Virus record (IMG/VR): IMGVR_UViG_2894625894_000003
Location: 32,001 to 96,000 of that record
Reading direction: 5' to 3' (one strand)
From: a virus
Taxonomy: Duplodnaviria > Caudoviricetes
Length of the DNA stretch: 64,000 nucleotides
The notes under the pieces are model-generated. The model saw nothing but the letters and a program-made list of their open reading frames with translations, was not told where the DNA came from and searched no databases. The position numbers and the translations under genes were made by a program. How positions within the stretch are numbered: the first letter of the stretch is position 1; each line of letters opens with the position of its first letter. Of this stretch, positions 1 through 64,000 are shown one piece after another.

Positions 1-135
1 AATCGAGACCTCCAGGAATCACTCGATACGGTTCAGGTAAAGTACACGACCCATTTGAAATTACAGGGGAATACGCCAAAATGGATACGAAATCTGATTC
101 GTAAAATATACGGCAACCATGCAAGAACAATCTGA
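1..135 (+). CDS. Hypothetical protein, 5'-truncated
   Basis: Frame 1 open from base 1 to TGA at 133-135, same strand as the following operon. Confidence 0.5.
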   Translation, partial: NRDLQESLDTVQVKYTTHLKLQGNTPKWIRNLIRKIYGNHARTI

Positions 136-253
136 CATCTATGATTGTGACGGATGCGGTCACGAATTCCATTCGGACAAATTGGTCCAGACAGATAATG
201 GAACCTATTGTAAAAAGTGTCTACCCTATGAAGCGGATCAAACCCACTCCTGA
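119..253 (+). CDS. Small zinc-finger protein (44 aa), not in ORF track
   Basis: Manual translation MQEQSDIYDCDGCGHEFHSDKLVQTDNGTYCKKCLPYEADQTHS; two CxxC pairs; short overlaps with neighbours. Confidence 0.65.
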   Translation: MQEQSDIYDCDGCGHEFHSDKLVQTDNGTYCKKCLPYEADQTHS

Positions 254-389
254 TCAAATAATAGCCTTTGGATTAGTGGTTAATAAATATGGATATATGA
301 ATAAGCCATCTAAAGACCTGTATCCATATGATGCCGCTACTGGATGGCAAAATCTCAATAATGCCAGATTAATTTATGGTAACCGGTAA
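228..389 (+). CDS. Hypothetical protein (53 aa)
   Basis: ATG 228 in ORF 141..389; later start chosen so that genes tile. Confidence 0.5.
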   Translation: MKRIKPTPDQIIAFGLVVNKYGYMNKPSKDLYPYDAATGWQNLNNARLIYGNR

Positions 390-403
390 ATCCAACAATA
401 ATT

Positions 404-820
404 ATGACTGCGGAATTTGATAAAATGGATCCCGAGTTAAAAACCAAACTGGTGGCAGCCCTCCGGTCAGGTAAATACATAAAGTGGGAAGGGGATCTAA
501 AATTCGTAGAAGCTACCATTTGCCGGCACTGCACCATGGGGGTATTAGCGGATCTAAAGTATCCAAACAAGTGGATTGAACGCTATGAGAGGCAGAACGG
601 AATGACCATGGAAGTCCCGGGTTTAACTCTGGAAGGATTAGGCTTAACAGCTACACAACGAAATATGATTGTTAAACTAAACGATTGGGCTCAGTACGGG
701 AGAAGACATCTGGAACAAGTGGGTATACCAGAAGAATTTCTAAACAAGATCGACCCGGATGGTACACTGGAACAAACTACCTTCGACCACATGGCCGATT
801 TCATAGAAAACTATTTCTGA
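404..820 (+). CDS. Phage hypothetical protein
   Basis: 138 aa; LVAALRSGKY...CTMGVL...LND...F..MADFIE pattern recognisable from phage early proteins. Confidence 0.75.
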   Translation: MTAEFDKMDPELKTKLVAALRSGKYIKWEGDLKFVEATICRHCTMGVLADLKYPNKWIERYERQNGMTMEVPGLTLEGLGLTATQRNMIVKLNDWAQYGRRHLEQVGIPEEFLNKIDPDGTLEQTTFDHMADFIENYF

Positions 821-821
821 T

Positions 822-995
822 ATGGAAGGCCTAACACTCTCACCAGCTCCCCAGGATCAATACCCCCTGGAGGACTGGAAATACGAAGTAGCCAACAACC
901 AGACCCAACTCGGTTACCGGGATTGGGTCGAGAGTTGTCTGGAACGTGATACGTTCGATAATGTGGTTGATGACAATAACCAAGGAAGCAATTGA
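822..995 (+). CDS. Small phage protein (57 aa), not in ORF track
   Basis: MEGLTLSPAPQDQYPLEDWKYEVANNQTQLGYRDWVESCLE...; fills the gap between flanking genes; DWxYEVANxxTxLGYxxW motif familiar from phage hypotheticals. Confidence 0.75.
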   Translation: MEGLTLSPAPQDQYPLEDWKYEVANNQTQLGYRDWVESCLERDTFDNVVDDNNQGSN

Positions 996-1797
996 CAACC
1001 GGCTGGCCCAGCTGCTACGGGGCGATAAGAAACTCTTACACTCGGGGAATGATAATGCCAAGCTGGCCAAGAACTCGGTCGAAAGCTACATCCTGAATCT
1101 ATCCCCTTTTACTCAGAATTCGAAAGGCACTAACCTGTGCCCTGGATCAACACCAGGGTGCCAGACAGGTTGTTTGTCTACAGCGGGACACGGACGGATG
1201 CCGAGTGTAGTACAGACTAGGCTATTGAATACCGAAGTGTTCATCCACCACCGGAAGTTCTTCCTGAATAGATTGTTGGATGAGCTCAGAGCTCTCAATA
1301 TCCAGGCCATCCTGGAAAACACCCAATATGCTATTCGGTTGAACGGCACCTCAGATCTGGAATGGGTCCGATTGATTCAGACCATGACAGGGGAAAACAT
1401 TCTGGACTTCTCAAACCTGATCTACTATGACTACACGAAGATCGAAAACTGGGTCCATAAGTACTTCGGAACCAAATACCATCTGACTTTTTCAAGATCG
1501 GAAACCAACTGGGATCAGTGTAAAAAATTACTGGATTCCGGTCTTAATGTGGCGGTTGTCTTCCACCCTTACATTCCTTACCAATACGGTGGCTATCCAG
1601 TAATCTCCGGAGAGGAAAACGATATGCGGTTCACGGACCCAAAAGGAGTTGTTGTGGGCCTGCTGGCTAAAGGAAAGGCTAAGCAAGATAAACGGGGATT
1701 TGTGGTTGAGCACAAAGACTGGGGTTCCAGTATTGAAGGATGGAAAGCAGGACCGGAGGAACGTATTAAACGAGCTACTCAAACATTATTACCATGA
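970..1797 (+). CDS. GP88-family protein (putative Fe-S-binding Cys motif)
   Basis: NLCPGSTPGCQTGCL, IRLNGTSD, YDYTK, LTFSRSE, NVAVVF, DMRFTDP.GVVVGL.AKG.A; ATG 970 preferred. Confidence 0.8.
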   Translation: MTITKEAIDNRLAQLLRGDKKLLHSGNDNAKLAKNSVESYILNLSPFTQNSKGTNLCPGSTPGCQTGCLSTAGHGRMPSVVQTRLLNTEVFIHHRKFFLNRLLDELRALNIQAILENTQYAIRLNGTSDLEWVRLIQTMTGENILDFSNLIYYDYTKIENWVHKYFGTKYHLTFSRSETNWDQCKKLLDSGLNVAVVFHPYIPYQYGGYPVISGEENDMRFTDPKGVVVGLLAKGKAKQDKRGFVVEHKDWGSSIEGWKAGPEERIKRATQTLLP

Positions 1798-2489
1798 ACA
1801 GGCAAAATGTACAGGCCCTTCGAGTTGAATGGGCCAATATAAAACCTCGGGCAATCAATCTATTCCACCAGCTGCTCATACAGATGGGGCGATTTGGTGT
1901 AAAGTGGGTGTTATTTATCGATGGTATGGGCAATGATGACCCGATTGAGTTAAACCACCGAGATATACCACACGTCACAGGACTGAATTTAAAACCAGTA
2001 GATGTAGACAGCCACGACATCGTGGTATGGGGTATAATGGCAGATGGGTCTCTTCTGGCTGAAAGTAGCCAAAACGGTGCAAGTTTTAAGATGTCCGTTG
2101 ATACAATAGATACGGACCATTTACTACAAATTCTGGATTCAGGATACCTCTACCTGGATGAACCAAAATCCCATACTGAACCTGTTGAAGGTCCGCTAAC
2201 ACTGGATACCCCCTTTACGATCTGGTGGTCCCCTGAAACTGAAGAAGAGGCACGTGAATGGCAAAAGGATGCCAAAGACAAAGGGGATGTATCCTGGTAT
2301 ACAGTTGATACAGAGCATTATCGCCAAGACGGTCAACCCCAAATGGATTTTTTCATCAATACTACCATTGGCCGGGCACTTACCTATTACGAAAGACCGG
2401 ATGCTATTGCCCAGTATTTCAAGGAAGTAGAGGATGCCTTTGACCAGATTAACCAACTTTTTAAGGGGAAGCATGGCACAAGTGTTTGA
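1794..2489 (+). CDS. Hypothetical protein
   Basis: 231 aa, ATGA overlap with upstream gene. Confidence 0.75.
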   Translation: MNRQNVQALRVEWANIKPRAINLFHQLLIQMGRFGVKWVLFIDGMGNDDPIELNHRDIPHVTGLNLKPVDVDSHDIVVWGIMADGSLLAESSQNGASFKMSVDTIDTDHLLQILDSGYLYLDEPKSHTEPVEGPLTLDTPFTIWWSPETEEEAREWQKDAKDKGDVSWYTVDTEHYRQDGQPQMDFFINTTIGRALTYYERPDAIAQYFKEVEDAFDQINQLFKGKHGTSV

Positions 2490-2871
2490 ATTAATCCGGG
2501 ATGAACGGGTTACGATCTGGCACCGGTATTCTGTTAGTGTAGAAGCAGACAATATGGAGGAAGCCGTCAATAAACTAAAAGGGGACGGATCGCTTGGATA
2601 TGATTGGGCTAGTCAACCAGGTATAGTGGCAGGTCCCTGTGTTCCACTATGGGATACAGAAGAACTTACCGAACCGCAAGAACTCGGTTCATTTGGAAGC
2701 ATTGAAATAACCTTACCAGATGATAATCAAGGAGGTGAACCAAGCCTACTATGGTCCAATGCTAAATATCAAGAACCTGAAATAATGCACCCTGAAGATC
2801 CTGTAAATATAGGGCAGGACAGGAAATCGTACTCGGGCAATCAGGATCGGGAACACTACACAACAGATTAA
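2473..2871 (+). CDS. Hypothetical protein with DpnD/PcfM-like motif
   Basis: VSVEADNMEEAV motif; ATG 2473. Confidence 0.65.
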   Translation: MAQVFELIRDERVTIWHRYSVSVEADNMEEAVNKLKGDGSLGYDWASQPGIVAGPCVPLWDTEELTEPQELGSFGSIEITLPDDNQGGEPSLLWSNAKYQEPEIMHPEDPVNIGQDRKSYSGNQDREHYTTD

Positions 2872-2873
2872 CT

Positions 2874-3110
2874 ATGAAAGTTCAAACTGTTAATTATAAC
2901 CGAGTTCTCTCAGCCGGGTATACTGGTACAAGTGGAAACGGCAACACGAGGGGTATTCAATTAACACCCGTACTCCACAGTCGTCAGGTAGAAATGGTCC
3001 CACTAACCAGCCGGGGGAAACCGGCCTCCTGTGAAATCTGTGTTCCTATCGAGGAGATAGATGCTTTTATCGAAGCCCTTCAGGAAATCAAAACCAACTG
3101 GCCCAAATGA
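2874..3110 (+). CDS. Hypothetical protein
   Basis: 78 aa, tiled in operon. Confidence 0.7.
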   Translation: MKVQTVNYNRVLSAGYTGTSGNGNTRGIQLTPVLHSRQVEMVPLTSRGKPASCEICVPIEEIDAFIEALQEIKTNWPK

Positions 3111-3706
3111 CACCGACTGAATTCATATTACAGTATATGCCCTTTCGGTACCGGATATTTAGGGTAGACGAGTATGAGAAATGGCGGGCTGAAAATCCGA
3201 GACATACGTTTAGTACATCTCTTCTTGCCGAAAGACTACCTAGTCTATACACAGAAGATCAAATTAAACAGGTTTGGGTAACTGCTTTCTTTCGGGGTCG
3301 GGAATATAAATTACCTGAAAGTAATCCACATTTCAGAACCCGGTCTGCCGACAGGCATTCTCAAAATGGATGGACTTATTGGTATACGTTAAGTGACAAT
3401 AAGCCAACCTTTGATGACACTTTCGGCATTCTGATGAGAGAATGTATGAGTGCCTGGGACTGTAACGACTTTACAGAATACCTGATATACCTTCAGGAAC
3501 TCCAGACAGATCTGAACAAACTGGATCTAAAAGTGACCGAATATCAGTTTGACCTATTTGGTAAAATGTACCTAGTACTGGCTGAATTATTAGGTAGTGC
3601 TTATACGGAGTGGAGCTTGAACATGAATTTCAAGGCAGTTCAAGAACTCAAAACCGGAGAGTTTGAAGATTTTCTGGAGGCTTACCTGGAAGAAGTTGAC
3701 TATTAA
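3107..3706 (+). CDS. Hypothetical protein
   Basis: 199 aa, ATGA overlap. Confidence 0.75.
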   Translation: MTPTEFILQYMPFRYRIFRVDEYEKWRAENPRHTFSTSLLAERLPSLYTEDQIKQVWVTAFFRGREYKLPESNPHFRTRSADRHSQNGWTYWYTLSDNKPTFDDTFGILMRECMSAWDCNDFTEYLIYLQELQTDLNKLDLKVTEYQFDLFGKMYLVLAELLGSAYTEWSLNMNFKAVQELKTGEFEDFLEAYLEEVDY

Positions 3707-3708
3707 CG

Positions 3709-3999
3709 ATGCCCCAATACATTATTCCCTGCTATTTCGAATTTCACGGCAAAGTAGCTGTGGAAGCAGACACGTTGGAAGAGGCTGTTGAACAGGTCAC
3801 CCAACAACAGGACCTAAATGGAGACGAGAGCTTCCGGAAAGGAAACGTTTCCGATCTGCACTTTACTGAACACGTAAAACTGGATACTCCCGGTATTACC
3901 GAGTACAATAGTCAAAAATTTCCAGGTGAGGTTGAAGCCTTTAAAAAACTGTCACTGGACCAACTCAAAGAACTATTTGGATCAGACCATGTTGAATAA
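3709..3999 (+). CDS. Hypothetical protein with DpnD/PcfM-like motif
   Basis: VAVEADTLEEAV motif. Confidence 0.65.
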   Translation: MPQYIIPCYFEFHGKVAVEADTLEEAVEQVTQQQDLNGDESFRKGNVSDLHFTEHVKLDTPGITEYNSQKFPGEVEAFKKLSLDQLKELFGSDHVE

Positions 4000-5563
4000 C
4001 CCTGAGTTTTACCCCACCCCAGAAGCCGTTATACGGCGCATGCTGGAACCCTACAAAGGACTTGATGACAAACACGTTCTGGACCCCGAAGCAGGGAGCG
4101 GGGCCATACTGGATTATCTAAACAGTACCAGACACCGTGTACCTCGCAACAAGCTGTACTGCCTGGAATCCGATCCCGAGCTGCAATTCACCCTTCAAGG
4201 GAAGGGCTACCGGTTTTTAGGCCCGGATTTTCTGGATTATCAGGGTGATTACCGGTTTGATCTGGTTGTAATGAACCCACCTTTTTCGAACGGAGATGCC
4301 CATCTACTCAAGGCCTGGGAGATCATGCGGAACGGTGACATCGTTTGTCTTCTGAACTGGGAAACCATTAATAATCCCTATACCAAACGGCGTCAGGAAT
4401 TAGTGGCACTTATTGAGCAGCATGGCACGGTTGAGAATATCGGACCCGTCTTCGATGAGTTAAACGTACTGAGAAAAACCGACATCGATATTGCTCTGGT
4501 ACGGCTCCAAAAAACCGAATCTGATCCGCTGCTTGACTTTAGCCATCTACGCTCGAAGGACAAGCCGGTTGATTTATCATTCGACCTAAACAGTGCAGAA
4601 ACGACCTTGATTAAGGAAGACAAAATCGGGGCCATGTTGGATCTGTTTGAGAAAACCAAGGAGATGTTTGTTGGGCTGCTGAAAGCCCGTAATCAGCTGA
4701 GTTATTACGGTAATCATCTCATTGACCAGAATATCTTTGAGATTGCCGACAATGCCCTTAAAAATGGTAGGAGTACGAATGATGTATACAACCTATTCAT
4801 TCAGGAGTATGGTGGTGCCGCCTGGGCCAGCATCCTACGTAAACTCAGTGTGGAAAAATACTTGACATACAAGGTAAAACAGGATTTCGAAAAATTCCGG
4901 CAAACCCAGGGAAGCATGTCGTTGACCAGAGAAAACATCATTGCCTTAGTGCAGATGCTGATTACCAACCGGCACGAAATTATGAAAAAGGCCGTGGTGG
5001 AAGTGTTTGATCAGTGTACCAAGTACTACCATGAGAATCGTATGATGGTAGCTGGCTGGAAAACCAATGATGCCTGGAAAGTCAACAAACGGATTGTGTT
5101 ACCACGATACATTAGTTCAGAAAACCGGGAATACCGGTCTCAACCGCAAATGTTTCGTATCAACTGGAATTACTCGGATCAATTCAGAGACATCGAAAAG
5201 GTGATGTGTTACCTGACTGGCCGTGACTGGGATAAAATAACCCGGATGGAGGACATTATTAATACCATTCCGTTCGGCAAAACAGCTGAGACCGAAACCG
5301 AATTCTTTTGGATACGCTGTTATCTGAAAGGTACGATCCACCTCCGTTTTAAAGATGATAAACTCTGGGAACGATTCAACAGGACGGCAGCAGAAGGTAA
5401 AAACTGGCTAGGGTATGATCCAAGTTACAAACCCGATTCAAAACAAACCCCTTCATCCAATCTGGTACCTATTAAACCAGTTCCTCAGGAGGAATTGGCC
5501 GAGCAATACGGCAGTGTTCTTACTCCTGAACAGAACGGTCAACTGGCCCTGGTGCTCGTTTAA
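3989..5563 (+). CDS. SAM-dependent N6-adenine DNA methyltransferase with DUF4942-like C-terminal domain
   Basis: FYPTP, motif I LDPEAGSGAI, motif IV MNPPF; C-terminal FFWIRCYLKGTIHLRFKD; ATG 3989. Confidence 0.85.
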   Translation: MLNNPEFYPTPEAVIRRMLEPYKGLDDKHVLDPEAGSGAILDYLNSTRHRVPRNKLYCLESDPELQFTLQGKGYRFLGPDFLDYQGDYRFDLVVMNPPFSNGDAHLLKAWEIMRNGDIVCLLNWETINNPYTKRRQELVALIEQHGTVENIGPVFDELNVLRKTDIDIALVRLQKTESDPLLDFSHLRSKDKPVDLSFDLNSAETTLIKEDKIGAMLDLFEKTKEMFVGLLKARNQLSYYGNHLIDQNIFEIADNALKNGRSTNDVYNLFIQEYGGAAWASILRKLSVEKYLTYKVKQDFEKFRQTQGSMSLTRENIIALVQMLITNRHEIMKKAVVEVFDQCTKYYHENRMMVAGWKTNDAWKVNKRIVLPRYISSENREYRSQPQMFRINWNYSDQFRDIEKVMCYLTGRDWDKITRMEDIINTIPFGKTAETETEFFWIRCYLKGTIHLRFKDDKLWERFNRTAAEGKNWLGYDPSYKPDSKQTPSSNLVPIKPVPQEELAEQYGSVLTPEQNGQLALVLV

Positions 5564-5576
5564 TCCAACACTCTTT

Positions 5577-5831
5577 ATGATTGTTAATATTCCGGACCGC
5601 TCGGTGACGGAAGGGGTCAAGGTATCCCGGTTTGAAATCGGGAACACTTGCCCGGTTTGCGGGGGTCCCAGGGGTCTCAACCGGTGGCAAGTGAACCACT
5701 ATGACGGAAAACAGGTCCTACTAGTTGACATTTGGACCAATCCCTGTGGGCATGTTGATCTGCAAAGTAGTGCCCGCCAGGAAGCTGCTCAAATCCTAAA
5801 AGAGCAGGAAGAACTGGCTAACACCGGATAA
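5577..5831 (+). CDS. Small Zn-ribbon-like protein
   Basis: CPVCGGPRG...WTNPCGH; ATG 5577. Confidence 0.7.
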   Translation: MIVNIPDRSVTEGVKVSRFEIGNTCPVCGGPRGLNRWQVNHYDGKQVLLVDIWTNPCGHVDLQSSARQEAAQILKEQEELANTG

Positions 5832-5867
5832 ATACCGAAAAACCGGTAGAACTAATCAATAAATAAT

Positions 5868-5875
5868 TACCTTTG
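5868..5875 (+). promoter_or_regulatory. Possible Bacteroidota -7 promoter element (TAnnTTTG)
   Basis: TACCTTTG in an AT-rich gap, but it abuts the GTG start and no clear -33 TTTG. Confidence 0.3.
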
Positions 5876-6696
5876 TGCTCAAACCGGCAGAAATAACCGA
5901 TCTGGATGATCTTATCGGATCGGGTGCCCTGTTCATCGCAAATCATTCTGGCGGGAAGGACAGTGATGCCATGTACGATTATCTGGCCAGGACTATCCCG
6001 GCCCCCCAATTAATCGTTGTCCATGTCGCCCTTGGCCACATCGAATGGCCTGGACTCATCGAACATATTCAAACGTATCTACAGCCCGGACATGATTTCC
6101 ACGTCATCAGCTCCCACAAAACGCTGTTTGATATGGTTAACAACCGGGGCATGTGGCCGTCTCCTGAGAACCGGCAGTGTACGTCCGATTTAAAACGTGA
6201 CCCCGTTGCCAAGCTGGCCCGGAAACTATCCAATGAACGCAATATTCCGATCATTGTGGATTGTCTGGGTCTTCGATCCCAGGAATCCGCAGCCCGTTCC
6301 AAACAACCAACCTGGAAACTTAATACCCGGCAGACCAATACACTCCGTACAGCCTATACCTGGCATCCAATTCTGGACTGGACAATTGAGGATGTCTGGG
6401 CAAGCCGGGGGCATACTGTTCTGGAGCTAGTTGAACGTCAGGAAATTTGGGAATATGACCCCGTAGCCGCCGTCAAAGGCTGGAATTTTCACTGGGTTTA
6501 TCCCGCCGGCATGGAGCGGTGTTCGTGCAGCTTCTGTATCATGGCCAAGGATTCGGATCTGAAACGGGCTGGAAAACTTCGACCTGATTTATTGCTGGAA
6601 TACGCCAAGCTGGAACGATCCATTGGTCACACCTTTCGGATGCCCAGGAAAAACCAACCCAAACTCTATCTGGATGAACTCTGCCTTTTATCTTGA
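5875..6696 (+). CDS. PAPS-reductase-family (PP-loop) protein
   Basis: SGGKDS PP-loop, CTSDLKRDP, GLRSQESAAR, PILDW, RCSCSFC. Confidence 0.85.
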   Translation: MLKPAEITDLDDLIGSGALFIANHSGGKDSDAMYDYLARTIPAPQLIVVHVALGHIEWPGLIEHIQTYLQPGHDFHVISSHKTLFDMVNNRGMWPSPENRQCTSDLKRDPVAKLARKLSNERNIPIIVDCLGLRSQESAARSKQPTWKLNTRQTNTLRTAYTWHPILDWTIEDVWASRGHTVLELVERQEIWEYDPVAAVKGWNFHWVYPAGMERCSCSFCIMAKDSDLKRAGKLRPDLLLEYAKLERSIGHTFRMPRKNQPKLYLDELCLLS

Positions 6697-7090
6697 CTGT
6701 AAAGATCCAGATGGAACCAGTCACTTATTTGCTCTTATTCCCATATTTGATAATACAGAGGTCTATGATGTCTACGTTGGGTTAAAAGATCCTTCAATCA
6801 GTATATTCTCCTTTACCTGGCCATTTGGTGAGAATCAGTATGTTTGGATTACCAAACGGGTTACCAAACTTATTGGTGAAGTTGGTAAGCCCGGTGTGGC
6901 TGAAGCCGTATTCGGATCTCTGGATAAACCAGATTTACGATCTGTATGGATCCAAGGAGAAACCAATCAATTGGCTGGCTACTCCCTCCCTCTTTCCCCA
7001 AAGCATGCTTTGGACATGACCATTCGACAACTGGGGTTACTTGGGGAAAATGATACCCCATCCCGGATTGTGGTTTTACAACTAGAATGA
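6674..7090 (+). CDS. Hypothetical protein
   Basis: ATG 6674 in ORF 6623..7090; tiles operon. Confidence 0.65.
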   Translation: MNSAFYLDCKDPDGTSHLFALIPIFDNTEVYDVYVGLKDPSISIFSFTWPFGENQYVWITKRVTKLIGEVGKPGVAEAVFGSLDKPDLRSVWIQGETNQLAGYSLPLSPKHALDMTIRQLGLLGENDTPSRIVVLQLE

Positions 7091-7695
7091 CACATACTTC
7101 CGAATTGATTGTTGAGCTACTGGTTAACCATTTCGAAAAAGAAGACCAGGGAAGTTATGACCTCTCTCCCATCGTGTTTGAAAACGGGTGGACAGTACAC
7201 GGTGTATTTCGGAATGAGGATAAAACATGGTCAGTCAGTTACAGCACTCCCCATCTCTTTGGAGCCATGGATGACATAGAAATCCAGTATCTCTGTGAAG
7301 AGGAACTGTTCCTGTTGGCCAATGCCTTTATTCCAATCGCTACCCCAGTCTTTGCCGAAGGCATTCCGATTTACGGAGAAGATGTCAAAGGACTTCCCAT
7401 GGGTATGTATCTGGGTTTATTTCACGGTTTTGTTTCTGAACTAGACCGTCAACGTAAACAAGACTGGGGCTCCTGTGGACCAATTATAGGACCACTTTCG
7501 TATGCACAAAACACCTATAGAGGGCATCTGAAATACCAATTTGCCATTGGATACGAGGACCGAGCCAAACTATACGGACTGGAACCTGAAGGGATGCTCG
7601 ATATTACCGAAGGTGTTCTTCAGTACCAGGGTTTCGGATACGGTGACTGGACATGCCACCCGGTTAATCTTCCTGAAAAAACTAACAACCAATAA
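7087..7695 (+). CDS. Hypothetical protein
   Basis: 202 aa; YLGLFHG...DWG..GPIIGPL motif; ATGA overlap. Confidence 0.75.
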   Translation: MTHTSELIVELLVNHFEKEDQGSYDLSPIVFENGWTVHGVFRNEDKTWSVSYSTPHLFGAMDDIEIQYLCEEELFLLANAFIPIATPVFAEGIPIYGEDVKGLPMGMYLGLFHGFVSELDRQRKQDWGSCGPIIGPLSYAQNTYRGHLKYQFAIGYEDRAKLYGLEPEGMLDITEGVLQYQGFGYGDWTCHPVNLPEKTNNQ

Positions 7696-7703
7696 TACCA
7701 ATT

Positions 7704-7970
7704 ATGTCAAGTACCCAACAAGTGTCCCGTCGCCGGCCCCTTACGGAAAATGAACGTAGACAGATCAACCCCCTACTTCGCCGGTTTTACGGGGATCGGG
7801 AGGATCAGGATCGTAAAGTGGACGGATTTAAACCCGCTGACTGGTTCAACGTCGATGAGCACAAATTAGTCAGTGGAGATCTGCTGTACGTCAAGAAGCT
7901 ACCGGCCACCCGCCAACAAGTAGCCGGATTTTACTGGTGGATCTCCAGTCCGGACCTGGTCCATGCTTAG
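7704..7970 (+). CDS. Hypothetical protein
   Basis: 88 aa in operon. Confidence 0.65.
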   Translation: MSSTQQVSRRRPLTENERRQINPLLRRFYGDREDQDRKVDGFKPADWFNVDEHKLVSGDLLYVKKLPATRQQVAGFYWWISSPDLVHA

Positions 7971-8916
7971 TCTGGAAACAGCCCTGACCGAAAACGTTAC
8001 CTACCTTCGAGCCGACCTGGTTGGAGACCGCTGGACTGGATTGCCAGTTGGAGATCTGCAGCAGGCTGCCCGGCAAGGTCAGAATGTAATGCTGGTCGAT
8101 GCCTCGGTCCGCAAGAACATCCTCTACCCTGCTTTTTTGCTGGAAGAGCTCTGCGGCTGTACTGATGCCGGCCAATATCCGCACATGAGCCTGGCTCATT
8201 CAGATTCGGACATGAACCAGTTACCTCCCATTTCTAACTATGACTGGGAACTACTCAGCCGGTTTCATGGCAGTTGGTATACGGCCCTCTATGACTACCT
8301 ACATACCGACGAATTCAAACAGATTCTCCGGGACATCTCCCAGTTACGGAAAAAGGAGACAGTTTTTCCGGATGTCCACCAGATGTTTGCTGCTTTCCTG
8401 ATGCCCTTGCAAAAAATCAAAGGTGTCTGGATGGGGCCAGGTCCGTTAAATCAGCCAGGTTTAGCCAATGGACGATTATGGGCTATAGACGGCGGGGGCA
8501 GGCTTTGGACAAAATCCTCACTGTATAAATCGGTAGAAATTAGTTTAATCCAGGAATGTATACGAAAAACAGCAAATCTCTCGTTTAACTGGGAATTACG
8601 GGGAGATTTAGTAAATTTGACCCAGCAAGGTGTTTTCTTGTTACAGGCGGGACTTACCGGTAACAAATCCCCTTTAGCCCACCTGAGTATTTGGAAACCA
8701 TTTACCCAGCAAATCGTAACTATTTTAAACAATCGTCCAGGTCTTGGATGGATTCTGTTCGGATCCGATGCCCAGAGCTGGCATAGCGCAATCAACCCGG
8801 ACCATGCCGTCTGGACACTGTCACATCCCCTCCAATACGTACGTCAGGGTATTAGCCTGGACACCGACGTATTTGTTCAATTTGCCGAACAAATCGGCAT
8901 CTCCTATGACGACTAA
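7963..8916 (+). CDS. Uracil-DNA glycosylase-like protein with degenerate active site
   Basis: VFP...FAAF.....IKGVWMGPGP...ANG, QQGVFLLQ..LT, H..IWKPFT, ILFGSDAQ, SHP line up with family-1 UDG; GQDPY motif altered. Confidence 0.75.
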   Translation: MLSLETALTENVTYLRADLVGDRWTGLPVGDLQQAARQGQNVMLVDASVRKNILYPAFLLEELCGCTDAGQYPHMSLAHSDSDMNQLPPISNYDWELLSRFHGSWYTALYDYLHTDEFKQILRDISQLRKKETVFPDVHQMFAAFLMPLQKIKGVWMGPGPLNQPGLANGRLWAIDGGGRLWTKSSLYKSVEISLIQECIRKTANLSFNWELRGDLVNLTQQGVFLLQAGLTGNKSPLAHLSIWKPFTQQIVTILNNRPGLGWILFGSDAQSWHSAINPDHAVWTLSHPLQYVRQGISLDTDVFVQFAEQIGISYDD

Positions 8917-9688
8917 TCAGATTGCAACCAAGGAAGATTTCCTGACCAACTGGCAACCCTACCTGGTCAGCCAGGAAATCGACTTTGGCCTCGTTGATAA
9001 AAAACATTTTAACCGGCAACGACAGGAAGTCACCCTGTTTTCGACGGAGGTCCGGGCTCAGACATTTATTGTAGTAAATAACCTGGTCTACAAGTTAACC
9101 CAGCGAAAAGAGGACCTCGAATTTAATATTAGAGGTCAGTACGGAATTGCCGTCAAACTGCCATTCGAGGAAGAGTATTTCCGGCCAGTACCGCTCTTCC
9201 AGCTAAACACCATTGATCAACCCCCAGTTGCCGACGTTACCCAATCCATCAATACGGTTTCAGCCGGCACCCAGGTTGATTTATACTCTGCCGTAGCAAC
9301 CATGGAAGCCGTGGTGGATTCAGTACCGGGGGATGATGCTTTCAATGTCTTCCTGGACAAACAGCTCAATCAGATCCGGCATATCCTCATTGTCAAAGCC
9401 CGGGAATACGTCCGCAACAACAATCGCTGGCACAACTTCGAATCCATTGGAGGGCTCAATATGGAGACCCCCGAACGGGCTCTTTGGGGACTGGTTTCCA
9501 AACAGATCATTTCCCTTCGGGATATTGTGCTGGATCTGGAAAACCGTCAGATTACTCCGACTCAGGCCATGATCGATGAAAAGTGTGGGGACGTGGAGGT
9601 CTATACCCTTTTATTACACGGATTATTCAACAAACGAATTGTAGATAATGCCGGCAGGCTTTCCGAAGCAGCCAACCAGGCGGCATAA
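8906..9688 (+). CDS. Protein with C-terminal all-alpha NTP-pyrophosphatase-like (Nmad1/DUF1599-like) domain
   Basis: KAREY...RWHNF...TPERALWG...KQIIS...EKCGDVEVY; ATG 8906. Confidence 0.6.
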   Translation: MTTNQIATKEDFLTNWQPYLVSQEIDFGLVDKKHFNRQRQEVTLFSTEVRAQTFIVVNNLVYKLTQRKEDLEFNIRGQYGIAVKLPFEEEYFRPVPLFQLNTIDQPPVADVTQSINTVSAGTQVDLYSAVATMEAVVDSVPGDDAFNVFLDKQLNQIRHILIVKAREYVRNNNRWHNFESIGGLNMETPERALWGLVSKQIISLRDIVLDLENRQITPTQAMIDEKCGDVEVYTLLLHGLFNKRIVDNAGRLSEAANQAA

Positions 9689-9696
9689 CTACTATA

Positions 9697-9723
9697 TACC
9701 CGGTTGGTCTTTCTGACCGGGTA
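9697..9723. repeat. Intergenic hairpin
   Basis: tacccggttgg / ctgaccgggta inverted repeat with G-T wobbles. Confidence 0.55.
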
Positions 9724-9733
9724 ATACAACTCT

Positions 9734-10231
9734 ATGAACAGAAGACAATTTAAACTAACCAAAACATACCCGGGTTCACCTCCTGAAAATACAATACGGG
9801 AATATGCCTGGACAGGAAGCCTGAACGCACCCCCCTACTTGGCTAGTCAGCGAGAATTTAGAGAATGTATAACCTTTCCCGAATTCTGGCAGGAAATTGA
9901 TGTAGCTACACCCACCGTGATATTAACTACTCAGGATGGAGTAGCCATTACGGATCCGGAACAGCCCGTATACTGGTTACAGTGCATGCATAACTGGCAA
10001 CGGGACAAATGGGTAGCCCGGCAATGTTTTACCAAAGACTGGTCGGGAGAAGAACAGCCCAAGAAACGGTTAACAGATCCTAACTACAAGGCCTTCTCTA
10101 CGGTGGAGGCACTGGAAGTTTATGAATACTGGAACCGGCCCCGGGTATCGTATACGGTCATTAATGGTTTGTTAGAACGGTTTAACCCCGATTTGATTCG
10201 AGACCAGCTCCAACAATTAATCCATGCGTAA
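9734..10231 (+). CDS. Bacteroidota-phage hypothetical protein
   Basis: KLTKTYPGSP...PEFWQE...LTTQDGV pattern. Confidence 0.75.
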   Translation: MNRRQFKLTKTYPGSPPENTIREYAWTGSLNAPPYLASQREFRECITFPEFWQEIDVATPTVILTTQDGVAITDPEQPVYWLQCMHNWQRDKWVARQCFTKDWSGEEQPKKRLTDPNYKAFSTVEALEVYEYWNRPRVSYTVINGLLERFNPDLIRDQLQQLIHA

Positions 10232-10595
10232 GCCAGTCGTTAAACCCCTAAATGCTGGTGATACGGTATATCGGTTGACCCGGCGTGGCGTAAGTGAACA
10301 TGTGGTTGTCGATGTCTGGAAACATATCGTGAGTATTCGAATAAACCACGGTATAGTCAAACTGAATCGATACCTGGTTGATGGTGAAAAAGCAAGAAAC
10401 AGTTCCGACACGTACCGTACTCATACCTTCTACCGGAACCGAAGCCATCCCGATCTGGAACCCTATCCCACAAATCAGCAACGGGATCAGATTAACGGGT
10501 TACTGGCTAAACTTCGATATGAAGTGAGAAACAAAACCACCCAGAGCCGGCTGGCAGTAATTTACCGGATGTTAAATCAACTTGTTAATACCTAA
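10224..10595 (+). CDS. Hypothetical basic protein
   Basis: 123 aa in operon. Confidence 0.65.
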   Translation: MRKPVVKPLNAGDTVYRLTRRGVSEHVVVDVWKHIVSIRINHGIVKLNRYLVDGEKARNSSDTYRTHTFYRNRSHPDLEPYPTNQQRDQINGLLAKLRYEVRNKTTQSRLAVIYRMLNQLVNT

Positions 10596-10604
10596 TTTAT
10601 CGAG

Positions 10605-11096
10605 ATGGATTACCCATTACTGTTACCTAGTGACCCCTATTTACCCCTGGTTACCGAATTTTACCAGGCAAGTCAGACACCCTTTCTATCCCGTCCGGCT
10701 TTTCCATCGGTGGCCCGGCAAGAGTTACGGGCAAGACTGCTTCAGGAAGAGCTGGACGAATACATTGAAGCACTCCGGGAAGGAAATTTAACTAAGGTCC
10801 TGGACGCCCTGGCCGATTTGCAATATATCCTGACAGGCACCGTTTTAGAGTTCGGCATGGGGACTGTCTTTGTTCCCGCTTTCCGTGAAGTTCAACGGTC
10901 AAATATGAGCAAATTCTGCATCACTGACCAGGAGGTTACCGATACCATCGAATCATATCGTTCAAAGGGCATAGAAACCAAGTCAGTAACAACTGGTAAC
11001 CAAACAGTTATACTCCGTACAGAAGACGAAAAAATACTCAAATCTGTGCAATACTCTCCTGCAGAATTAGCTAAATTTGTTCAAAGCGACAACTAA
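10605..11096 (+). CDS. MazG-like / PRA-PH-like nucleotide pyrophosphohydrolase
   Basis: LLQEELDEY...VLDALADLQY...FREVQRSNMSK...KILKS. Confidence 0.88.
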   Translation: MDYPLLLPSDPYLPLVTEFYQASQTPFLSRPAFPSVARQELRARLLQEELDEYIEALREGNLTKVLDALADLQYILTGTVLEFGMGTVFVPAFREVQRSNMSKFCITDQEVTDTIESYRSKGIETKSVTTGNQTVILRTEDEKILKSVQYSPAELAKFVQSDN

Positions 11097-11100
11097 AACA

Positions 11101-11280
11101 ATGGGCAACGATACTAAAACAGATAGTAGGTCACAGGAGGATACCATTCAGGTTGAGTGCAGTACGGGTAGAAATAACCAGATTACTAAGCTCCAGGTTC
11201 GTGTTGAGGGAAGAATGGACCCCGAGGCAATTTGCCGATTGTTAGATGAAGCCAAGATTCAGTTACTGGCGGCTGACTAG
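11101..11280 (+). CDS. Hypothetical protein
   Basis: ATG 11101; last gene before terminator. Confidence 0.6.
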   Translation: MGNDTKTDSRSQEDTIQVECSTGRNNQITKLQVRVEGRMDPEAICRLLDEAKIQLLAAD

Positions 11281-11299
11281 GTAGTGCACTATAAACAGA

Positions 11300-11326
11300 A
11301 AAAGGGTCCTGTATAAGGACCCTTTT
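11300..11326. terminator. Bidirectional intrinsic terminator
   Basis: Perfect aaaagggtcct / aggaccctttt inverted repeat between convergent gene blocks. Confidence 0.85.
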
Positions 11327-11337
11327 GAGACAACAAC

Positions 11338-11368
11338 AGGAAGTGGCTATAGCCCCACTTCCTTTTTT
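11338..11368 (+). terminator. Second intrinsic terminator
   Basis: aggaagtgg / ccacttcct stem followed by T tract. Confidence 0.75.
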
Positions 11369-11381
11369 ATTTTAATTGGGT

Positions 11382-12530
11382 TCAGGAACCGGTCAACCGA
11401 AACGAACGGGTTTCGAGAAAACCGATAAGTAGCTCTGCAATGGCCTGCTGGCCTGCAACGTTCCAGTGAACCCGGTTACCGGAAGTCGACGAGTCTGTTG
11501 TGGTGAAATACGTATCGCCTACATTGGAAAAAGCTGATCCCAGATTGAGGTACATTACTTTTGAAGGCTGATTAAACTGAGCAACAACCTGGGCATCAAT
11601 GGCCCGGATATAACCTGCCAGGGTTTCACCCGATGAACCGGCTGAACGAGGACCAGGTCCCAGGATAATCAAGGGGGCCTCATACTGTTTTAGCCAGTCA
11701 TTGATAAATCTATTCAGATTTACACGGTAGGCAGCCGTATCCGAATCATTGGTTCCTAATGCCCATAGGCCCAGGGAGGGATCTTTGATCCCTTGTAACC
11801 GTCCTCCTCCCCTGATCTTGTCAAATAAGACAGAGCTTTGTCCAGCAGCGGATTTGTCGACCAGGTGGATTGGTTGATTTTTACCTTTAAAGTAAGCCTT
11901 GAGTCGCCAAGTCCAAACTTCCCATCGAGAGGTAATGCCGGCTACGGATGTACCCTCCGTATTAGAATCGCCATAGATATACAGATGGTAGGGAGCTTCA
12001 TAGTCATTGTCAGCACTGGCCGTATAACCATGAACACCAAAACCCAAAGCACCTCGCCGGGTTGTATCCGTCTTGCCCTGCAGTCGAAGGGAAATGGCAC
12101 CATCTCCGCCATAAATGACGGCATTGGCTGGGTAGCTATTGCTGCCTGTATAGAGTTGAAGATCTCCCGAGTTGGGACGGCCCATACTCACCCGGGCGAA
12201 TACGGGGATGGTTGTTCCTAACGTGTAGTGGTCGATATACCACTTTTTGGTAATGGGTGGATTGAAACCACCTACGGTAACCGGACTACCAAACGTACCG
12301 AACGATAAGGTGGATGAATTGGCGACAGTTGTGGTAGTAGAAGCCGGAAAACCTGTGGGATAGGTAAGACCTGCCGTCTCCAGGTCCAGTCCTTCGATAC
12401 GTATCCGTTCAGCTTCGGTATAGTTGACGGTTCGAACGGTATTCAGTAAGGTAGTGGGAAAACCGCTTGACTGGCCCTTCGACAAAAGGGGAAGGATCAG
12501 CAGCAGACAAAGGGAAAGGTATTTGAACAT
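11382..12530 (-). CDS. SGNH/GDSL hydrolase with N-terminal signal peptide
   Basis: YGDSNT, GQSS, LGTND, VHWN blocks; N-terminus MFKYLSLCLLLILPLLSKG-Q. Confidence 0.85.
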   Translation of the reverse strand: MFKYLSLCLLLILPLLSKGQSSGFPTTLLNTVRTVNYTEAERIRIEGLDLETAGLTYPTGFPASTTTTVANSSTLSFGTFGSPVTVGGFNPPITKKWYIDHYTLGTTIPVFARVSMGRPNSGDLQLYTGSNSYPANAVIYGGDGAISLRLQGKTDTTRRGALGFGVHGYTASADNDYEAPYHLYIYGDSNTEGTSVAGITSRWEVWTWRLKAYFKGKNQPIHLVDKSAAGQSSVLFDKIRGGGRLQGIKDPSLGLWALGTNDSDTAAYRVNLNRFINDWLKQYEAPLIILGPGPRSAGSSGETLAGYIRAIDAQVVAQFNQPSKVMYLNLGSAFSNVGDTYFTTTDSSTSGNRVHWNVAGQQAIAELLIGFLETRSFRLTGS

Positions 12531-12543
12531 GAGCTACCGGTTG

Positions 12544-12813
12544 TTAACCGTTTGGATTAAATAAGCCAGCCAGGTCTCGTAGCTGAGCATCAAGTTGGGA
12601 TGGATCAATGGTATTACCGTTTTCATCCACCAGGGTATCCTTAATAATGCCGGATTTCTGCCCAGAGAGTAGTAGGGAGTCCGCCAGATAAACAACAGGA
12701 CGGAATACGGCGGCCAGGTCCATAATTGTCTGGAGCTGACTACCCGAAATGGTAAACTGATCCTCTTTGTTCCAGGTAGAGGTACGATGAATGGTGGTGG
12801 GCTGTTGGGCCAT
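12544..12813 (-). CDS. Hypothetical protein
   Basis: ATG 12813 (MAQQPTT...WNKEDQFTISG). Confidence 0.7.
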   Translation of the reverse strand: MAQQPTTIHRTSTWNKEDQFTISGSQLQTIMDLAAVFRPVVYLADSLLLSGQKSGIIKDTLVDENGNTIDPSQLDAQLRDLAGLFNPNG

Positions 12814-12856
12814 AAAGCAGGTTTTTAGTATACAATCGGTCGTAACAAGTAGAACC

Positions 12857-12864
12857 CAAAAATA
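12857..12864 (-). promoter_or_regulatory. Possible Bacteroidota -7 promoter element
   Basis: TATTTTTG on minus strand about 45 nt upstream of ATG 12813. Confidence 0.35.
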
Positions 12865-12904
12865 CACCAAAAACCTGCTGACCCCAGTACCCGAAAGTCG
12901 GTAC

Positions 12905-13096
12905 CTATTCCACCTTAATACATCCCGGAAAAACAGTACAGTTGGCTAGACGACGGATTTTGTTTCGAACAGCCCCGTCTTCCAGGAAAACGGCTACTTC
13001 GGGAATGGCCAGTACATTAGCCTGTTTGATGATAATATCAGCCAGCTGATCCTTGGTCAGGGCTGTTAACTGGCTACGTTGGGTGTAGATCTGCAT
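12905..13096 (-). CDS. Hypothetical protein
   Basis: 63 aa, tiles with neighbours. Confidence 0.55.
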   Translation of the reverse strand: MQIYTQRSQLTALTKDQLADIIIKQANVLAIPEVAVFLEDGAVRNKIRRLANCTVFPGCIKVE

Positions 13097-13107
13097 GGGT
13101 GTGTGGA

Positions 13108-13611
13108 TTAGGCTTCAGTTTCGCCAGGAGTCTCATCCGGCTCTGGTGTTGGGGCAACGTAACCCCCATATTTATTTCGGCTTACGGACCGGTTCATTTC
13201 CCGCAGCAGGAATGATCGGATGATTTCCCACAGTGTCGTATTATCGGAGATAACCATTCCCATGTCCCGAAGTTTACCCAGCGTCAGGCTTTGGAACCAG
13301 GCTTTCTGGGAGATGGCATCAGGAGTCCCTTCTTCAACAAGATCCCCCACCTCATTGACGAACGATTCCTGAGTTGTGGTTAATACAACAATGGGCTGAG
13401 AACTGGCCAGGTAGGCCTGACGAGTGGCCGAGTCATAGTTCAGGTTTTGGGCGGCAGCCTGATACGTTTCCCCGGTTTGCAGTAAAGGGTGGCATTCGGT
13501 TCGCTGGATCAACTCGCCATACCGATTGATCATAAAATAGTCGTTGATGACTATACGGTCCTGGGCAGATCCAGGAAGCGTAGGGGCAGGTATACTGATT
13601 AACTCGCTCAT
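13108..13611 (-). CDS. Hypothetical protein (fibre-associated?)
   Basis: ATG 13611 directly after collagen-like gene. Confidence 0.7.
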   Translation of the reverse strand: MSELISIPAPTLPGSAQDRIVINDYFMINRYGELIQRTECHPLLQTGETYQAAAQNLNYDSATRQAYLASSQPIVVLTTTQESFVNEVGDLVEEGTPDAISQKAWFQSLTLGKLRDMGMVISDNTTLWEIIRSFLLREMNRSVSRNKYGGYVAPTPEPDETPGETEA

Positions 13612-13613
13612 AA

Positions 13614-14531
13614 TTATGTGAAGGAAATGTACGATAAGGTGCCGGCATCGTTCCAATACAATCGCCTCCAGCCGGCACTTGTGTTTTTGACTAACCGAAA
13701 GGTCCCATTGACAATATCAGTAGCCGTGGGATCCTGGGTTATAACTAGGGGGCTAACGGGCACCCAGCTGCCGCTTACATAAAACAACATGTCCCCCGGG
13801 TTCCCAACTGGTAAATTGCTCTCGCCTTTTTCGCCTACAGCCACTACGGTCGATCCTGGAGCTATGGTATTACCCGCCCCCATACCAATAGAGCTGGTTC
13901 GTTGCAGATAAACCGTTTGTGTACCCAGTTTACCGGCAACCTTGTAGTAGCCGCCGGGGGATCCAGTGGCCACATTGAAGATGTAGAGGTTCATTCCCTG
14001 AGCAACCCAAACATTTGTTGCCAAAGAAACGGTAGCCAAGGCACCCATCACGGCTGGCTGGGTAAAGGCGGCTGCTAGGGTTGAATACGCCCCAATACCC
14101 GTAGCTCCTGTATCTCCCTTTGGACCCGGCACCAGGCTGGCATCACCCTTTGGAATACCCAAGCTAAGTACCTGATTGGGTGGGGTACCCGTTACTTCAG
14201 CCGTTGCCTGAGCCCCCGGAGCCAGGGTAGAAACTGTTCCAATAGTTAATTTAGCCGGAGGTCCAGCAGGACCTGGTTCACCAGGAATGCTTTCCCCTGC
14301 CGGCCCTTGTGGACCAGTAGGCCCTTCTGGTCCCTGTATACTGTTTAGGTAATCAGAAAAGCTGGCCCCTGGGTTGTGTTCGACATACTGTTCATAAGCA
14401 GTCTTTCCTGGAAGCCCCTGGGGGCCTCTGGAACCTACCTGATTAGTTTGTTGACGGGCTTCCAGTGTGGCAACCCGCTGACTTAACTGGGTAACAAGTC
14501 CAGCTAGTGAGTCTTCAGTGATGTTTGCCAT
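13614..14531 (-). CDS. Collagen-like fibre protein
   Basis: Gly-X-Y runs (GPEGPTGPQGPAGE, GPKGDTGATG); LSLGIPKGD motif; N-terminal coiled coil. Confidence 0.85.
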   Translation of the reverse strand: MANITEDSLAGLVTQLSQRVATLEARQQTNQVGSRGPQGLPGKTAYEQYVEHNPGASFSDYLNSIQGPEGPTGPQGPAGESIPGEPGPAGPPAKLTIGTVSTLAPGAQATAEVTGTPPNQVLSLGIPKGDASLVPGPKGDTGATGIGAYSTLAAAFTQPAVMGALATVSLATNVWVAQGMNLYIFNVATGSPGGYYKVAGKLGTQTVYLQRTSSIGMGAGNTIAPGSTVVAVGEKGESNLPVGNPGDMLFYVSGSWVPVSPLVITQDPTATDIVNGTFRLVKNTSAGWRRLYWNDAGTLSYISFT

Positions 14532-14941
14532 TATCGTTTAAGTTGGCCCATTCGGGCGTAAGGCCCCCGGCCAAAAATGCGGACAGCCAGGTAGCGAAGG
14601 TGGTTATCGACCCAGCTTCGGGGCAAGGGTCGGAGGTGTTTCATCAGGAGTAAAAATTCCCGGTCCGCGTCTGCCCGGCTTAGCAGATGGGAAGCGTACA
14701 GATAATCATGGACTACATCCGCTAAAATGTGGTCCCCAACCGGAGGAAAGATCCACCAGAGAAGTTTTGGCACTGAGGCAAAGTCGGTACAAAACCCAGC
14801 TGGTATAGTCAGAGTTAACCCTGTTGATAAAGTAATTACTAGGGATTCTACTAGCCAGAAACATTGCCGACTCTGCCCTTGACGATCCTCAGTATACGTT
14901 GGATATTGGACGGCTACATAACGGGGTAAGATTGGGGTCAT
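14531..14941 (-). CDS. DUF1353-family protein
   Basis: IPAGFCTDFASVP..LWW..PP...VVHDYLY...RADAD..F...AVRIFG. Confidence 0.88.
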   Translation of the reverse strand: MTPILPRYVAVQYPTYTEDRQGQSRQCFWLVESLVITLSTGLTLTIPAGFCTDFASVPKLLWWIFPPVGDHILADVVHDYLYASHLLSRADADREFLLLMKHLRPLPRSWVDNHLRYLAVRIFGRGPYARMGQLKR

Positions 14942-15219
14942 TATGTCCGGGCGACCAGAGGGGAAGCATAATAATTTTCCCCATCATAAAAGGTTAGGGA
15001 TTGACCAAAGTCTTCGTCTTCGGTCAGAATAAAAATGGCGGGTTGGCCTTCAATCACCATAGTACGGGCACTGGTCAGAGTGGTTGTTACGGATACAGTC
15101 GGCCTGGTTTCTTCCAGGCCCAACACCTTTTTGAGGAGTTCAATAATTAGCCGATATAAACCATCCGGGGATTTATCGACCTGTCCGGGTCGGAGCAACA
15201 GGCAAGCAGGGGTGTTCAT
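14941..15219 (-). CDS. Small fibre-module protein
   Basis: ATG 15219; stop/start overlap with downstream gene. Confidence 0.6.
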   Translation of the reverse strand: MNTPACLLLRPGQVDKSPDGLYRLIIELLKKVLGLEETRPTVSVTTTLTSARTMVIEGQPAIFILTEDEDFGQSLTFYDGENYYASPLVART

Positions 15220-15279
15220 AGACGCAGTGGGTAAGCCGAACAATCCAACATAAGTTATAGGAAGAGTTGTCCGAAAGAC

Positions 15280-15852
15280 TTATTCATTACCGGTTGTTGG
15301 GGTTTGTTCGGATTCCGGGATGGTTTCTTCTTCAGGAACAGAAGGTTCCGAAGGCTCACCGTCCCCTGGATCTTCATCGAATGGTTCATCCAATGGATCG
15401 GTTTCTTCTGCCAGTTCCTCTACAGGCTCCTCGGGCTGGGGTTGCGGCTCTGGTGTCGGTTCAGGCTCAGATTCTGGTTCGACTACCGCAACAATAGGCG
15501 GCTTAAACTCCGGCATGGTGCCCCCGTTAGCCACAATGACATCTGCTAGAACATCCGGTTCAAGCTGCATGATCAGACCAGCTACGGCGTACATCGTTTC
15601 TGGTTTCAATGTTCGTTTGGGGAGCCAGTCCACGAACGGGGTAATGATTTCTCCCGTGGCCAGGAATCGGTAGTTGGATCGAACAACGGCCTGACCCGTA
15701 TACGTTCGGCTTATAACACGCTGATTGGTGTCGGCTTCAACGACAATGTCAACGATTTCATCATCGAGCAATTGTTGAATCTGTTCAGGGGACAGGAATT
15801 TCCAGTTAGCACGGAGCATTTCCACCGTGTCCAGTACTAGGGTTGGAGACAT
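15280..15852 (-). CDS. Hypothetical protein with acidic Pro/Glu-rich tail
   Basis: 190 aa; EPESEPEPTPEPQPQPEE low-complexity C-terminus. Confidence 0.75.
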   Translation of the reverse strand: MSPTLVLDTVEMLRANWKFLSPEQIQQLLDDEIVDIVVEADTNQRVISRTYTGQAVVRSNYRFLATGEIITPFVDWLPKRTLKPETMYAVAGLIMQLEPDVLADVIVANGGTMPEFKPPIVAVVEPESEPEPTPEPQPQPEEPVEELAEETDPLDEPFDEDPGDGEPSEPSVPEEETIPESEQTPTTGNE

Positions 15853-15896
15853 TATGGTAATTGGTTAAAGGGAGAGGTTACCGACCAGATCGGCAG

Positions 15897-17168
15897 TTAT
15901 TGAGTGAGTGATTGAAGAAGAGAGTTACTGACTTGACGGGGATAATAAACGACCTTTCGAATCCAGGCACAGAGATTGTTTGTTCCGTTCGGGTTTGACC
16001 CTAAGGAAATCTGGGTAACTGAACCGATACTTGTTGCACTAGTATTGGGTGTTAAGCCTTCTCGCGTAAGCACACGATTTGAAGACGAATAACTCATTCC
16101 GTGCCGAACGGTGCCTGTACTCGTAACCCCTTGCTTAGTAAAAGAAGCCGTCCCATTGTAACTTTCAGTATCCTGTTGACCTGTTGATCGGATCCCTAAG
16201 AAGTTGTTCGCACCATCATAGCCAATAATTCTGGCCGTAACTCTTTGGCCAAGCACCGTTTCAGCAATCCAGGTACCCTGCGAGGGATTAAACCAATTGA
16301 GGTTATTTAATAGGCATAAATCACCTGATCTTGTAACCGAACTCGCTGCTGTGGGGATGTACGAGGTTACGAATGCGCCTGATTCGAGTTGAGCACCAAA
16401 TAAATATAGCCCTTCACCGCCTGACAGATTTGTCGGTGCCTCTTCACCACTTGTACCCACAAGGCAAACTCCTGTCACATTTGTGCCTGTAGCTTCTGTT
16501 ATGGTTCTGGTTGCCCATATTCTATACCACCCGTTACCAACAGACTGATAACCGTAAGACTGGTAAGAAGATAGGTTTGAGCCACCCCAAGTAAGGGTAG
16601 TCAAATTGAACATGGCGTGAGTCCCTGTACTTGCAACCCTAAGGCCGACATAATCGTAGTTATACCGTTTTACGAATGCAGAAACGGTATAGGTTGCACC
16701 ATTTGTTAGGGTTAGAGACTGTCGAACAAAACAGTGTAGCTTACTGGTATTAGTAGTAAACAAAGCGGCATTAGTTGTGCCTGTAGGAGATACTTCGACA
16801 TTATCCGTAACAACTGCAACACCACCCCCTTTTGTCCAGGTCCCATTCGCGAAGTTTTCACTGCGCAGAAACAGATTCGTCCTCGACTCCTCAATCAAAA
16901 TCCCCCTCGCCTGCAACGTAACAGGATCGTAATCAAATCGAGGCTGGTTAGCCGCTACAGTTTCGATTAACCCTGTTGAATTAGTTCGAGTACCGATACT
17001 GTTTCGAGTAAATGTCAATCGAGAATCTAATGTCTCCGTATTGGTGAACGACAAATTCAGACTCGGAGTAAACTGGCTGATTGTACCTGACAGCTGGGCC
17101 GAACAGGTACCTATATACGTCATCAGGATAAACATCCAGACGACGAGTTTTTTCAGGAAATGCTTCAT
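15897..17168 (-). CDS. Phage spike/fibre protein (carbohydrate-binding/LamG-like) with signal peptide
   Basis: TFTRNS...PRFDYDPVT....GILIEESRTNL, GNGWYR, GAQLESG..TSYIPT....TRS; hydrophobic N-terminus ending CSA-Q. Confidence 0.8.
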   Translation of the reverse strand: MKHFLKKLVVWMFILMTYIGTCSAQLSGTISQFTPSLNLSFTNTETLDSRLTFTRNSIGTRTNSTGLIETVAANQPRFDYDPVTLQARGILIEESRTNLFLRSENFANGTWTKGGGVAVVTDNVEVSPTGTTNAALFTTNTSKLHCFVRQSLTLTNGATYTVSAFVKRYNYDYVGLRVASTGTHAMFNLTTLTWGGSNLSSYQSYGYQSVGNGWYRIWATRTITEATGTNVTGVCLVGTSGEEAPTNLSGGEGLYLFGAQLESGAFVTSYIPTAASSVTRSGDLCLLNNLNWFNPSQGTWIAETVLGQRVTARIIGYDGANNFLGIRSTGQQDTESYNGTASFTKQGVTSTGTVRHGMSYSSSNRVLTREGLTPNTSATSIGSVTQISLGSNPNGTNNLCAWIRKVVYYPRQVSNSLLQSLTQ

Positions 17169-19084
17169 TATTGTTTCGAGTAGAATCCGTCGAGTTCGGT
17201 AGTCGAGCTGGCCACAATGTCGAACACAGTGACACCATCTACAGCGGTGTTGAGATCAACAGTAGCACCGCCAGGGAATCGGATGGCTGCCGGCAGGGTG
17301 AGTGTATAGCCTCCGGCTCCTCCCTGCTTGACGCGGAGGTATAGGTGTTTACCAGCTGTGTAGTTCGTCAGGGTAATCGTCGTGTTACCGGTGATTGTAA
17401 TGTAGTGGTACACGTTGTCCGAGAGGGACATGTCGATCGTGTACGTAGTAGCAACAGAGGTGTTTGTTGTTGTTAGGTTTGAACCACGTACTCCACCAAG
17501 AAATGAACCACCCCCGTAACTCTTCAGAAATATAGGAGTAGTACTGTTACCCAAAAACAGCGTATTATTCTGTGTTCCCGTTTCTCCATTACCGGCATCT
17601 ACACCAAGAAATATATTATTACTTCCAGTAAATCCAGCAGCAACATTTCGACCTGCATTATACCCTAAGAACGTGTTATTGCTTAAAGTTGCATAGATAG
17701 AATTAAATCCTGCTGATCTACCTACTGCTGTATTATTGGCACCAGTACTTACTTGTTGAAGTGCTGATTCTCCAATAACTGTATTAAATGCTCCTGTTGT
17801 TAGTGCTGTACTGGCACTACTACCTACAATAGTGTTTCCAGCCCCGGTTAATGTTATATTTCCATTGCCACCTAGAAATAAGTTATTAGTGCCCGGAGTT
17901 TTAGCTAAATCAACACCTCCTAATGTATATTTCCCTGTTACATCGATGCCAGAAGATGTAGCAATTAAAACATTGGTTCCTGCTTGTTGTAAGCGAACAC
18001 CAGATGCAGCACCGTTTATAGTAACTAATCCATTCCCTCCATTTGCATTAATTGCAAAGTCACCTCCTGTTGATGCTGCACTTGCATAGCCGATAGTACC
18101 TTGATAGGAGCCGTCATTCCCACGTGCAAAATTTATTTGTCCGGCATTATTCGTACTACCGAAATAATGGTTTCGAGTTGTTAGGCTTAGTGAACCGGGA
18201 CCGCCAATTATGCCATTGGTGTACGTATTGCCTGTAAATTCTGCAATGTTCGTACTAGATACCTGAGTAGTAGAACCGAATGTCCAGCCGCCGTTTTCCT
18301 GCATTTTTGAGAATGCATTAACGGCGTTGTTTCTGAATAAAATGCCGCTACTACCAGTTCTGGCACTTAATACCTCAGTAAATACAGTGCCTATTCTTGC
18401 ACCACCAAATGCCTTTCCTGATATACCGACATTCCCACCTCCATCAGTTGGTGGATAAACATCGTTGCCGACCTGAATAGGCTGATTAAACGTAACAGCT
18501 CCCGTACTGATGAAGTTAACAACACCTGCATCGGTGATAGCCATGTAACCCGTGTTGCCGAAATTTCTGAATGCTGTTGTTAGACCTGTTTTCCCTCGGA
18601 ATATTTGGGAATAAATCTGGTTATCAACCGTTAGGTCCCGACTGAAAAAAGCATCCCGCCAGCGAGTAGTTAAGTTACCGAAGTCGTAGCCATTGTCAAC
18701 ACCTGGGAACAACGAGTTAGCTACCGTGAAATTACCCGTATTAGCCGCTAGATAAATCCCATTGGTGGCCCCGTGTCGAAACACAATACTCCTGTTACCA
18801 CCAGCCTGTATCGTAATACCAGCCTGAGCTGATGTCTGATCATTGATGACTAGCTGGGTAGCACTACCCCCCATGGCGGCTGTCGTTGCCGTTCCGAGAT
18901 TCAAGCCACCTACAACGGTGAGGCTGTTGAACTGCCCTGTCGATCCGGCTACAACCAGTGTCTTCCAGGCTGTTGCTACATTAGGACGGTATTCTAGCTT
19001 TCCGTTATTTTCCCGAAACCCTACCTGGCTAAATCCAGGCAGACCGGTTAACAACAGGGCCAGTAATACAAGATACTTTTTCAT
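17168..19084 (-). CDS. Tail fibre/adhesin-like beta-helix protein with signal peptide
   Basis: NTxxG-xxA repeats (NTIVG, NTVIG, NTAVG, NTFLG, NIFLG); C-terminal TGNTTITLTN...VKQGGAGGYTLT domain; N-terminus MKKYLVLLALLLTGLPGFS-Q. Confidence 0.8.
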   Translation of the reverse strand: MKKYLVLLALLLTGLPGFSQVGFRENNGKLEYRPNVATAWKTLVVAGSTGQFNSLTVVGGLNLGTATTAAMGGSATQLVINDQTSAQAGITIQAGGNRSIVFRHGATNGIYLAANTGNFTVANSLFPGVDNGYDFGNLTTRWRDAFFSRDLTVDNQIYSQIFRGKTGLTTAFRNFGNTGYMAITDAGVVNFISTGAVTFNQPIQVGNDVYPPTDGGGNVGISGKAFGGARIGTVFTEVLSARTGSSGILFRNNAVNAFSKMQENGGWTFGSTTQVSSTNIAEFTGNTYTNGIIGGPGSLSLTTRNHYFGSTNNAGQINFARGNDGSYQGTIGYASAASTGGDFAINANGGNGLVTINGAASGVRLQQAGTNVLIATSSGIDVTGKYTLGGVDLAKTPGTNNLFLGGNGNITLTGAGNTIVGSSASTALTTGAFNTVIGESALQQVSTGANNTAVGRSAGFNSIYATLSNNTFLGYNAGRNVAAGFTGSNNIFLGVDAGNGETGTQNNTLFLGNSTTPIFLKSYGGGSFLGGVRGSNLTTTNTSVATTYTIDMSLSDNVYHYITITGNTTITLTNYTAGKHLYLRVKQGGAGGYTLTLPAAIRFPGGATVDLNTAVDGVTVFDIVASSTTELDGFYSKQ

Positions 19085-19086
19085 AG

Positions 19087-19317
19087 TTAAATGTTGGATA
19101 GATCGAGTACCAGTGGTTTAAGGCTGGTTGGTGTTTTCTGGTAGGTAGTATCCGTTTCCAGGATATAAACCAGGGTAGCTCGGGTGACCGTCAAGTCAGT
19201 GGCATCCTGGAGCGTGGTCACCGTGATCAGACCGGATCCACCTGACTGGTTTTGTTCCAGCTGGTTTATTCGGGCCTGTGCACAGCGTAGCATGTTGGTA
19301 AGCTGTGTGGTAGTCAT
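19087..19317 (-). CDS. Small fibre-module protein
   Basis: 76 aa, N-terminal coiled coil, tiles operon. Confidence 0.65.
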   Translation of the reverse strand: MTTTQLTNMLRCAQARINQLEQNQSGGSGLITVTTLQDATDLTVTRATLVYILETDTTYQKTPTSLKPLVLDLSNI

Positions 19318-19328
19318 GTAAGGAAGGG

Positions 19329-20039
19329 TTAACCCAAACGGGCAATTCGGCCCCGTACGGCAAAAGAACCCGCCGGAGGGGTGATAACATCACTAGCGGG
19401 GGTATAATCGAGAGCTTTAAGAAAATCGGCTACAAAGCGGTGTCCCACCTGATTGATATGGAGCCCTTCCGCTGACATCTGATTGAGGTTGGGGGCCAGC
19501 TGCATGGCGTGGTAAACATCGGCCAGCACACAGTGCTGTTGCCTGGCAACATCAATAGCAGCCTGTACGTAGGCATCCGCTATTTCCCGGGTGGGTGCCT
19601 GGGTAACCCCACACTCCCCGACTGAAAATCCCAAATTCGGAAACCAGTAGCCCGTATGAATGACAATGTCTTCCGCCTGCCACCCCTTTTCTATACAGCC
19701 CAGTACAGCACGGTTTAAGGTCAATTTAAAATTGGTGGGGTTAAGCAGGTTCGTAATATTGATTAACAGGTCATTGGTTCCGTAGGCTAAAAAGAGTCGG
19801 CCATGAGCCGAAGTTTTTTCAGGCACCAGTTCAACGTCAAACCAGGCCCGATTACACCCCAGGGTGGAAACTGTAGACTGCAAACATGCCCCACCCACAC
19901 CCTGGTTATCTTCGATGCCGTTTCGTTCCGCACATAACAAGCTACTCCACCGATTGGCGTAGCCACCGGCCAGATACCCCTCCGTCATGGAATCTCCAAA
20001 AAAGACGGCTATCTTACCTTCAAAGTCAAGTGCTATCAT
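19329..20039 (-). CDS. SGNH/GDSL hydrolase (esterase)
   Basis: FGDSMT, GVGG, YGTND, GLHIN..GH. Confidence 0.9.
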   Translation of the reverse strand: MIALDFEGKIAVFFGDSMTEGYLAGGYANRWSSLLCAERNGIEDNQGVGGACLQSTVSTLGCNRAWFDVELVPEKTSAHGRLFLAYGTNDLLINITNLLNPTNFKLTLNRAVLGCIEKGWQAEDIVIHTGYWFPNLGFSVGECGVTQAPTREIADAYVQAAIDVARQQHCVLADVYHAMQLAPNLNQMSAEGLHINQVGHRFVADFLKALDYTPASDVITPPAGSFAVRGRIARLG

Positions 20040-20773
20040 GGGTAAAGGGTCAATTTAGGAGCATACACTTTCCCCGAGTTGTTCATCGACAGCATCAAAT
20101 ACACGTTACCAATCATGGGTGTCAGGGTAAGTATATCGATCCAGGTGATGTTGTCATTAGACTCCTGGAGTTTAACTGCCCCATCAGCTTCCCGGATGAT
20201 ACCCACATAGGTAACTACCGTGTTTTTGACGGTTGTCTGTACGTTGTTTTCCCATCGAAGTATCCGCTGATTACCCTGGAAGTACGATAGTTGAATGGAA
20301 TCCACAAAGTCAGTATGATTACCAGTGCCGGTGGTACTCAAGCCCAGGATAAAATCAGAATCAGTATTATCGGCTCTCATCCATACCCGACCTTTCTTGC
20401 CATCAGGTATAACCTGTTGAGCGGGAGCCGCCGTGTGGTAGGTTGGCCCCGACTGATACGTAATGGTAGTAGCTGTTTCCGTATAAGCATTACCAAACGT
20501 CAAAGGAGTTGACGTAGGAATGGTTGGCCCCGAGCCACCCCCTCCGCCCCCAATGACACTTAGGGGATTCGCTGCCGTTCCGACACCAGCAAAGTGTTCC
20601 TCGTTAAAGTAGATGGCTGCCTCCTGGAGTTTCTGATCGACAAAACTTTCCAGACTACCTCCCGATGGTATTGATCCCGTACCGGATTCCAGGGCGGCTA
20701 CACGGGCAGCTAATCGACACAGATCGCGGTGCATGGCGGGTATATCATAAAACGACGGTCGACGGAGATTCAT
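20036..20773 (-). CDS. Fibre/spike protein with beta-sandwich C-terminus
   Basis: ATG 20773; N-terminal coiled coil, Gly linker, beta-rich domain. Confidence 0.7.
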   Translation of the reverse strand: MNLRRPSFYDIPAMHRDLCRLAARVAALESGTGSIPSGGSLESFVDQKLQEAAIYFNEEHFAGVGTAANPLSVIGGGGGGSGPTIPTSTPLTFGNAYTETATTITYQSGPTYHTAAPAQQVIPDGKKGRVWMRADNTDSDFILGLSTTGTGNHTDFVDSIQLSYFQGNQRILRWENNVQTTVKNTVVTYVGIIREADGAVKLQESNDNITWIDILTLTPMIGNVYLMLSMNNSGKVYAPKLTLYP

Positions 20774-20877
20774 AAAATGATTGGGTGGAGAGAAAGCAAT
20801 TACCAAATTTGGTAAAAACACCTTCTCATCCACCCTATTTTAGAAAAACCCAAACTGGGAATATAGCCGTTTCAACC

Positions 20878-23800
20878 TTACCGGCTGTTCTTGAAAACCA
20901 TCTGAAGGTACTGCAGCTGCTGCTCGGGATTAAGCAGTTTCATCACCTGCCAGAAGGGAGCAAAGATGGATTTATAGAGCTTGTTTTCCAGTTTATAGTC
21001 CCCCTGTTGGTACCCAGGGCCTGACCGGTTATACTGATCGTTAAACGTAAAGTTGATCCCCTCCTCCCCGTATTCAACACCCACCAACTGGCCGAGTAAT
21101 CCTACCGTGGCATCATACGAACGGATCTGGGCTAGCGGGGACTTGACGATCTGCAGGGCCTTGTCCCATGTAAATACCGGTCCCAGATGGCCTGGTACGA
21201 TATACCAGGGTAAGTACATACCCACATCATCGGCCATCCGACGGGCAAACAACTCCAGGTTCAAAAGGACCACCGACCGGTCTTCATCGTCATCATCCTC
21301 GTTGAGCGCATGTAGACCAGCGGCCAGCAATCCCATCATACCAAACACAGCCAGCTCAAAAGTTGTCCGGTACATGGCCGAGCGGAGATCCCCGGTAGCA
21401 TCTCCGTAGACAAACTGATCGAAGCCTTCCAGGTTTTTACTGAGCCGGCGCCCCGACAGAGCATCCAGAGCACCCGCTGTGGGTCTCAGGGCTACGTTCT
21501 TCAGCCCATACCAAGCCAGCTGGGCAATTCCTTTCTGGTCATAGACCTCCTTGTAGAGCTGAGCCAGGTACTGCCGGAAGTAGCCCTCTGTCACGTCCCC
21601 CGATTCCCAGTCAAACCGCCGACGGGAAAACCGGCTCCGGAAGCTGGAATAGAGATACTTCTTGAACATCATGGCCATCTTGCCCAGCCATCTTCGCTGG
21701 AGCATCCCCTTATCGAGTTTGTTGTAGTGGCCATGCAGTTCCTTATTAACCGAGTGGAGCCGTCTCTGGAAATCCCGCAGTATCTCATCCGAGACCTCAC
21801 TGGACCAGCTTACTACCTCACCTGGCTGGTGTTCGACCGCTTCCCACAATGATTTACCGGAAGGGAGTTTGTAGCCCCGCATGAGCTGGACCATCGACTG
21901 GGTCTGGATCAGGTGTTCGGCTCCCGACTGAGTCCAATACAAGGCTCGGTCCTGCATCTTCTGGGCATTACCGATACGGCTTAATTCCCCAAACTCGTCG
22001 ATGGCCTCCCCCTGGATGGCATCAAAATACAACGTCAGCTGACCCAGCTTTGACTTTTTATTCAGACTGGGCTCCCGCAGGTCCTTGAAGAAATCCCCGT
22101 TCCGCATGGCCGTCCAGTAGTCTCCCATTGCTGCCTTGGCATCGGCCGCCGTCGAGTACCGACCCGAGATCGCTTCACTCCAGTTGGAGAACAGCCCCAT
22201 CCCTACGTTGCCAAACATGGAGGTTACGTTCCAGGCCAGGGATGTAAAGGAGGCATAACCCATCATTCCCTGAGCCGCCTTGTTAAGATCCAGATTGCCG
22301 AAGCCCGGCATATTCAAGAAGGCCTCGTGGGTTTCCTCTCCGTAAACGACATCATCGATAAATTCCAGGAGCTTCTGATTCAGCCGGGGACCCTGGGTCT
22401 TGAGTCGGTTGTCAAGACCTTCCAGCAATTTCCGACCCCGGGCTGGTAGCCCTTCCGGGTTGTATTGGGTAGCTGTCCGGGCATTGATGCCCAGTAGAGA
22501 ATCCCCCGCAACCAGCGTTCGTAGTAACTGTACCTGGGGCTCCAGTTGCCGCATGGACCGGTATTGGTTGGCCCCCATCCGGTAGGCCATTACCGATCGA
22601 AACAGATCCATCTCCAGTTTATCCTCGTCAATGAACTGTACGTGACGAACCGGGATCCGCCGGACTGGGTCATTGTTGAGATACTGTTCGACGGCGGGAC
22701 GCCCGGTTGCCTGATCCGGTTGGTTAAGCTGTAGGTTCTGCCAGTAGTCCAATTTCAATACCCCCCGGAGCCAGTCCCAAAAACCGTCCCACCGGGATTT
22801 AGCCAGTTGGGTAGCGGAGGTTTCGATAGCTGCCACCTGGGGTAGGATGCCGTGTTTGAGGCCGACTCCCCCCAGCTTATAACCCGCTCCGTCCCAGGCC
22901 GCATAGAGTTTCTGATAATAACCCAACATGGGCTCATCCTGGCGGAGGTTTTGCCAGGCCTGTTTACTGAGTCCGGCAAAGCCCCCCGCTTCCACGTGGT
23001 ACTGGTCTTTGCGGAGCCGTTGCATGTCCCCGCCCCAGTAAGCATAGCCCACTACGTTCTGATGAGCCGTAGCACTACTAAGGTTAACCCACTCCCATTG
23101 CCGGCTTTCCCCAACCTGTTTCTGGACCAGCAGATAGCGGTTAGCCCCATCGTGATAGCCCGCGAGGTTATCAACCCAGTCGGCATTCTTTTTATCCTTC
23201 CAGGAAGCAAACAACTTGGCCACATCCTGGTCTTCCCGAATCCGCTGGTAGCTGGTATTGTTCCGCAGGTAATTAGACAGATGCTCGGTTGTGGGCTGGG
23301 TAGGCCTGCCCTGCCGGTCCAATACCCCATTCTCGTGGAGTTTCTGTAGCCGCTCGGTACCGGTGACGGTCTCCTGGTGTTCCCCGTAGAACTGGCCAAT
23401 CAGTGTATTTTTTATGTTCCGGCGGAGCAGGTAGGGTTTGTCTTTGGACCAGGCCCAGTCCTTCAGCACGGGTTCGGTGGTTTTCTGCCCCTTGCGGAAA
23501 TTATCGAATAACCGGGTACGAATGGCATCATACGCCGGATTACCCTGACGACTAAGCAGGAAGTTAAACAAGGCCCGATCATCCGGCACCCCGTCTTCCT
23601 GTGGCATCACGATGTCCCATAGCGCGGATACCCGGCCAGGCAGCTGGTTATAGAAAGCCGTCTGGTGAGCTTCCCATTTGGCCGTATCAAACTCAGTCAG
23701 AAAGGCCTTTTTGCGGTGAGCTTTAAGCTGCCTGGTTTCCCCAAAGACCGTAACCGGTATGACTGGGTTGCCCGCTTCGATCCAGGCCTCATCAGCCTCC

Positions 23801-25434
23801 TGGCCCGATACGTGAGGAACCAGAATAGAGTGAGTCATGGCCTGGTGCTTGTCCCGGATTTCGGAGGCCGACAGCCCCTGACTCTCCCAGCCCAGCTCGT
23901 CGCGGACAGCCGAGAGTTTTTGGGCAATTTCTACTGTTTCTCCGTGAGCCTGATAGACCGCATCGGATACAATACTGGCTACACCAGCCAGCACCGGATC
24001 GTGGGACTTAACGGCCGCATCGACCCAGGTTTTAACGAAGTCCTCATCCCGGTCGGCATTCCTGAGCAAATCCTTCAGTTTCTTCTTGTCGAGCAGGAAG
24101 GCTTCGTCGGGATGGGTTTCATTCGGGTGGTCTTTCTTCCAGGCCTCGATTGTCTTACGAATGTCGGTTTGCCGGCTTTCCAGCGTAGGCCATAACCAGT
24201 CTTCTACCAGCTGGTAGTGAATGTCAGTCAATTGGTCCCGCAGCACTCCGTACTTAGCGACAGCCGAATCCAGGATGGTATCAATGGTTCGAATCCGGTA
24301 GGTATCAAAGAGTTTCTTGAGGTCTTCGGTAAACTGCTGCCCGTCAGCTACCGTTAGATCCGAAGAGTCGGTACCAAATCGTTCCTGAATTAACCGGAAC
24401 AGGGCCTCTTCCGAGACAGCCGGCGACGAGAGTAATTCATTGATGGAAGCGACCGATGAAGACAGGAGTTTCCCTTCCAGTAAATCCGTTAGGGCATCCC
24501 GGAATTCTGGTCCCAGATTCAGTGTCGAGCGGGCAGACGGCTTGTAGCCCGCTGCTGCCATCTCCTGGCGGAGTTGCACAATCCCGTTAAACAGGTACAG
24601 GTAATGCTTGGACTTGCCAATCTGACGGGCTAGTTGTTTGAGCTCATCTACTTTCTCGGAGGCCTCAAGATCCGTGTTAGCCTGTAAGGCTTTAAATCGG
24701 GCCAGTACCCCTTTTTGAGGGTCAAAGAAATTCTGGTCGATCTTATCCAGCCAGTTGGTAGTCTCCACCACGTACTTGGACAGCGATTCAGCCATTGCCT
24801 CCGTCGTATTATCAGTAAGCTGGGCCACCTGGGCAAAGAGCCGGTTGCTGGTTAGCCGCTTGTCAGGAGACTCAATAGCCCGCTGGGCAATATTCTGGGC
24901 GTAGGTCTGTAGGGTAGATTTGAGTCGGGTGAATTTATCCTTGAACCAGTCAGCATGTTCACCGACATATTCAGTCCATTCGTCCTGAATCGACTGTTGG
25001 TGATCGGCATTGATCTGATCCGTCAGTAGTGTCTGCAGGTCACGGTCCGAGAGGTCCGCTACAGGGGCGGGCTCGTTGACCTGAATTTGATCGGCTGGAC
25101 TAGCCAGCGGCCGGACATCGACGGCTAATGCCCAGATGGGATTCCCCTGAGCGTCGGTTCGGGGAATGATCCGCAGGATGTCGTCGAGTACGCCGTGCTC
25201 AGCCTGCAGCCGCTGGTTGATCGTCTGGATGAGGGGCTGCTGGCGGGTAAACAAACCCGAAGTGGGATGGCCTACCCGCAGGAATCCCTCTCGCACCGGA
25301 AATAGCGGGGAGGTCGTATCCTGGGGATCGACGGCAGCCCGTATTTCCCGGGCTGTGTCGTTGTGGAGTTGACGGAGCCGGCTTAGTTCCGGCCCCGTAT
25401 AGTGGTTGTCTAAGTAGGGTATTTTACAGGACAT
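20878..25434 (-). CDS. Giant virion (ejected cargo) protein 3
   Basis: 1518 aa directly after vRNAP (TGATG overlap); HGHYNKLDK...RRWLGKMAMMFKKY...EGYF motif; hydrophobic segment near C-terminus. Confidence 0.85.
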   Translation of the reverse strand: MSCKIPYLDNHYTGPELSRLRQLHNDTAREIRAAVDPQDTTSPLFPVREGFLRVGHPTSGLFTRQQPLIQTINQRLQAEHGVLDDILRIIPRTDAQGNPIWALAVDVRPLASPADQIQVNEPAPVADLSDRDLQTLLTDQINADHQQSIQDEWTEYVGEHADWFKDKFTRLKSTLQTYAQNIAQRAIESPDKRLTSNRLFAQVAQLTDNTTEAMAESLSKYVVETTNWLDKIDQNFFDPQKGVLARFKALQANTDLEASEKVDELKQLARQIGKSKHYLYLFNGIVQLRQEMAAAGYKPSARSTLNLGPEFRDALTDLLEGKLLSSSVASINELLSSPAVSEEALFRLIQERFGTDSSDLTVADGQQFTEDLKKLFDTYRIRTIDTILDSAVAKYGVLRDQLTDIHYQLVEDWLWPTLESRQTDIRKTIEAWKKDHPNETHPDEAFLLDKKKLKDLLRNADRDEDFVKTWVDAAVKSHDPVLAGVASIVSDAVYQAHGETVEIAQKLSAVRDELGWESQGLSASEIRDKHQAMTHSILVPHVSGQEADEAWIEAGNPVIPVTVFGETRQLKAHRKKAFLTEFDTAKWEAHQTAFYNQLPGRVSALWDIVMPQEDGVPDDRALFNFLLSRQGNPAYDAIRTRLFDNFRKGQKTTEPVLKDWAWSKDKPYLLRRNIKNTLIGQFYGEHQETVTGTERLQKLHENGVLDRQGRPTQPTTEHLSNYLRNNTSYQRIREDQDVAKLFASWKDKKNADWVDNLAGYHDGANRYLLVQKQVGESRQWEWVNLSSATAHQNVVGYAYWGGDMQRLRKDQYHVEAGGFAGLSKQAWQNLRQDEPMLGYYQKLYAAWDGAGYKLGGVGLKHGILPQVAAIETSATQLAKSRWDGFWDWLRGVLKLDYWQNLQLNQPDQATGRPAVEQYLNNDPVRRIPVRHVQFIDEDKLEMDLFRSVMAYRMGANQYRSMRQLEPQVQLLRTLVAGDSLLGINARTATQYNPEGLPARGRKLLEGLDNRLKTQGPRLNQKLLEFIDDVVYGEETHEAFLNMPGFGNLDLNKAAQGMMGYASFTSLAWNVTSMFGNVGMGLFSNWSEAISGRYSTAADAKAAMGDYWTAMRNGDFFKDLREPSLNKKSKLGQLTLYFDAIQGEAIDEFGELSRIGNAQKMQDRALYWTQSGAEHLIQTQSMVQLMRGYKLPSGKSLWEAVEHQPGEVVSWSSEVSDEILRDFQRRLHSVNKELHGHYNKLDKGMLQRRWLGKMAMMFKKYLYSSFRSRFSRRRFDWESGDVTEGYFRQYLAQLYKEVYDQKGIAQLAWYGLKNVALRPTAGALDALSGRRLSKNLEGFDQFVYGDATGDLRSAMYRTTFELAVFGMMGLLAAGLHALNEDDDDEDRSVVLLNLELFARRMADDVGMYLPWYIVPGHLGPVFTWDKALQIVKSPLAQIRSYDATVGLLGQLVGVEYGEEGINFTFNDQYNRSGPGYQQGDYKLENKLYKSIFAPFWQVMKLLNPEQQLQYLQMVFKNSR

Positions 25435-28400
25435 CAGGCAGGGGTTGAGCAGTCATTGATCTGCTGGTCAGTATCCGAGAGGGGTGGCTGGGGGGCCATC
25501 TCAGCTTTCTGGCTGAGGGCGGTGACGGTTTGCCGGTTTCTTGACAGAGCGACGTATTTGAGAGCGTTCTGTTCGTTGAGGTAGGGCTGGCCTTTGGATT
25601 GGATAACCCGGTCGGCCTGGGTATTCTCCAGGTTGTCGTAGTCCACAAAGGTATGACTATAGGTAGACCCTTGTGATTTGTGTACCGTAACTGCGTAACC
25701 GTAATCGATATTTTTCTCAAAAACGGCCTTCTGGGGTTCCCGTTCGAAAGGCATCATGCCCGTGGCATCCTTTTCGAAGAGTTCAGGGTGCTGTTTACGA
25801 AGCATACCCATCGTCGTCATCTGCCCTCGGAAACTAACCAGATCCTGGGGCATCTGGTAGGTCGAGAAGAAATCATCGAAATCCTTACTGGCCGCCTGCC
25901 GGAACTTCCAGGGAACGGACCGGTTGTCGACAAAGGACTTCCAGGCCACCAGCTGGCGAAACAGAGGTATGTTGTCGGGATCCTCCGGGTTGAGTATTGT
26001 CACCCGGCTGGGTTTGAGCAAGTCATCCTCCCCCAGCTCCCGCATCAGGGCCTGATCCTCGGGCGTAAACAGGGGCTGCAAGCTGACCTTATAGCCTGAC
26101 AAAGACACTTTAGGAGCCGGTTGGCCGTCGATCAGAAACGGAATCCGGATTTCTTTCTGGATGTATTCCGATTCAAGAATCTGGTAGTCCATACCATTCT
26201 GGACTTCAGGGTTTTCGCCAGACTGGTTGTAGCCCATCAGAATGTCCCCTACTGCATACTCACCCGTCTTACCCTGCACAGTCCGAATCAACCGGTTATA
26301 AGCGGCTACCGAGGAATTGGTATAGCTGAGCACTTTGGCAAAAAGAGGGTCCGTCTGGTAGCTGGTCGAGGTAAAGGCCCGCTCCAGAGCCTGCTGGAAG
26401 GCATTCCGGTTTTTGGTAAAATACACCCCGTCTCCATTGCTGGCCTTTTGGGTGTACATCGGATACTTCTCGGCCCGGTTCAATAGGTTCTGCCGGATAG
26501 TCGTCAAAATACCAAGCTGAGGGTTTTCTGAGGAAATCCGTTTAACCTCCGTCAGCTCAACCCCGTCCTGGGGACCCGTAAACTGTAGGGCATCCGAGAG
26601 GGTTGTCTGCCCTACGGGAGGGAGCTGAGCCGGATCCCCCATGAAGATAATGCTGGAGCCTTTCTGGCGGGCCAGCATCATCAGGTCGTCGTAGTCCGAA
26701 CGGGCAATCATGGACGATTCATCCATAATCAGAATACCATTCTGGGGCATCTTGTTATTCATGCCCAATACCCACTGACCGTCTTCCTTGCGTTTATTGA
26801 GAATCTTGGCCATCGTAAACGATTCGGCCCGAATACCACCCCGCAGCATGGACAACTTGAGAATCAACCGGGCTTTGTGGGTAGGGGCTCCCAGCATGAT
26901 CGGTTTAAAGCCGGATTTCTTATTCTGCCGGAAGTACTGAACAATAAACTTGGAGATTGTCGACTTACCTGTACCGGCATACCCCCGTAAAACGAACTGG
27001 GTTTGTCCCGCCTTGATCGCATCGACAGCCGCCTGGAGGGCAGCTCCCTGCTGGGATCCCAGTTCAAAGCCTGTCTCGATTACCGTTCCATCGGTAAAGG
27101 TGAACACCGGTCCCGAGGGTGTTTTAGCGGAAGCCGTTTCGGTTTCGGGCTGACCGGCCGTTTGTGGATTCTGCCCATTATTTTCATTATAGGCATCTAC
27201 AACTTTCTGAACCCGGGCTTTAAACTTGGTATGGGTCTCCCCCGCTCCCTGGTTCAGTAATGCATCAAAGGCCCGGTTGTTTTCGTCGAGGAGTACGTCC
27301 ACTTTCTGACCATAGTAGTTGTAGGTGACCGTAGTGGTTTTAGGTTCGTCCATTTTAGGAGCTTCCACTACTGGTACTTCCTTCGGCTCAACCGGTTTCC
27401 CAACCGTGTTAGCCGTCTTGGTCAGTACGTCCCGAATGGCCTGACGACCCGACTCCTTGAGATCCCGTGAGCCTATACCCGCAAAGTTTTTGGTCAGTGT
27501 GGGGGTAACTGTCGGCTCCCAGGTCCGGGTGGCAGGGTTCCAGGTATTCCAGTTCCCCGCCGTCTGGTCAAACACATATACCGGTTTTTTATCCAGTATG
27601 GCCCCGTAGATAGCATAGATCGTACCTCGGTCCAGCGGGACATTAGTACGACCCGCCCGGGTACCAAAGCCTTTCGAGATGGCAAAGACAGCGTCCGAAT
27701 AATACACCTGGCCATAATTTCGATACCGGTAGTGACCGTAACCCCGGTCGACATTTTCCCCAAAGAACTTGTCGATGGTATCAGCTACCTCTTTCCCCCG
27801 GGCATAGATAGCTTCATCCAGTGGGGTAGCCTTCCGACCTTTGTTACGTAGGGTCATTGAATCGACCGATCCCTGTCCAGGCTCCCGGTAGTGAATCGAC
27901 TTTATACCCAGTCGTTCTCCTTCCAGATCCCAGGCCTCATCAGCCCCCTGAGCCCCACCACTGTGGTTGACAAAGTCTGTTAATACCGCATCCACAGTAG
28001 GAACCGGAGTTGTGGGGACCTCCACCAGATCTGTTCCTAACACACTCCGGTAATAGTTACGGATGGGCTCCCCACCTGGTGACTGAATCCAGTGTCGAAG
28101 TAGCTTTCGGGACTCTTCCATCGGCTGGGGATCCGTAGTGACTGGACTCACGGCCCGTACTCCCAGTGGAACACTCTGCAGATAAACCGCCCGGTACCCT
28201 TTTGCTAGTTCACTACCAGCTGCATCGGCTTTTTGCTGACTGCCAGCCGTATCGTAGTAGCGGAATAGCTCGTATACCCGATCTCTATAGGTAATGGTTC
28301 GGGGGAAAGCGACACCCTCCACATCACCCCGCAGACCCAGGCTGTTGATCAATGGTACTTTCTGGTTTTCGTTTTCGGCCGCTATCAGGGGGTTCATGTC

Positions 28401-31400
28401 AAAAGCCAGCATCGAGGGCCGGGTTTTACCCCGCAGATTCATGGGCTGCCCGTCCATACTGTAACCCGTCAACATCTTGTAGGCTTCCACCTTTTTGGCT
28501 AGTTCCGAATCGGCACGGGGTAGCCGGGTTTTCTGTAGCAGGGGTATGTAGCCGGCGTGGAGTTTCACCCGGTTGAGCAACTGATCTTCGTAGACCTCAT
28601 TGGGTTTGCCCGTAATAGAAGCCAGGCTCCCTGTTTCCATAAACCGGTTCAGCATCTGGCTCAGATCCGAGAACATGGCCGTATGAAAGATCTTGGAAAT
28701 ACTACCCATCCGAAACTGCCCCCCATCCTTCATCATAAAATAGTAGAACAGCTGGTGGGCCAGGCGGGGGCCTACATACCCCTCTTCGGCCGTATTCTTA
28801 TACTGATATAGATCAACGAAGGCATCCATCAACCCCTCCTGCTCTTCGGGCCGGAGTTTGGCAATCGAGTCGAACTTGAGTGTATCAACCCCGTCGGCCT
28901 CCGAGCCGAACTGACTGATGACCTTACGGAATAGTAGGTTTCCCCGTAACGGATGCTGAAAAGGTATTCCGGTATCGGCTTCCGCTACCAGACCCGGCTC
29001 CAGCTCTGTTCGGTAAAAATCCGACCAGGCCCGGGCCATCGTGGGTTCGTCTCCCGTTTGGAAAACCAGACTGGCTTTAAAACTCGTCGATGGATGGGCC
29101 GGTGAATCCTGCTGGCTCAGCCAGTGACTGTAGAGGGTAGTCAGTAGGTAACTCTCCACGTCATCGGCAACTCGTTCCCGGTCGGTCGTTGACAAATAGC
29201 CCAACTGCCCCTCAAGCCGTTGCTGGAAGCCGACAAAGGCGGGTGTTCGGCGGAGGAACAACTGCTGCTGAAGGGCCTGCTGACCGGGAAGAATCCGGCG
29301 GATGTAGTTGTGCAGCTGGGCCGCTTTTTGCTTATTTACCGGCGCTTCCAGGGCATCGGCTACCCAGACGGCACGGCTGTTTTTATACTCCTCATAATCC
29401 TCCCGCAGGCTGCCGTCCTGGTTGTAGCCGAGGTTAGCCCGGCTGGTAACCAGGTTATCAAAACTAGCCATATCCGAGCCGAAGCCTTTCTTGAGTTTGA
29501 CAAACCGGGTTAGATCCGACAGATGATTATTCATCGTTTCCAGGTTGACATAGTCAAACAGGATCTGAGCTTCCAGGCCCGGATTACCCAGTGGGTTCAC
29601 GCCCAGCTGTTGATAGTCTGTAGCGGGCACCGACGTTCCAGCCCGGTTGGCCAGCAGTAGGCCGGTTAGCTGATCAGTCGTATAGGTCAGCTCATGGTCC
29701 TGGAAGGGAGTATCCCCCAGTAGCTCGGATAACAGTTTCTGACGGCTCTGTATCCGTAGACTGGATTCAGAGTCTCGCAGGACGGCATAGTCCTTAAGTC
29801 GGGAAGCCTGTAGATACCGTTGTATCACCGGTTGGTTGACAAACAGCAGGGCCTCTTTCAACGAATACTGCCCCGTGGCAATGAGCTGGATAACCACCCC
29901 CTGAGAGGAGTCAGTCAGACCGAAAAAGGCATTGAGCTGCTCCTTGGCCTCGTCGGTATCCGCCGTGATGATCGTCGAAATCAAATCGAAGACCCGGGTC
30001 ATCCGGCTGGGATCCGTAGCGTCTTTGGTCATGGGCTGAAACAGAGCCCCACCCCGGGCCAGCGCCTGGGTTTTAAACCCGTTCAGCCGGGGTAAAAAGT
30101 TTGGGTTGATCACCACACCCAGATCCATAGCCCGGATCAGCGTCAGGTTCCCGTTTACCCCGATACCGATTAACCCTTTTCCCGTCATATTACCCCGGTG
30201 AACCCGGCTGTGGGCACCAAACCAGTGCAGGGCAATGGGCTGGCTGGTCTGCCCAAACAAACTGTGCTTACGGCCTTCCGTATCCGTATAGGCACTATCC
30301 TTCAATTCATTAAGGGCATCTAAACTAGCTGGTGTATTGTAGATGGCGTCACCATCCAGACCACCCAGTGTCTGGGTATTAACCAGCGCCTGCTGCTGAA
30401 GAGCCAGTAACTGGTTGTTGACCCAACCATTGTTGAGTAGGTTCCCTCCTTTTTCCAGCCAGTCGGTAACGTTAGTCGGCAAACCAAACTCGGCCATAAT
30501 TATATTCTCCTGCTGGCGAATTAAGGAGGACAACTCCCGGGTGGGCTCCAGCAGCTGCCGGCGGACATCGTTCAATATCGACAGCGTCTGGTAGGCATCC
30601 CGTTTGTCGGCCGAGAGGGCAAACAAAAACTGTCGATCGTCCCGATCCAGTTCACCATCCAGATCCAGCAGCCGGGTCATGGACTCTTTTATCTGTTGGA
30701 TTTCCTGATAACCGGCCTGACTGGCTCCTTTGATCTGATCCAGTTGAAACCGGAAGTCAGCCACCCGTTGTTGTAGGGTCTGGTACAAGGGGGTGTCCAG
30801 CAGGGCTTTTTTCCGTAGACTGGTCAACACCTTGGTATGGGAAAAAACATACTTCCGGTAGTCTTCGTAATTACCCTCATCGGTGGGCTGGGTACCGTAG
30901 GCTACGAATTGACCGGCTTTCCAATACCCTTCCGTTTTTAAGGTGTACTCTTTATCCACGTCAAAGTCACCCCCCGACAGTTCCACAACCTCAGCTGGCA
31001 GAATGATCGATGAGCCCAGGTAGTGAGGCAAGGCATCGACCCACTCCATGTTCATGGCCGAGTGCTTATCCTGGGAAGGAATCCGGATACCGACCATATC
31101 CCGAAGGGCCTCTTCCCGGCCCGTCATCCGGGCTTCCCAAGGCGGCAACAGCATTTCCGAGAAATAGCCTGTAACAGCGCCAGCCTCCCAGCGAGGCTTG
31201 ACATGTCGTAGCCGGTCGATAATATACGGATTACCCGATTCGATAGCCTGCCGGGCAGTAATATACCAATCCCCGCTCTGTTCAGATTCCGTGCCTGCCC
31301 AGCTGGCATTCAGCTTGCCGTCTGTATAGGTATGGAAAAACCGTTTATCGGACAACTCAGTAGTTTGTATTCCCGACATACTCAGCCGGTAGTAATCCGG

Positions 31401-34400
31401 ATCATCTTCCCGAATGACATCCCAACTGATATGGGGCCGGCCCTGACTATCCAAAACGGGTTGACCACTGGCATCGGTAACGTAGCGGAGTTTCTTGAGC
31501 AGCTTGTGCCCGTAGGAGCTCACGTGAGCCGGGGCATCACCTGCCCGCTTGTGGCTCAGTACCTCTTTGGTGAAATGAGAAAAGAACTGGGCTACGAACT
31601 TATCGCGGCTCAGGGGCATATTCAGATTGAATTGCCGGGCGGGGTCGAAAAATTCGACGAGTTGTTTATCCCCTCCCGAAGCCAGCAGACCCTGCACCGC
31701 TTTTTCCTTGAAGCGGTCGAGCCGGATTTCCAGCTCCCCGTTCACCTCCCCCGTCACCAGCGTTTTCCAGGCCAGCTCGTAGGCATTTTTATCCCGAGCC
31801 GTCTGCAGCTGCTGCCAGAGTTTGCCCACTTCCAACGCTTTAATGGGTTTGCCCTGGTAGTGAACCACCAGTTCCCCTTTCAGCTCGTTGAGGGTAATTT
31901 CCAGCATCTGGGTCGGATCGACAATCTTGGTTTTACCAGAAGGGTTGTCAGTCTGCAGCCCGTAAAAATTGGCATCGATCAAATTGACGTGGTGGCTGGA
32001 TGCCCGGCCGAAGTCGAGCTGCCCGTCTTTAGCCCGAACTACATTCGGCGTCAGCATCTTGGAGGCAGAGACGGGCATCACCAGGTCGATACCAGCCTGG
32101 GGACCACCGTAGGTCCAACCCTGGTCGGTTTGGGTCCAGCCTTCCATACGGAGCCGCATCTGGTGCAGTTCTTTTTTGTTAGGCTTTTCCACCCAGAGTC
32201 GGTACTGCCAGTTGCCTGCTTCATCCTGCCAGGCCGACACATCCCCATCCTGGGAGCGGCTACCGGGCTGAATGCTGTACAGGGTTTGGAACCCCGTCGG
32301 CAACCGTCCTCCCCGGCGGGCAAATTCATCGGCCGAAATCACCACCGGTAAAGAAGTCATCTGCCGGCTTAGCAGTGTATCCGACTTTTTGAGGTATTTC
32401 TGCCCATCGGCCCCTACCGTTTTGATCGAGTTAAAAATGACATCATTGTCGTACATCTGCTGAATCTCCTCGGTCGACAGGGGCTGGCCCGTCTGGATCT
32501 TGTCCAGCATCCGGGCATGCGGTACCGACAACCGGGCCTGCCCCCAGAGGGCATACCGGTAGCCATCAACAGTGGTCCAGTTCTGGGCATCGGCAAACTT
32601 GATGTTGTCACCCGTCAGGTCCGATTTCAGCACGGGCTCGTCGGTGACGATATAGCGGAAATGGGTAAGGGGCCGGGTGATGCCTAGTTCCGGAGCCGTC
32701 AGTTGGGAGGCAAACGCCCCGATGGCCGCATTTCGGCCCTTGAACCGTTTGAACATATCACCCCCGTCATTTTTATAGGTCAGGGCCGGATCGCCATGTA
32801 CCATGCCATTGAGGGCGTGGGTGTTCAGAAAATCAGACAGCAGCTTGCTGTAGAGGTTTTCTTTCAGGACCGCTTCATCCCAGCTCCAGCCGGTGATTTC
32901 CTTGGTTTTGGGATCCCGAATGACGCTACCCGCCGTTACCATACCCGTCTCGGCATCTCCTTCCAGAAAGGAGCGGTGAAGCAGCAGATCATCCTGGCCC
33001 AACACGCCATTTTCCAGCAGGATCTGCCACTGGGCATCCAGGGCTGTTTGAACACCTTCCTGCAGCCAGCTTTCCAGCTGGGTCAGCTCCTCAAAGGGAA
33101 CACCCCGCATGGCAGCCAGTACCAGGTTGTTGGTAACCTGTTCAGCACTAGGCGCCTGATCCCGGAAACCAAGGGCCGTCATTCGACTGCTGCCCGCCAG
33201 TGCCCGTACTGAATCTGAGAACTCCAGTGCCCGAAAACCTTTCTTGGGCAAATACAATGTCTGTTCAGGCTGGGTTTCGGACAGGGCTGGCAAGGTGACA
33301 GCTTTAAAGTCTGTTGCCTTACCGGTATTGTAACTTTCGTACTGCTCGGAAAGTCGGCTGGGGTCAAACTCAACGGCTTCCAGCTGTCGGTAGACGCGGG
33401 CAATCCGTTCGTATTCGGGCCGGATCGTTTGCTTGAATAGTGTCAGGGCCTGCTTCGAGAGCTGACCTCGGCTATAGAGATTCTTTAGATAAGGCAGCAA
33501 GACAAAGTCAGCCGTCCGGCTGGTCTCCAGATTGCCCAGGTAAACGGGCCGCAGACTCAGCCCCGCTCCGTTTTCCGATTGGGTAAAGAAGCTATTGAGT
33601 CGGTAGAGGTCAAATTCCCGGTCCGACATACTACCAAACGAGATGCCGTCACTGGCCGCCTGGTTGTAATCCCGGACCATTCGTTCTTTGCCATCCTCCT
33701 TGTAAGATTGCTGGCGGAGACCGTCGGCAGAGAAATGGATCATCTTGGACCGCATGGCCTGATAGGCAGGATCCCGGGCCAGTTTGTCCAGAAGCCAGTT
33801 CTGCTGATAGAACCCCAGGTCCTCACTCAAATAATGAGTAAACCCGTCGGGGTCCTGCCGGAGTACGGTTCGGTAGCCTTCCAATAGAGAGTTCCAGTAA
33901 TCGAGGCCATCGGCATCCACCAGGTAGCGAAAGAACTGAAGGTGAAACGTTTTGGCCTGGTGGGCGTAAATGGTTTTTCCTTCCGCATTCTTGTAGTTGG
34001 ACTCCATAGCCGACTCATCAAACCGGGCATTACCTTTGGCCAGGTTACGTAACCGGCTCACCATCCCTCCTTTTTCGTCACTGGTCCGGGAAAACGGATC
34101 ACCTCCCTGCCGCAGCTGGTCGGCCAGCGCCTTGAGGAAAGGGCGGCTGAGGAGTTGGTTTTTCTCCAGATTCGTCATGGCCAACAGACTGGCATCGGCC
34201 GACGAGAGTTCCGCTTCGGGGAGCTTGGAGGCAGCCAGTACCGAATACCGAACGTAATCACTACTTAACCGGATACCCAGCTTGTCGAGCAACTGAACCA
34301 GTTGCCGGCTGCGGGTGGCTACCTGCCCACTGGCGGACACGGCTACGTCCATATCAGCCAGCTGGTCTACCAGAGCTGGGTCAGGGGTTGCCTGTTGATG

Positions 34401-36179
34401 GAAGGCGGATGCCCAGGCCGACACCTGGGTTAAATCCACCCGGTTGGTATTGGCATTAAAAAGTTCACCGTGTAGGGTCTCAGGATCAAAGAGCATGACC
34501 ATGTTCTGGCGAACCCAGAGATCAAAACCCTTCAGCACCCGGTTGAGCTTTATTTTGGCCGGGGTGGCCAGAATACGGTTGAGGTCCGTATCGGCCTGCG
34601 GGTTATGAACCGACAGCTGTCCGGCCAGGATGGCATCAATCAGTTGCTGACGGCTAAGGGTAGCCCCCTGGGCCATATCATCCACCAATCGGTCGACAAA
34701 GGCCCGGGTGTCCTCATTACCCGATAACTGAGAAAATTGGATCAGCCCTCTCAGCCGGCTTTCGTCCGAGCGGGTATTGCCCAGGCTACGGGCCAGGGCA
34801 TAATAGATCTTTCCGGCATCGACGGCCTGACGAACGGGTATATCCTGAAAGCCGCCCGTGGGCAACTGAATACGGTGAATCCGGGGATTACCCTGCCCGT
34901 CCAGTACCGGACGGCCCACCGTAGCAATGTATTGTTTGAGCCAGCTCGATAGTCCCTGGGGACCTACCTCGTTGGCTGCCTGCTCGAATCGGTCGAACTC
35001 AGAGGCTCCCCCATCGGTATCTTCATCGGTCTCAGCGGCCAGCTCCTGGTAGGATTTCATTCGGTCCAGGTAGGCCTGCACATCGGCAACGATCAGCGGA
35101 TACTGGGCGTTGGCAACCGTGGTTTTACTGGCACCAAACCCACGGCTCATGGTTGGTCGTAGTTGTTCGGCAATCAGCTTGTCCTTGGGTGTATCACTCG
35201 ACTGGTAATACGAAGCCCAGGTGGACAGGGCTGCTTCGATCCGACCCGCTTCAGAAAGATTTGGGAAGGCCGAGGTGTCCAGGGCCAATAGGCCAATGTT
35301 CCAGATCAATTGCTGGGATTCGGTAGAGGACATGGTATGCCCGTCTGCCCCCAATTCGATGAGCCGGGTGGCAGGAACGGTATCGTAGTCGGAGCTGGTC
35401 AGGATACGCGCTTTAGCATACTGTCCCTGGGCGATCTTGTCAAAAAGAAGCTCGGCCTTCTCCCGGTTTTTGTCGTAATAACCCAGTATCTTATTCAGGT
35501 ACCGGTAAAGGTTAGTAAACAGCCTGGCTACAGCCCGGGCCGTTCCCACACCTAAATAGGGTTTGAGTTGTTCTGTTAGTTTCCGTTGTAGGTTGTTGTC
35601 GGCTAGATCCATATAAGATCCGTAGGCCATACGAGAGACGAACAGACGAGCCAGTTCCTCCTCGTATAGCCGGTTCAATCCCGCTTCTTTGGAAAGAGCC
35701 TCGTAGGTTTTTGGGTAGACTGCCCGAGTAGTCTGGTAATGGTTTTCCAGACTACCCATTCCCCAGGTTGACAGCCGACTTTCCAGCAGGGCTTTACCGA
35801 CTCGTAAATATTCCGATTTTTCATCGGCTGGTATCAAACTACCGAATATCGCGTGGAAGCTCTCTTCCCAGACCTCGTCCCGGCGGATAGCTTTGCCGAA
35901 GTATAGGGCATTCTTCCAGAAGGCCGCCGACGTTTCGGGCGGAACCATGGCCGCTATCTCCGAGAGCTCACCCACCCGGAACTGATCCGGGTCGATGAGT
36001 TCGGCCATCATCTGCTTGGCCTCGTCCAACTGAAGAGCCGGACGGGTTAGATGGTTCCGCCAGGTTTGGTAGTCTGGCAGTAACCCATCGTGCAGAATCA
36101 GTTGGTTATATGTTTCCTGGAGACCAACCTGGGCAGTCCATAACTGAATATCCGGGTGGTTCAAATTTAAACAATCCAT
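25434..36179 (-). CDS. Virion-packaged RNA polymerase (crAss-like) fused to C-terminal SLOG domain and SF1 helicase
   Basis: GIRIPSQDKHS (~31080), catalytic GGDFDVDK (~30960), DTDEAKE; SLOG-like ~27420-27975; helicase motifs GYAGTGKS, MDESSM, GDPAQLPPV, TVHKSQGSTY, YVALSR; ATG 36179 (MDCLNLNHP) preferred. Confidence 0.92.
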   Translation of the reverse strand: MDCLNLNHPDIQLWTAQVGLQETYNQLILHDGLLPDYQTWRNHLTRPALQLDEAKQMMAELIDPDQFRVGELSEIAAMVPPETSAAFWKNALYFGKAIRRDEVWEESFHAIFGSLIPADEKSEYLRVGKALLESRLSTWGMGSLENHYQTTRAVYPKTYEALSKEAGLNRLYEEELARLFVSRMAYGSYMDLADNNLQRKLTEQLKPYLGVGTARAVARLFTNLYRYLNKILGYYDKNREKAELLFDKIAQGQYAKARILTSSDYDTVPATRLIELGADGHTMSSTESQQLIWNIGLLALDTSAFPNLSEAGRIEAALSTWASYYQSSDTPKDKLIAEQLRPTMSRGFGASKTTVANAQYPLIVADVQAYLDRMKSYQELAAETDEDTDGGASEFDRFEQAANEVGPQGLSSWLKQYIATVGRPVLDGQGNPRIHRIQLPTGGFQDIPVRQAVDAGKIYYALARSLGNTRSDESRLRGLIQFSQLSGNEDTRAFVDRLVDDMAQGATLSRQQLIDAILAGQLSVHNPQADTDLNRILATPAKIKLNRVLKGFDLWVRQNMVMLFDPETLHGELFNANTNRVDLTQVSAWASAFHQQATPDPALVDQLADMDVAVSASGQVATRSRQLVQLLDKLGIRLSSDYVRYSVLAASKLPEAELSSADASLLAMTNLEKNQLLSRPFLKALADQLRQGGDPFSRTSDEKGGMVSRLRNLAKGNARFDESAMESNYKNAEGKTIYAHQAKTFHLQFFRYLVDADGLDYWNSLLEGYRTVLRQDPDGFTHYLSEDLGFYQQNWLLDKLARDPAYQAMRSKMIHFSADGLRQQSYKEDGKERMVRDYNQAASDGISFGSMSDREFDLYRLNSFFTQSENGAGLSLRPVYLGNLETSRTADFVLLPYLKNLYSRGQLSKQALTLFKQTIRPEYERIARVYRQLEAVEFDPSRLSEQYESYNTGKATDFKAVTLPALSETQPEQTLYLPKKGFRALEFSDSVRALAGSSRMTALGFRDQAPSAEQVTNNLVLAAMRGVPFEELTQLESWLQEGVQTALDAQWQILLENGVLGQDDLLLHRSFLEGDAETGMVTAGSVIRDPKTKEITGWSWDEAVLKENLYSKLLSDFLNTHALNGMVHGDPALTYKNDGGDMFKRFKGRNAAIGAFASQLTAPELGITRPLTHFRYIVTDEPVLKSDLTGDNIKFADAQNWTTVDGYRYALWGQARLSVPHARMLDKIQTGQPLSTEEIQQMYDNDVIFNSIKTVGADGQKYLKKSDTLLSRQMTSLPVVISADEFARRGGRLPTGFQTLYSIQPGSRSQDGDVSAWQDEAGNWQYRLWVEKPNKKELHQMRLRMEGWTQTDQGWTYGGPQAGIDLVMPVSASKMLTPNVVRAKDGQLDFGRASSHHVNLIDANFYGLQTDNPSGKTKIVDPTQMLEITLNELKGELVVHYQGKPIKALEVGKLWQQLQTARDKNAYELAWKTLVTGEVNGELEIRLDRFKEKAVQGLLASGGDKQLVEFFDPARQFNLNMPLSRDKFVAQFFSHFTKEVLSHKRAGDAPAHVSSYGHKLLKKLRYVTDASGQPVLDSQGRPHISWDVIREDDPDYYRLSMSGIQTTELSDKRFFHTYTDGKLNASWAGTESEQSGDWYITARQAIESGNPYIIDRLRHVKPRWEAGAVTGYFSEMLLPPWEARMTGREEALRDMVGIRIPSQDKHSAMNMEWVDALPHYLGSSIILPAEVVELSGGDFDVDKEYTLKTEGYWKAGQFVAYGTQPTDEGNYEDYRKYVFSHTKVLTSLRKKALLDTPLYQTLQQRVADFRFQLDQIKGASQAGYQEIQQIKESMTRLLDLDGELDRDDRQFLFALSADKRDAYQTLSILNDVRRQLLEPTRELSSLIRQQENIIMAEFGLPTNVTDWLEKGGNLLNNGWVNNQLLALQQQALVNTQTLGGLDGDAIYNTPASLDALNELKDSAYTDTEGRKHSLFGQTSQPIALHWFGAHSRVHRGNMTGKGLIGIGVNGNLTLIRAMDLGVVINPNFLPRLNGFKTQALARGGALFQPMTKDATDPSRMTRVFDLISTIITADTDEAKEQLNAFFGLTDSSQGVVIQLIATGQYSLKEALLFVNQPVIQRYLQASRLKDYAVLRDSESSLRIQSRQKLLSELLGDTPFQDHELTYTTDQLTGLLLANRAGTSVPATDYQQLGVNPLGNPGLEAQILFDYVNLETMNNHLSDLTRFVKLKKGFGSDMASFDNLVTSRANLGYNQDGSLREDYEEYKNSRAVWVADALEAPVNKQKAAQLHNYIRRILPGQQALQQQLFLRRTPAFVGFQQRLEGQLGYLSTTDRERVADDVESYLLTTLYSHWLSQQDSPAHPSTSFKASLVFQTGDEPTMARAWSDFYRTELEPGLVAEADTGIPFQHPLRGNLLFRKVISQFGSEADGVDTLKFDSIAKLRPEEQEGLMDAFVDLYQYKNTAEEGYVGPRLAHQLFYYFMMKDGGQFRMGSISKIFHTAMFSDLSQMLNRFMETGSLASITGKPNEVYEDQLLNRVKLHAGYIPLLQKTRLPRADSELAKKVEAYKMLTGYSMDGQPMNLRGKTRPSMLAFDMNPLIAAENENQKVPLINSLGLRGDVEGVAFPRTITYRDRVYELFRYYDTAGSQQKADAAGSELAKGYRAVYLQSVPLGVRAVSPVTTDPQPMEESRKLLRHWIQSPGGEPIRNYYRSVLGTDLVEVPTTPVPTVDAVLTDFVNHSGGAQGADEAWDLEGERLGIKSIHYREPGQGSVDSMTLRNKGRKATPLDEAIYARGKEVADTIDKFFGENVDRGYGHYRYRNYGQVYYSDAVFAISKGFGTRAGRTNVPLDRGTIYAIYGAILDKKPVYVFDQTAGNWNTWNPATRTWEPTVTPTLTKNFAGIGSRDLKESGRQAIRDVLTKTANTVGKPVEPKEVPVVEAPKMDEPKTTTVTYNYYGQKVDVLLDENNRAFDALLNQGAGETHTKFKARVQKVVDAYNENNGQNPQTAGQPETETASAKTPSGPVFTFTDGTVIETGFELGSQQGAALQAAVDAIKAGQTQFVLRGYAGTGKSTISKFIVQYFRQNKKSGFKPIMLGAPTHKARLILKLSMLRGGIRAESFTMAKILNKRKEDGQWVLGMNNKMPQNGILIMDESSMIARSDYDDLMMLARQKGSSIIFMGDPAQLPPVGQTTLSDALQFTGPQDGVELTEVKRISSENPQLGILTTIRQNLLNRAEKYPMYTQKASNGDGVYFTKNRNAFQQALERAFTSTSYQTDPLFAKVLSYTNSSVAAYNRLIRTVQGKTGEYAVGDILMGYNQSGENPEVQNGMDYQILESEYIQKEIRIPFLIDGQPAPKVSLSGYKVSLQPLFTPEDQALMRELGEDDLLKPSRVTILNPEDPDNIPLFRQLVAWKSFVDNRSVPWKFRQAASKDFDDFFSTYQMPQDLVSFRGQMTTMGMLRKQHPELFEKDATGMMPFEREPQKAVFEKNIDYGYAVTVHKSQGSTYSHTFVDYDNLENTQADRVIQSKGQPYLNEQNALKYVALSRNRQTVTALSQKAEMAPQPPLSDTDQQINDCSTPA

Positions 36180-36189
36180 TCGTGGGTGG

Positions 36190-39100
36190 TTAATGACAGT
36201 GACGGATAAGAGCCTCAACCCGTTGGGCCAGCTCTACCGGAGAGAGGGTTACGTGCGTAACGGGAACAGAATCGGTGCGGGAGAACAAGCCACTTGCCGG
36301 ATCCGTCAGCAGGGCTCTGTGTTCGGGGTTCAGCTGGGGATCCAGCTCGTTGATTTCCGCGACAGCCGCCGGGTCGGCTTTCAGCATTGGTCCCCCTGTA
36401 AAAATCAAGCTGGGATAAGGCTGGCCCGTCTGGGGATTGATCCCCCCTGAGACTCCGTGCGTTGCTAGGACAAACGTACGGATTTTTTCGGATAATCCGA
36501 GATCTTTCAGCTCATTAGCCAGTTCATTTTCCAGTTTTTCTACTGGAATATCTATAGCCACTTCTTCAGCTATTTGCTGGCTGGTTTCCGGCTTAGGGGG
36601 TAATGCAACAACGACCCGATCTTCCCCTAACGGATTGTGTGTATCCAATTCGGAATTTACCCGTAGACGAGTGGTCAGGTTATTGTACATAAACACGACC
36701 GGGGAGGCAATCCGAACCGACCGGCTCAAGATGGTCTCGTCGAGCTTTAAGCCCCCCTGCCGAACACTAATCTCACCCAGCTCTAGGGTCTGCTTGCGGC
36801 TGGAATCCTGCCCGGCATGAAACGTTCCATTAGCTGTTGCTGTCAGTAACCGGTTCAGTTCACCCGGTTTACCCACTTGGCTGGCCGATACGTATTTGTC
36901 GGAATAGTACTGCTCACCGTTGTGCTTATACGTCAACCGCAGCACCGGTTTATCCTTCACTGTATCCAGTACCAGGTGTAAGTCGCTGATACCGGTTTGG
37001 GGAGCCCCGGAGGCTGCCACAAAGTAATCGGTGAGGTTAATCAACTGGGGATTTTGGGACAGGGCCTGGGTCAGCTGTTCATCGGCATAGGGGGACTCCA
37101 CGGGCAGAAACAACAGCTTACCACCAGGGGTGGTCACCAGTACATGATAACCCAGGTGAGGCTTGCTGGTGGTGTTGTCCTGGAAATAGGCCTGGACGGC
37201 TTTTCGAATCCGGGTCCGGGGCTGCTGATCCAGGGGAGCTTCGACCAGTGTGGATAAAAACGAACCGTACGTATCGACGATCGGACTGCGGGCATCCCCC
37301 TGCAGATGCACCACCACCGGTCCCCGGATCGCTCCCCCGGGACTGTCAAGAACCAGATCGGTGTGGACCAGACTGCTGATGGGTTGCAGACCGCCGGGGC
37401 CAGGACGATCCAGGGGCATCAGCCCGTGGGGATTTTCACTGACTTCAAGCCGACTTAGCAGACTGTTCAGCATACCTTCCGTCAGGGGTTGGTTGACGGC
37501 CTGTTCGAGAAGTAGATTGGCAAGGGTAGATCGAAGGCTTTCGTACTGCCAGTGAATAGTCAGCCACTCTTGCAGGCTTTGCCGAAATCCTAACCAGGGC
37601 CGGCCCGTCTGAGGATCCGTTTCCAGGAGGGCATTATAGACATCCTGGGTGAGCAGCCCCGACTCAACCAGCTCATTAATTAATATGTTGGACTGCCCAA
37701 GCCGTGGTTGTAGCGGATGGCTGGCTGGTAATCGGGTTTGTAGAAACCCCCTGGCCCGTTCGGATAATTCCAGACTATGATCGAGTGGAATGGAGAGAAC
37801 CAGCTGATTATCCAGACGGGCCGTTAGTAACCGACCGGGGGTTCGACGGGCCAGGCCCGGATCCCCTTTGAGCTCGGAAGCCGTTCGAACCGGCGTCGGT
37901 GCCTGGATTGCCCAGGACACATTCGACAGGATTGCCCGTTTGTCGGCTACCGTATCAGCGGGTACCCGCCAGAGCCGGGCAAACTTGGCCTTGGCCATCA
38001 GCCAGGCCGACATACGGTCGAGTAAATCCCAGTTTTTAGTTTGAATAGCCCCGGCAATATTAGTAAACTTGGGATCACCCTGGCGACCCAGATTGGCATC
38101 CCACTCGTCCCAGAGAACCGATTCGAGGTATTTGGATGCTACCGATCCTTCATCGCCCCGTAGGGTACGGTCGAGGGGAGGGGTTGGGGCTTTGGGAGGT
38201 GTGGGTGGTTTAGCGGTGATGCCCTGCCGCTGCACCTGGACCAGGCCAGCCAGATACGGGGTAAGCACACCCTGATCCCAGAAAGTCAGTAGGAGTCGTT
38301 TAAAAGTATCGGAAGTTCCTGCCAGGGCTGCATCCAGTTCGGCAGAACGGCGTATTTTATTGTTAGCCAAATCGTTCAGCAGCGCCTCTACCCGGTCGGC
38401 AGATACCGGTCCCTGCAGGGCAGCGGTCGCCAGTTCAGCCAGATAATCTTTATCGAGTCCCAGTTTATCGGCCAGCGATTCAACCTGATCCGACATAATG
38501 GTTTTATTGGTAGCCGGTCTTTCCTCAACAGGTGCCGAAGTGGGTACTTCAACGTACGGATCTATGGATGAGCCGGCCTGATCCCGGATGGCCTCTGCCT
38601 GCAATTGGGCCTCGATCTGGTCTGAGTAGGCCTGATAGATCTCCTGCTGCCGGTCGCTAAGCTGACGGCCCGATTTAAGGGCCGCTGTCAACTCCCGTAG
38701 AATCGGTTCCTGACTGGCGGTGGGTAATTTCCCCGTATCGACAAACTGATCCCAAACCTGATTGACAATACCCCCTTCTTCAGCCAACGGATCACGAGTA
38801 GGCGTAGTGGGCATGGTTGTCACCGGTCCCGGACTGGGAGCAGCAACCGGCGCCGGTTGGGGTAATGGTAATTCAGCCTCATACTGCTCTTTGACCAGAG
38901 CGAAGATGGTAAAGGCATCCCGGTAATTTTCCTGGGCCGCTACGGTTTTTAGTTTCCGCTCCAGCTTGACATAGCCGGGATCCAGGCTCTGACGGGCAAT
39001 GATGCCATTATCCGCTTTGAGATCCGTTAGTAAATCGTCCAGAAACTGCTTCCGCTCCGTTTGTTGCCGGCGGTGTTCATCCCGCTGCCGGGTTAACTCG

Positions 39101-42100
39101 GTGGTGAGTTGAGTCCGGGTAGCTCCCTCATCTGCCTGGAATTGGGGCAGGTAGGTATCGATTAGATCCGAGAGGTCATTCCCCAGAACGGCCTTCCGTT
39201 CGGTTTCATTGGCGAATACCCCACTGATGTGATCATGCAGGGATTGCCGCTGAGCGGCCCGACGAGCCGTTTGCTGAGCCTTTTCCAACACTTCCTTCTG
39301 ACGCTGGAAATCCTCGGTCTGAGCCACAAAGTCGGTAAACCCCCGCTGACTCTTGAGTTTATCGGATCGGTCGGCCAGTGTTTTCAGAGCTGCTTCCAGG
39401 GCCTGGGCATCGTGGGCCTGCTGTAAAAGACCTTTGGTCTGCTCGTTATCCTCCAGATTGACATTAAACTCACTGGTGGCCAGTACCTGCCGGGCCGTCG
39501 AGACAGCTTTGTCGAGGGGAAAATCTGCTGATTCCAGTTCCTCGATCCAGGTCTGTTGCTGATCGATTTCCTTCAACCGGTCCTCAAAGCGGTCCAGCAA
39601 GTCGGCTTCCAGTTCCCGGGTTAGCCGATCGGTCTCCTCGGCGTGTTGTCTCACTTTAACTCCGTGACTGGCATCGGGATTTTCGGGGGCCACCGGCCGG
39701 GAAGCCTGTTGCTGGAGATCGAGGGCCTTTCGTTCCTGGTCGATGGTTTGCTCGATGGTTTTCTTTTCCCGGGCCAGTTCCACCCGGCGGCTACGCCAGC
39801 CTTCGGGGGTGATGAGCTGGGTAAGGTCTTCCATCGTCAACCCACTGCCACTACCACTGATAGCCTGTCCCAGCGACTGCCGGCGGTCCGTATACGCTTT
39901 CCTGATAAATTCAGCGTGGAGCATTTCATTGTAGTAATCCTCCCACTGACGATAGAGGGTCTGCTGCTCGGCACTGGCATCGGCCGTGAGCCGGTATGGA
40001 TTTTTGTACAAACCACTTAAGCGGTCCTGAGCTTTTTCCAGTGTCCTCAACGTCTGGTCCATACCCTGTACGAGCCCCGAGAGTTGCTCCTTACTGAAGC
40101 TGCCCGCGTCTCCCAATCCAAAGGCCTGAGTAAATTCTTCGGGCCGCTGGTTGATCGTCTCATTCCAGGTTTTGAACTGTTCCCGGATCAGATCCCCAGA
40201 CCCTTGTTTGACAAATGGTAGCAGGAAATGAAACTGAGCCGAGTTTTTCAGGTTCTGAAAAACGAACTGATCCGACAGAAGAGCGGCATCCTTTTGTAAG
40301 GTAGTCAGGTTCATAGAAGCCTGAGCCTGCTGAGCTTTCTGGTCGAGGCTATTGCCCAGACTCTGGCGTTCCAGCAACATCCGGGCAGCCTCCTGTACGG
40401 CCACCGGCGACAGGTTGAACTGCCGGGCAATCTCCTCGAAGCGGGCTTTCTGCTCAGGGCCGTTCAGGCGGTCGACGACGTACTTGGAAACACCCCCACC
40501 AATACGGCCTACGATCAAACCACCCAACCCTTCGGTCCACCCTTCCCGGGTTCCGAAGGCCTGCTGTAATCCATGCAGAGCCGCTTCCAGGGCCAGATCC
40601 GTATCCTTTTTGGATACACCTGACTGCTGTAGCTGGTAGTAGTGCTGGCTGCCCTCTGAGATGGCCTTTTGAAACTGTTCTTCCAGCATCTCCGACGAGT
40701 TGCCAATAAGCAGCTCTTTACCCTCGTTTCGAGCAAATGTAGCCACCTTACCGAAGGCCTTCTCGTACCACTTCTCATTGGCTCCGAAGGTAATGAGGGT
40801 AGGCTTGTTGGGGACCACGTCAAGCTGAGCCGGGTTGCCCGCTTTCTGTTGAAGTCGGTAGAGGTCATCGGCCTGGCCGAAAAGACGCTGAGCCTGGGGA
40901 AAGTTTTTCAGAATCGTCCCCAGCTGGAAGGTATTGGTTACCCCCAATAAGGCATGGTTTAGCAGAAAAGTCGCATTACCGGCCTGCTTGGCGGCTTCTC
41001 TAAACTTGGCTTTCTGGTCGGCATCCGGCTGAGTGCCGGTACGTTGCCGGTAATCTCTCAGGAGCTGCTGGTAAAGTTCCCGTTCGGCCTGGTAGCCTTC
41101 CAGGGATGCCTCCCCATTCGCTTGCAGAAAACTGTGCAACAGGGGTTTGGCCCCTACCCGTAATCCGATGGGGGTGTCGATGCCATTCCATACCGCCGAT
41201 GCCCCCAGTAGCAGCTTGTCTCCCCGACCGGCCTGCTTGGCTGCCTGATAGGCATCGTCGAGATAGGTCAACGACCGCTCCACGGTGGAGAGCCCTTTAG
41301 TGAGTTTGGCTAGCCGGTTGGTCCAGCTGGCAGCTAGTATCCCCAGGCTGGCCCCTTCGGTTAAGGGGGCCGCTGCTGAGAGCAACGCCGTCTCAATCAG
41401 TCCCGTTGTCAGACCACCAGCCAGAAAACCAAAGCTGCGGGCCAGCGACCCAAAGTCATTCCCACCCTCTCCCATAAAGGGAACCAGGTTCAGGTTGGGA
41501 TGCTGACGAGCCCAGTCACTCTGGAAGTTCTGATGGGACTCGTCGATCCGGGTCATCCAGTCATTGATATTCCGAAGGGCGGATCCTTCATCGCCCCGCA
41601 TGGATTCGGTAAAGGCATCCAGCCCGTGGATGTTACCAGCCAGCAGGTCTTTGGTAGTTTTGATTAACGTAGGCAAACTAACACTCCAGGCCCCGACGGT
41701 ACCCAGGGTGTTGACTCCTACCATGGTAGTGTCGTTCCAGAGCTGCCCCCAGAAACCCTGCCGTGCATTGGCATAGGCTTCATTGTCCCGGCCTCGTAGG
41801 AAATCAAAACCATTCTGGTGAAGCCGGTTGGTTTCCTCTACCTCGGCCTCACTCATTGGATCGGCCCGAACGGCTATCGCCTGCGCATTAACGGGGTCTT
41901 TCTGCCATTCGTCATTTTGACCCTTAACCCAATTCATCAACCCCTGAGTCATCAAATTACTCCGGTCGGTATCGGTCAGTACAGAAGGGGCCGCTGGATC
42001 TGATAGAGTAGGCTCATGCCAGCTGGGTGCGGGTTGTGGCTTGGGATCCTGCCAATCTTGGGCAGCGATGTCGGGTCCACCCGGTGGTTCCATGCCGGGA

Positions 42101-42171
42101 GAAGGCATACCCGTTAGGGGGGCTGTAAACTCTGTTGGTAAAATCTCGGAACTAGCCGGTGTGGGATTCAT
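36190..42171 (-). CDS. Giant virion (ejected cargo) protein 1
   Basis: 1993 aa upstream of vRNAP; Gly/Ala-rich hydrophobic segments near N-terminus, GEASLEG motif, long coiled coils. Confidence 0.85.
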   Translation of the reverse strand: MNPTPASSEILPTEFTAPLTGMPSPGMEPPGGPDIAAQDWQDPKPQPAPSWHEPTLSDPAAPSVLTDTDRSNLMTQGLMNWVKGQNDEWQKDPVNAQAIAVRADPMSEAEVEETNRLHQNGFDFLRGRDNEAYANARQGFWGQLWNDTTMVGVNTLGTVGAWSVSLPTLIKTTKDLLAGNIHGLDAFTESMRGDEGSALRNINDWMTRIDESHQNFQSDWARQHPNLNLVPFMGEGGNDFGSLARSFGFLAGGLTTGLIETALLSAAAPLTEGASLGILAASWTNRLAKLTKGLSTVERSLTYLDDAYQAAKQAGRGDKLLLGASAVWNGIDTPIGLRVGAKPLLHSFLQANGEASLEGYQAERELYQQLLRDYRQRTGTQPDADQKAKFREAAKQAGNATFLLNHALLGVTNTFQLGTILKNFPQAQRLFGQADDLYRLQQKAGNPAQLDVVPNKPTLITFGANEKWYEKAFGKVATFARNEGKELLIGNSSEMLEEQFQKAISEGSQHYYQLQQSGVSKKDTDLALEAALHGLQQAFGTREGWTEGLGGLIVGRIGGGVSKYVVDRLNGPEQKARFEEIARQFNLSPVAVQEAARMLLERQSLGNSLDQKAQQAQASMNLTTLQKDAALLSDQFVFQNLKNSAQFHFLLPFVKQGSGDLIREQFKTWNETINQRPEEFTQAFGLGDAGSFSKEQLSGLVQGMDQTLRTLEKAQDRLSGLYKNPYRLTADASAEQQTLYRQWEDYYNEMLHAEFIRKAYTDRRQSLGQAISGSGSGLTMEDLTQLITPEGWRSRRVELAREKKTIEQTIDQERKALDLQQQASRPVAPENPDASHGVKVRQHAEETDRLTRELEADLLDRFEDRLKEIDQQQTWIEELESADFPLDKAVSTARQVLATSEFNVNLEDNEQTKGLLQQAHDAQALEAALKTLADRSDKLKSQRGFTDFVAQTEDFQRQKEVLEKAQQTARRAAQRQSLHDHISGVFANETERKAVLGNDLSDLIDTYLPQFQADEGATRTQLTTELTRQRDEHRRQQTERKQFLDDLLTDLKADNGIIARQSLDPGYVKLERKLKTVAAQENYRDAFTIFALVKEQYEAELPLPQPAPVAAPSPGPVTTMPTTPTRDPLAEEGGIVNQVWDQFVDTGKLPTASQEPILRELTAALKSGRQLSDRQQEIYQAYSDQIEAQLQAEAIRDQAGSSIDPYVEVPTSAPVEERPATNKTIMSDQVESLADKLGLDKDYLAELATAALQGPVSADRVEALLNDLANNKIRRSAELDAALAGTSDTFKRLLLTFWDQGVLTPYLAGLVQVQRQGITAKPPTPPKAPTPPLDRTLRGDEGSVASKYLESVLWDEWDANLGRQGDPKFTNIAGAIQTKNWDLLDRMSAWLMAKAKFARLWRVPADTVADKRAILSNVSWAIQAPTPVRTASELKGDPGLARRTPGRLLTARLDNQLVLSIPLDHSLELSERARGFLQTRLPASHPLQPRLGQSNILINELVESGLLTQDVYNALLETDPQTGRPWLGFRQSLQEWLTIHWQYESLRSTLANLLLEQAVNQPLTEGMLNSLLSRLEVSENPHGLMPLDRPGPGGLQPISSLVHTDLVLDSPGGAIRGPVVVHLQGDARSPIVDTYGSFLSTLVEAPLDQQPRTRIRKAVQAYFQDNTTSKPHLGYHVLVTTPGGKLLFLPVESPYADEQLTQALSQNPQLINLTDYFVAASGAPQTGISDLHLVLDTVKDKPVLRLTYKHNGEQYYSDKYVSASQVGKPGELNRLLTATANGTFHAGQDSSRKQTLELGEISVRQGGLKLDETILSRSVRIASPVVFMYNNLTTRLRVNSELDTHNPLGEDRVVVALPPKPETSQQIAEEVAIDIPVEKLENELANELKDLGLSEKIRTFVLATHGVSGGINPQTGQPYPSLIFTGGPMLKADPAAVAEINELDPQLNPEHRALLTDPASGLFSRTDSVPVTHVTLSPVELAQRVEALIRHCH

Positions 42172-44840
42172 CGGGAAATATTTTGTAGTCGGAACTGATC
42201 AAAGTAGCGGTGTAGGTCAGCTACGGTCGGAATATAGTTAGGGTCCTTGCCCCCATAGAGGGCCTTTAGTTGTTGTTGGAGTTGGACAGCTAGAGCATCT
42301 AATCCGTTTCGACACCATCCGGTTGGATCAGATTGAAACTTATCAATACTTGTAAACTGGGTTGGGACCTGATAATCGTGGTCTCCAAATCGATAAGTAA
42401 GGCCGTACGAGCCATCTCTATTTTTTGTCGGAGAAACAGCTATTGCTAATCCCTGACTGGGAGTATAAAGATGCCGGGTATTACCAATCATTAAATTTCC
42501 CTGTCTATCCAATCTTTCTTTGAAAGGGTCGGGGGCCGCCTGGGCAGCTTTCAGAAGCCGCTGATCAACCATTCGGCCAAATTCCGAGGAGTTGCCGTAA
42601 TCCAGTCGAACCGTTTCTTCCAGGGCTTCTTTACCCGACCCTGTCTTGAGCCGGACATCGACCTGCCGGCTGCCGGGCAAAAACGTAACCCCCACCATTT
42701 CCACGGGCTGCCCTGAGCTCCACTTATCCAACAGTTCTTTCTGCTCGGAGCGGGTGTTACCCGCTGGGGCTATGCTGCCGTTACGAACCCGGTAGAGCAG
42801 GGCCTGGTGGATTTCATTGTCGGTTTTGAGGTAATCCCCTCCGGCAACCAGTCCGTGCTGAACATAGCCCCGTTTGGAAAGCTCCTCGCCCACCGCCTGC
42901 TGAGCGGCCAGGTGGCGGGCTTTAAGGGCATTATAGCGTTGCATGGGTTCATTGAAACTTTCATCCATACCCCGGAACAGAGCCGGGTTCTCAGCTATCT
43001 GTTTATCCATCATCGCCATAAACGCCCGGTCGTCGGCCGAAAGCGGATTACGGCGGTCCACGTCAGCCCGGATCTGTTTGATTTCCTCCCGCTGGAGTTT
43101 CAATAGAGCGGCCCGTTCGGTTAGATCCTGGTACTGACGACGTAATTCGGGATTGAGCCTTTTTAAGAATTCAGGGTTGGTTTTGCCGTGCTGAACGTAC
43201 TGGTTATAGTCGTTTTGCCAATCGACAATCAACCGGGCAATGGCTGGGGGTACGCCTTCAGCCTGGGTATTACGAATCTGTCCATCGCCGTAATAGTTGA
43301 CCTTCATTTCCCGGGCCATCTTATCGGCTAGGTCGGCATTACCCGCCCAGCGGACAATACCCACGGCCATATCCCGGACGGCAGCATCCTGGGTGCGGGC
43401 CTGGTTATCCAGATCCGCCTGCACTGATTCCAGGGTAGGATTGGTCAGAGCACCGGGTTGAACGGGCAGATCCACCACAAATAAATCGTTGCCTTCCCCG
43501 GCCCCATACGAGCCGTCTTTCTTTTTGGAGAGACCAACCTGGGCGGCCCGGGTGGCCAGCTCTCGTTCCTTCAACTCAAACTCCCGCTGTTTGTCCGAGC
43601 GGTCGGCCCCGAACTGAGTCTTTTTCCAAAACTCATCTGAGTTGAATTCGTCCTGCCAGCTCTGGCGTTCCCAGTCGAATTTCTGAACAGCCAGGTTATG
43701 GGCCTGAGCGGCAATGAAGGTTGGATCCGATCGGACTTTGCTGGCATCGAATACGTATCGACCCGCCAGATGATTGAGGTAGTTTTCGGTAAAGGAATTG
43801 ACCGCCATCGTTTCAGGATCCATTGAGGGCAGGGCCGTCAGGGTTCGCTGTTTGGCCTCGATCAGGTTTCGCTGATAAGTCAGGGCATTGTCCCGTTCGG
43901 CTGTCAGCTGGGCTTTCTCTTCGGCCGAGGAAGCTCGGGCCAGCCGGGCGGCCCATTCAGCCTGGTTGGCTTGCAGTACCTGGTTGTCGGTGGATAGCTG
44001 GGCCGTCAACTGCCGGCTGTATTCCGCTCGGTATGCATCGGGATTGGCCAGAATACCCTGCCCTTTATAACGGGCATCGACGCCAACCTGCCGGCTGAAT
44101 CGGGGATCCATAGCCAGTCGGGTGCGGGCGATCTGCTGAACCTGATCGTAGGTCAGCTTCCGGTTCTCGGTGATGTAGCCGTTCACGACGGTCGTATCGT
44201 TTGGTGCGGCCAGGATACGTTTGGTTACCGCATCGAGCTCCTTACTGAATTCGGCATCGTAGTTAAAATAGGGGTTGGCCGACTTATCCCCTCTGTAGGA
44301 GGCCGTGGGAGTTCGGTCATTGATATAGGAGTTGACCTGCCGTTGGAAATCCCATTCGTTCTGGGGGGCGTACTGCCCTCCGAATTTTTTGGGATCTTTC
44401 TGCCACTCTTTGAATTGATTCTGTACACCCCGGATTACGGCTGTATCGGCCATAGCCCCTACAATCCGTTCATCCTGGTCGAGGCTATTGGTAATCTGAC
44501 CAATCTGAGCCAGCACATTATGGTCGGCAAAGTTAGCGCCAGCCAGCTTATCGACCTGTGATTCCAGATCAGCTTTTCGCTGCAGGTAATAAGCCCGGTG
44601 TTCGGGGTGGAGAATATCCCGCTTCCCCATGTTCTGAAGCATGGTCTCAGCCTGCATCACACCCCGATCGAATTGTTGCTGGGAGTAAGCCAGCCCCTTA
44701 AAGGCCACTGAGGGGTCTAAGGGTGTAATATAGTCTGAAGGCTCCAGGGCCTTGGAAACGTACGAAACAGCCATATACTGGGAAACCGGTAGTAGAGGTA
44801 CCGGCGGGTAGGTAGGAGATGACGGTAAAATTACAGCCAT
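42168..44840 (-). CDS. Virion cargo protein
   Basis: 890 aa, Gln-rich helical; Y..P......LAYSQQQFD N-terminal motif; alternative start 44774. Confidence 0.8.
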   Translation of the reverse strand: MAVILPSSPTYPPVPLLPVSQYMAVSYVSKALEPSDYITPLDPSVAFKGLAYSQQQFDRGVMQAETMLQNMGKRDILHPEHRAYYLQRKADLESQVDKLAGANFADHNVLAQIGQITNSLDQDERIVGAMADTAVIRGVQNQFKEWQKDPKKFGGQYAPQNEWDFQRQVNSYINDRTPTASYRGDKSANPYFNYDAEFSKELDAVTKRILAAPNDTTVVNGYITENRKLTYDQVQQIARTRLAMDPRFSRQVGVDARYKGQGILANPDAYRAEYSRQLTAQLSTDNQVLQANQAEWAARLARASSAEEKAQLTAERDNALTYQRNLIEAKQRTLTALPSMDPETMAVNSFTENYLNHLAGRYVFDASKVRSDPTFIAAQAHNLAVQKFDWERQSWQDEFNSDEFWKKTQFGADRSDKQREFELKERELATRAAQVGLSKKKDGSYGAGEGNDLFVVDLPVQPGALTNPTLESVQADLDNQARTQDAAVRDMAVGIVRWAGNADLADKMAREMKVNYYGDGQIRNTQAEGVPPAIARLIVDWQNDYNQYVQHGKTNPEFLKRLNPELRRQYQDLTERAALLKLQREEIKQIRADVDRRNPLSADDRAFMAMMDKQIAENPALFRGMDESFNEPMQRYNALKARHLAAQQAVGEELSKRGYVQHGLVAGGDYLKTDNEIHQALLYRVRNGSIAPAGNTRSEQKELLDKWSSGQPVEMVGVTFLPGSRQVDVRLKTGSGKEALEETVRLDYGNSSEFGRMVDQRLLKAAQAAPDPFKERLDRQGNLMIGNTRHLYTPSQGLAIAVSPTKNRDGSYGLTYRFGDHDYQVPTQFTSIDKFQSDPTGWCRNGLDALAVQLQQQLKALYGGKDPNYIPTVADLHRYFDQFRLQNISR

Positions 44841-45025
44841 TTTCTAGCACCTCAAACAGTTTACCCACTATTACCGATCTTTACTACCGTATATTAGGTA
44901 TAACTATTTTTTCCAGTTTATTTGGTTGTTTTCATTTTTTAGCCAATATTTCGAACCTATAGCCAGTAACAGCCCGTCTCAACTGCCTGTGCTGGACAAA
45001 AGACCCTTTATATTTATTTACACCC

Positions 45026-45976
45026 TTGGTAGCGACCAATACAAATCCTCCCTCGCAAAGCCCCAAAGGCTTACACAAAGATGCCCAGCAACGGCTGGAC
45101 AATATACTGACCCGACTCCGAAGCCTGCTGGGCGATGGTCAGTGGCATAAGATCCCCCGGGCCGATTTTGCCAAAACCTACGGAACCGATCACCGGGTAT
45201 TGTCCGTACTGGTGGACTCAAAAGCCCTGGAACAGAAAAAAGAAGGTAATGTACTCTACTACCGTCGTCGTTCGGGACTCGCCCAGATGCAGGTAACTGT
45301 GCTGCATTCCTTGATGGCGGCCCGGCGGGCTAAGGACAAAGCAATCCAGGTTGGTACGACATACCATACGACGACGGCAACAGACATGACCTCGGCAGGA
45401 ACCCCAACGGCCCCCGAGCAGATGATCACCCACAGACAGGCTGGTTCGTTAAACATGGCAATTCTCCAGCGATTTAGTTTGCAGACCGGTTTGTCAGGAG
45501 CTGCCCTTAAACAGGCCTATCTGAATTTACCGCTGGAAGATGCCCTTGAAAAACTTCCTCAAGAACGTCCCGAAATCAAACTAAATCCACCGGAAACGAT
45601 TATTCGGCTTTCCAATCCAATGCTGGAAGCAGCTAACGAGGTCCCTGTGGTCCCGCTGCCGGTTGTGGCCCCTACTCCCAAGTTAACCCCGGTATCACAT
45701 GCGTTACCAAGCCATCCACTATGCGGGGAGATTCGCCGGTTGTTGGGTCAACAGGAAACATTACGTGATCTCAATAAGCAACGGCAGGAGCTGGACAAAC
45801 AGATTGCTGCTCAGCAGGAACTTATCCAAAAATCCATAGAAGGGTTTTATTATGTCAACAGGCGGCTGGAGCACCACCGGTTTGTCTATCAGGACACCAA
45901 CCACGGGTCGTTTCTGGTGACAACGTCCCCGGATAAAACCCTGGATGTACGACGCATCCTGGTGGAGGTAGCTTAA
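45026..45976 (+). CDS. Putative DNA-binding protein (winged-helix-like N-terminus, coiled-coil C-terminus)
   Basis: 316 aa; RADFAKTYGTDHRVLSVLVDSKALEQKKEGNVLYYR; start uncertain (TTG). Confidence 0.6.
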   Translation: MVATNTNPPSQSPKGLHKDAQQRLDNILTRLRSLLGDGQWHKIPRADFAKTYGTDHRVLSVLVDSKALEQKKEGNVLYYRRRSGLAQMQVTVLHSLMAARRAKDKAIQVGTTYHTTTATDMTSAGTPTAPEQMITHRQAGSLNMAILQRFSLQTGLSGAALKQAYLNLPLEDALEKLPQERPEIKLNPPETIIRLSNPMLEAANEVPVVPLPVVAPTPKLTPVSHALPSHPLCGEIRRLLGQQETLRDLNKQRQELDKQIAAQQELIQKSIEGFYYVNRRLEHHRFVYQDTNHGSFLVTTSPDKTLDVRRILVEVA

Positions 45977-45996
45977 CGAGTAACCACCTTATAATC

Positions 45997-46028
45997 AAAA
46001 GCCCTCTGGAGATACCGGAGGGCTTTTT
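45997..46028. terminator. Intrinsic terminator, probably bidirectional
   Basis: aaaagccctctgg / ccggagggcttttt. Confidence 0.8.
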
Positions 46029-46073
46029 GTTTATCCGGAATATTTAATTATTTTGCCCAAATTAAACCGATTT

Positions 46074-46541
46074 ATGAATTTTCCTGTTTACCCCGTGGAT
46101 GCGTCGGAAGATCGTATGCTCTTCCGATTTTATAGTGAGGGGCCAAAGGGAATAATTGAAAAACGGGTACAGTTTGAAAAATATCCCTGGAAAACCTGGT
46201 ACAATTTAATACTTGGTGATGTTGATGATAAAGGCCAATTGAAATTTGAAGTGAGCGGTAATGAGGACATGAAAGTTATAATGGCCACAGTGGCTTATAT
46301 AATTGACAAGTTCTTATCAAAATACCCAGACCGTGTCGTTATTTTACAAGGGACTGACACTCGGCGTATACTCCTTTATGGACGCATTATCAGAGAACAC
46401 ATGCTGGACTTTTTTCCAGGTTATACATTCCACGGATTGATTGACGCTTCCACCCTTCTTCATCCAATTCTCCTTCACCCAAAAGATCCCAATATCGCTT
46501 TTTGTGAAATGTTTACTGTTCAGAAAACGTTTAACAAGTAG
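46074..46541 (+). CDS. DUF6934-like protein, copy A
   Basis: FRFYSEGPKG.IEK.VQF, YNL.LGD, N.D...IMATV, YP....I..G....R..LY; ATG 46074 by alignment to copy B. Confidence 0.8.
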   Translation: MNFPVYPVDASEDRMLFRFYSEGPKGIIEKRVQFEKYPWKTWYNLILGDVDDKGQLKFEVSGNEDMKVIMATVAYIIDKFLSKYPDRVVILQGTDTRRILLYGRIIREHMLDFFPGYTFHGLIDASTLLHPILLHPKDPNIAFCEMFTVQKTFNK

Positions 46542-46543
46542 AA

Positions 46544-47095
46544 ATGGCCACAAACTCAAAACATAATATAAAAGGGAAAAGACCAGTAGTAGGTGGGCAG
46601 ATCAATACGGTGGACGATTTAAAACCATTTCCAGCTGATCATCCAGTTATTGCTGCAAAAATGGAAAGGGTTACCCGGATTATAACCAATATGCCCTCTC
46701 AAATAACTCACCTTCCCTTTCCTTCTAATAAGACATATGGAAGAGTATATCCTGGCCGAGAGGCCCGTATACAGAGCCATCCACACGATCTTACTGAGGA
46801 GTTTTACTACGTCGCAGTTCCGGCTAACCGGGACTATTCAACATGGGCTGCAAGTTTCTTTAAAAATTGGGCAGCCGTAAATGACTATAAATCAGCCGCC
46901 TTTGTAGCCTATTCAAAAGCAATGATTATTCGGACAGTGCATACCGGCAAGATTATTACTACTGTTCTTGAAGAAGCACCAGATTTAGACAAGTTTGAGA
47001 CTATTTCACCATTTGTGGCCCCTTCCCCTCAAATTTCGATAAAAATTGAAGAGGTGCTCGCCATTCTCAAACAGCTTCGAGGGAAAATTTTATAA
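46544..47095 (+). CDS. Partner protein A (hypothetical)
   Basis: 2 nt after copy A; LKPFPADHPVIAAK motif. Confidence 0.75.
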   Translation: MATNSKHNIKGKRPVVGGQINTVDDLKPFPADHPVIAAKMERVTRIITNMPSQITHLPFPSNKTYGRVYPGREARIQSHPHDLTEEFYYVAVPANRDYSTWAASFFKNWAAVNDYKSAAFVAYSKAMIIRTVHTGKIITTVLEEAPDLDKFETISPFVAPSPQISIKIEEVLAILKQLRGKIL

Positions 47096-47118
47096 GGCTG
47101 TGACAGTACCAATGAAAA

Positions 47119-47155
47119 AATTACCCATTCCGGAACGTTACTGGAATGGGTAATT
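47119..47155. repeat. Long hairpin (AATTACCC...GGGTAATT type)
   Basis: aattacccattccgg / ctggaatgggtaatt, 15 bp with one G-T. Confidence 0.8.
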
Positions 47156-47208
47156 AGTTTTTTGGGAAACCGGAATGTTTGATTATTTTTCCCCAATCAA
47201 ACTGAATT

Positions 47209-47721
47209 ATGGATTTACCCGTTTATTATGTAAAGGAGTCCTCGGATCATACCTATTTCGAATTTGATAGTGTTGGAAAAAGGGGGACAATCCGCAAGTA
47301 TGTTCAGTTTAAACAATATGTGGACAAACAAGGTGATCTTTGGAACGATCATTTTTACTTAACCCTAGGGGATATCGTTGATAAAAAACATATAGTAAAT
47401 CGTATATCGGATAATGGGGATATAATAATGGTGATGGCAACTGTTACCAGAATTATTCAGTATTACTTGACGACTTATCCAGATAGAATAGTAGTTTTCG
47501 AAGGCATCCCGGATCCGGAAACTAATATTAATCAAAGGAACCACCTCTATAGTAGAATCCTCTACCGACACATTGAAGAATTTAATTTTCTTAAAATAAT
47601 TGCTCGAATTGGGGGTGAACAAACTGGCAAATACTTTGAGTTAACCCCTTTTATGACCTCAACTTTTGACATCCCCGAGTACGAAATATTCTTTATATCC
47701 AACAAAACGGCAATTCGATAA
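47209..47721 (+). CDS. DUF6934-like protein, copy B
   Basis: FEFDSVGKRG.IRK.VQF, LTLGD, SDNGD...VMATV, YPDR..VFEG...R..LY. Confidence 0.8.
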   Translation: MDLPVYYVKESSDHTYFEFDSVGKRGTIRKYVQFKQYVDKQGDLWNDHFYLTLGDIVDKKHIVNRISDNGDIIMVMATVTRIIQYYLTTYPDRIVVFEGIPDPETNINQRNHLYSRILYRHIEEFNFLKIIARIGGEQTGKYFELTPFMTSTFDIPEYEIFFISNKTAIR

Positions 47722-47732
47722 AATACGGAACG

Positions 47733-48077
47733 ATGGCTAAGCATACAACCTATAATGCACCGGATGATTCAGTATTCTCAATTGATCCGAATCTCAAACC
47801 GTTACCGGATGATCATCCAGTCATTATCCAGAAACAAGAAGAATACCATATACTGGTAGGAAATATAGAACCAAACCTTAGCAAGGTTAGAAGTGACATT
47901 CAAGTAATAAACGAAAAAGATTTTAGAAAAGATACAGCCATATGGTTAAATCAAGACCGTCCAGATAACAAACGTAGCTTTGGAAGACTCAAACTAGTAA
48001 TAGGTCTTATGGAGGAAACATCTGTAGGCCTTGTTCAACTACTTAAATTACTATTTCACAACCGCTTAAAACCTTAA
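47733..48077 (+). CDS. Partner protein B (hypothetical)
   Basis: 11 nt after copy B; LKPLPDDHPVIIQK motif. Confidence 0.7.
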   Translation: MAKHTTYNAPDDSVFSIDPNLKPLPDDHPVIIQKQEEYHILVGNIEPNLSKVRSDIQVINEKDFRKDTAIWLNQDRPDNKRSFGRLKLVIGLMEETSVGLVQLLKLLFHNRLKP

Positions 48078-48175
48078 TACCAGTCTATTCTGATTACCTA
48101 ACTTTAACATAGAACTCCGAATAAGTTTCAATATAATCTCAATAAGACAATTACTAATAGATTAAATTTCATTTA

Positions 48176-48205
48176 AAGGCCTCCTGAACCCCAGGGGGCT
48201 TTTTT
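48176..48205. terminator. Intrinsic terminator
   Basis: aaaggcctcctg / cagggggctttttt. Confidence 0.7.
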
Positions 48206-48288
48206 ATTGCCATGCCAGTTGGATACCGACTGGATCTCCGATTACCAGAGATACTCTGGATGTCATTCATTTCCTTCACAATACATCC

Positions 48289-48684
48289 ATGAAAACGGTA
48301 CTTCAACACGCTTACCAAAATCGTTCAACTACGTATACAAACACTTCAACCAACAGTCGGTACCTTGAACTACTTGAAGAACTAGTCCGGATGGAGAAAG
48401 CCCGGATGAAGCTTAATGCGGACTGCACCGAGTATCTGATCTCAACAATTGGACTTGATTTGGGTATAGCGGCTAAAACACTGAATCTGATGCTACATAA
48501 AGCTGGAGTCCTCCGAATGACTCGGGCCGGCTGGGTGTTAACCGGTGATTACCAGGATGCGGGTTATGCCTTCTATAAGATACCGCCGGTCCAAACCAAA
48601 TCAGCTAAGACTCGGCATACCATCATGTGGACAGAAAAAGGTCGGGCACTGGTTACCAGCATTGCCCGGCAGACACGCCGATAA
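48289..48684 (+). CDS. Phage antirepressor KilAC-domain protein
   Basis: STIGLDLGIAAKTLN..L...GV......W.L...Y...GY...WTEKGR. Confidence 0.8.
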   Translation: MKTVLQHAYQNRSTTYTNTSTNSRYLELLEELVRMEKARMKLNADCTEYLISTIGLDLGIAAKTLNLMLHKAGVLRMTRAGWVLTGDYQDAGYAFYKIPPVQTKSAKTRHTIMWTEKGRALVTSIARQTRR

Positions 48685-48687
48685 ATA

Positions 48688-48728
48688 AAATTACCCTACT
48701 CTGGTATACAGCCGGAGTAGGGTAATTT
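48688..48728. repeat. Long hairpin (AATTACCC...GGGTAATT type)
   Basis: aaattaccctactctgg / ccggagtagggtaattt, 17 bp with one G-T. Confidence 0.8.
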
Positions 48729-48730
48729 GT

Positions 48731-48738
48731 TATGTTTG
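48731..48738 (+). promoter_or_regulatory. Possible Bacteroidota -7 promoter element
   Basis: TATGTTTG 4 nt upstream of ATG 48743; would imply a near-leaderless transcript. Confidence 0.4.
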
Positions 48739-48742
48739 GAGG

Positions 48743-48937
48743 ATGAGAAATATACCCGCACCCTCCTATGGATTTTTTCTATTATTGGTATCCGGCATAT
48801 TTTTAATTATTGAATGTATTAGAAAGCCCAGAGTTCTTTCGGATCTCATCGAAATAGTTTTGTTTTTCGTTGGAATACCGGTTGCATTTATACTATTTTC
48901 CTGGGTCAGTGATTTCTTTAAATCTGACAAAAAATGA
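48743..48937 (+). CDS. Small membrane protein (2 TM)
   Basis: Two hydrophobic stretches; ATGA overlap with next gene. Confidence 0.65.
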   Translation: MRNIPAPSYGFFLLLVSGIFLIIECIRKPRVLSDLIEIVLFFVGIPVAFILFSWVSDFFKSDKK

Positions 48938-49383
48938 GATTACCCCTCCTCCCTTTTTTATTTTTATGCTTGGGGCCGGTCCCTTTAACCTACGGTCAGG
49001 CATCATATTTGTCTAAACCACTAACCTCAACTCATTACATCTCACCAGTAAGTCCGGTTGTGACATATGGAAGTCTCTATGCTCGCCAGGCGCAATATGA
49101 TGAAGGTAGAAATAAGGTTCAACAGAAAATTAACACGATCTTAGAAGCAATTGAGGACTTGTCTATTACCAAACCTAATGGGGCAAAAGCATCTCATTTA
49201 ACCCTACAGGTCTTTATAGACAGGATAAATGAAAAGGATCCAGATTATAGTAATCCAGATGTAATTAAGCCGTGGCTGGACTATCTAACCCAAGTACGAG
49301 AGTTGGTCCGTAATTATCATCGGAAGCCTGATTTGACAAATCAGGAATTAGCCGAAGTGTATAAACTAATTGAGGCCCAGTAA
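48934..49383 (+). CDS. Exported helical protein
   Basis: N-terminus MRLPLLPFLFLCLGPVPLTYG-Q; contains LYARQAQYDE. Confidence 0.7.
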   Translation: MRLPLLPFLFLCLGPVPLTYGQASYLSKPLTSTHYISPVSPVVTYGSLYARQAQYDEGRNKVQQKINTILEAIEDLSITKPNGAKASHLTLQVFIDRINEKDPDYSNPDVIKPWLDYLTQVRELVRNYHRKPDLTNQELAEVYKLIEAQ

Positions 49384-49398
49384 ACCAGGCCTCAATTA

Positions 49399-51432
49399 TT
49401 AATCGATAAGAATCAAATCCACTGAACCACCCTGCTGAAACGTGCCAGGTCTTGCCAATTTCCCTGTCTGTTGTAGTAGTTGAAGATTTTGCAGTAACTG
49501 CTTCTGCTGGCTCAGTACGTCCTGGGTATACTCTACCCCAGTTACGTTACCCAGTCCGTCGGTTTTGGTCTTGGTTTTACCATTAGCCGAAGCCATACCA
49601 CCCAAACCGGGCATGCTACCGTTGAGAATAACCTTCTCCCCTTTCTTATGCACGATTCGGCCATCGGGTAAAACCTCGAAGTTTTTGCCGAAGACACTCT
49701 GGAACGCATTGTAGTTCCGCTCCTCCTGAGCCGCTTTCTGCCGTTTTTCATCCATGGACTTAAGGGCTCCAAAGACCTGTTGCCGCTGGGCCTCGTCAGC
49801 TTGCTTGTTCTGCTGATCGAACAGCTGCAGGTATTGATTGTTCTGTAGCTGAGCCTGATACTGAGCTTGTTCATTGGCCGTCAGTTCCTGGACTTCCAAC
49901 TGATTATTTTGTTGTTGGACCTGGGCCAGATAATCATTGACTCCCCGGAAATAATCCGCCTGGGCCGCTACCTGCCGGGCATTGCCCAGGGTAGAGCCAT
50001 CGTTGTTCCGACTGAGCTGGTAGGCTGCTTCTCCCAGGGCCTGCATTCCTAATCGTTCATTCACCCTCGGTAAACGTACTGTCGGAGCATCTACCTGCAT
50101 AAGCTGATTCGGAGTCTTCTGGGCAGCATCAGCCAGCATAACCATATCCGTCAGCAGACTCATGCCATCCAACTCGTAGGGATTCGACGAAGTCTGAGCC
50201 GTCTGACCCCCTCCTACCGAAGCCGGCGCCTGCGGATTATCGGTCCCTAGTTGTCGCAGAAACGTAGCCGGAATCCGGTTAGGATCTAAGGCATTCCGAC
50301 GGATTAGTTCCAGGGGTTCCGGTAGCGGATTGATGGGTACAATGCCCAATCCATCACTATCTACGCGAGTCCAATCCGGTTGCTGTACCGGACTGGAGGG
50401 AGCCATCAGGTTGCTCAGGGCTGGTTTAGTGCCCGGTTTTCTTTGGGCAGAACCCGCTCGAACGGGATCGGGAATTTCACCTCCCAGCAGGGGATTGCCC
50501 ATTTCATCAATGGGCAAGGGTTCCCCTGTCAGCAGATGTTGCTGTAGAGCGGGTGGGGTCTTATTATAGAGCAGGCTATTGGGCAGTGGCCGGGTGGGAT
50601 TGAGATCCCCCATCAACTCGGCCAGGCGGCCCTGTAGCTGTTTGGTTTCCGGATCGTGGGCGATACGTTGGGAAAGAGCCACAAAGTCACTCAGCTCTTC
50701 CGTGTTCAGTAGATCAGGATTTTGATTCCAGCGATTCAGGTAGTCGTTATACTTAACCCGTTGCCGTCCATTGAGCCCCTGAGTGGTTGGTGCTGGGCCA
50801 CCCGTCCGGGCTACAGGCAGGGTCAGCAGGTCCGCAGGAGTCAATTCCACAAACTCCCCTCCTTGTTGGGCCGTTGGCATCTTATCACCCAAAAACTGTA
50901 GTTGCTTCTTTCCTTCCTGAAGCTGGAAGGCTGCCCCAAACAAATATTCGTCCGTGGGCAGAGCACCGGCCTGAGCCATAATCACCTCCAGGGAGGCTGT
51001 CCGGTAGGGTTGGCCGGGACCACCCTGCTCCCCTTCCGTCGCCTTCAGGAGTTTTTCGGCCCGCTCGTCCCGGGCATCCCGCATTTTCTCGAATAGCCGG
51101 CTGGGGGACATCGACACGGATGTATCGAGCTGGATTCCTAGGGACAGTGCTACCTGACGGGCTTCACCGGGCTTGATCTTGATAACGGCATCGTCCGGGT
51201 TGTCGGCCCGCTTACCCCGGTTGATCTGTTCCTGGGAAGCGGACAGAATCCGAAAAGCATCCGGCACCACGACCCCACCCCGGCCTTTGGGAGCGGGCTG
51301 GGCGGCTCCGTCAATCAGCAGAATACCATCATCGTGCGAGGGGGCCTGGGGGTCCACTTGACTAAGACCACCGTCCAGCCGCTGGTAATGCTCTCCCCTT
51401 TCCGCAATAATGGGTTTAGTGGCTAGTTTCAT
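49399..51432 (-). CDS. Virion cargo protein (crAss cargo protein 1-like)
   Basis: AERGE...PSHDDG...GGV N-terminal motif, Gln-rich coiled coil, QQGG motifs; position after muzzle. Confidence 0.75.
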   Translation of the reverse strand: MKLATKPIIAERGEHYQRLDGGLSQVDPQAPSHDDGILLIDGAAQPAPKGRGGVVVPDAFRILSASQEQINRGKRADNPDDAVIKIKPGEARQVALSLGIQLDTSVSMSPSRLFEKMRDARDERAEKLLKATEGEQGGPGQPYRTASLEVIMAQAGALPTDEYLFGAAFQLQEGKKQLQFLGDKMPTAQQGGEFVELTPADLLTLPVARTGGPAPTTQGLNGRQRVKYNDYLNRWNQNPDLLNTEELSDFVALSQRIAHDPETKQLQGRLAELMGDLNPTRPLPNSLLYNKTPPALQQHLLTGEPLPIDEMGNPLLGGEIPDPVRAGSAQRKPGTKPALSNLMAPSSPVQQPDWTRVDSDGLGIVPINPLPEPLELIRRNALDPNRIPATFLRQLGTDNPQAPASVGGGQTAQTSSNPYELDGMSLLTDMVMLADAAQKTPNQLMQVDAPTVRLPRVNERLGMQALGEAAYQLSRNNDGSTLGNARQVAAQADYFRGVNDYLAQVQQQNNQLEVQELTANEQAQYQAQLQNNQYLQLFDQQNKQADEAQRQQVFGALKSMDEKRQKAAQEERNYNAFQSVFGKNFEVLPDGRIVHKKGEKVILNGSMPGLGGMASANGKTKTKTDGLGNVTGVEYTQDVLSQQKQLLQNLQLLQQTGKLARPGTFQQGGSVDLILID

Positions 51433-51441
51433 ACGCTAAGG

Positions 51442-52191
51442 TTAAAGAATGGGAATCAGCTCTACCTGTCCTCCTTGTTGGAACAGGGATCGGGCATTGT
51501 TCATCCGGGCTTGTTCGATCCGGGCGGGCCGCTCATAACTATGGGCGAAGGCATAGGCGGCCTCTTCGGGTGTTTTCGTAGCCCCCACCCGCTTGAGCAT
51601 CCGGGCCGACTCGCCGGGTTCGGAGAGAATATAGTCCAGCTGGAAATTCGTATCGTAGGGGTCGACACCGGCCTGGCGGGCGGCATTGACGACACCGGCC
51701 CACCGATCCGGATGCCACTGAGCCAGGCCCCTGGCTTTGCCACCGTCTCCTACAGCCCGGGTGTTGAGACTGGATTCCTGCATGAGATTACCCACAATAC
51801 CGGCCGCTACGTGTGGGGCCAGTCCGTGCTTTTTCTGTAGATACTGGTAGGCCTGCTGGGCCGTTGTGGAAGGTGCCGATGTAGACATGGATGGAGCGGG
51901 CGTGGAAGAAGACACATGACCGGCATACCCACTAAAGGGGGTAGCCAGGGAGGGCCTGGGGTCGTAGCGACGGCGGGCCTGGGGATTGTAGTAGGACCGG
52001 ATTTGATCCAGCAGCGTGAACTCCGATTCGTCAGCCGCCAGGGGCTCATCATCGGCATCCTCTTGGGCACCATCAGCATAATCCGGTACTGGAGAAGACT
52101 CCTCGGCGGCAGCCGGGGGCAGAAGAGATGGCTGCGGGTCCGCCCCCTCTTCGGGGACGGCCAGCAACTCATCCAACCAGGAAAGATCCAT
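51442..52191 (-). CDS. Phage tail-type lysozyme (virion-associated peptidoglycan hydrolase)
   Basis: AAGIVGNLMQESSLN...GLAQW...R...QLDYIL.E...F...YERP. Confidence 0.9.
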   Translation of the reverse strand: MDLSWLDELLAVPEEGADPQPSLLPPAAAEESSPVPDYADGAQEDADDEPLAADESEFTLLDQIRSYYNPQARRRYDPRPSLATPFSGYAGHVSSSTPAPSMSTSAPSTTAQQAYQYLQKKHGLAPHVAAGIVGNLMQESSLNTRAVGDGGKARGLAQWHPDRWAGVVNAARQAGVDPYDTNFQLDYILSEPGESARMLKRVGATKTPEEAAYAFAHSYERPARIEQARMNNARSLFQQGGQVELIPIL

Positions 52192-52193
52192 AA

Positions 52194-55100
52194 TTATTGT
52201 GGGATGCGGGCAGGCTGGTCAGCAATCACGCCCATAAACTGATACTGGTAACGACTTTCGGTATTGATCAGGGTGAGCGTCTGCCCAGCCTGAATAAGGT
52301 GCTGGCCCGAGGCCTCCCGGGTAGGCATACCGTATTGGAGCCGGTTTTGATTTAAAATTCGCCTACTTCCTCCAGTTTCCCAAAGCCATACCGGTTGTTG
52401 GGTAGCTCCCACACGGCTAATATCCCGGAAGTTGTTGAGCCGCCAGAAGCCCGATCGGCTGCGACAAATAGGAACCTCGGTTCGGTCCTGTCGGTACTGA
52501 ATCCGGTTACGTTTATCGGCGCCATTGTCGGGCTCCAGCTGTAAATACCCACTACACCCTTCAGGACCCCAGATAACGGCTTGTCGAAACGGTTCGTTCT
52601 CGACCAGGTAATAACTGTCGTCCCCCCGATACCGAATTGTTTGCTGGCGGATCTGGATGGCCTGCAAGCGGGAGGATGCCCCGGCAGGCATGGGCACATC
52701 AATAACGAAGGGATGTAACCGGCCGTAAAACACCTGGAAGCTGCGACGGGTAGCCCCGTGAATCCACAAGCTATCGTCGGCCCAGGCACCTAACAGGGGT
52801 CCCATGGGTAAAAAGGCCTGGGGCTGGAAGGAATAGAACACCCAGCTTTCCCGGTTCAGGTAATACCCGACTGTCCAGTGGGCAGCAGTAAACGCCCGAC
52901 TGTCAGAGAGGGGTACCACCTGGCGCCCCTGACTGGTATCGCGGTAGAACTGATTGTAGACGGTATCATAGCGAACGGAAGCATCCCGGCAGACGTAGTC
53001 CCGCTTACTAAGCAGGATCCGGCCGTTCTGCCGGTCAAACCCCATACTAATCCCACAGCCCGTCGCCGTATTGTCGACTGGAATCTGAGGAAATTGTTCC
53101 TGAAGTCGGAATGGCAGGTGTCGCTCGAAAAATTCCTGCATTCCTTTCTGGGTCAGATCCTGGAGTCCCTCCCCGCTGGGCGATAGCAGAAACACCTTCC
53201 GGTTCCGGACATCCAGGGTAACAATACCGTATTCGGTTCGCAGCAGGCCCTTATGAGAGGAGCCGGCATAGCCGCCATCGGTCTGGATGTATTCCTGGGG
53301 CTGCTGGGCAAAGAGCTCCCCGGCTCCCAACTGAATGGGCTGCTGGGACGTATCCAGCCGCAACATACCGCCAAACAATCGGCTGCTGAGTTGCTGACGA
53401 ACCAGGAGTCGGTCCCCGGCAATGCCGTCGACACCCGTCAGCAGGCCCCGACTGGCACCGGCATCGTAGATGTCGTTGGGCCGGAAAGTCAGCCAGCGGT
53501 CGAAACTGCTGGTTTCTACCAGGGGATCGGCGGCATTGAGCGAGACACGAATCCGGTTGGGGTGAACCTGCCGACAGGCCTGCCCGGGCCGGAACGCGGC
53601 ACTATACCCACACAGACTATTCTCCTGGGGTACCCGGCTGTAGACAGGGTTATAAAAATACCGGTTATCGATAGCGGGTGAAACGACTTCCTCCTGCAGC
53701 CACTGGGAGAGATTAGCGGTGGCCGGGTAAAAACTATTTTCTTTACCCTCCCGGCCGTGCCGAAGATCCAGGTTAATGCTGGACTCACAGAGAAAGCTGG
53801 GAATACCGTAGCTATAGAGGTACATATACCCCTTCTGGAAATACACCTTCGTATCGGTTGAATCCAGATCGAGTCGGTTCTTGGCAGCCCCGAAATTGGC
53901 ACTTACCACCGCCCCCAGGGCGGAGAACACGTTGTTGGCCTCGAAGCCGTCCAGCAGGCCTCCCAACGTATTGAGGTAGTAGTTCGGGTAGGCTACGTTT
54001 CCCAGCTTCTCATACCGAACGTCGGTTCCGGAAGCCGCCTTGAACCGGGTCTCCCGGAAGAAACTGTGTTTACGTTTGAGGCTCATCCGACCAATAAAGG
54101 TACCGCCACCAAAGATTAAGCCCGGATTACTGGTTAGGGCGATGCTGCCATAACCGGTTTCCACATACCGGATGGTTTCCAGATTGCCGTACTGATCGGG
54201 CCGGTTGGCTTTGATGGAACCGTAGTAACTGGATATAGGAGCGTAAATCCGTTTGGATAAATTATCCTCGTCGGTTACCTCGGCCGCCACAAACCGGCTT
54301 TTATCCTCAACGCTGGGCATAGGTAAGGCTTTACCCCGAATCCGCAGGTAGGTAGCCGATTCCCGGTGCCAGTTATTGAACCGTATCCGGCGGGGCCGCT
54401 GTTCCTGTTGATCCCGCAGGGGAGCAAAGGGGTCAGTTAGCAAATCACCCAGTCGAAACGAGGGCACTTTACCCGTTGTTGGTACGGGGTTGTCATCCAC
54501 ATCCTGCCAGTCAGCTTCCAGGGATTGTAAACTGCCTAGTGCCCGGATCTTATGGCCCCACCCATTGGTAATGGGAAGACTGTTGACATACCGACCTACT
54601 GAGTTGTACTGGAGGGCAAAATTGTGGTAGGGTGTGATGGCTGTCAGGATTTCCCGCATCAGGGCAATCGACTGCATTAACTGGACAATCGAGGCTGGAT
54701 TAGCCATCTTGACGGCCGTCTTCACGATACTAGCAATAGCATCGGTGATCAGATCGATAAAGCCCGTCTGGGTCGAGCTAACGGTCGTACTCATATCGGC
54801 CAGGGTGTGACTAATAAACGACGGGCCTTCGGGATTTAAAACCCCGGTAGAGGGTTGATTAAAGCCGGAAGGAGCTAAAGGCCGACTCGTCGAACCTACG
54901 GTAGATACGGGTTCCCCAAAGGTCATCCGGGTGGATGCCGTATTGGAAGCTGCCACGGGGGGTATCGATTCGGAGTCCACTTTTCGGGAATCGTCGTCTT
55001 TGGCAAAAAACAGAGCAATACCAGCTGCCGCTGCCATAATGGAGGCAAAGGTCGACAAAAATCGGTAGTGTGCCTGACCCCGGGCTTCTTCGAAGTAGCC

Positions 55101-57245
55101 TTCACTCTGCCCCGTTTCCAGGGTTTCTAGGACGAGTTTATCCCCCGAGAGTCCCCGCTGTTTGCCCAGAAAATGGTGCTCGGGACTATGAAACGTATAG
55201 CGACCAGAGGTATCAAACTTCAACCGGTATTCACACTGTACCCCAGCCCGGCCATTACAATCCCGGGGTTTGGTACGACCGCCCCCGTAATCGGGATTGT
55301 CGTAGGTACTGGTGTTGGAGGACAGGAACGGATCCGTTCGAAGGTCGTTATAGGGATAGTTGGGATAATAAACGGTTTGATCGTCCTTCTGGTATTTGTT
55401 GACATCGTACAGCAATCCTTTGGCTAGGACTGAGGCCTGACCCGTCATATCGGCCCGTACCAGCCGGTAGCCTTTGATCCGCAGCCGGTCGGCTTCCGAA
55501 AGAAATCCCCGACGTACCCCGTCGGCCAGTGCATTGATTACCGAGCCGTGGTCAACCTGTAAACCCAGTACGTAGAGCATGTTCTGAGCACCGAACTGCA
55601 GATCCCCGGTTCCATCGTGAAAGGGGCTGATACTACAGTCGGGCAGCCGGTGGTGCCGGATGGGCTTTCCAGCCAGCTCCCCCCAGATCAAGGGATCATT
55701 GGGGTAGCGAAGCACCGACTCCCAATAGCCCATCTCCCCAGTCTCCCAGATGGTATCTTTACAGGGGTCATAAGGCTGATGGGGCTGGGTTAGCGTCCTG
55801 GCTGTATTATAAACCTGCCAGTAGGCGGGCACGGCTGGGTTGCAGTCCGTCTGCTGGCTAAGCCGGTCAGCATTATCGGGTGCTGGCTTGAGCTCGTCAG
55901 TAGACGCTATCCGGCCCGGCAGGTGCAGCACACAGGATTCCTCCCCCGTATCATACTCAAAGACCAATCCAACAGCAATTACCTCATCGCGGGGGTAGCC
56001 CGTCATCCGGCTGGCGGTAACCCCATTACGGTAGGACCCTTCGGGTAAACTGGTTGTTGCCCACCCCAGGCGGATGCTATTGACGACCCGTTGGAGGTTA
56101 GGCTTACTGTACTCGGTCAGTCCCCAGGTAAAGAGTTTGTTACCCGACTCGGTCAGTCCCTTGCTGGATTCGTAGTAGGCCCTTCGACTCAGCAGTTCGG
56201 CCAGCGGTAGGGTTGTCATCGTCTCATTACCCGTTATGAGTAGCTGTCCCTGGTCGATAGGGAATGTTCCTACCAGCCGACTTTGCAGGGCACCATCGAC
56301 GTTCTGGAGCATGACCAGGTTATAAAACGGAAAGCTGGCCGTGTCCGCTGTTACCGTCAACCGGATTGCCTGCCCGGTATCGTAATCCGTTTCTTCCGTG
56401 GTTTGCCGGGTGGACAGGCTGACGGGGTAGGTCATTCCCTGGTAATCAGACAGGGCATTACCTTGTGCATCCGCATAGGCAGCCAGAAACCGGTAGGTCC
56501 CGGCCGGTAGGTTCCCCCCCGAGACAACCGCTGTCGGCTGCAGTCGAAGACGGCCCAGTAGCGGTTGCATCCGGATCCGGTTCAGATCCAGCTCGGCCAG
56601 CCCCGGAAACTGGAAGTAAGGATCCAGCACCAGGTTGGACAGAGGGTTAAGCGGCTGGCTGTAGGTAAAGTAAAGGTACCGATCGGGATTATACCCATCC
56701 ACCCAGTAGAGACGCAGCCGGCAGTCGTCAAGCCGCACCTGGGCATCAATCGGATGATGCAAATTGAAGTTAAACCGAAAATGCTCTACCAGCACCGTCA
56801 GTCGGGCACCAGGCCCCACCGATACGGATTCCAGGGGATGCACCTGGGTAGATGGTGGGCATTCCACACAGGGGGCTACACTGCCCAGATTGTCGATCCC
56901 CCGCTCCAGGCGTACCCCCGTGAGCTCCACCAGTTTGCCTGGGGTCGTGTCAAAGCCGGACAGCGGTTGTTGGTTACCACTGACCAGGGGGGTTGCTTTG
57001 GGGGCTAAAAACAGCAAAAGCCGTTCCTGAGCTGGAACGGCAACGTAGCCAGCTACCCCAAAACCGGCAGGCAGGTGGTGAGCCAGCAGGGTCGATGGCT
57101 CATTGGTAATCAAAGGGGCCGTGGGTGTTCCCGACAGGGCTGCATTGAGCAAGTAGGGAGAAGCCCCTTCGGGAAGTGCACCCGGGCTCACGTCCCGGTT
57201 CATGCCCGGAACGGCCTGGATGGAATGGGCTTGCGGAGTGGTCAT
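52194..57245 (-). CDS. Muzzle / tail stabilisation protein
   Basis: 1683 aa; GMNRD, LYWVDGYNPDRY, GYPRDEV, MGYWES..RYP, PIRHHRLPD, AKGLL, FHSPE; position after ring genes. Confidence 0.88.
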   Translation of the reverse strand: MTTPQAHSIQAVPGMNRDVSPGALPEGASPYLLNAALSGTPTAPLITNEPSTLLAHHLPAGFGVAGYVAVPAQERLLLFLAPKATPLVSGNQQPLSGFDTTPGKLVELTGVRLERGIDNLGSVAPCVECPPSTQVHPLESVSVGPGARLTVLVEHFRFNFNLHHPIDAQVRLDDCRLRLYWVDGYNPDRYLYFTYSQPLNPLSNLVLDPYFQFPGLAELDLNRIRMQPLLGRLRLQPTAVVSGGNLPAGTYRFLAAYADAQGNALSDYQGMTYPVSLSTRQTTEETDYDTGQAIRLTVTADTASFPFYNLVMLQNVDGALQSRLVGTFPIDQGQLLITGNETMTTLPLAELLSRRAYYESSKGLTESGNKLFTWGLTEYSKPNLQRVVNSIRLGWATTSLPEGSYRNGVTASRMTGYPRDEVIAVGLVFEYDTGEESCVLHLPGRIASTDELKPAPDNADRLSQQTDCNPAVPAYWQVYNTARTLTQPHQPYDPCKDTIWETGEMGYWESVLRYPNDPLIWGELAGKPIRHHRLPDCSISPFHDGTGDLQFGAQNMLYVLGLQVDHGSVINALADGVRRGFLSEADRLRIKGYRLVRADMTGQASVLAKGLLYDVNKYQKDDQTVYYPNYPYNDLRTDPFLSSNTSTYDNPDYGGGRTKPRDCNGRAGVQCEYRLKFDTSGRYTFHSPEHHFLGKQRGLSGDKLVLETLETGQSEGYFEEARGQAHYRFLSTFASIMAAAAGIALFFAKDDDSRKVDSESIPPVAASNTASTRMTFGEPVSTVGSTSRPLAPSGFNQPSTGVLNPEGPSFISHTLADMSTTVSSTQTGFIDLITDAIASIVKTAVKMANPASIVQLMQSIALMREILTAITPYHNFALQYNSVGRYVNSLPITNGWGHKIRALGSLQSLEADWQDVDDNPVPTTGKVPSFRLGDLLTDPFAPLRDQQEQRPRRIRFNNWHRESATYLRIRGKALPMPSVEDKSRFVAAEVTDEDNLSKRIYAPISSYYGSIKANRPDQYGNLETIRYVETGYGSIALTSNPGLIFGGGTFIGRMSLKRKHSFFRETRFKAASGTDVRYEKLGNVAYPNYYLNTLGGLLDGFEANNVFSALGAVVSANFGAAKNRLDLDSTDTKVYFQKGYMYLYSYGIPSFLCESSINLDLRHGREGKENSFYPATANLSQWLQEEVVSPAIDNRYFYNPVYSRVPQENSLCGYSAAFRPGQACRQVHPNRIRVSLNAADPLVETSSFDRWLTFRPNDIYDAGASRGLLTGVDGIAGDRLLVRQQLSSRLFGGMLRLDTSQQPIQLGAGELFAQQPQEYIQTDGGYAGSSHKGLLRTEYGIVTLDVRNRKVFLLSPSGEGLQDLTQKGMQEFFERHLPFRLQEQFPQIPVDNTATGCGISMGFDRQNGRILLSKRDYVCRDASVRYDTVYNQFYRDTSQGRQVVPLSDSRAFTAAHWTVGYYLNRESWVFYSFQPQAFLPMGPLLGAWADDSLWIHGATRRSFQVFYGRLHPFVIDVPMPAGASSRLQAIQIRQQTIRYRGDDSYYLVENEPFRQAVIWGPEGCSGYLQLEPDNGADKRNRIQYRQDRTEVPICRSRSGFWRLNNFRDISRVGATQQPVWLWETGGSRRILNQNRLQYGMPTREASGQHLIQAGQTLTLINTESRYQYQFMGVIADQPARIPQ

Positions 57246-57943
57246 AGTTGATAGCGGGATAAAAGGCGGCCGTGCCAGCTTTCTTTCCAGGCCAGCAGTT
57301 GCTTGAAACTCGGCGTTTTGAGGTAGTTGGTGGCTACCGCTTCGGCTAGTTCATAGTCCCGTTTGGCCAGGTCCAGTCGTCGTTCCAGGTCATTGACCTC
57401 CGCATTGATGTAGAGGTCCTTGAGGGTCTGGTAGATAAGAAACTTTTCCAGGTAATCGGTCAGTATCGGTTCAGCCGGCACCAGGATTGAGCCGTTATGG
57501 CGGGGAGTCCCCCACCCCTGGACCAGTACATAACTATCGGTAAAATCGAACCGAAAGTAATGGCCGTCTTCAGTAAACTGGCGGTGGTAGTGATGGGAAC
57601 GACAGGGCGATTGACGGTGGATCTGACTGTTTCGTTCGGCCTGGTGAGAGACCTGTCTGGCCCGGCTGGGGGGAATATACCGCAGCAGGGATCCGCTACT
57701 GGCCTCGGGATCTTCCAGCTCATGGATACTCCAGAAATCGACCATATCGGCGGGCTTGAGTACGCGGTGATTTTTTACGGCCAGCACCCACTCGGTCTCT
57801 TCTTTCAGAGACAGGCCCATTCGGCCCATCTCCTTTTTGAGCAGCGAGTAAAACTCTCCGGTATCCACCAGGTTAGCCGCTACGTAGCTACGCAGTCGGC
57901 TTTCAACCCCGCTTATCAGGGAGGCAGCGTCAGTAAATTGCAT
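57242..57943 (-). CDS. Tail ring / tail tubular protein
   Basis: 233 aa directly upstream of muzzle; crAss-like synteny. Confidence 0.7.
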   Translation of the reverse strand: MQFTDAASLISGVESRLRSYVAANLVDTGEFYSLLKKEMGRMGLSLKEETEWVLAVKNHRVLKPADMVDFWSIHELEDPEASSGSLLRYIPPSRARQVSHQAERNSQIHRQSPCRSHHYHRQFTEDGHYFRFDFTDSYVLVQGWGTPRHNGSILVPAEPILTDYLEKFLIYQTLKDLYINAEVNDLERRLDLAKRDYELAEAVATNYLKTPSFKQLLAWKESWHGRLLSRYQL

Positions 57944-57945
57944 GG

Positions 57946-58467
57946 TTAAGGCTGGAGGCTGGAAAATTTATAGGTTCCTTCGAGATAGTCGTGCCCCTGA
58001 TCGAGCCGGTCTTTGATGGAGCGGTTCAGCTCCCGAACGGCCTGAAAGGTAAACAGGTACTTTAACGGAAGGCGGGCTTTCTTGAGCCGGACCCATTTGA
58101 TACAGTACGTGTAGCCGAAGGTGTGTAAATTAAGCTGGGGTACCTTCTGGCCCGTCTTACAAAAAGCAACCCGGTCGATAAAGGGCTGATTGCCCCGCAC
58201 TTTACGTTTGTTAATGATCAGCAAGCCTAGTCGGTGGGGCAGCCAGAAACCACCCCGATCGGAAAGGACAGCCTCAGCAATGGATTTGTTGGAGGCTTCG
58301 ATAACGGCCAGCCAGGTTTTGAAGGGAGGAGGGTTTTTATGACCGGCATAAATGGCCTGCCAGGTTTCTTTGTTGGAAAGCGAATGCCGACCGGCTAGTT
58401 TACTGGGCTTGGCCAGCTGTTTTTTCGAGTCGGTTGTCGTTTTGTAATTCGTCGGGAGGAATTCCAA
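57946..58467 (-). CDS. IHF/HU-like protein of crAss tail module
   Basis: Basic; FWLPHRLGLL.I.K...ID...KTG....N.HT.GY...W....F...R; start uncertain. Confidence 0.7.
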   Translation of the reverse strand: MEFLPTNYKTTTDSKKQLAKPSKLAGRHSLSNKETWQAIYAGHKNPPPFKTWLAVIEASNKSIAEAVLSDRGGFWLPHRLGLLIINKRKVRGNQPFIDRVAFCKTGQKVPQLNLHTFGYTYCIKWVRLKKARLPLKYLFTFQAVRELNRSIKDRLDQGHDYLEGTYKFSSLQP

Positions 58468-59092
58468 GGGGTGATTGTCTCAGCGATTGGGTGAGTGTCG
58501 ATAGCAGGTCATGCACCAGATAATCCGGCAGCGGGCTGGTCTGCTCCAGCCGGGAGATTGCCGGATCGTAGGGATCCACCGGGTACTGGAAAAGGCCCCG
58601 TACAGTTACCGCTTCCAGATCGTCTCCAATCAAATAGAGATGATCATCTGCCCCCCGGTGGTAGTAGCCCCAGCCGGGTGGATGTTCCTGCCGGTTGAGC
58701 AAAGCTGGCCATAAGGCGGGGTTCTTGGGGTGATACCGGCGGGAACCATCCAGGGAAGTTACCAGCAGCAGATCACCGGATTGCCCCGAAAACAGGGCGG
58801 GCAGCGGTTGTCGACTTTTACGGAGAGATCGGCCCGACCCCACCAGCACGTGGGTGGGTAGACCTGGCATCCAGGCAGGTACTTCTGCCGGGTCCAGCAC
58901 CAGGTGGTCAATGACCTGGTAGAGATTGGTTAGCTTTAAAATCCGGCGGGAGTCCGAGTCACGCCGGATAAAAACCGAAGCCAGCCGAAGGAGCTGGCGG
59001 TACAAATATCGGTTGGAAATTCGACTATCCCTATCGACCGACCGTAAATTATTTCGGAGGGTGTAGAGCTGCTCCCCAATAGTTTCGTTCAT
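58400..59092 (-). CDS. Tail ring protein
   Basis: ATG 59092 (ATGA overlap with endolysin); TIGE...LRN......DSRISNRY, S...LP, SLDGS, PLPDYL. Confidence 0.75.
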   Translation of the reverse strand: MNETIGEQLYTLRNNLRSVDRDSRISNRYLYRQLLRLASVFIRRDSDSRRILKLTNLYQVIDHLVLDPAEVPAWMPGLPTHVLVGSGRSLRKSRQPLPALFSGQSGDLLLVTSLDGSRRYHPKNPALWPALLNRQEHPPGWGYYHRGADDHLYLIGDDLEAVTVRGLFQYPVDPYDPAISRLEQTSPLPDYLVHDLLSTLTQSLRQSPLGIPPDELQNDNRLEKTAGQAQ

Positions 59093-59553
59093 AAGTTTGT
59101 ACGGAGAAATCCTTTGATCGATGCGGCTTTCCGGCTTCTCCGGCATACCACGAACCCCTCCCGGCTACCTTCATCGTTGGTATTACCTTCAATGGTATGA
59201 AAACGGGTTCCTTCCCGGGTAGCTATCACCTGTTCGACAATGCCGGCGTGGCCCTGTCCTTTCCCATAATCCATGATAAAAATATCACCGGGACGTACAT
59301 CATCGGCTTTCACCCGAAGGCTCGTCGAGGAATTCCACTGTTTGAGGACACCACCCGTTTTAAAGAGAGGGTTGATGTCATTTTGTGCCCTGGCTGCTTT
59401 TTCAGCACACCAGTAGCAGAAGGCCATGCACCAGGCGGCCGGGAAATAAATCCCGACCGATTTGAGGTACTGTTCTACGGAATACCCCCAGTTGGAACCC
59501 CGGGGGCTTTCTTCCACGCCAACCTGCGATTGAGCAGCTTGTAAAAGCGTCAT
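59089..59553 (-). CDS. CHAP-domain endolysin
   Basis: SQVGVEE..GSN, WCMAFCYWC, PGDIF, GHAGIV, TIEGNT. Confidence 0.92.
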   Translation of the reverse strand: MTLLQAAQSQVGVEESPRGSNWGYSVEQYLKSVGIYFPAAWCMAFCYWCAEKAARAQNDINPLFKTGGVLKQWNSSTSLRVKADDVRPGDIFIMDYGKGQGHAGIVEQVIATREGTRFHTIEGNTNDEGSREGFVVCRRSRKAASIKGFLRTNL

Positions 59554-59561
59554 TGATTACA

Positions 59562-60308
59562 TTAAAAGGGGATATACGTCAGTCCCACCCCGAGGTAGGG
59601 AGCTGGTTTGGGTGTTCCCGACTCGGGAATACTGTAGCCATAACCCACATGAAAACCCAGTTGTAGCCGGGGCTTGGGTGTCTGAACGACAATGGACTGC
59701 AGGGTCGGGGTATGCACGTAAGGGTTGGTATTGAAGGCTGACACGACGGTCTGCCGTTCACCCAGTCCCAGAAAACCGGTTTTCCGGGTAGCTACCTGGA
59801 GATGGATCTGGTTGGGCAGCAGCAGCGAGTCGATGGTTACACCGGACGAATCGGTTGATCCTTCAATATAAAACTTAGGGAGTGCATTGAGCTGGAAGTC
59901 CATGCCCCGCCCCTGATAGGGAATCTTCAGATCCTTGATGGAGGCCTGCTGACTGGCGATGATTGTTGCCTGTGGGGTAAACTTACGGAGCCGATTTATT
60001 TCCCGTTGTAGACTATCCGTCAGGGCAATATACTGGGCAAGCACCTTAGTGGTGGTAACCGTACCGGCTTGCACCTGGGCCACCTCGACAACCTTGTCGC
60101 GGTACTGGATCTGCACCTGCTGGGTTTTGTGGGTCTGGGTAGCCAGGGCTTCGACCGTCTGACTTTCCTGCTTGGCCGTCTCACAGCTCCGGCTAATGAC
60201 CAGAATGATGATCATAATAAACAAACAGATCACCAGCCAGGGGCGGGAAAGTATTTCATGGGTTGCAGCCGAGAACCAGCTTTGTTTGGGTGGGGTCGGA
60301 ACGGGCAT
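59562..60308 (-). CDS. Putative spanin (N-terminal TM, coiled coil, C-terminal beta-hairpin)
   Basis: TM helix at ~aa 24-38; C-terminus LGFHVGYGY...PYLGVGLTYIPF; between holin and endolysin. Confidence 0.65.
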   Translation of the reverse strand: MPVPTPPKQSWFSAATHEILSRPWLVICLFIMIIILVISRSCETAKQESQTVEALATQTHKTQQVQIQYRDKVVEVAQVQAGTVTTTKVLAQYIALTDSLQREINRLRKFTPQATIIASQQASIKDLKIPYQGRGMDFQLNALPKFYIEGSTDSSGVTIDSLLLPNQIHLQVATRKTGFLGLGERQTVVSAFNTNPYVHTPTLQSIVVQTPKPRLQLGFHVGYGYSIPESGTPKPAPYLGVGLTYIPF

Positions 60309-60311
60309 GGG

Positions 60312-60638
60312 TTAGAGCTGTTTTTCGTACATTTTTTGCATGAGGGCCGTATTCTGGCTCAACACTTCGGTATTCCGGGCAACGGTTGCCTGGAACTGTT
60401 CCGTGGTACGGATGCTGTCAGCCTGCATCTGGGCCATCTGCTGAAGAAGCTGCAGGATCTGTTTATCCTTTTCGGCCACCAGAGCCTCTTTTTGCTGGTA
60501 AGCCCGGTAGAGGACAATAAGCACCATCAACAGGATTCCGGCGATTGACAGATTCTGAGCCAGGGCCTGGACCTGGGTGATACCCGGATCCAGGACGGTC
60601 GGTGCGGCAGTGGTAGCCTGCAAAAGGATTGGTTCCAC
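60312..60638 (-). CDS. Putative holin
   Basis: Single TM plus coiled coil, upstream of spanin and endolysin. Confidence 0.6.
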   Translation of the reverse strand: MEPILLQATTAAPTVLDPGITQVQALAQNLSIAGILLMVLIVLYRAYQQKEALVAEKDKQILQLLQQMAQMQADSIRTTEQFQATVARNTEVLSQNTALMQKMYEKQL

Positions 60639-60647
60639 GGGAAGAAA

Positions 60648-61031
60648 TTAGTCGATGTAATACGTCAGACCGGTGCCGGTGACGGGTAGCTGGGCCGATC
60701 CTCGGCAGGATCGCCAGCCGACCAGCAGCCCCGGCTGGAGGTACCGGAGCTGATTGGTCTGAGGAAAATCAATCGTAGATCCTGGTGTGACGGACAGGGC
60801 TGCGTAGATTACGGCTTGTTTGCCATCTGGGACCGAGATCCCCCGACCGTCATTGTGTAGGGTCTCGGCGGGGGAAATACGGCAGGAACAGATCTGAAGG
60901 CGGGAAGCCAGCTGGTGCTTGACGGTTTCCACATACTGGGGATCCTCGGCCAGCAGTTTAGAAGGGTCTATAAATACCTCCTCGGTAACGAGGGTCTCAG
61001 AATCTAATAAGAGTGAAAGCATACTAAACAA
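60648..61031 (-). CDS. Hypothetical protein
   Basis: 127 aa in operon; start uncertain (ATG 61022 alternative). Confidence 0.6.
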   Translation of the reverse strand: MFSMLSLLLDSETLVTEEVFIDPSKLLAEDPQYVETVKHQLASRLQICSCRISPAETLHNDGRGISVPDGKQAVIYAALSVTPGSTIDFPQTNQLRYLQPGLLVGWRSCRGSAQLPVTGTGLTYYID

Positions 61032-62802
61032 GCTGAAGGGTTACTTTATTGGTATCGAGGTTGACAAAGCAACGGGCCGTGAGCTTTTCGACTCCCTGAT
61101 CGAAATAGTAGGGAACGTTAACCTGCCCGGTATCTTTTGAGGTAGAAGTGGTCCCCGAGATATAGAAGTCACTACCGTTTGACCGGGGGGTTGCTACAAG
61201 ATCACCGGCCTGCGTTCCCTGGGAACCCATAGCCCAAAAAGGCAGATTTTGAGTGATCAGCGGGGTAAGCTCCGTAACATAAAGGGCGATGGAAACAACT
61301 CCGGTATATCCCCTGGCCCGCAGTCGGGCACAGCTCACCATCATCCGGTTAAATACTTTGGCCGGCGGATTCTCTGGGTAGCCAATACTGTCGAAGCTGG
61401 CGGCCAGCACCGCATCGTTGGCTGACGAGCCACCAATGAAGCGTTGGGATTCATCCCCGTGTTTGGTGATAGCCGACTGGCCGGCATACATACCCGACTC
61501 AATCATATACCGGCAGGCGTAATTGACCTGGGGCGGATTCGGATTCCAGCGGCTGGCGTAGGCTTGTAAAGGTTTGTTATCGTAGTGGAAATTGACCGTT
61601 ACCACTCCCAGAATATCAGGGGATGGTGTGTCACACTGAGGGCTGACCACTTCGACGGTACGATCATACCATTTACTGCAGTCCACCCCGTTCCAGATAC
61701 GTACGGTCCAGTACTGTCCCTGCCCCGCCGGGGGTGCCGCAACCGAGATACTATGGTTACTGGTTGAAAATGTTCCTTCCGGAGACGAGCAGTCGTTGCT
61801 ACCCTGATACGAGCTACCCTGATAGGTCCGGTAGCGATTACCGTTGGTAATATTGGACAGCTTCAGGGTTGCCGGTCCCATGACATTATTGACGCAGACG
61901 GGCTGATCAACACTCAAATTGAAGGAAGGGTTAACCGGTTCAGCCGTACAGGCCGGACTGGTAACGGTGATGCTCTTATCGAGCCAGTCGCCACAATTGG
62001 TTCCTTTCCAGATCCGGACCGTGTACGTCTTGGATTCACCGGCTGGTGGTGCCGGCACCGGAATATCCACCCAGGTCGAATCAAACGTCCCTCTGGGGTT
62101 AACGCAGTCATTGGACCCTTGGTAGGTCGATCCCTCGGAAATATTATAACGGTCTCCGTTACTGACGGCCGTTACGTTCAGTACCGCATTGCTTAAATTT
62201 CCATTGGTGCAGGTGGGCTGGGTAATGCCCAGATTGAACGAAGGGGTTGCAGGTCCCGGTGTCTGACAGGAAGGCGTACTGATGGTTACCGGCATATCAA
62301 ACCAGTCTCCACAGTTGGCCCCATTAAAGGCCCGGATGACGTAATTCCAGGTCTGTCCTACCGGTGGAGGTGGCAATAACACCGTGCCGGAGTTACCTGA
62401 CCAAATACCATCGGGGCTGGTACAGTCACCTCCGGAGACAAACGAGCCATCCCGCAGTAATTTATAGCGGTCGGCATTGACGATGTTACTGATGCTGGCC
62501 GATGCATTGGTGGGTGTATTACCCACGCAGGCCGGCTGAGTAACGGCCGTAATGGAAAATCCAGGCTGGGGCGCCTGGGGTACGGGACAGCTCTTCTGGA
62601 AGGTTGTTGAAGCAGGTTCGCAGCCGGCCTTACTGATGACAACCGTGTAGTTGACTACCTGACCGTTGCGGACCGGGTTGTAAGCCGCCTTGTAGGAGGC
62701 ATAGTCAAAATCGGTACAACGTTCGGTATTGTCTCCCTCGGCCTTAATCGAAATGCTGTAGGGGGGCGTTCCCCCCTGAATGATTAACTGAACTTCGGCC
62801 AT
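61024..62802 (-). CDS. Cys-rich Ig-like repeat protein (virion decoration/adhesin)
   Basis: Three ~105-aa repeats with four conserved Cys each. Confidence 0.8.
   Translation of the reverse strand: MAEVQLIIQGGTPPYSISIKAEGDNTERCTDFDYASYKAAYNPVRNGQVVNYTVVISKAGCEPASTTFQKSCPVPQAPQPGFSITAVTQPACVGNTPTNASASISNIVNADRYKLLRDGSFVSGGDCTSPDGIWSGNSGTVLLPPPPVGQTWNYVIRAFNGANCGDWFDMPVTISTPSCQTPGPATPSFNLGITQPTCTNGNLSNAVLNVTAVSNGDRYNISEGSTYQGSNDCVNPRGTFDSTWVDIPVPAPPAGESKTYTVRIWKGTNCGDWLDKSITVTSPACTAEPVNPSFNLSVDQPVCVNNVMGPATLKLSNITNGNRYRTYQGSSYQGSNDCSSPEGTFSTSNHSISVAAPPAGQGQYWTVRIWNGVDCSKWYDRTVEVVSPQCDTPSPDILGVVTVNFHYDNKPLQAYASRWNPNPPQVNYACRYMIESGMYAGQSAITKHGDESQRFIGGSSANDAVLAASFDSIGYPENPPAKVFNRMMVSCARLRARGYTGVVSIALYVTELTPLITQNLPFWAMGSQGTQAGDLVATPRSNGSDFYISGTTSTSKDTGQVNVPYYFDQGVEKLTARCFVNLDTNKVTLQLV
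61633..62562 (-). repeat. Three tandem ~315-nt coding repeats
   Basis: F....TQPxC...NxDRY...DC..P.G...PPxG..Y.xRxxxGxxCxDWxD..V.xxxPxC three times. Confidence 0.85.
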
Positions 62803-62803
62803 A

Positions 62804-63331
62804 TTAACAGGTTGGGTTTACAGCCGTCACCGACAGCGTACAGCTGGTAGTACAGGTAACTGGTACCGTCTGATCGGCGGCTTTGCAACTGGCATAGCTG
62901 GAATCCGAAGCCCGTACCGTGTAGGTTTTTCCTGAGCTGACCGCATAGGCTTTGGTGGTACCTGGATTGAGCAGCTCGTTGCTGATTTCGGTCGCTCCGT
63001 CGAAGATCTGTACCCGTACCTGCCGGGACTGGGAAAAATTGACCTGTACATTGATCTTGGGGGCAGCGGCATTCGAGCAGTCGGCCGTGGCAAACAAACT
63101 TGGAATGGCGGCACAGGGACAGAGCTGGTTAAAGCTACTGGTAGCCGCGTTACAGGTGCCATTAGAAACCGATACGTTATAGGTATGTGACAGGCCATCC
63201 GGGATTGCGGTAAACTGGGCGGGTGTGGTGCCACTCAAATACCGGTTGGTACCCTGCGGGTCGGTATCGGCAGCAATACGAATCGTGAACGGACCCGCCC
63301 CACCTGTAATGTTTAAATCTACACTTGCCAT
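62804..63331 (-). CDS. Cys-containing Ig-like protein
   Basis: Beta-rich, SGKTYTVRASD; N-terminus similar to 61024..62802. Confidence 0.75.
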   Translation of the reverse strand: MASVDLNITGGAGPFTIRIAADTDPQGTNRYLSGTTPAQFTAIPDGLSHTYNVSVSNGTCNAATSSFNQLCPCAAIPSLFATADCSNAAAPKINVQVNFSQSRQVRVQIFDGATEISNELLNPGTTKAYAVSSGKTYTVRASDSSYASCKAADQTVPVTCTTSCTLSVTAVNPTC

Positions 63332-63334
63332 AGG

Positions 63335-63883
63335 TTAGTCCACACAGGTGGAATTACTGATTTGAAGGGAGAGAGAACAACCGGCCGGTGGGTTAACCTT
63401 GACGGCCAGGGTAATGGGTCGGTTACCGCAACCGTTGGCAACGGTAACTTTGACGGGGTGAGTGCCCTGGGTGAACCCCCGCAGCCGAATGTAGTTGTGG
63501 GTGGACGAGCCCCCCTCGATAGCCACGAGCCCGGCTGGAACTTCCCAGCTATAGGAGAAAGGAGCCTGGCCACTAATACCCGTTACTGTCAGGACTACTT
63601 CCCCACCCTGGGGCATGGAGTCCGAACCCTGAAGGGATCCCCCAGTGGGAGGTTGACAGGCTGGCTGACAGGTGAGCGACACCTGCCGGGTAGCCGTGCG
63701 GATGCCATCAAAAATCTGGATGGCGTAGTTATGGGTCAACCCATCCGCCTGGGGTGTAAATTCGACATCGAACGCATCTCCCTGCCGGGAATGGCGGAGG
63801 TATCGGTTTTCAGTCGAAGGGGGCAGCGTCACCAGGAAACTGGGATTTTGAGCCCCAGGGTATTTAAACTTGACGCGGCTCAT
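63335..63883 (-). CDS. PKD/Ig-like domain protein
   Basis: GQAPFSYSWEVPAG...VKVTVANGCG. Confidence 0.75.
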   Translation of the reverse strand: MSRVKFKYPGAQNPSFLVTLPPSTENRYLRHSRQGDAFDVEFTPQADGLTHNYAIQIFDGIRTATRQVSLTCQPACQPPTGGSLQGSDSMPQGGEVVLTVTGISGQAPFSYSWEVPAGLVAIEGGSSTHNYIRLRGFTQGTHPVKVTVANGCGNRPITLAVKVNPPAGCSLSLQISNSTCVD

Positions 63884-63885
63884 GC

Positions 63886-63999
63886 TTAGTAGGATTGTAG
63901 GTTAGTACCGGCAACCAGTTGCTCGAAGAGTTGTCGGAGCTGGGGTGTGCTGCGGATGACACTCAACAGGTTGGCTACGTTGAGGGTGATGACCCGTTT
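63886..63999 (-). CDS. Structural-module protein, 5'-truncated
   Basis: ...KRVITLNVANLLSVIRSTPQLRQLFEQLVAGTNLQSY* ends 2 nt before the next ATG. Confidence 0.6.
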   Translation of the reverse strand, partial: KRVITLNVANLLSVIRSTPQLRQLFEQLVAGTNLQSY

Positions 64000-64000
64000 C

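Follow-up and report, generated by a model that had tools for sequence, protein, structure and literature searches.

How crassviruses store a cargo of ~0.7-0.8 MDa, which includes the polymerase that starts the infection, and how they eject it in an orderly fashion is an open question. Cryo-EM maps do not show the cargo, and its organization is explicitly left open in recent work on crAss001 and N4 (PMC10172136). We analysed a window of 64,000 nucleotides (positions 32,001 to 96,000 of IMG/VR record IMGVR_UViG_2894625894_000003) in which this question takes a specific form: three giant proteins, here termed P1, P2 and P3, have only four cysteines between them, each at a chain end that faces a neighbouring protein. 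What purpose might these residues serve?

The element is a crAss-like (pro)phage. Its muzzle protein (Table 1) fixes it as crAss-like, and a crAss major capsid protein gene (Pfam Crass_capsid, L015:13941-15638) lies ~14 kb outside the window, with the cargo block placed within this crAss-like structural module of muzzle and major capsid protein. Since the element is embedded in a contig of 574 kb, part of a genome of 7.5 Mb, it is a prophage and not the genome of a lytic phage. The Cys-poor 890-aa protein encoded upstream of P1 is probably a further cargo protein; its counterpart in Spirosoma oryzae (875 aa) has no cysteine at all. By orthology with proteins of phi14:2 and crAss001, whose packing in the virion and ejection are known from the literature (PMC10172136; 10.1101/2020.03.07.982082), P1, P2 and P3 are probably packed in the head and injected. 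The earlier note further stated that crAss cargo proteins are thought to be ejected unfolded through the tail, and work on crAss001 likewise describes the cargo as thought to pass through it partly unfolded (PMC10172136).

Table 1. Features of the cargo block and its surroundings, with positions in the window; brackets after P1, P2 and P3 give the N- and C-terminal cysteine (C, present; -, absent).
Feature	Position	Strand	Evidence or remark
P3, 1518 aa, last member (C,-)	20878..25434	-	Orthologue of crAss001 gp49 and phi14:2 g065
P3 Cys3 codon (TGT), single Cys of P3	25426..25428	-	Exact count; invariant among homologues
P2, 3581 aa from ATG at 36179, middle member (C,C)	25434..36179	-	crAss-type two-barrel virion RNA polymerase with C-terminal helicase
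P2 Cys3577 codon (TGC), fifth residue from end	25449..25451	-	Exact count; invariant among homologues
Dda/RecD-like SF1 helicase domain, P2 residues ~3030-3553	25521..27092	-	PHROG 325, E = 1.1e-66
DFDVD, P2 residues 1738-1742	30954..30968	-	DFDxD motif, catalytic in crAss-like virion RNAPs
P2 Cys3 codon (TGT)	36171..36173	-	Exact count; invariant among homologues
P1, 1993 aa, first member (-,C)	36190..42171	-	Corresponds to crAss001 gp47 and phi14:2 g067 in position and size only; no family assigned
P1 Cys1992 codon (TGT), penultimate residue, single Cys of P1	36196..36198	-	Exact count
Cys-poor 890-aa protein, upstream	42168..44840	-	Single Cys843, non-terminal
crAss muzzle protein	52194..57245	-	Pfam crAss_MUZ, 65 bits; PHROG 37948, E = 7e-106

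The sequence of P2 identifies it as the crAss two-barrel virion RNA polymerase and the orthologue of crAss001 gp50, and the label 'vRNAP' given to it in the earlier note is supported both by the DFDVD motif and by the match of a P2 profile (A1) to gp50 (E = 2.5e-26). The motif follows the definition in a preprint (Drobysheva et al., 10.1101/2020.03.07.982082), and its three aspartates, D1738, D1740 and D1742, are invariant in an alignment of eight homologues. In a local search, profile A1 misses phi14:2 g066 (PDB 6VR4), crAss002 gp33 and the cr118_1 protein, so that P2 is tied to these polymerases through the DFDxD motif and gp50. The C-terminal helicase domain is recognized by Pfam AAA_30 (79 bits, cut-off 27) and AAA_19 (57.7 bits, cut-off 25.1) and matches the Dda structure 3upu (E = 5e-12). 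PDB searches with P1, P2 and P3, using both sequences and profiles, returned helicase matches only; 6VR4 was not found, nor was the N4 vRNAP in the searches with P2 and its profile.

P3, whose start codon shares one base with the stop codon of P2 (TGATG), was matched to gp49 (E = 2.7e-42) and g065 (E = 8e-31) through its profile A2. A motif scan for the zincin-like HExxH peptidase signature found no such string in P3, and HEIMH at residue 245 of g065. For P1, phmmer found no similarity to gp47 or g067; position, size and a single C-terminal Cys agree. A word-index search with P1 gave one distant homologue only, and a genome search added another from an S. oryzae prophage, which is 36% identical, 1812 aa long and shares with P1 both a single Cys at -2 and the C-H ending. 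Likewise, the protein P0015 (1670 aa) has a single Cys, its last residue. Relatives of P3 and P1 were not found in the IMG/VR scans.

An exact count placed the four cysteines among the 7092 residues of P1, P2 and P3 at -2 of P1, 3 and -5 of P2 and 3 of P3, and none at the two outer ends, where P1 begins and P3 ends. This is what the earlier note had read from the translations, and no additional internal Cys emerged. The alignments support the starts of P2, where C3 and L4 do not vary among homologues, and of P3, where the same is true of M1 and C3. Cysteine accounts for 0.056% of residues in P1-P3 compared to about 0.97% in the window, with 0.9-1.0% in its other 47 ORFs, a rate at which ~69 would be expected in 7092 aa (P for four or fewer, ~1e-24). 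In this window alone, four positions drawn at random would occupy the four facing 5-residue ends, one apiece, with a probability of ~6e-12. As a control, we considered the window's other ORFs, which display no terminal enrichment: 9 of their 121 Cys (7.4%) are at most 10 residues away from an end, and their lengths predict 7.1%. The pattern in the window is not due to chance.

The terminal cysteines are also conserved in homologues, as the earlier note had anticipated for orthologues. All 13 P3 homologues (24-39% identity) contain exactly one Cys, at residue 3-5, and in the eight close homologues of P2 both C3 and the C-terminal Cys are invariant; terminal Cys are kept down to about 22-25% identity. 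We then extended the comparison to 150 representative homologues of the RNAP core (no more than 50% mutual identity; 559,169 aa), in which 178 of 285 Cys (62%) are no more than 10 residues from a terminus and the interior Cys frequency is 0.019%. In all 83 cases with an N-terminal Cys this residue occupies position 3-9, and C-terminal Cys range from -1 to -9 with modes at -2 and -3. In one homologue (P0043), all five internal Cys reside inside a 354-aa intein-like insert that another (P0042) lacks, which suggests that an interior Cys is tolerated provided that it is removed.

In the homologue comparison, no His, Asp or Cys ligand is conserved beside the terminal Cys, and this, together with the variable position of the Cys (3-9 and -1 to -9), fits a simple exposed thiol. 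The residues could in principle be free thiols with another role, as a packaging or ejection signal, an acylation site or membrane anchor, a redox sensor or a catalytic nucleophile, and short conserved motifs in their vicinity (C-L-N-L..P where P2 begins, and stretches rich in Lys ahead of C-terminal Cys) would agree with such a role. We regard this as very unlikely, because none of these functions predicts the parity and fusion rules described below. Individual candidates were rejected on their own terms: a lipoprotein lipobox, as a Cys at residue 3-9 leaves no space for a signal peptide of ~15-25 residues; a CaaX prenylation box, as the C-terminal Cys is not confined to position -4; an N-terminal nucleophile, which leaves the C-terminal Cys unexplained; a zinc clasp, prompted by the H-C-H end of P1, which has no conserved ligand; and a split intein, for which there is no room beyond the Cys.

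We assembled 11 complete cargo series, from the window, crAss001, phi14:2, phi17:2, cyanophage Lbo-JY46, crAss002, DAC15, cr118_1, cr109_1, L008 and L007, and all 11 keep one rule: the first protein is (-,C), a middle protein (C,C) and the last (C,-). In crAss001, for example, the Cys are found at -3 in gp47, at 5 and -9 in gp50 and at 5 in gp49, and in phi14:2 at -1 in g067, at 3 and -2 in g066 and at 3 in g065. All 15 junctions have a Cys on both sides, with one partner Cys at -58, and all 22 outer ends are Cys-free. A split of 837 and 2159 aa in IAS virus, an apparent breach of the rule, was set aside; its junction is full of N bases. Separately, a 674-aa neighbour in Lbo-JY46 has a single Cys at residue 5 and no partner.

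Among unfused RNAP proteins (core at 1500-2000), 39 of 45 have an N-terminal Cys; of the six that lack it, at least one (P0080) is a host-DNA relic. In 68 of the 150 representatives a P1-like part precedes the RNAP in the same chain (core at 2600 or beyond); the N-terminal Cys is found in 0 of these 68 proteins and the C-terminal Cys in 65, and the former junction is devoid of any Cys. A 4553-aa single-protein form, with no adjoining P3 gene, has zero Cys.

The pattern also persists where the genes are not simply adjacent. The first gene is on the opposite strand in crAss001 and DAC15, and ~4.5 kb are inserted between P1 and P2 in S. oryzae; in both situations the Cys pattern is kept. Codon usage for these Cys is mixed (TGT 23, TGC 6). 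In the window, the Cys codons across both junctions are 23-25 nt apart, a spacing that a nucleotide-level junction signal might produce, but the opposite-strand genes, the 4.5-kb gap and the use of both Cys codons argue that this is not a DNA-level motif. Together with the probability calculated for the window and the lack of terminal enrichment in its other ORFs, these data refute chance, annotation artefact and a nucleotide-level signal as explanations, to which we assign next to no probability.

The 15 paired junctions, the loss of Cys on fusion and their persistence without gene adjacency give strong support, from comparison of the proteins, to the view that the terminal Cys are functional and paired across protein junctions, and in this core the interpretation in the earlier note is borne out. 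The support is partial, as the note further proposed that disulfides would fix stoichiometry and ejection order, with release in the reducing cytoplasm. We infer the partners from the parity and fusion data. Alternatively, the partner of a terminal Cys might be a hub, for which the portal, a small Cys-bearing protein and the inner capsid are candidates, or another copy of its own protein, giving homotypic dimers or polymers. Small Cys-bearing genes do occur within the block in crAss001 (gp48, 63 aa) and phi17:2 (a 119-aa gene), but they are missing from the window and phi14:2, and binding to a hub or to a second copy predicts neither the Cys-free outer ends nor the disappearance of both Cys at fused junctions, nor a single-protein form without any Cys; we consider such binding distinctly unlikely, though homotypic links may occur in some cases.

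The comparative data are most economically read as a head-to-tail tether; that its bonds are disulfides we infer. We favour, with reasonable though limited confidence, the reading that P1, P2 and P3 are RNAP-associated cargo joined head to tail into one thread, probably by disulfides. One bond would join the C-terminal Cys of P1 to the N-terminal Cys of P2, and a second would join P2, through its C-terminal Cys, to the N-terminal Cys of P3, giving a near-linear thread of ~7,100 residues. A disulfide would be the likeliest bond chemistry, and it would form in the virion; the exclusion of other Cys would stop mis-pairing that branches or loops the thread. With the Cys 0-8 residues from the chain ends, each junction would leave short stubs only, and such a thread could pass through portal and tail like one polypeptide, mimicking the fused polyprotein of relatives. 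The thread would set the order of ejection, and its exposed disulfides would be reduced in the host cytoplasm, so that the three proteins separate.

Assembly takes place under the reducing conditions of the cytoplasm, and the habitat of many crAss-like phages is the anoxic gut; a disulfide would need catalysis or would form after release. It is conceivable, if unlikely, that the terminal Cys join neighbouring cargo proteins in a different way, either by a link made only after ejection, for example through periplasmic thiol oxidases as the proteins build a trans-envelope conduit, or by other chemistry such as a bridging metal ion or a thioether. The comparative evidence shows that the ends belong together and is silent on how or when they are joined, and both the assembly cytoplasm and the gut are reducing. 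In addition, Cys suppression in ejected proteins is usually ascribed to exposure to periplasmic disulfide-forming enzymes (PMC11445570). A metal bridge is disfavoured by the absence of extra conserved ligands beside the Cys. A tether made only after ejection would leave unexplained why a fused polyprotein serves as the equivalent solution before ejection, and crAss001 virions do display disulfides (PMC10172136).

Known systems resemble the arrangement in part. In crAss001 (gp47/gp50/gp49) and phi14:2 (g067/g066/g065), three giant virion proteins likewise follow the muzzle and cargo genes; the window differs from these phages in its very low sequence identity and in the Dda/RecD-like helicase added to P2. 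Schitoviridae (N4 gp50; DEV gp71/gp72/gp73) share a giant virion RNAP, ejection through a narrow tail and strong Cys suppression, with 0.00075% Cys in the ejection proteins compared to 0.865% in the proteome (PMC11445570). The same source bears out the statement in the earlier note that the N4 vRNAP is Cys-free, which holds for N4-type vRNAPs. Unlike the window's cargo, which consists of several proteins with a two-barrel polymerase and exactly one Cys per facing end, the N4-type vRNAP is a single chain, has a T7-like polymerase and lacks terminal Cys.

Closer in domain content are the fused polyproteins or 'polyvalent proteins', which share domains with the split forms and are delivered as one polypeptide, as described by Iyer et al. 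2017 (PMC5512222) and noted in the Drobysheva et al. preprint. The fused forms are peptide-bonded, and proteolysis is assumed to separate their parts, whereas the terminal Cys would hold the split forms together reversibly. In crAss001 virions, cryo-EM has revealed disulfides in the tail hub, the ring proteins and the gp57 dimer, including interprotein bonds (PMC10172136). These stabilize fixed parts of the tail and capsid, whereas the cargo is invisible in the same maps and the sections consulted report no cargo bond. More tentatively, and at somewhat less than an even chance, we propose that crAss-like phages and some non-Crassvirales relatives rebuild a giant 'polyprotein' by terminal disulfides, as a ~0.8 MDa thread of uniform N-to-C polarity that would be packed 1:1:1, pass the tail in a fixed order and disassemble in the reducing cytoplasm, with redox-timed release replacing the proteolysis of polyvalent proteins.

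In the literature searched, the sections consulted contain no description of terminal Cys or of an end-to-end tether in crAss cargo, and those of the crAss001 and phi14:2 papers do not mention cysteines. Cys suppression in ejected phage proteins is already known, and an end-to-end tether through terminal Cys appears, within these sections, to be so far undescribed. A conserved tether of this kind, if true, would explain the stoichiometry of the cargo, its order of exit and its release, as well as the evolutionary interchangeability of split and fused gene forms. The Cys rule itself finds members of the cargo chain whose homology escapes detection, and start codons can be corrected with it, for example that of crAss002 gp33.

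The window is a piece of a crAss-like element, with structural genes both inside and beyond it, as listed in the table. The three giant cargo proteins encoded in gene order as P1, P2 (the virion RNA polymerase, RNAP) and P3 are members of the known crAss RNAP-associated cargo block. The DFDxD motif known from crAss virion RNAPs is present in P2 as DFDVD at 1738, with all three aspartates invariant, and the P2 profile matches crAss001 gp50 (E = 2.5e-26). The P3 profile matches crAss001 gp49 (E = 2.7e-42) and phi14:2 g065 (E = 8e-31), and P1, which belongs to no family, is the counterpart of gp47 and g067 by position and size only. Helicase domains like that of P2 are common in metagenomic homologues, others of which carry 2OG-Fe(II) oxygenase, NADAR or RNase H domains. 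Published work reports gp47, gp49 and gp50 in crAss001 virions by mass spectrometry and describes them as thought to exit via the tail partly unfolded (PMC10172136), and phi14:2 gp66 is translocated into its host together with phage DNA (preprint 10.1101/2020.03.07.982082).

Features of the crAss-like element, with cysteine positions from ORF translation
Feature	Position	Strand	Details
P1	36190-42171	minus	1993 aa; single Cys, residue 1992
P2	36179 (ATG) to 25434	minus	3581 aa; Cys3 and Cys3577
P3	20878-25434	minus	1518 aa; Cys3
Dda/RecD-like SF1 helicase, complete, C-terminal in P2	25521-27092	minus	residues about 3030-3553
Tail lysozyme	51442-52191		
Muzzle protein	52194-57245		Pfam crAss_MUZ
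crAss major capsid protein	L015:13941-15638		about 14 kb outside the window

An exact count gave the four tabulated cysteines and no further internal one, and the codon coordinates in the earlier note were correct. Homologue alignments support the start codons of P2 and P3, with no variation at C3 and L4 of P2 or at M1 and C3 of P3. Since the remaining 47 ORFs of the window contain about 0.9-1.0% cysteine, ~69 would be expected in the 7092 residues of P1, P2 and P3; the probability of four or fewer is ~1e-24, and that of each of the four facing 5-residue ends receiving one of four random positions is ~6e-12. A general end effect is absent from the window, as 7.4% of cysteines in its other ORFs are found no more than 10 residues from an end, compared to 7.1% expected.

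The earlier note had proposed a disulfide chain P1-P2-P3 built on these terminal cysteines, and counts among homologues showed that they are kept. Each of the 13 P3 homologues (24-39% identity) carries a single cysteine, at residue 3-5, and nearly all of the 64 P2 homologues are extremely cysteine-poor, with cysteine among the first 3-8 residues, among the last 1-7, or at both ends. In addition, an exhaustive RNAP-core search yielded 150 representatives of ≤50% mutual identity (559,169 residues in total), in which 178 of 285 cysteines lay ≤10 residues from an end and the interior cysteine frequency was 0.019%. In the nearest relative, a Spirosoma oryzae prophage, P1 ends C-H as in the window and P2 has Cys7. 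The RNAP homologue P0043 has five internal cysteines, all within a 354-aa intein-like insert (residues 2898-3252, Pfam Hom_end matches), whereas the insert is missing from the near-identical P0042, whose only cysteine is C-terminal; interior cysteines are tolerated where they are removed.

The triplet was the same in complete series from cultured phages (negative numbers count from the C-terminus, -1 being the last residue): gp47 (-3), gp50 (5, -9) and gp49 (5) in crAss001; g067 (-1), g066 (3, -2) and g065 (3) in phi14:2; and (-3), (5, -1) and (4) in DAC15. The pattern extends beyond Crassvirales in its present classification, to Cellulophaga phage phi17:2 with (-1), (4, -2) and (3), and to Leptolyngbya phage Lbo-JY46 with (-1) and (4). 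Across 11 complete series, cysteine was present on both sides of 15/15 junctions, with one of these cysteines at -58, and at 0/22 outer ends. To judge from these sequences, the junction rule is almost certainly conserved.

A few cases are an imperfect fit. Lbo-JY46 encodes a 674-aa protein of the same structural block (L004:2626-4650, plus strand) with a single cysteine at residue 5, which is partnerless because its upstream neighbour has no C-terminal cysteine. P0080 (L018:10001-19831, plus strand), closely homologous to P2 with 45% core identity, has lost the N-terminal cysteine and kept the C-terminal one; it is surrounded by transposase genes and genes like those of a host, neither P1 nor P3 adjoins it, and it probably represents what is left of a decayed prophage. 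In crAss002 gp33 (L003:9270-22007, plus strand) the first cysteine is at residue 35 from the annotated start; as an internal M-S-C at Met33 fits the family N-terminus, translation probably begins 32 codons further on. The IAS virus RNAP gene (NC_049978) is apparently split into 837-aa and 2159-aa ORFs within an ambiguous-base stretch (L006:13470-13530); probably the two form a single ORF, with Cys5 and Cys -3.

Fusion of neighbouring proteins was accompanied by loss of the cysteines at the former junction. Unfused forms (RNAP core at residue 1500-2000) had an N-terminal cysteine in 39/45 cases. Among the 68 forms with a P1-like part fused in front (core ≥2600), none had an N-terminal cysteine or any cysteine at the former P1/RNAP junction, and 65 kept the C-terminal one. 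The C-terminal cysteine is missing from the fused RNAP+P3 form, crAss002 gp33, and from a 2748-aa cyanophage protein whose C-terminal part is P3-like and which has no DFDxD motif. One phage encodes a single 4553-aa protein with no P3 gene adjoining and zero cysteines. The pattern does not require adjacency in the DNA: crAss001 and DAC15 carry the gp47-type gene on the opposite strand, TGT and TGC codons are both in use, and in S. oryzae (PVTE01000009.1, L023:13814-18274) an insertion of ~4.5 kb, including a 356-aa ORF with 3 cysteines, separates the P1 gene from that of P2, and the terminal cysteines of both proteins are kept.

A structured metal site, a lipobox and a CaaX box are disfavoured, since no conserved His, Asp or Cys was seen flanking the terminal cysteines and their distance from the end varies (3 to 9 at N-termini, -1 to -9 at C-termini). 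Linkage of neighbouring cargo proteins head to tail is the simplest model to predict that outer ends lack cysteine, that junctions carry pairs of them and that these are lost together when proteins are fused, with a disulfide as the obvious chemistry. The stubs beyond the cysteines are short, typically 3-6 residues with both sides summed, so linkage would leave a nearly linear chain that could thread the tail like a fused polyprotein. Exclusion of all other cysteines would also block mis-pairing, and release by cytoplasmic reduction would be plausible. The weak points of a disulfide model are assembly in the reducing cytoplasm, the anoxic gut that many of these phages inhabit, and the few cases of imperfect fit. 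On the sequence evidence, we lean modestly towards a disulfide chain already formed within the virion as the basis of the junction rule. Published work describes disulfides linking proteins of the crAss001 virion, both in its tail and at its portal vertex (PMC10172136), and the already known exclusion of other cysteines from N4-like ejection proteins (PMC11445570). Cysteine suppression in ejected proteins is published, and the portions of the crAss cargo literature searched contained no mention of terminal cysteine pairs or a tethered thread.

The window lies at G000:C33:448622-512621, on a contig of 573,714 bp that is part of a complete 7.5-Mb genome. GC content is 47.4% in that genome versus 54-56% in the phage structural block, tyrosine recombinase genes occur at C33:558119 and C33:566675, and relatives are also found in large contigs, of S. 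oryzae and others. The element appears to be a crAss-like prophage integrated into the genome of an aerobic host that can probably be cultivated. Upstream of P1, a nearly cysteine-free 890-aa protein (42168-44840, minus strand) has a single Cys843, 48 residues from the end and with no partner at the P1 N-terminus, which is probably incidental because the 875-aa S. oryzae counterpart has no cysteine. Between the 677-aa and 890-aa genes, the minus-strand cargo block is broken by seven small plus-strand genes (45026-49383), including two for DUF6934 proteins and one for an ANT/KilAC antirepressor-domain protein; a comparable ANT gene is found upstream of P2 in a relative (L019). The tail region encodes two GDSL/SGNH hydrolase-domain proteins (11382-12530 and 19329-20039, both minus strand), and the 382-aa one has a single cysteine at residue 8.
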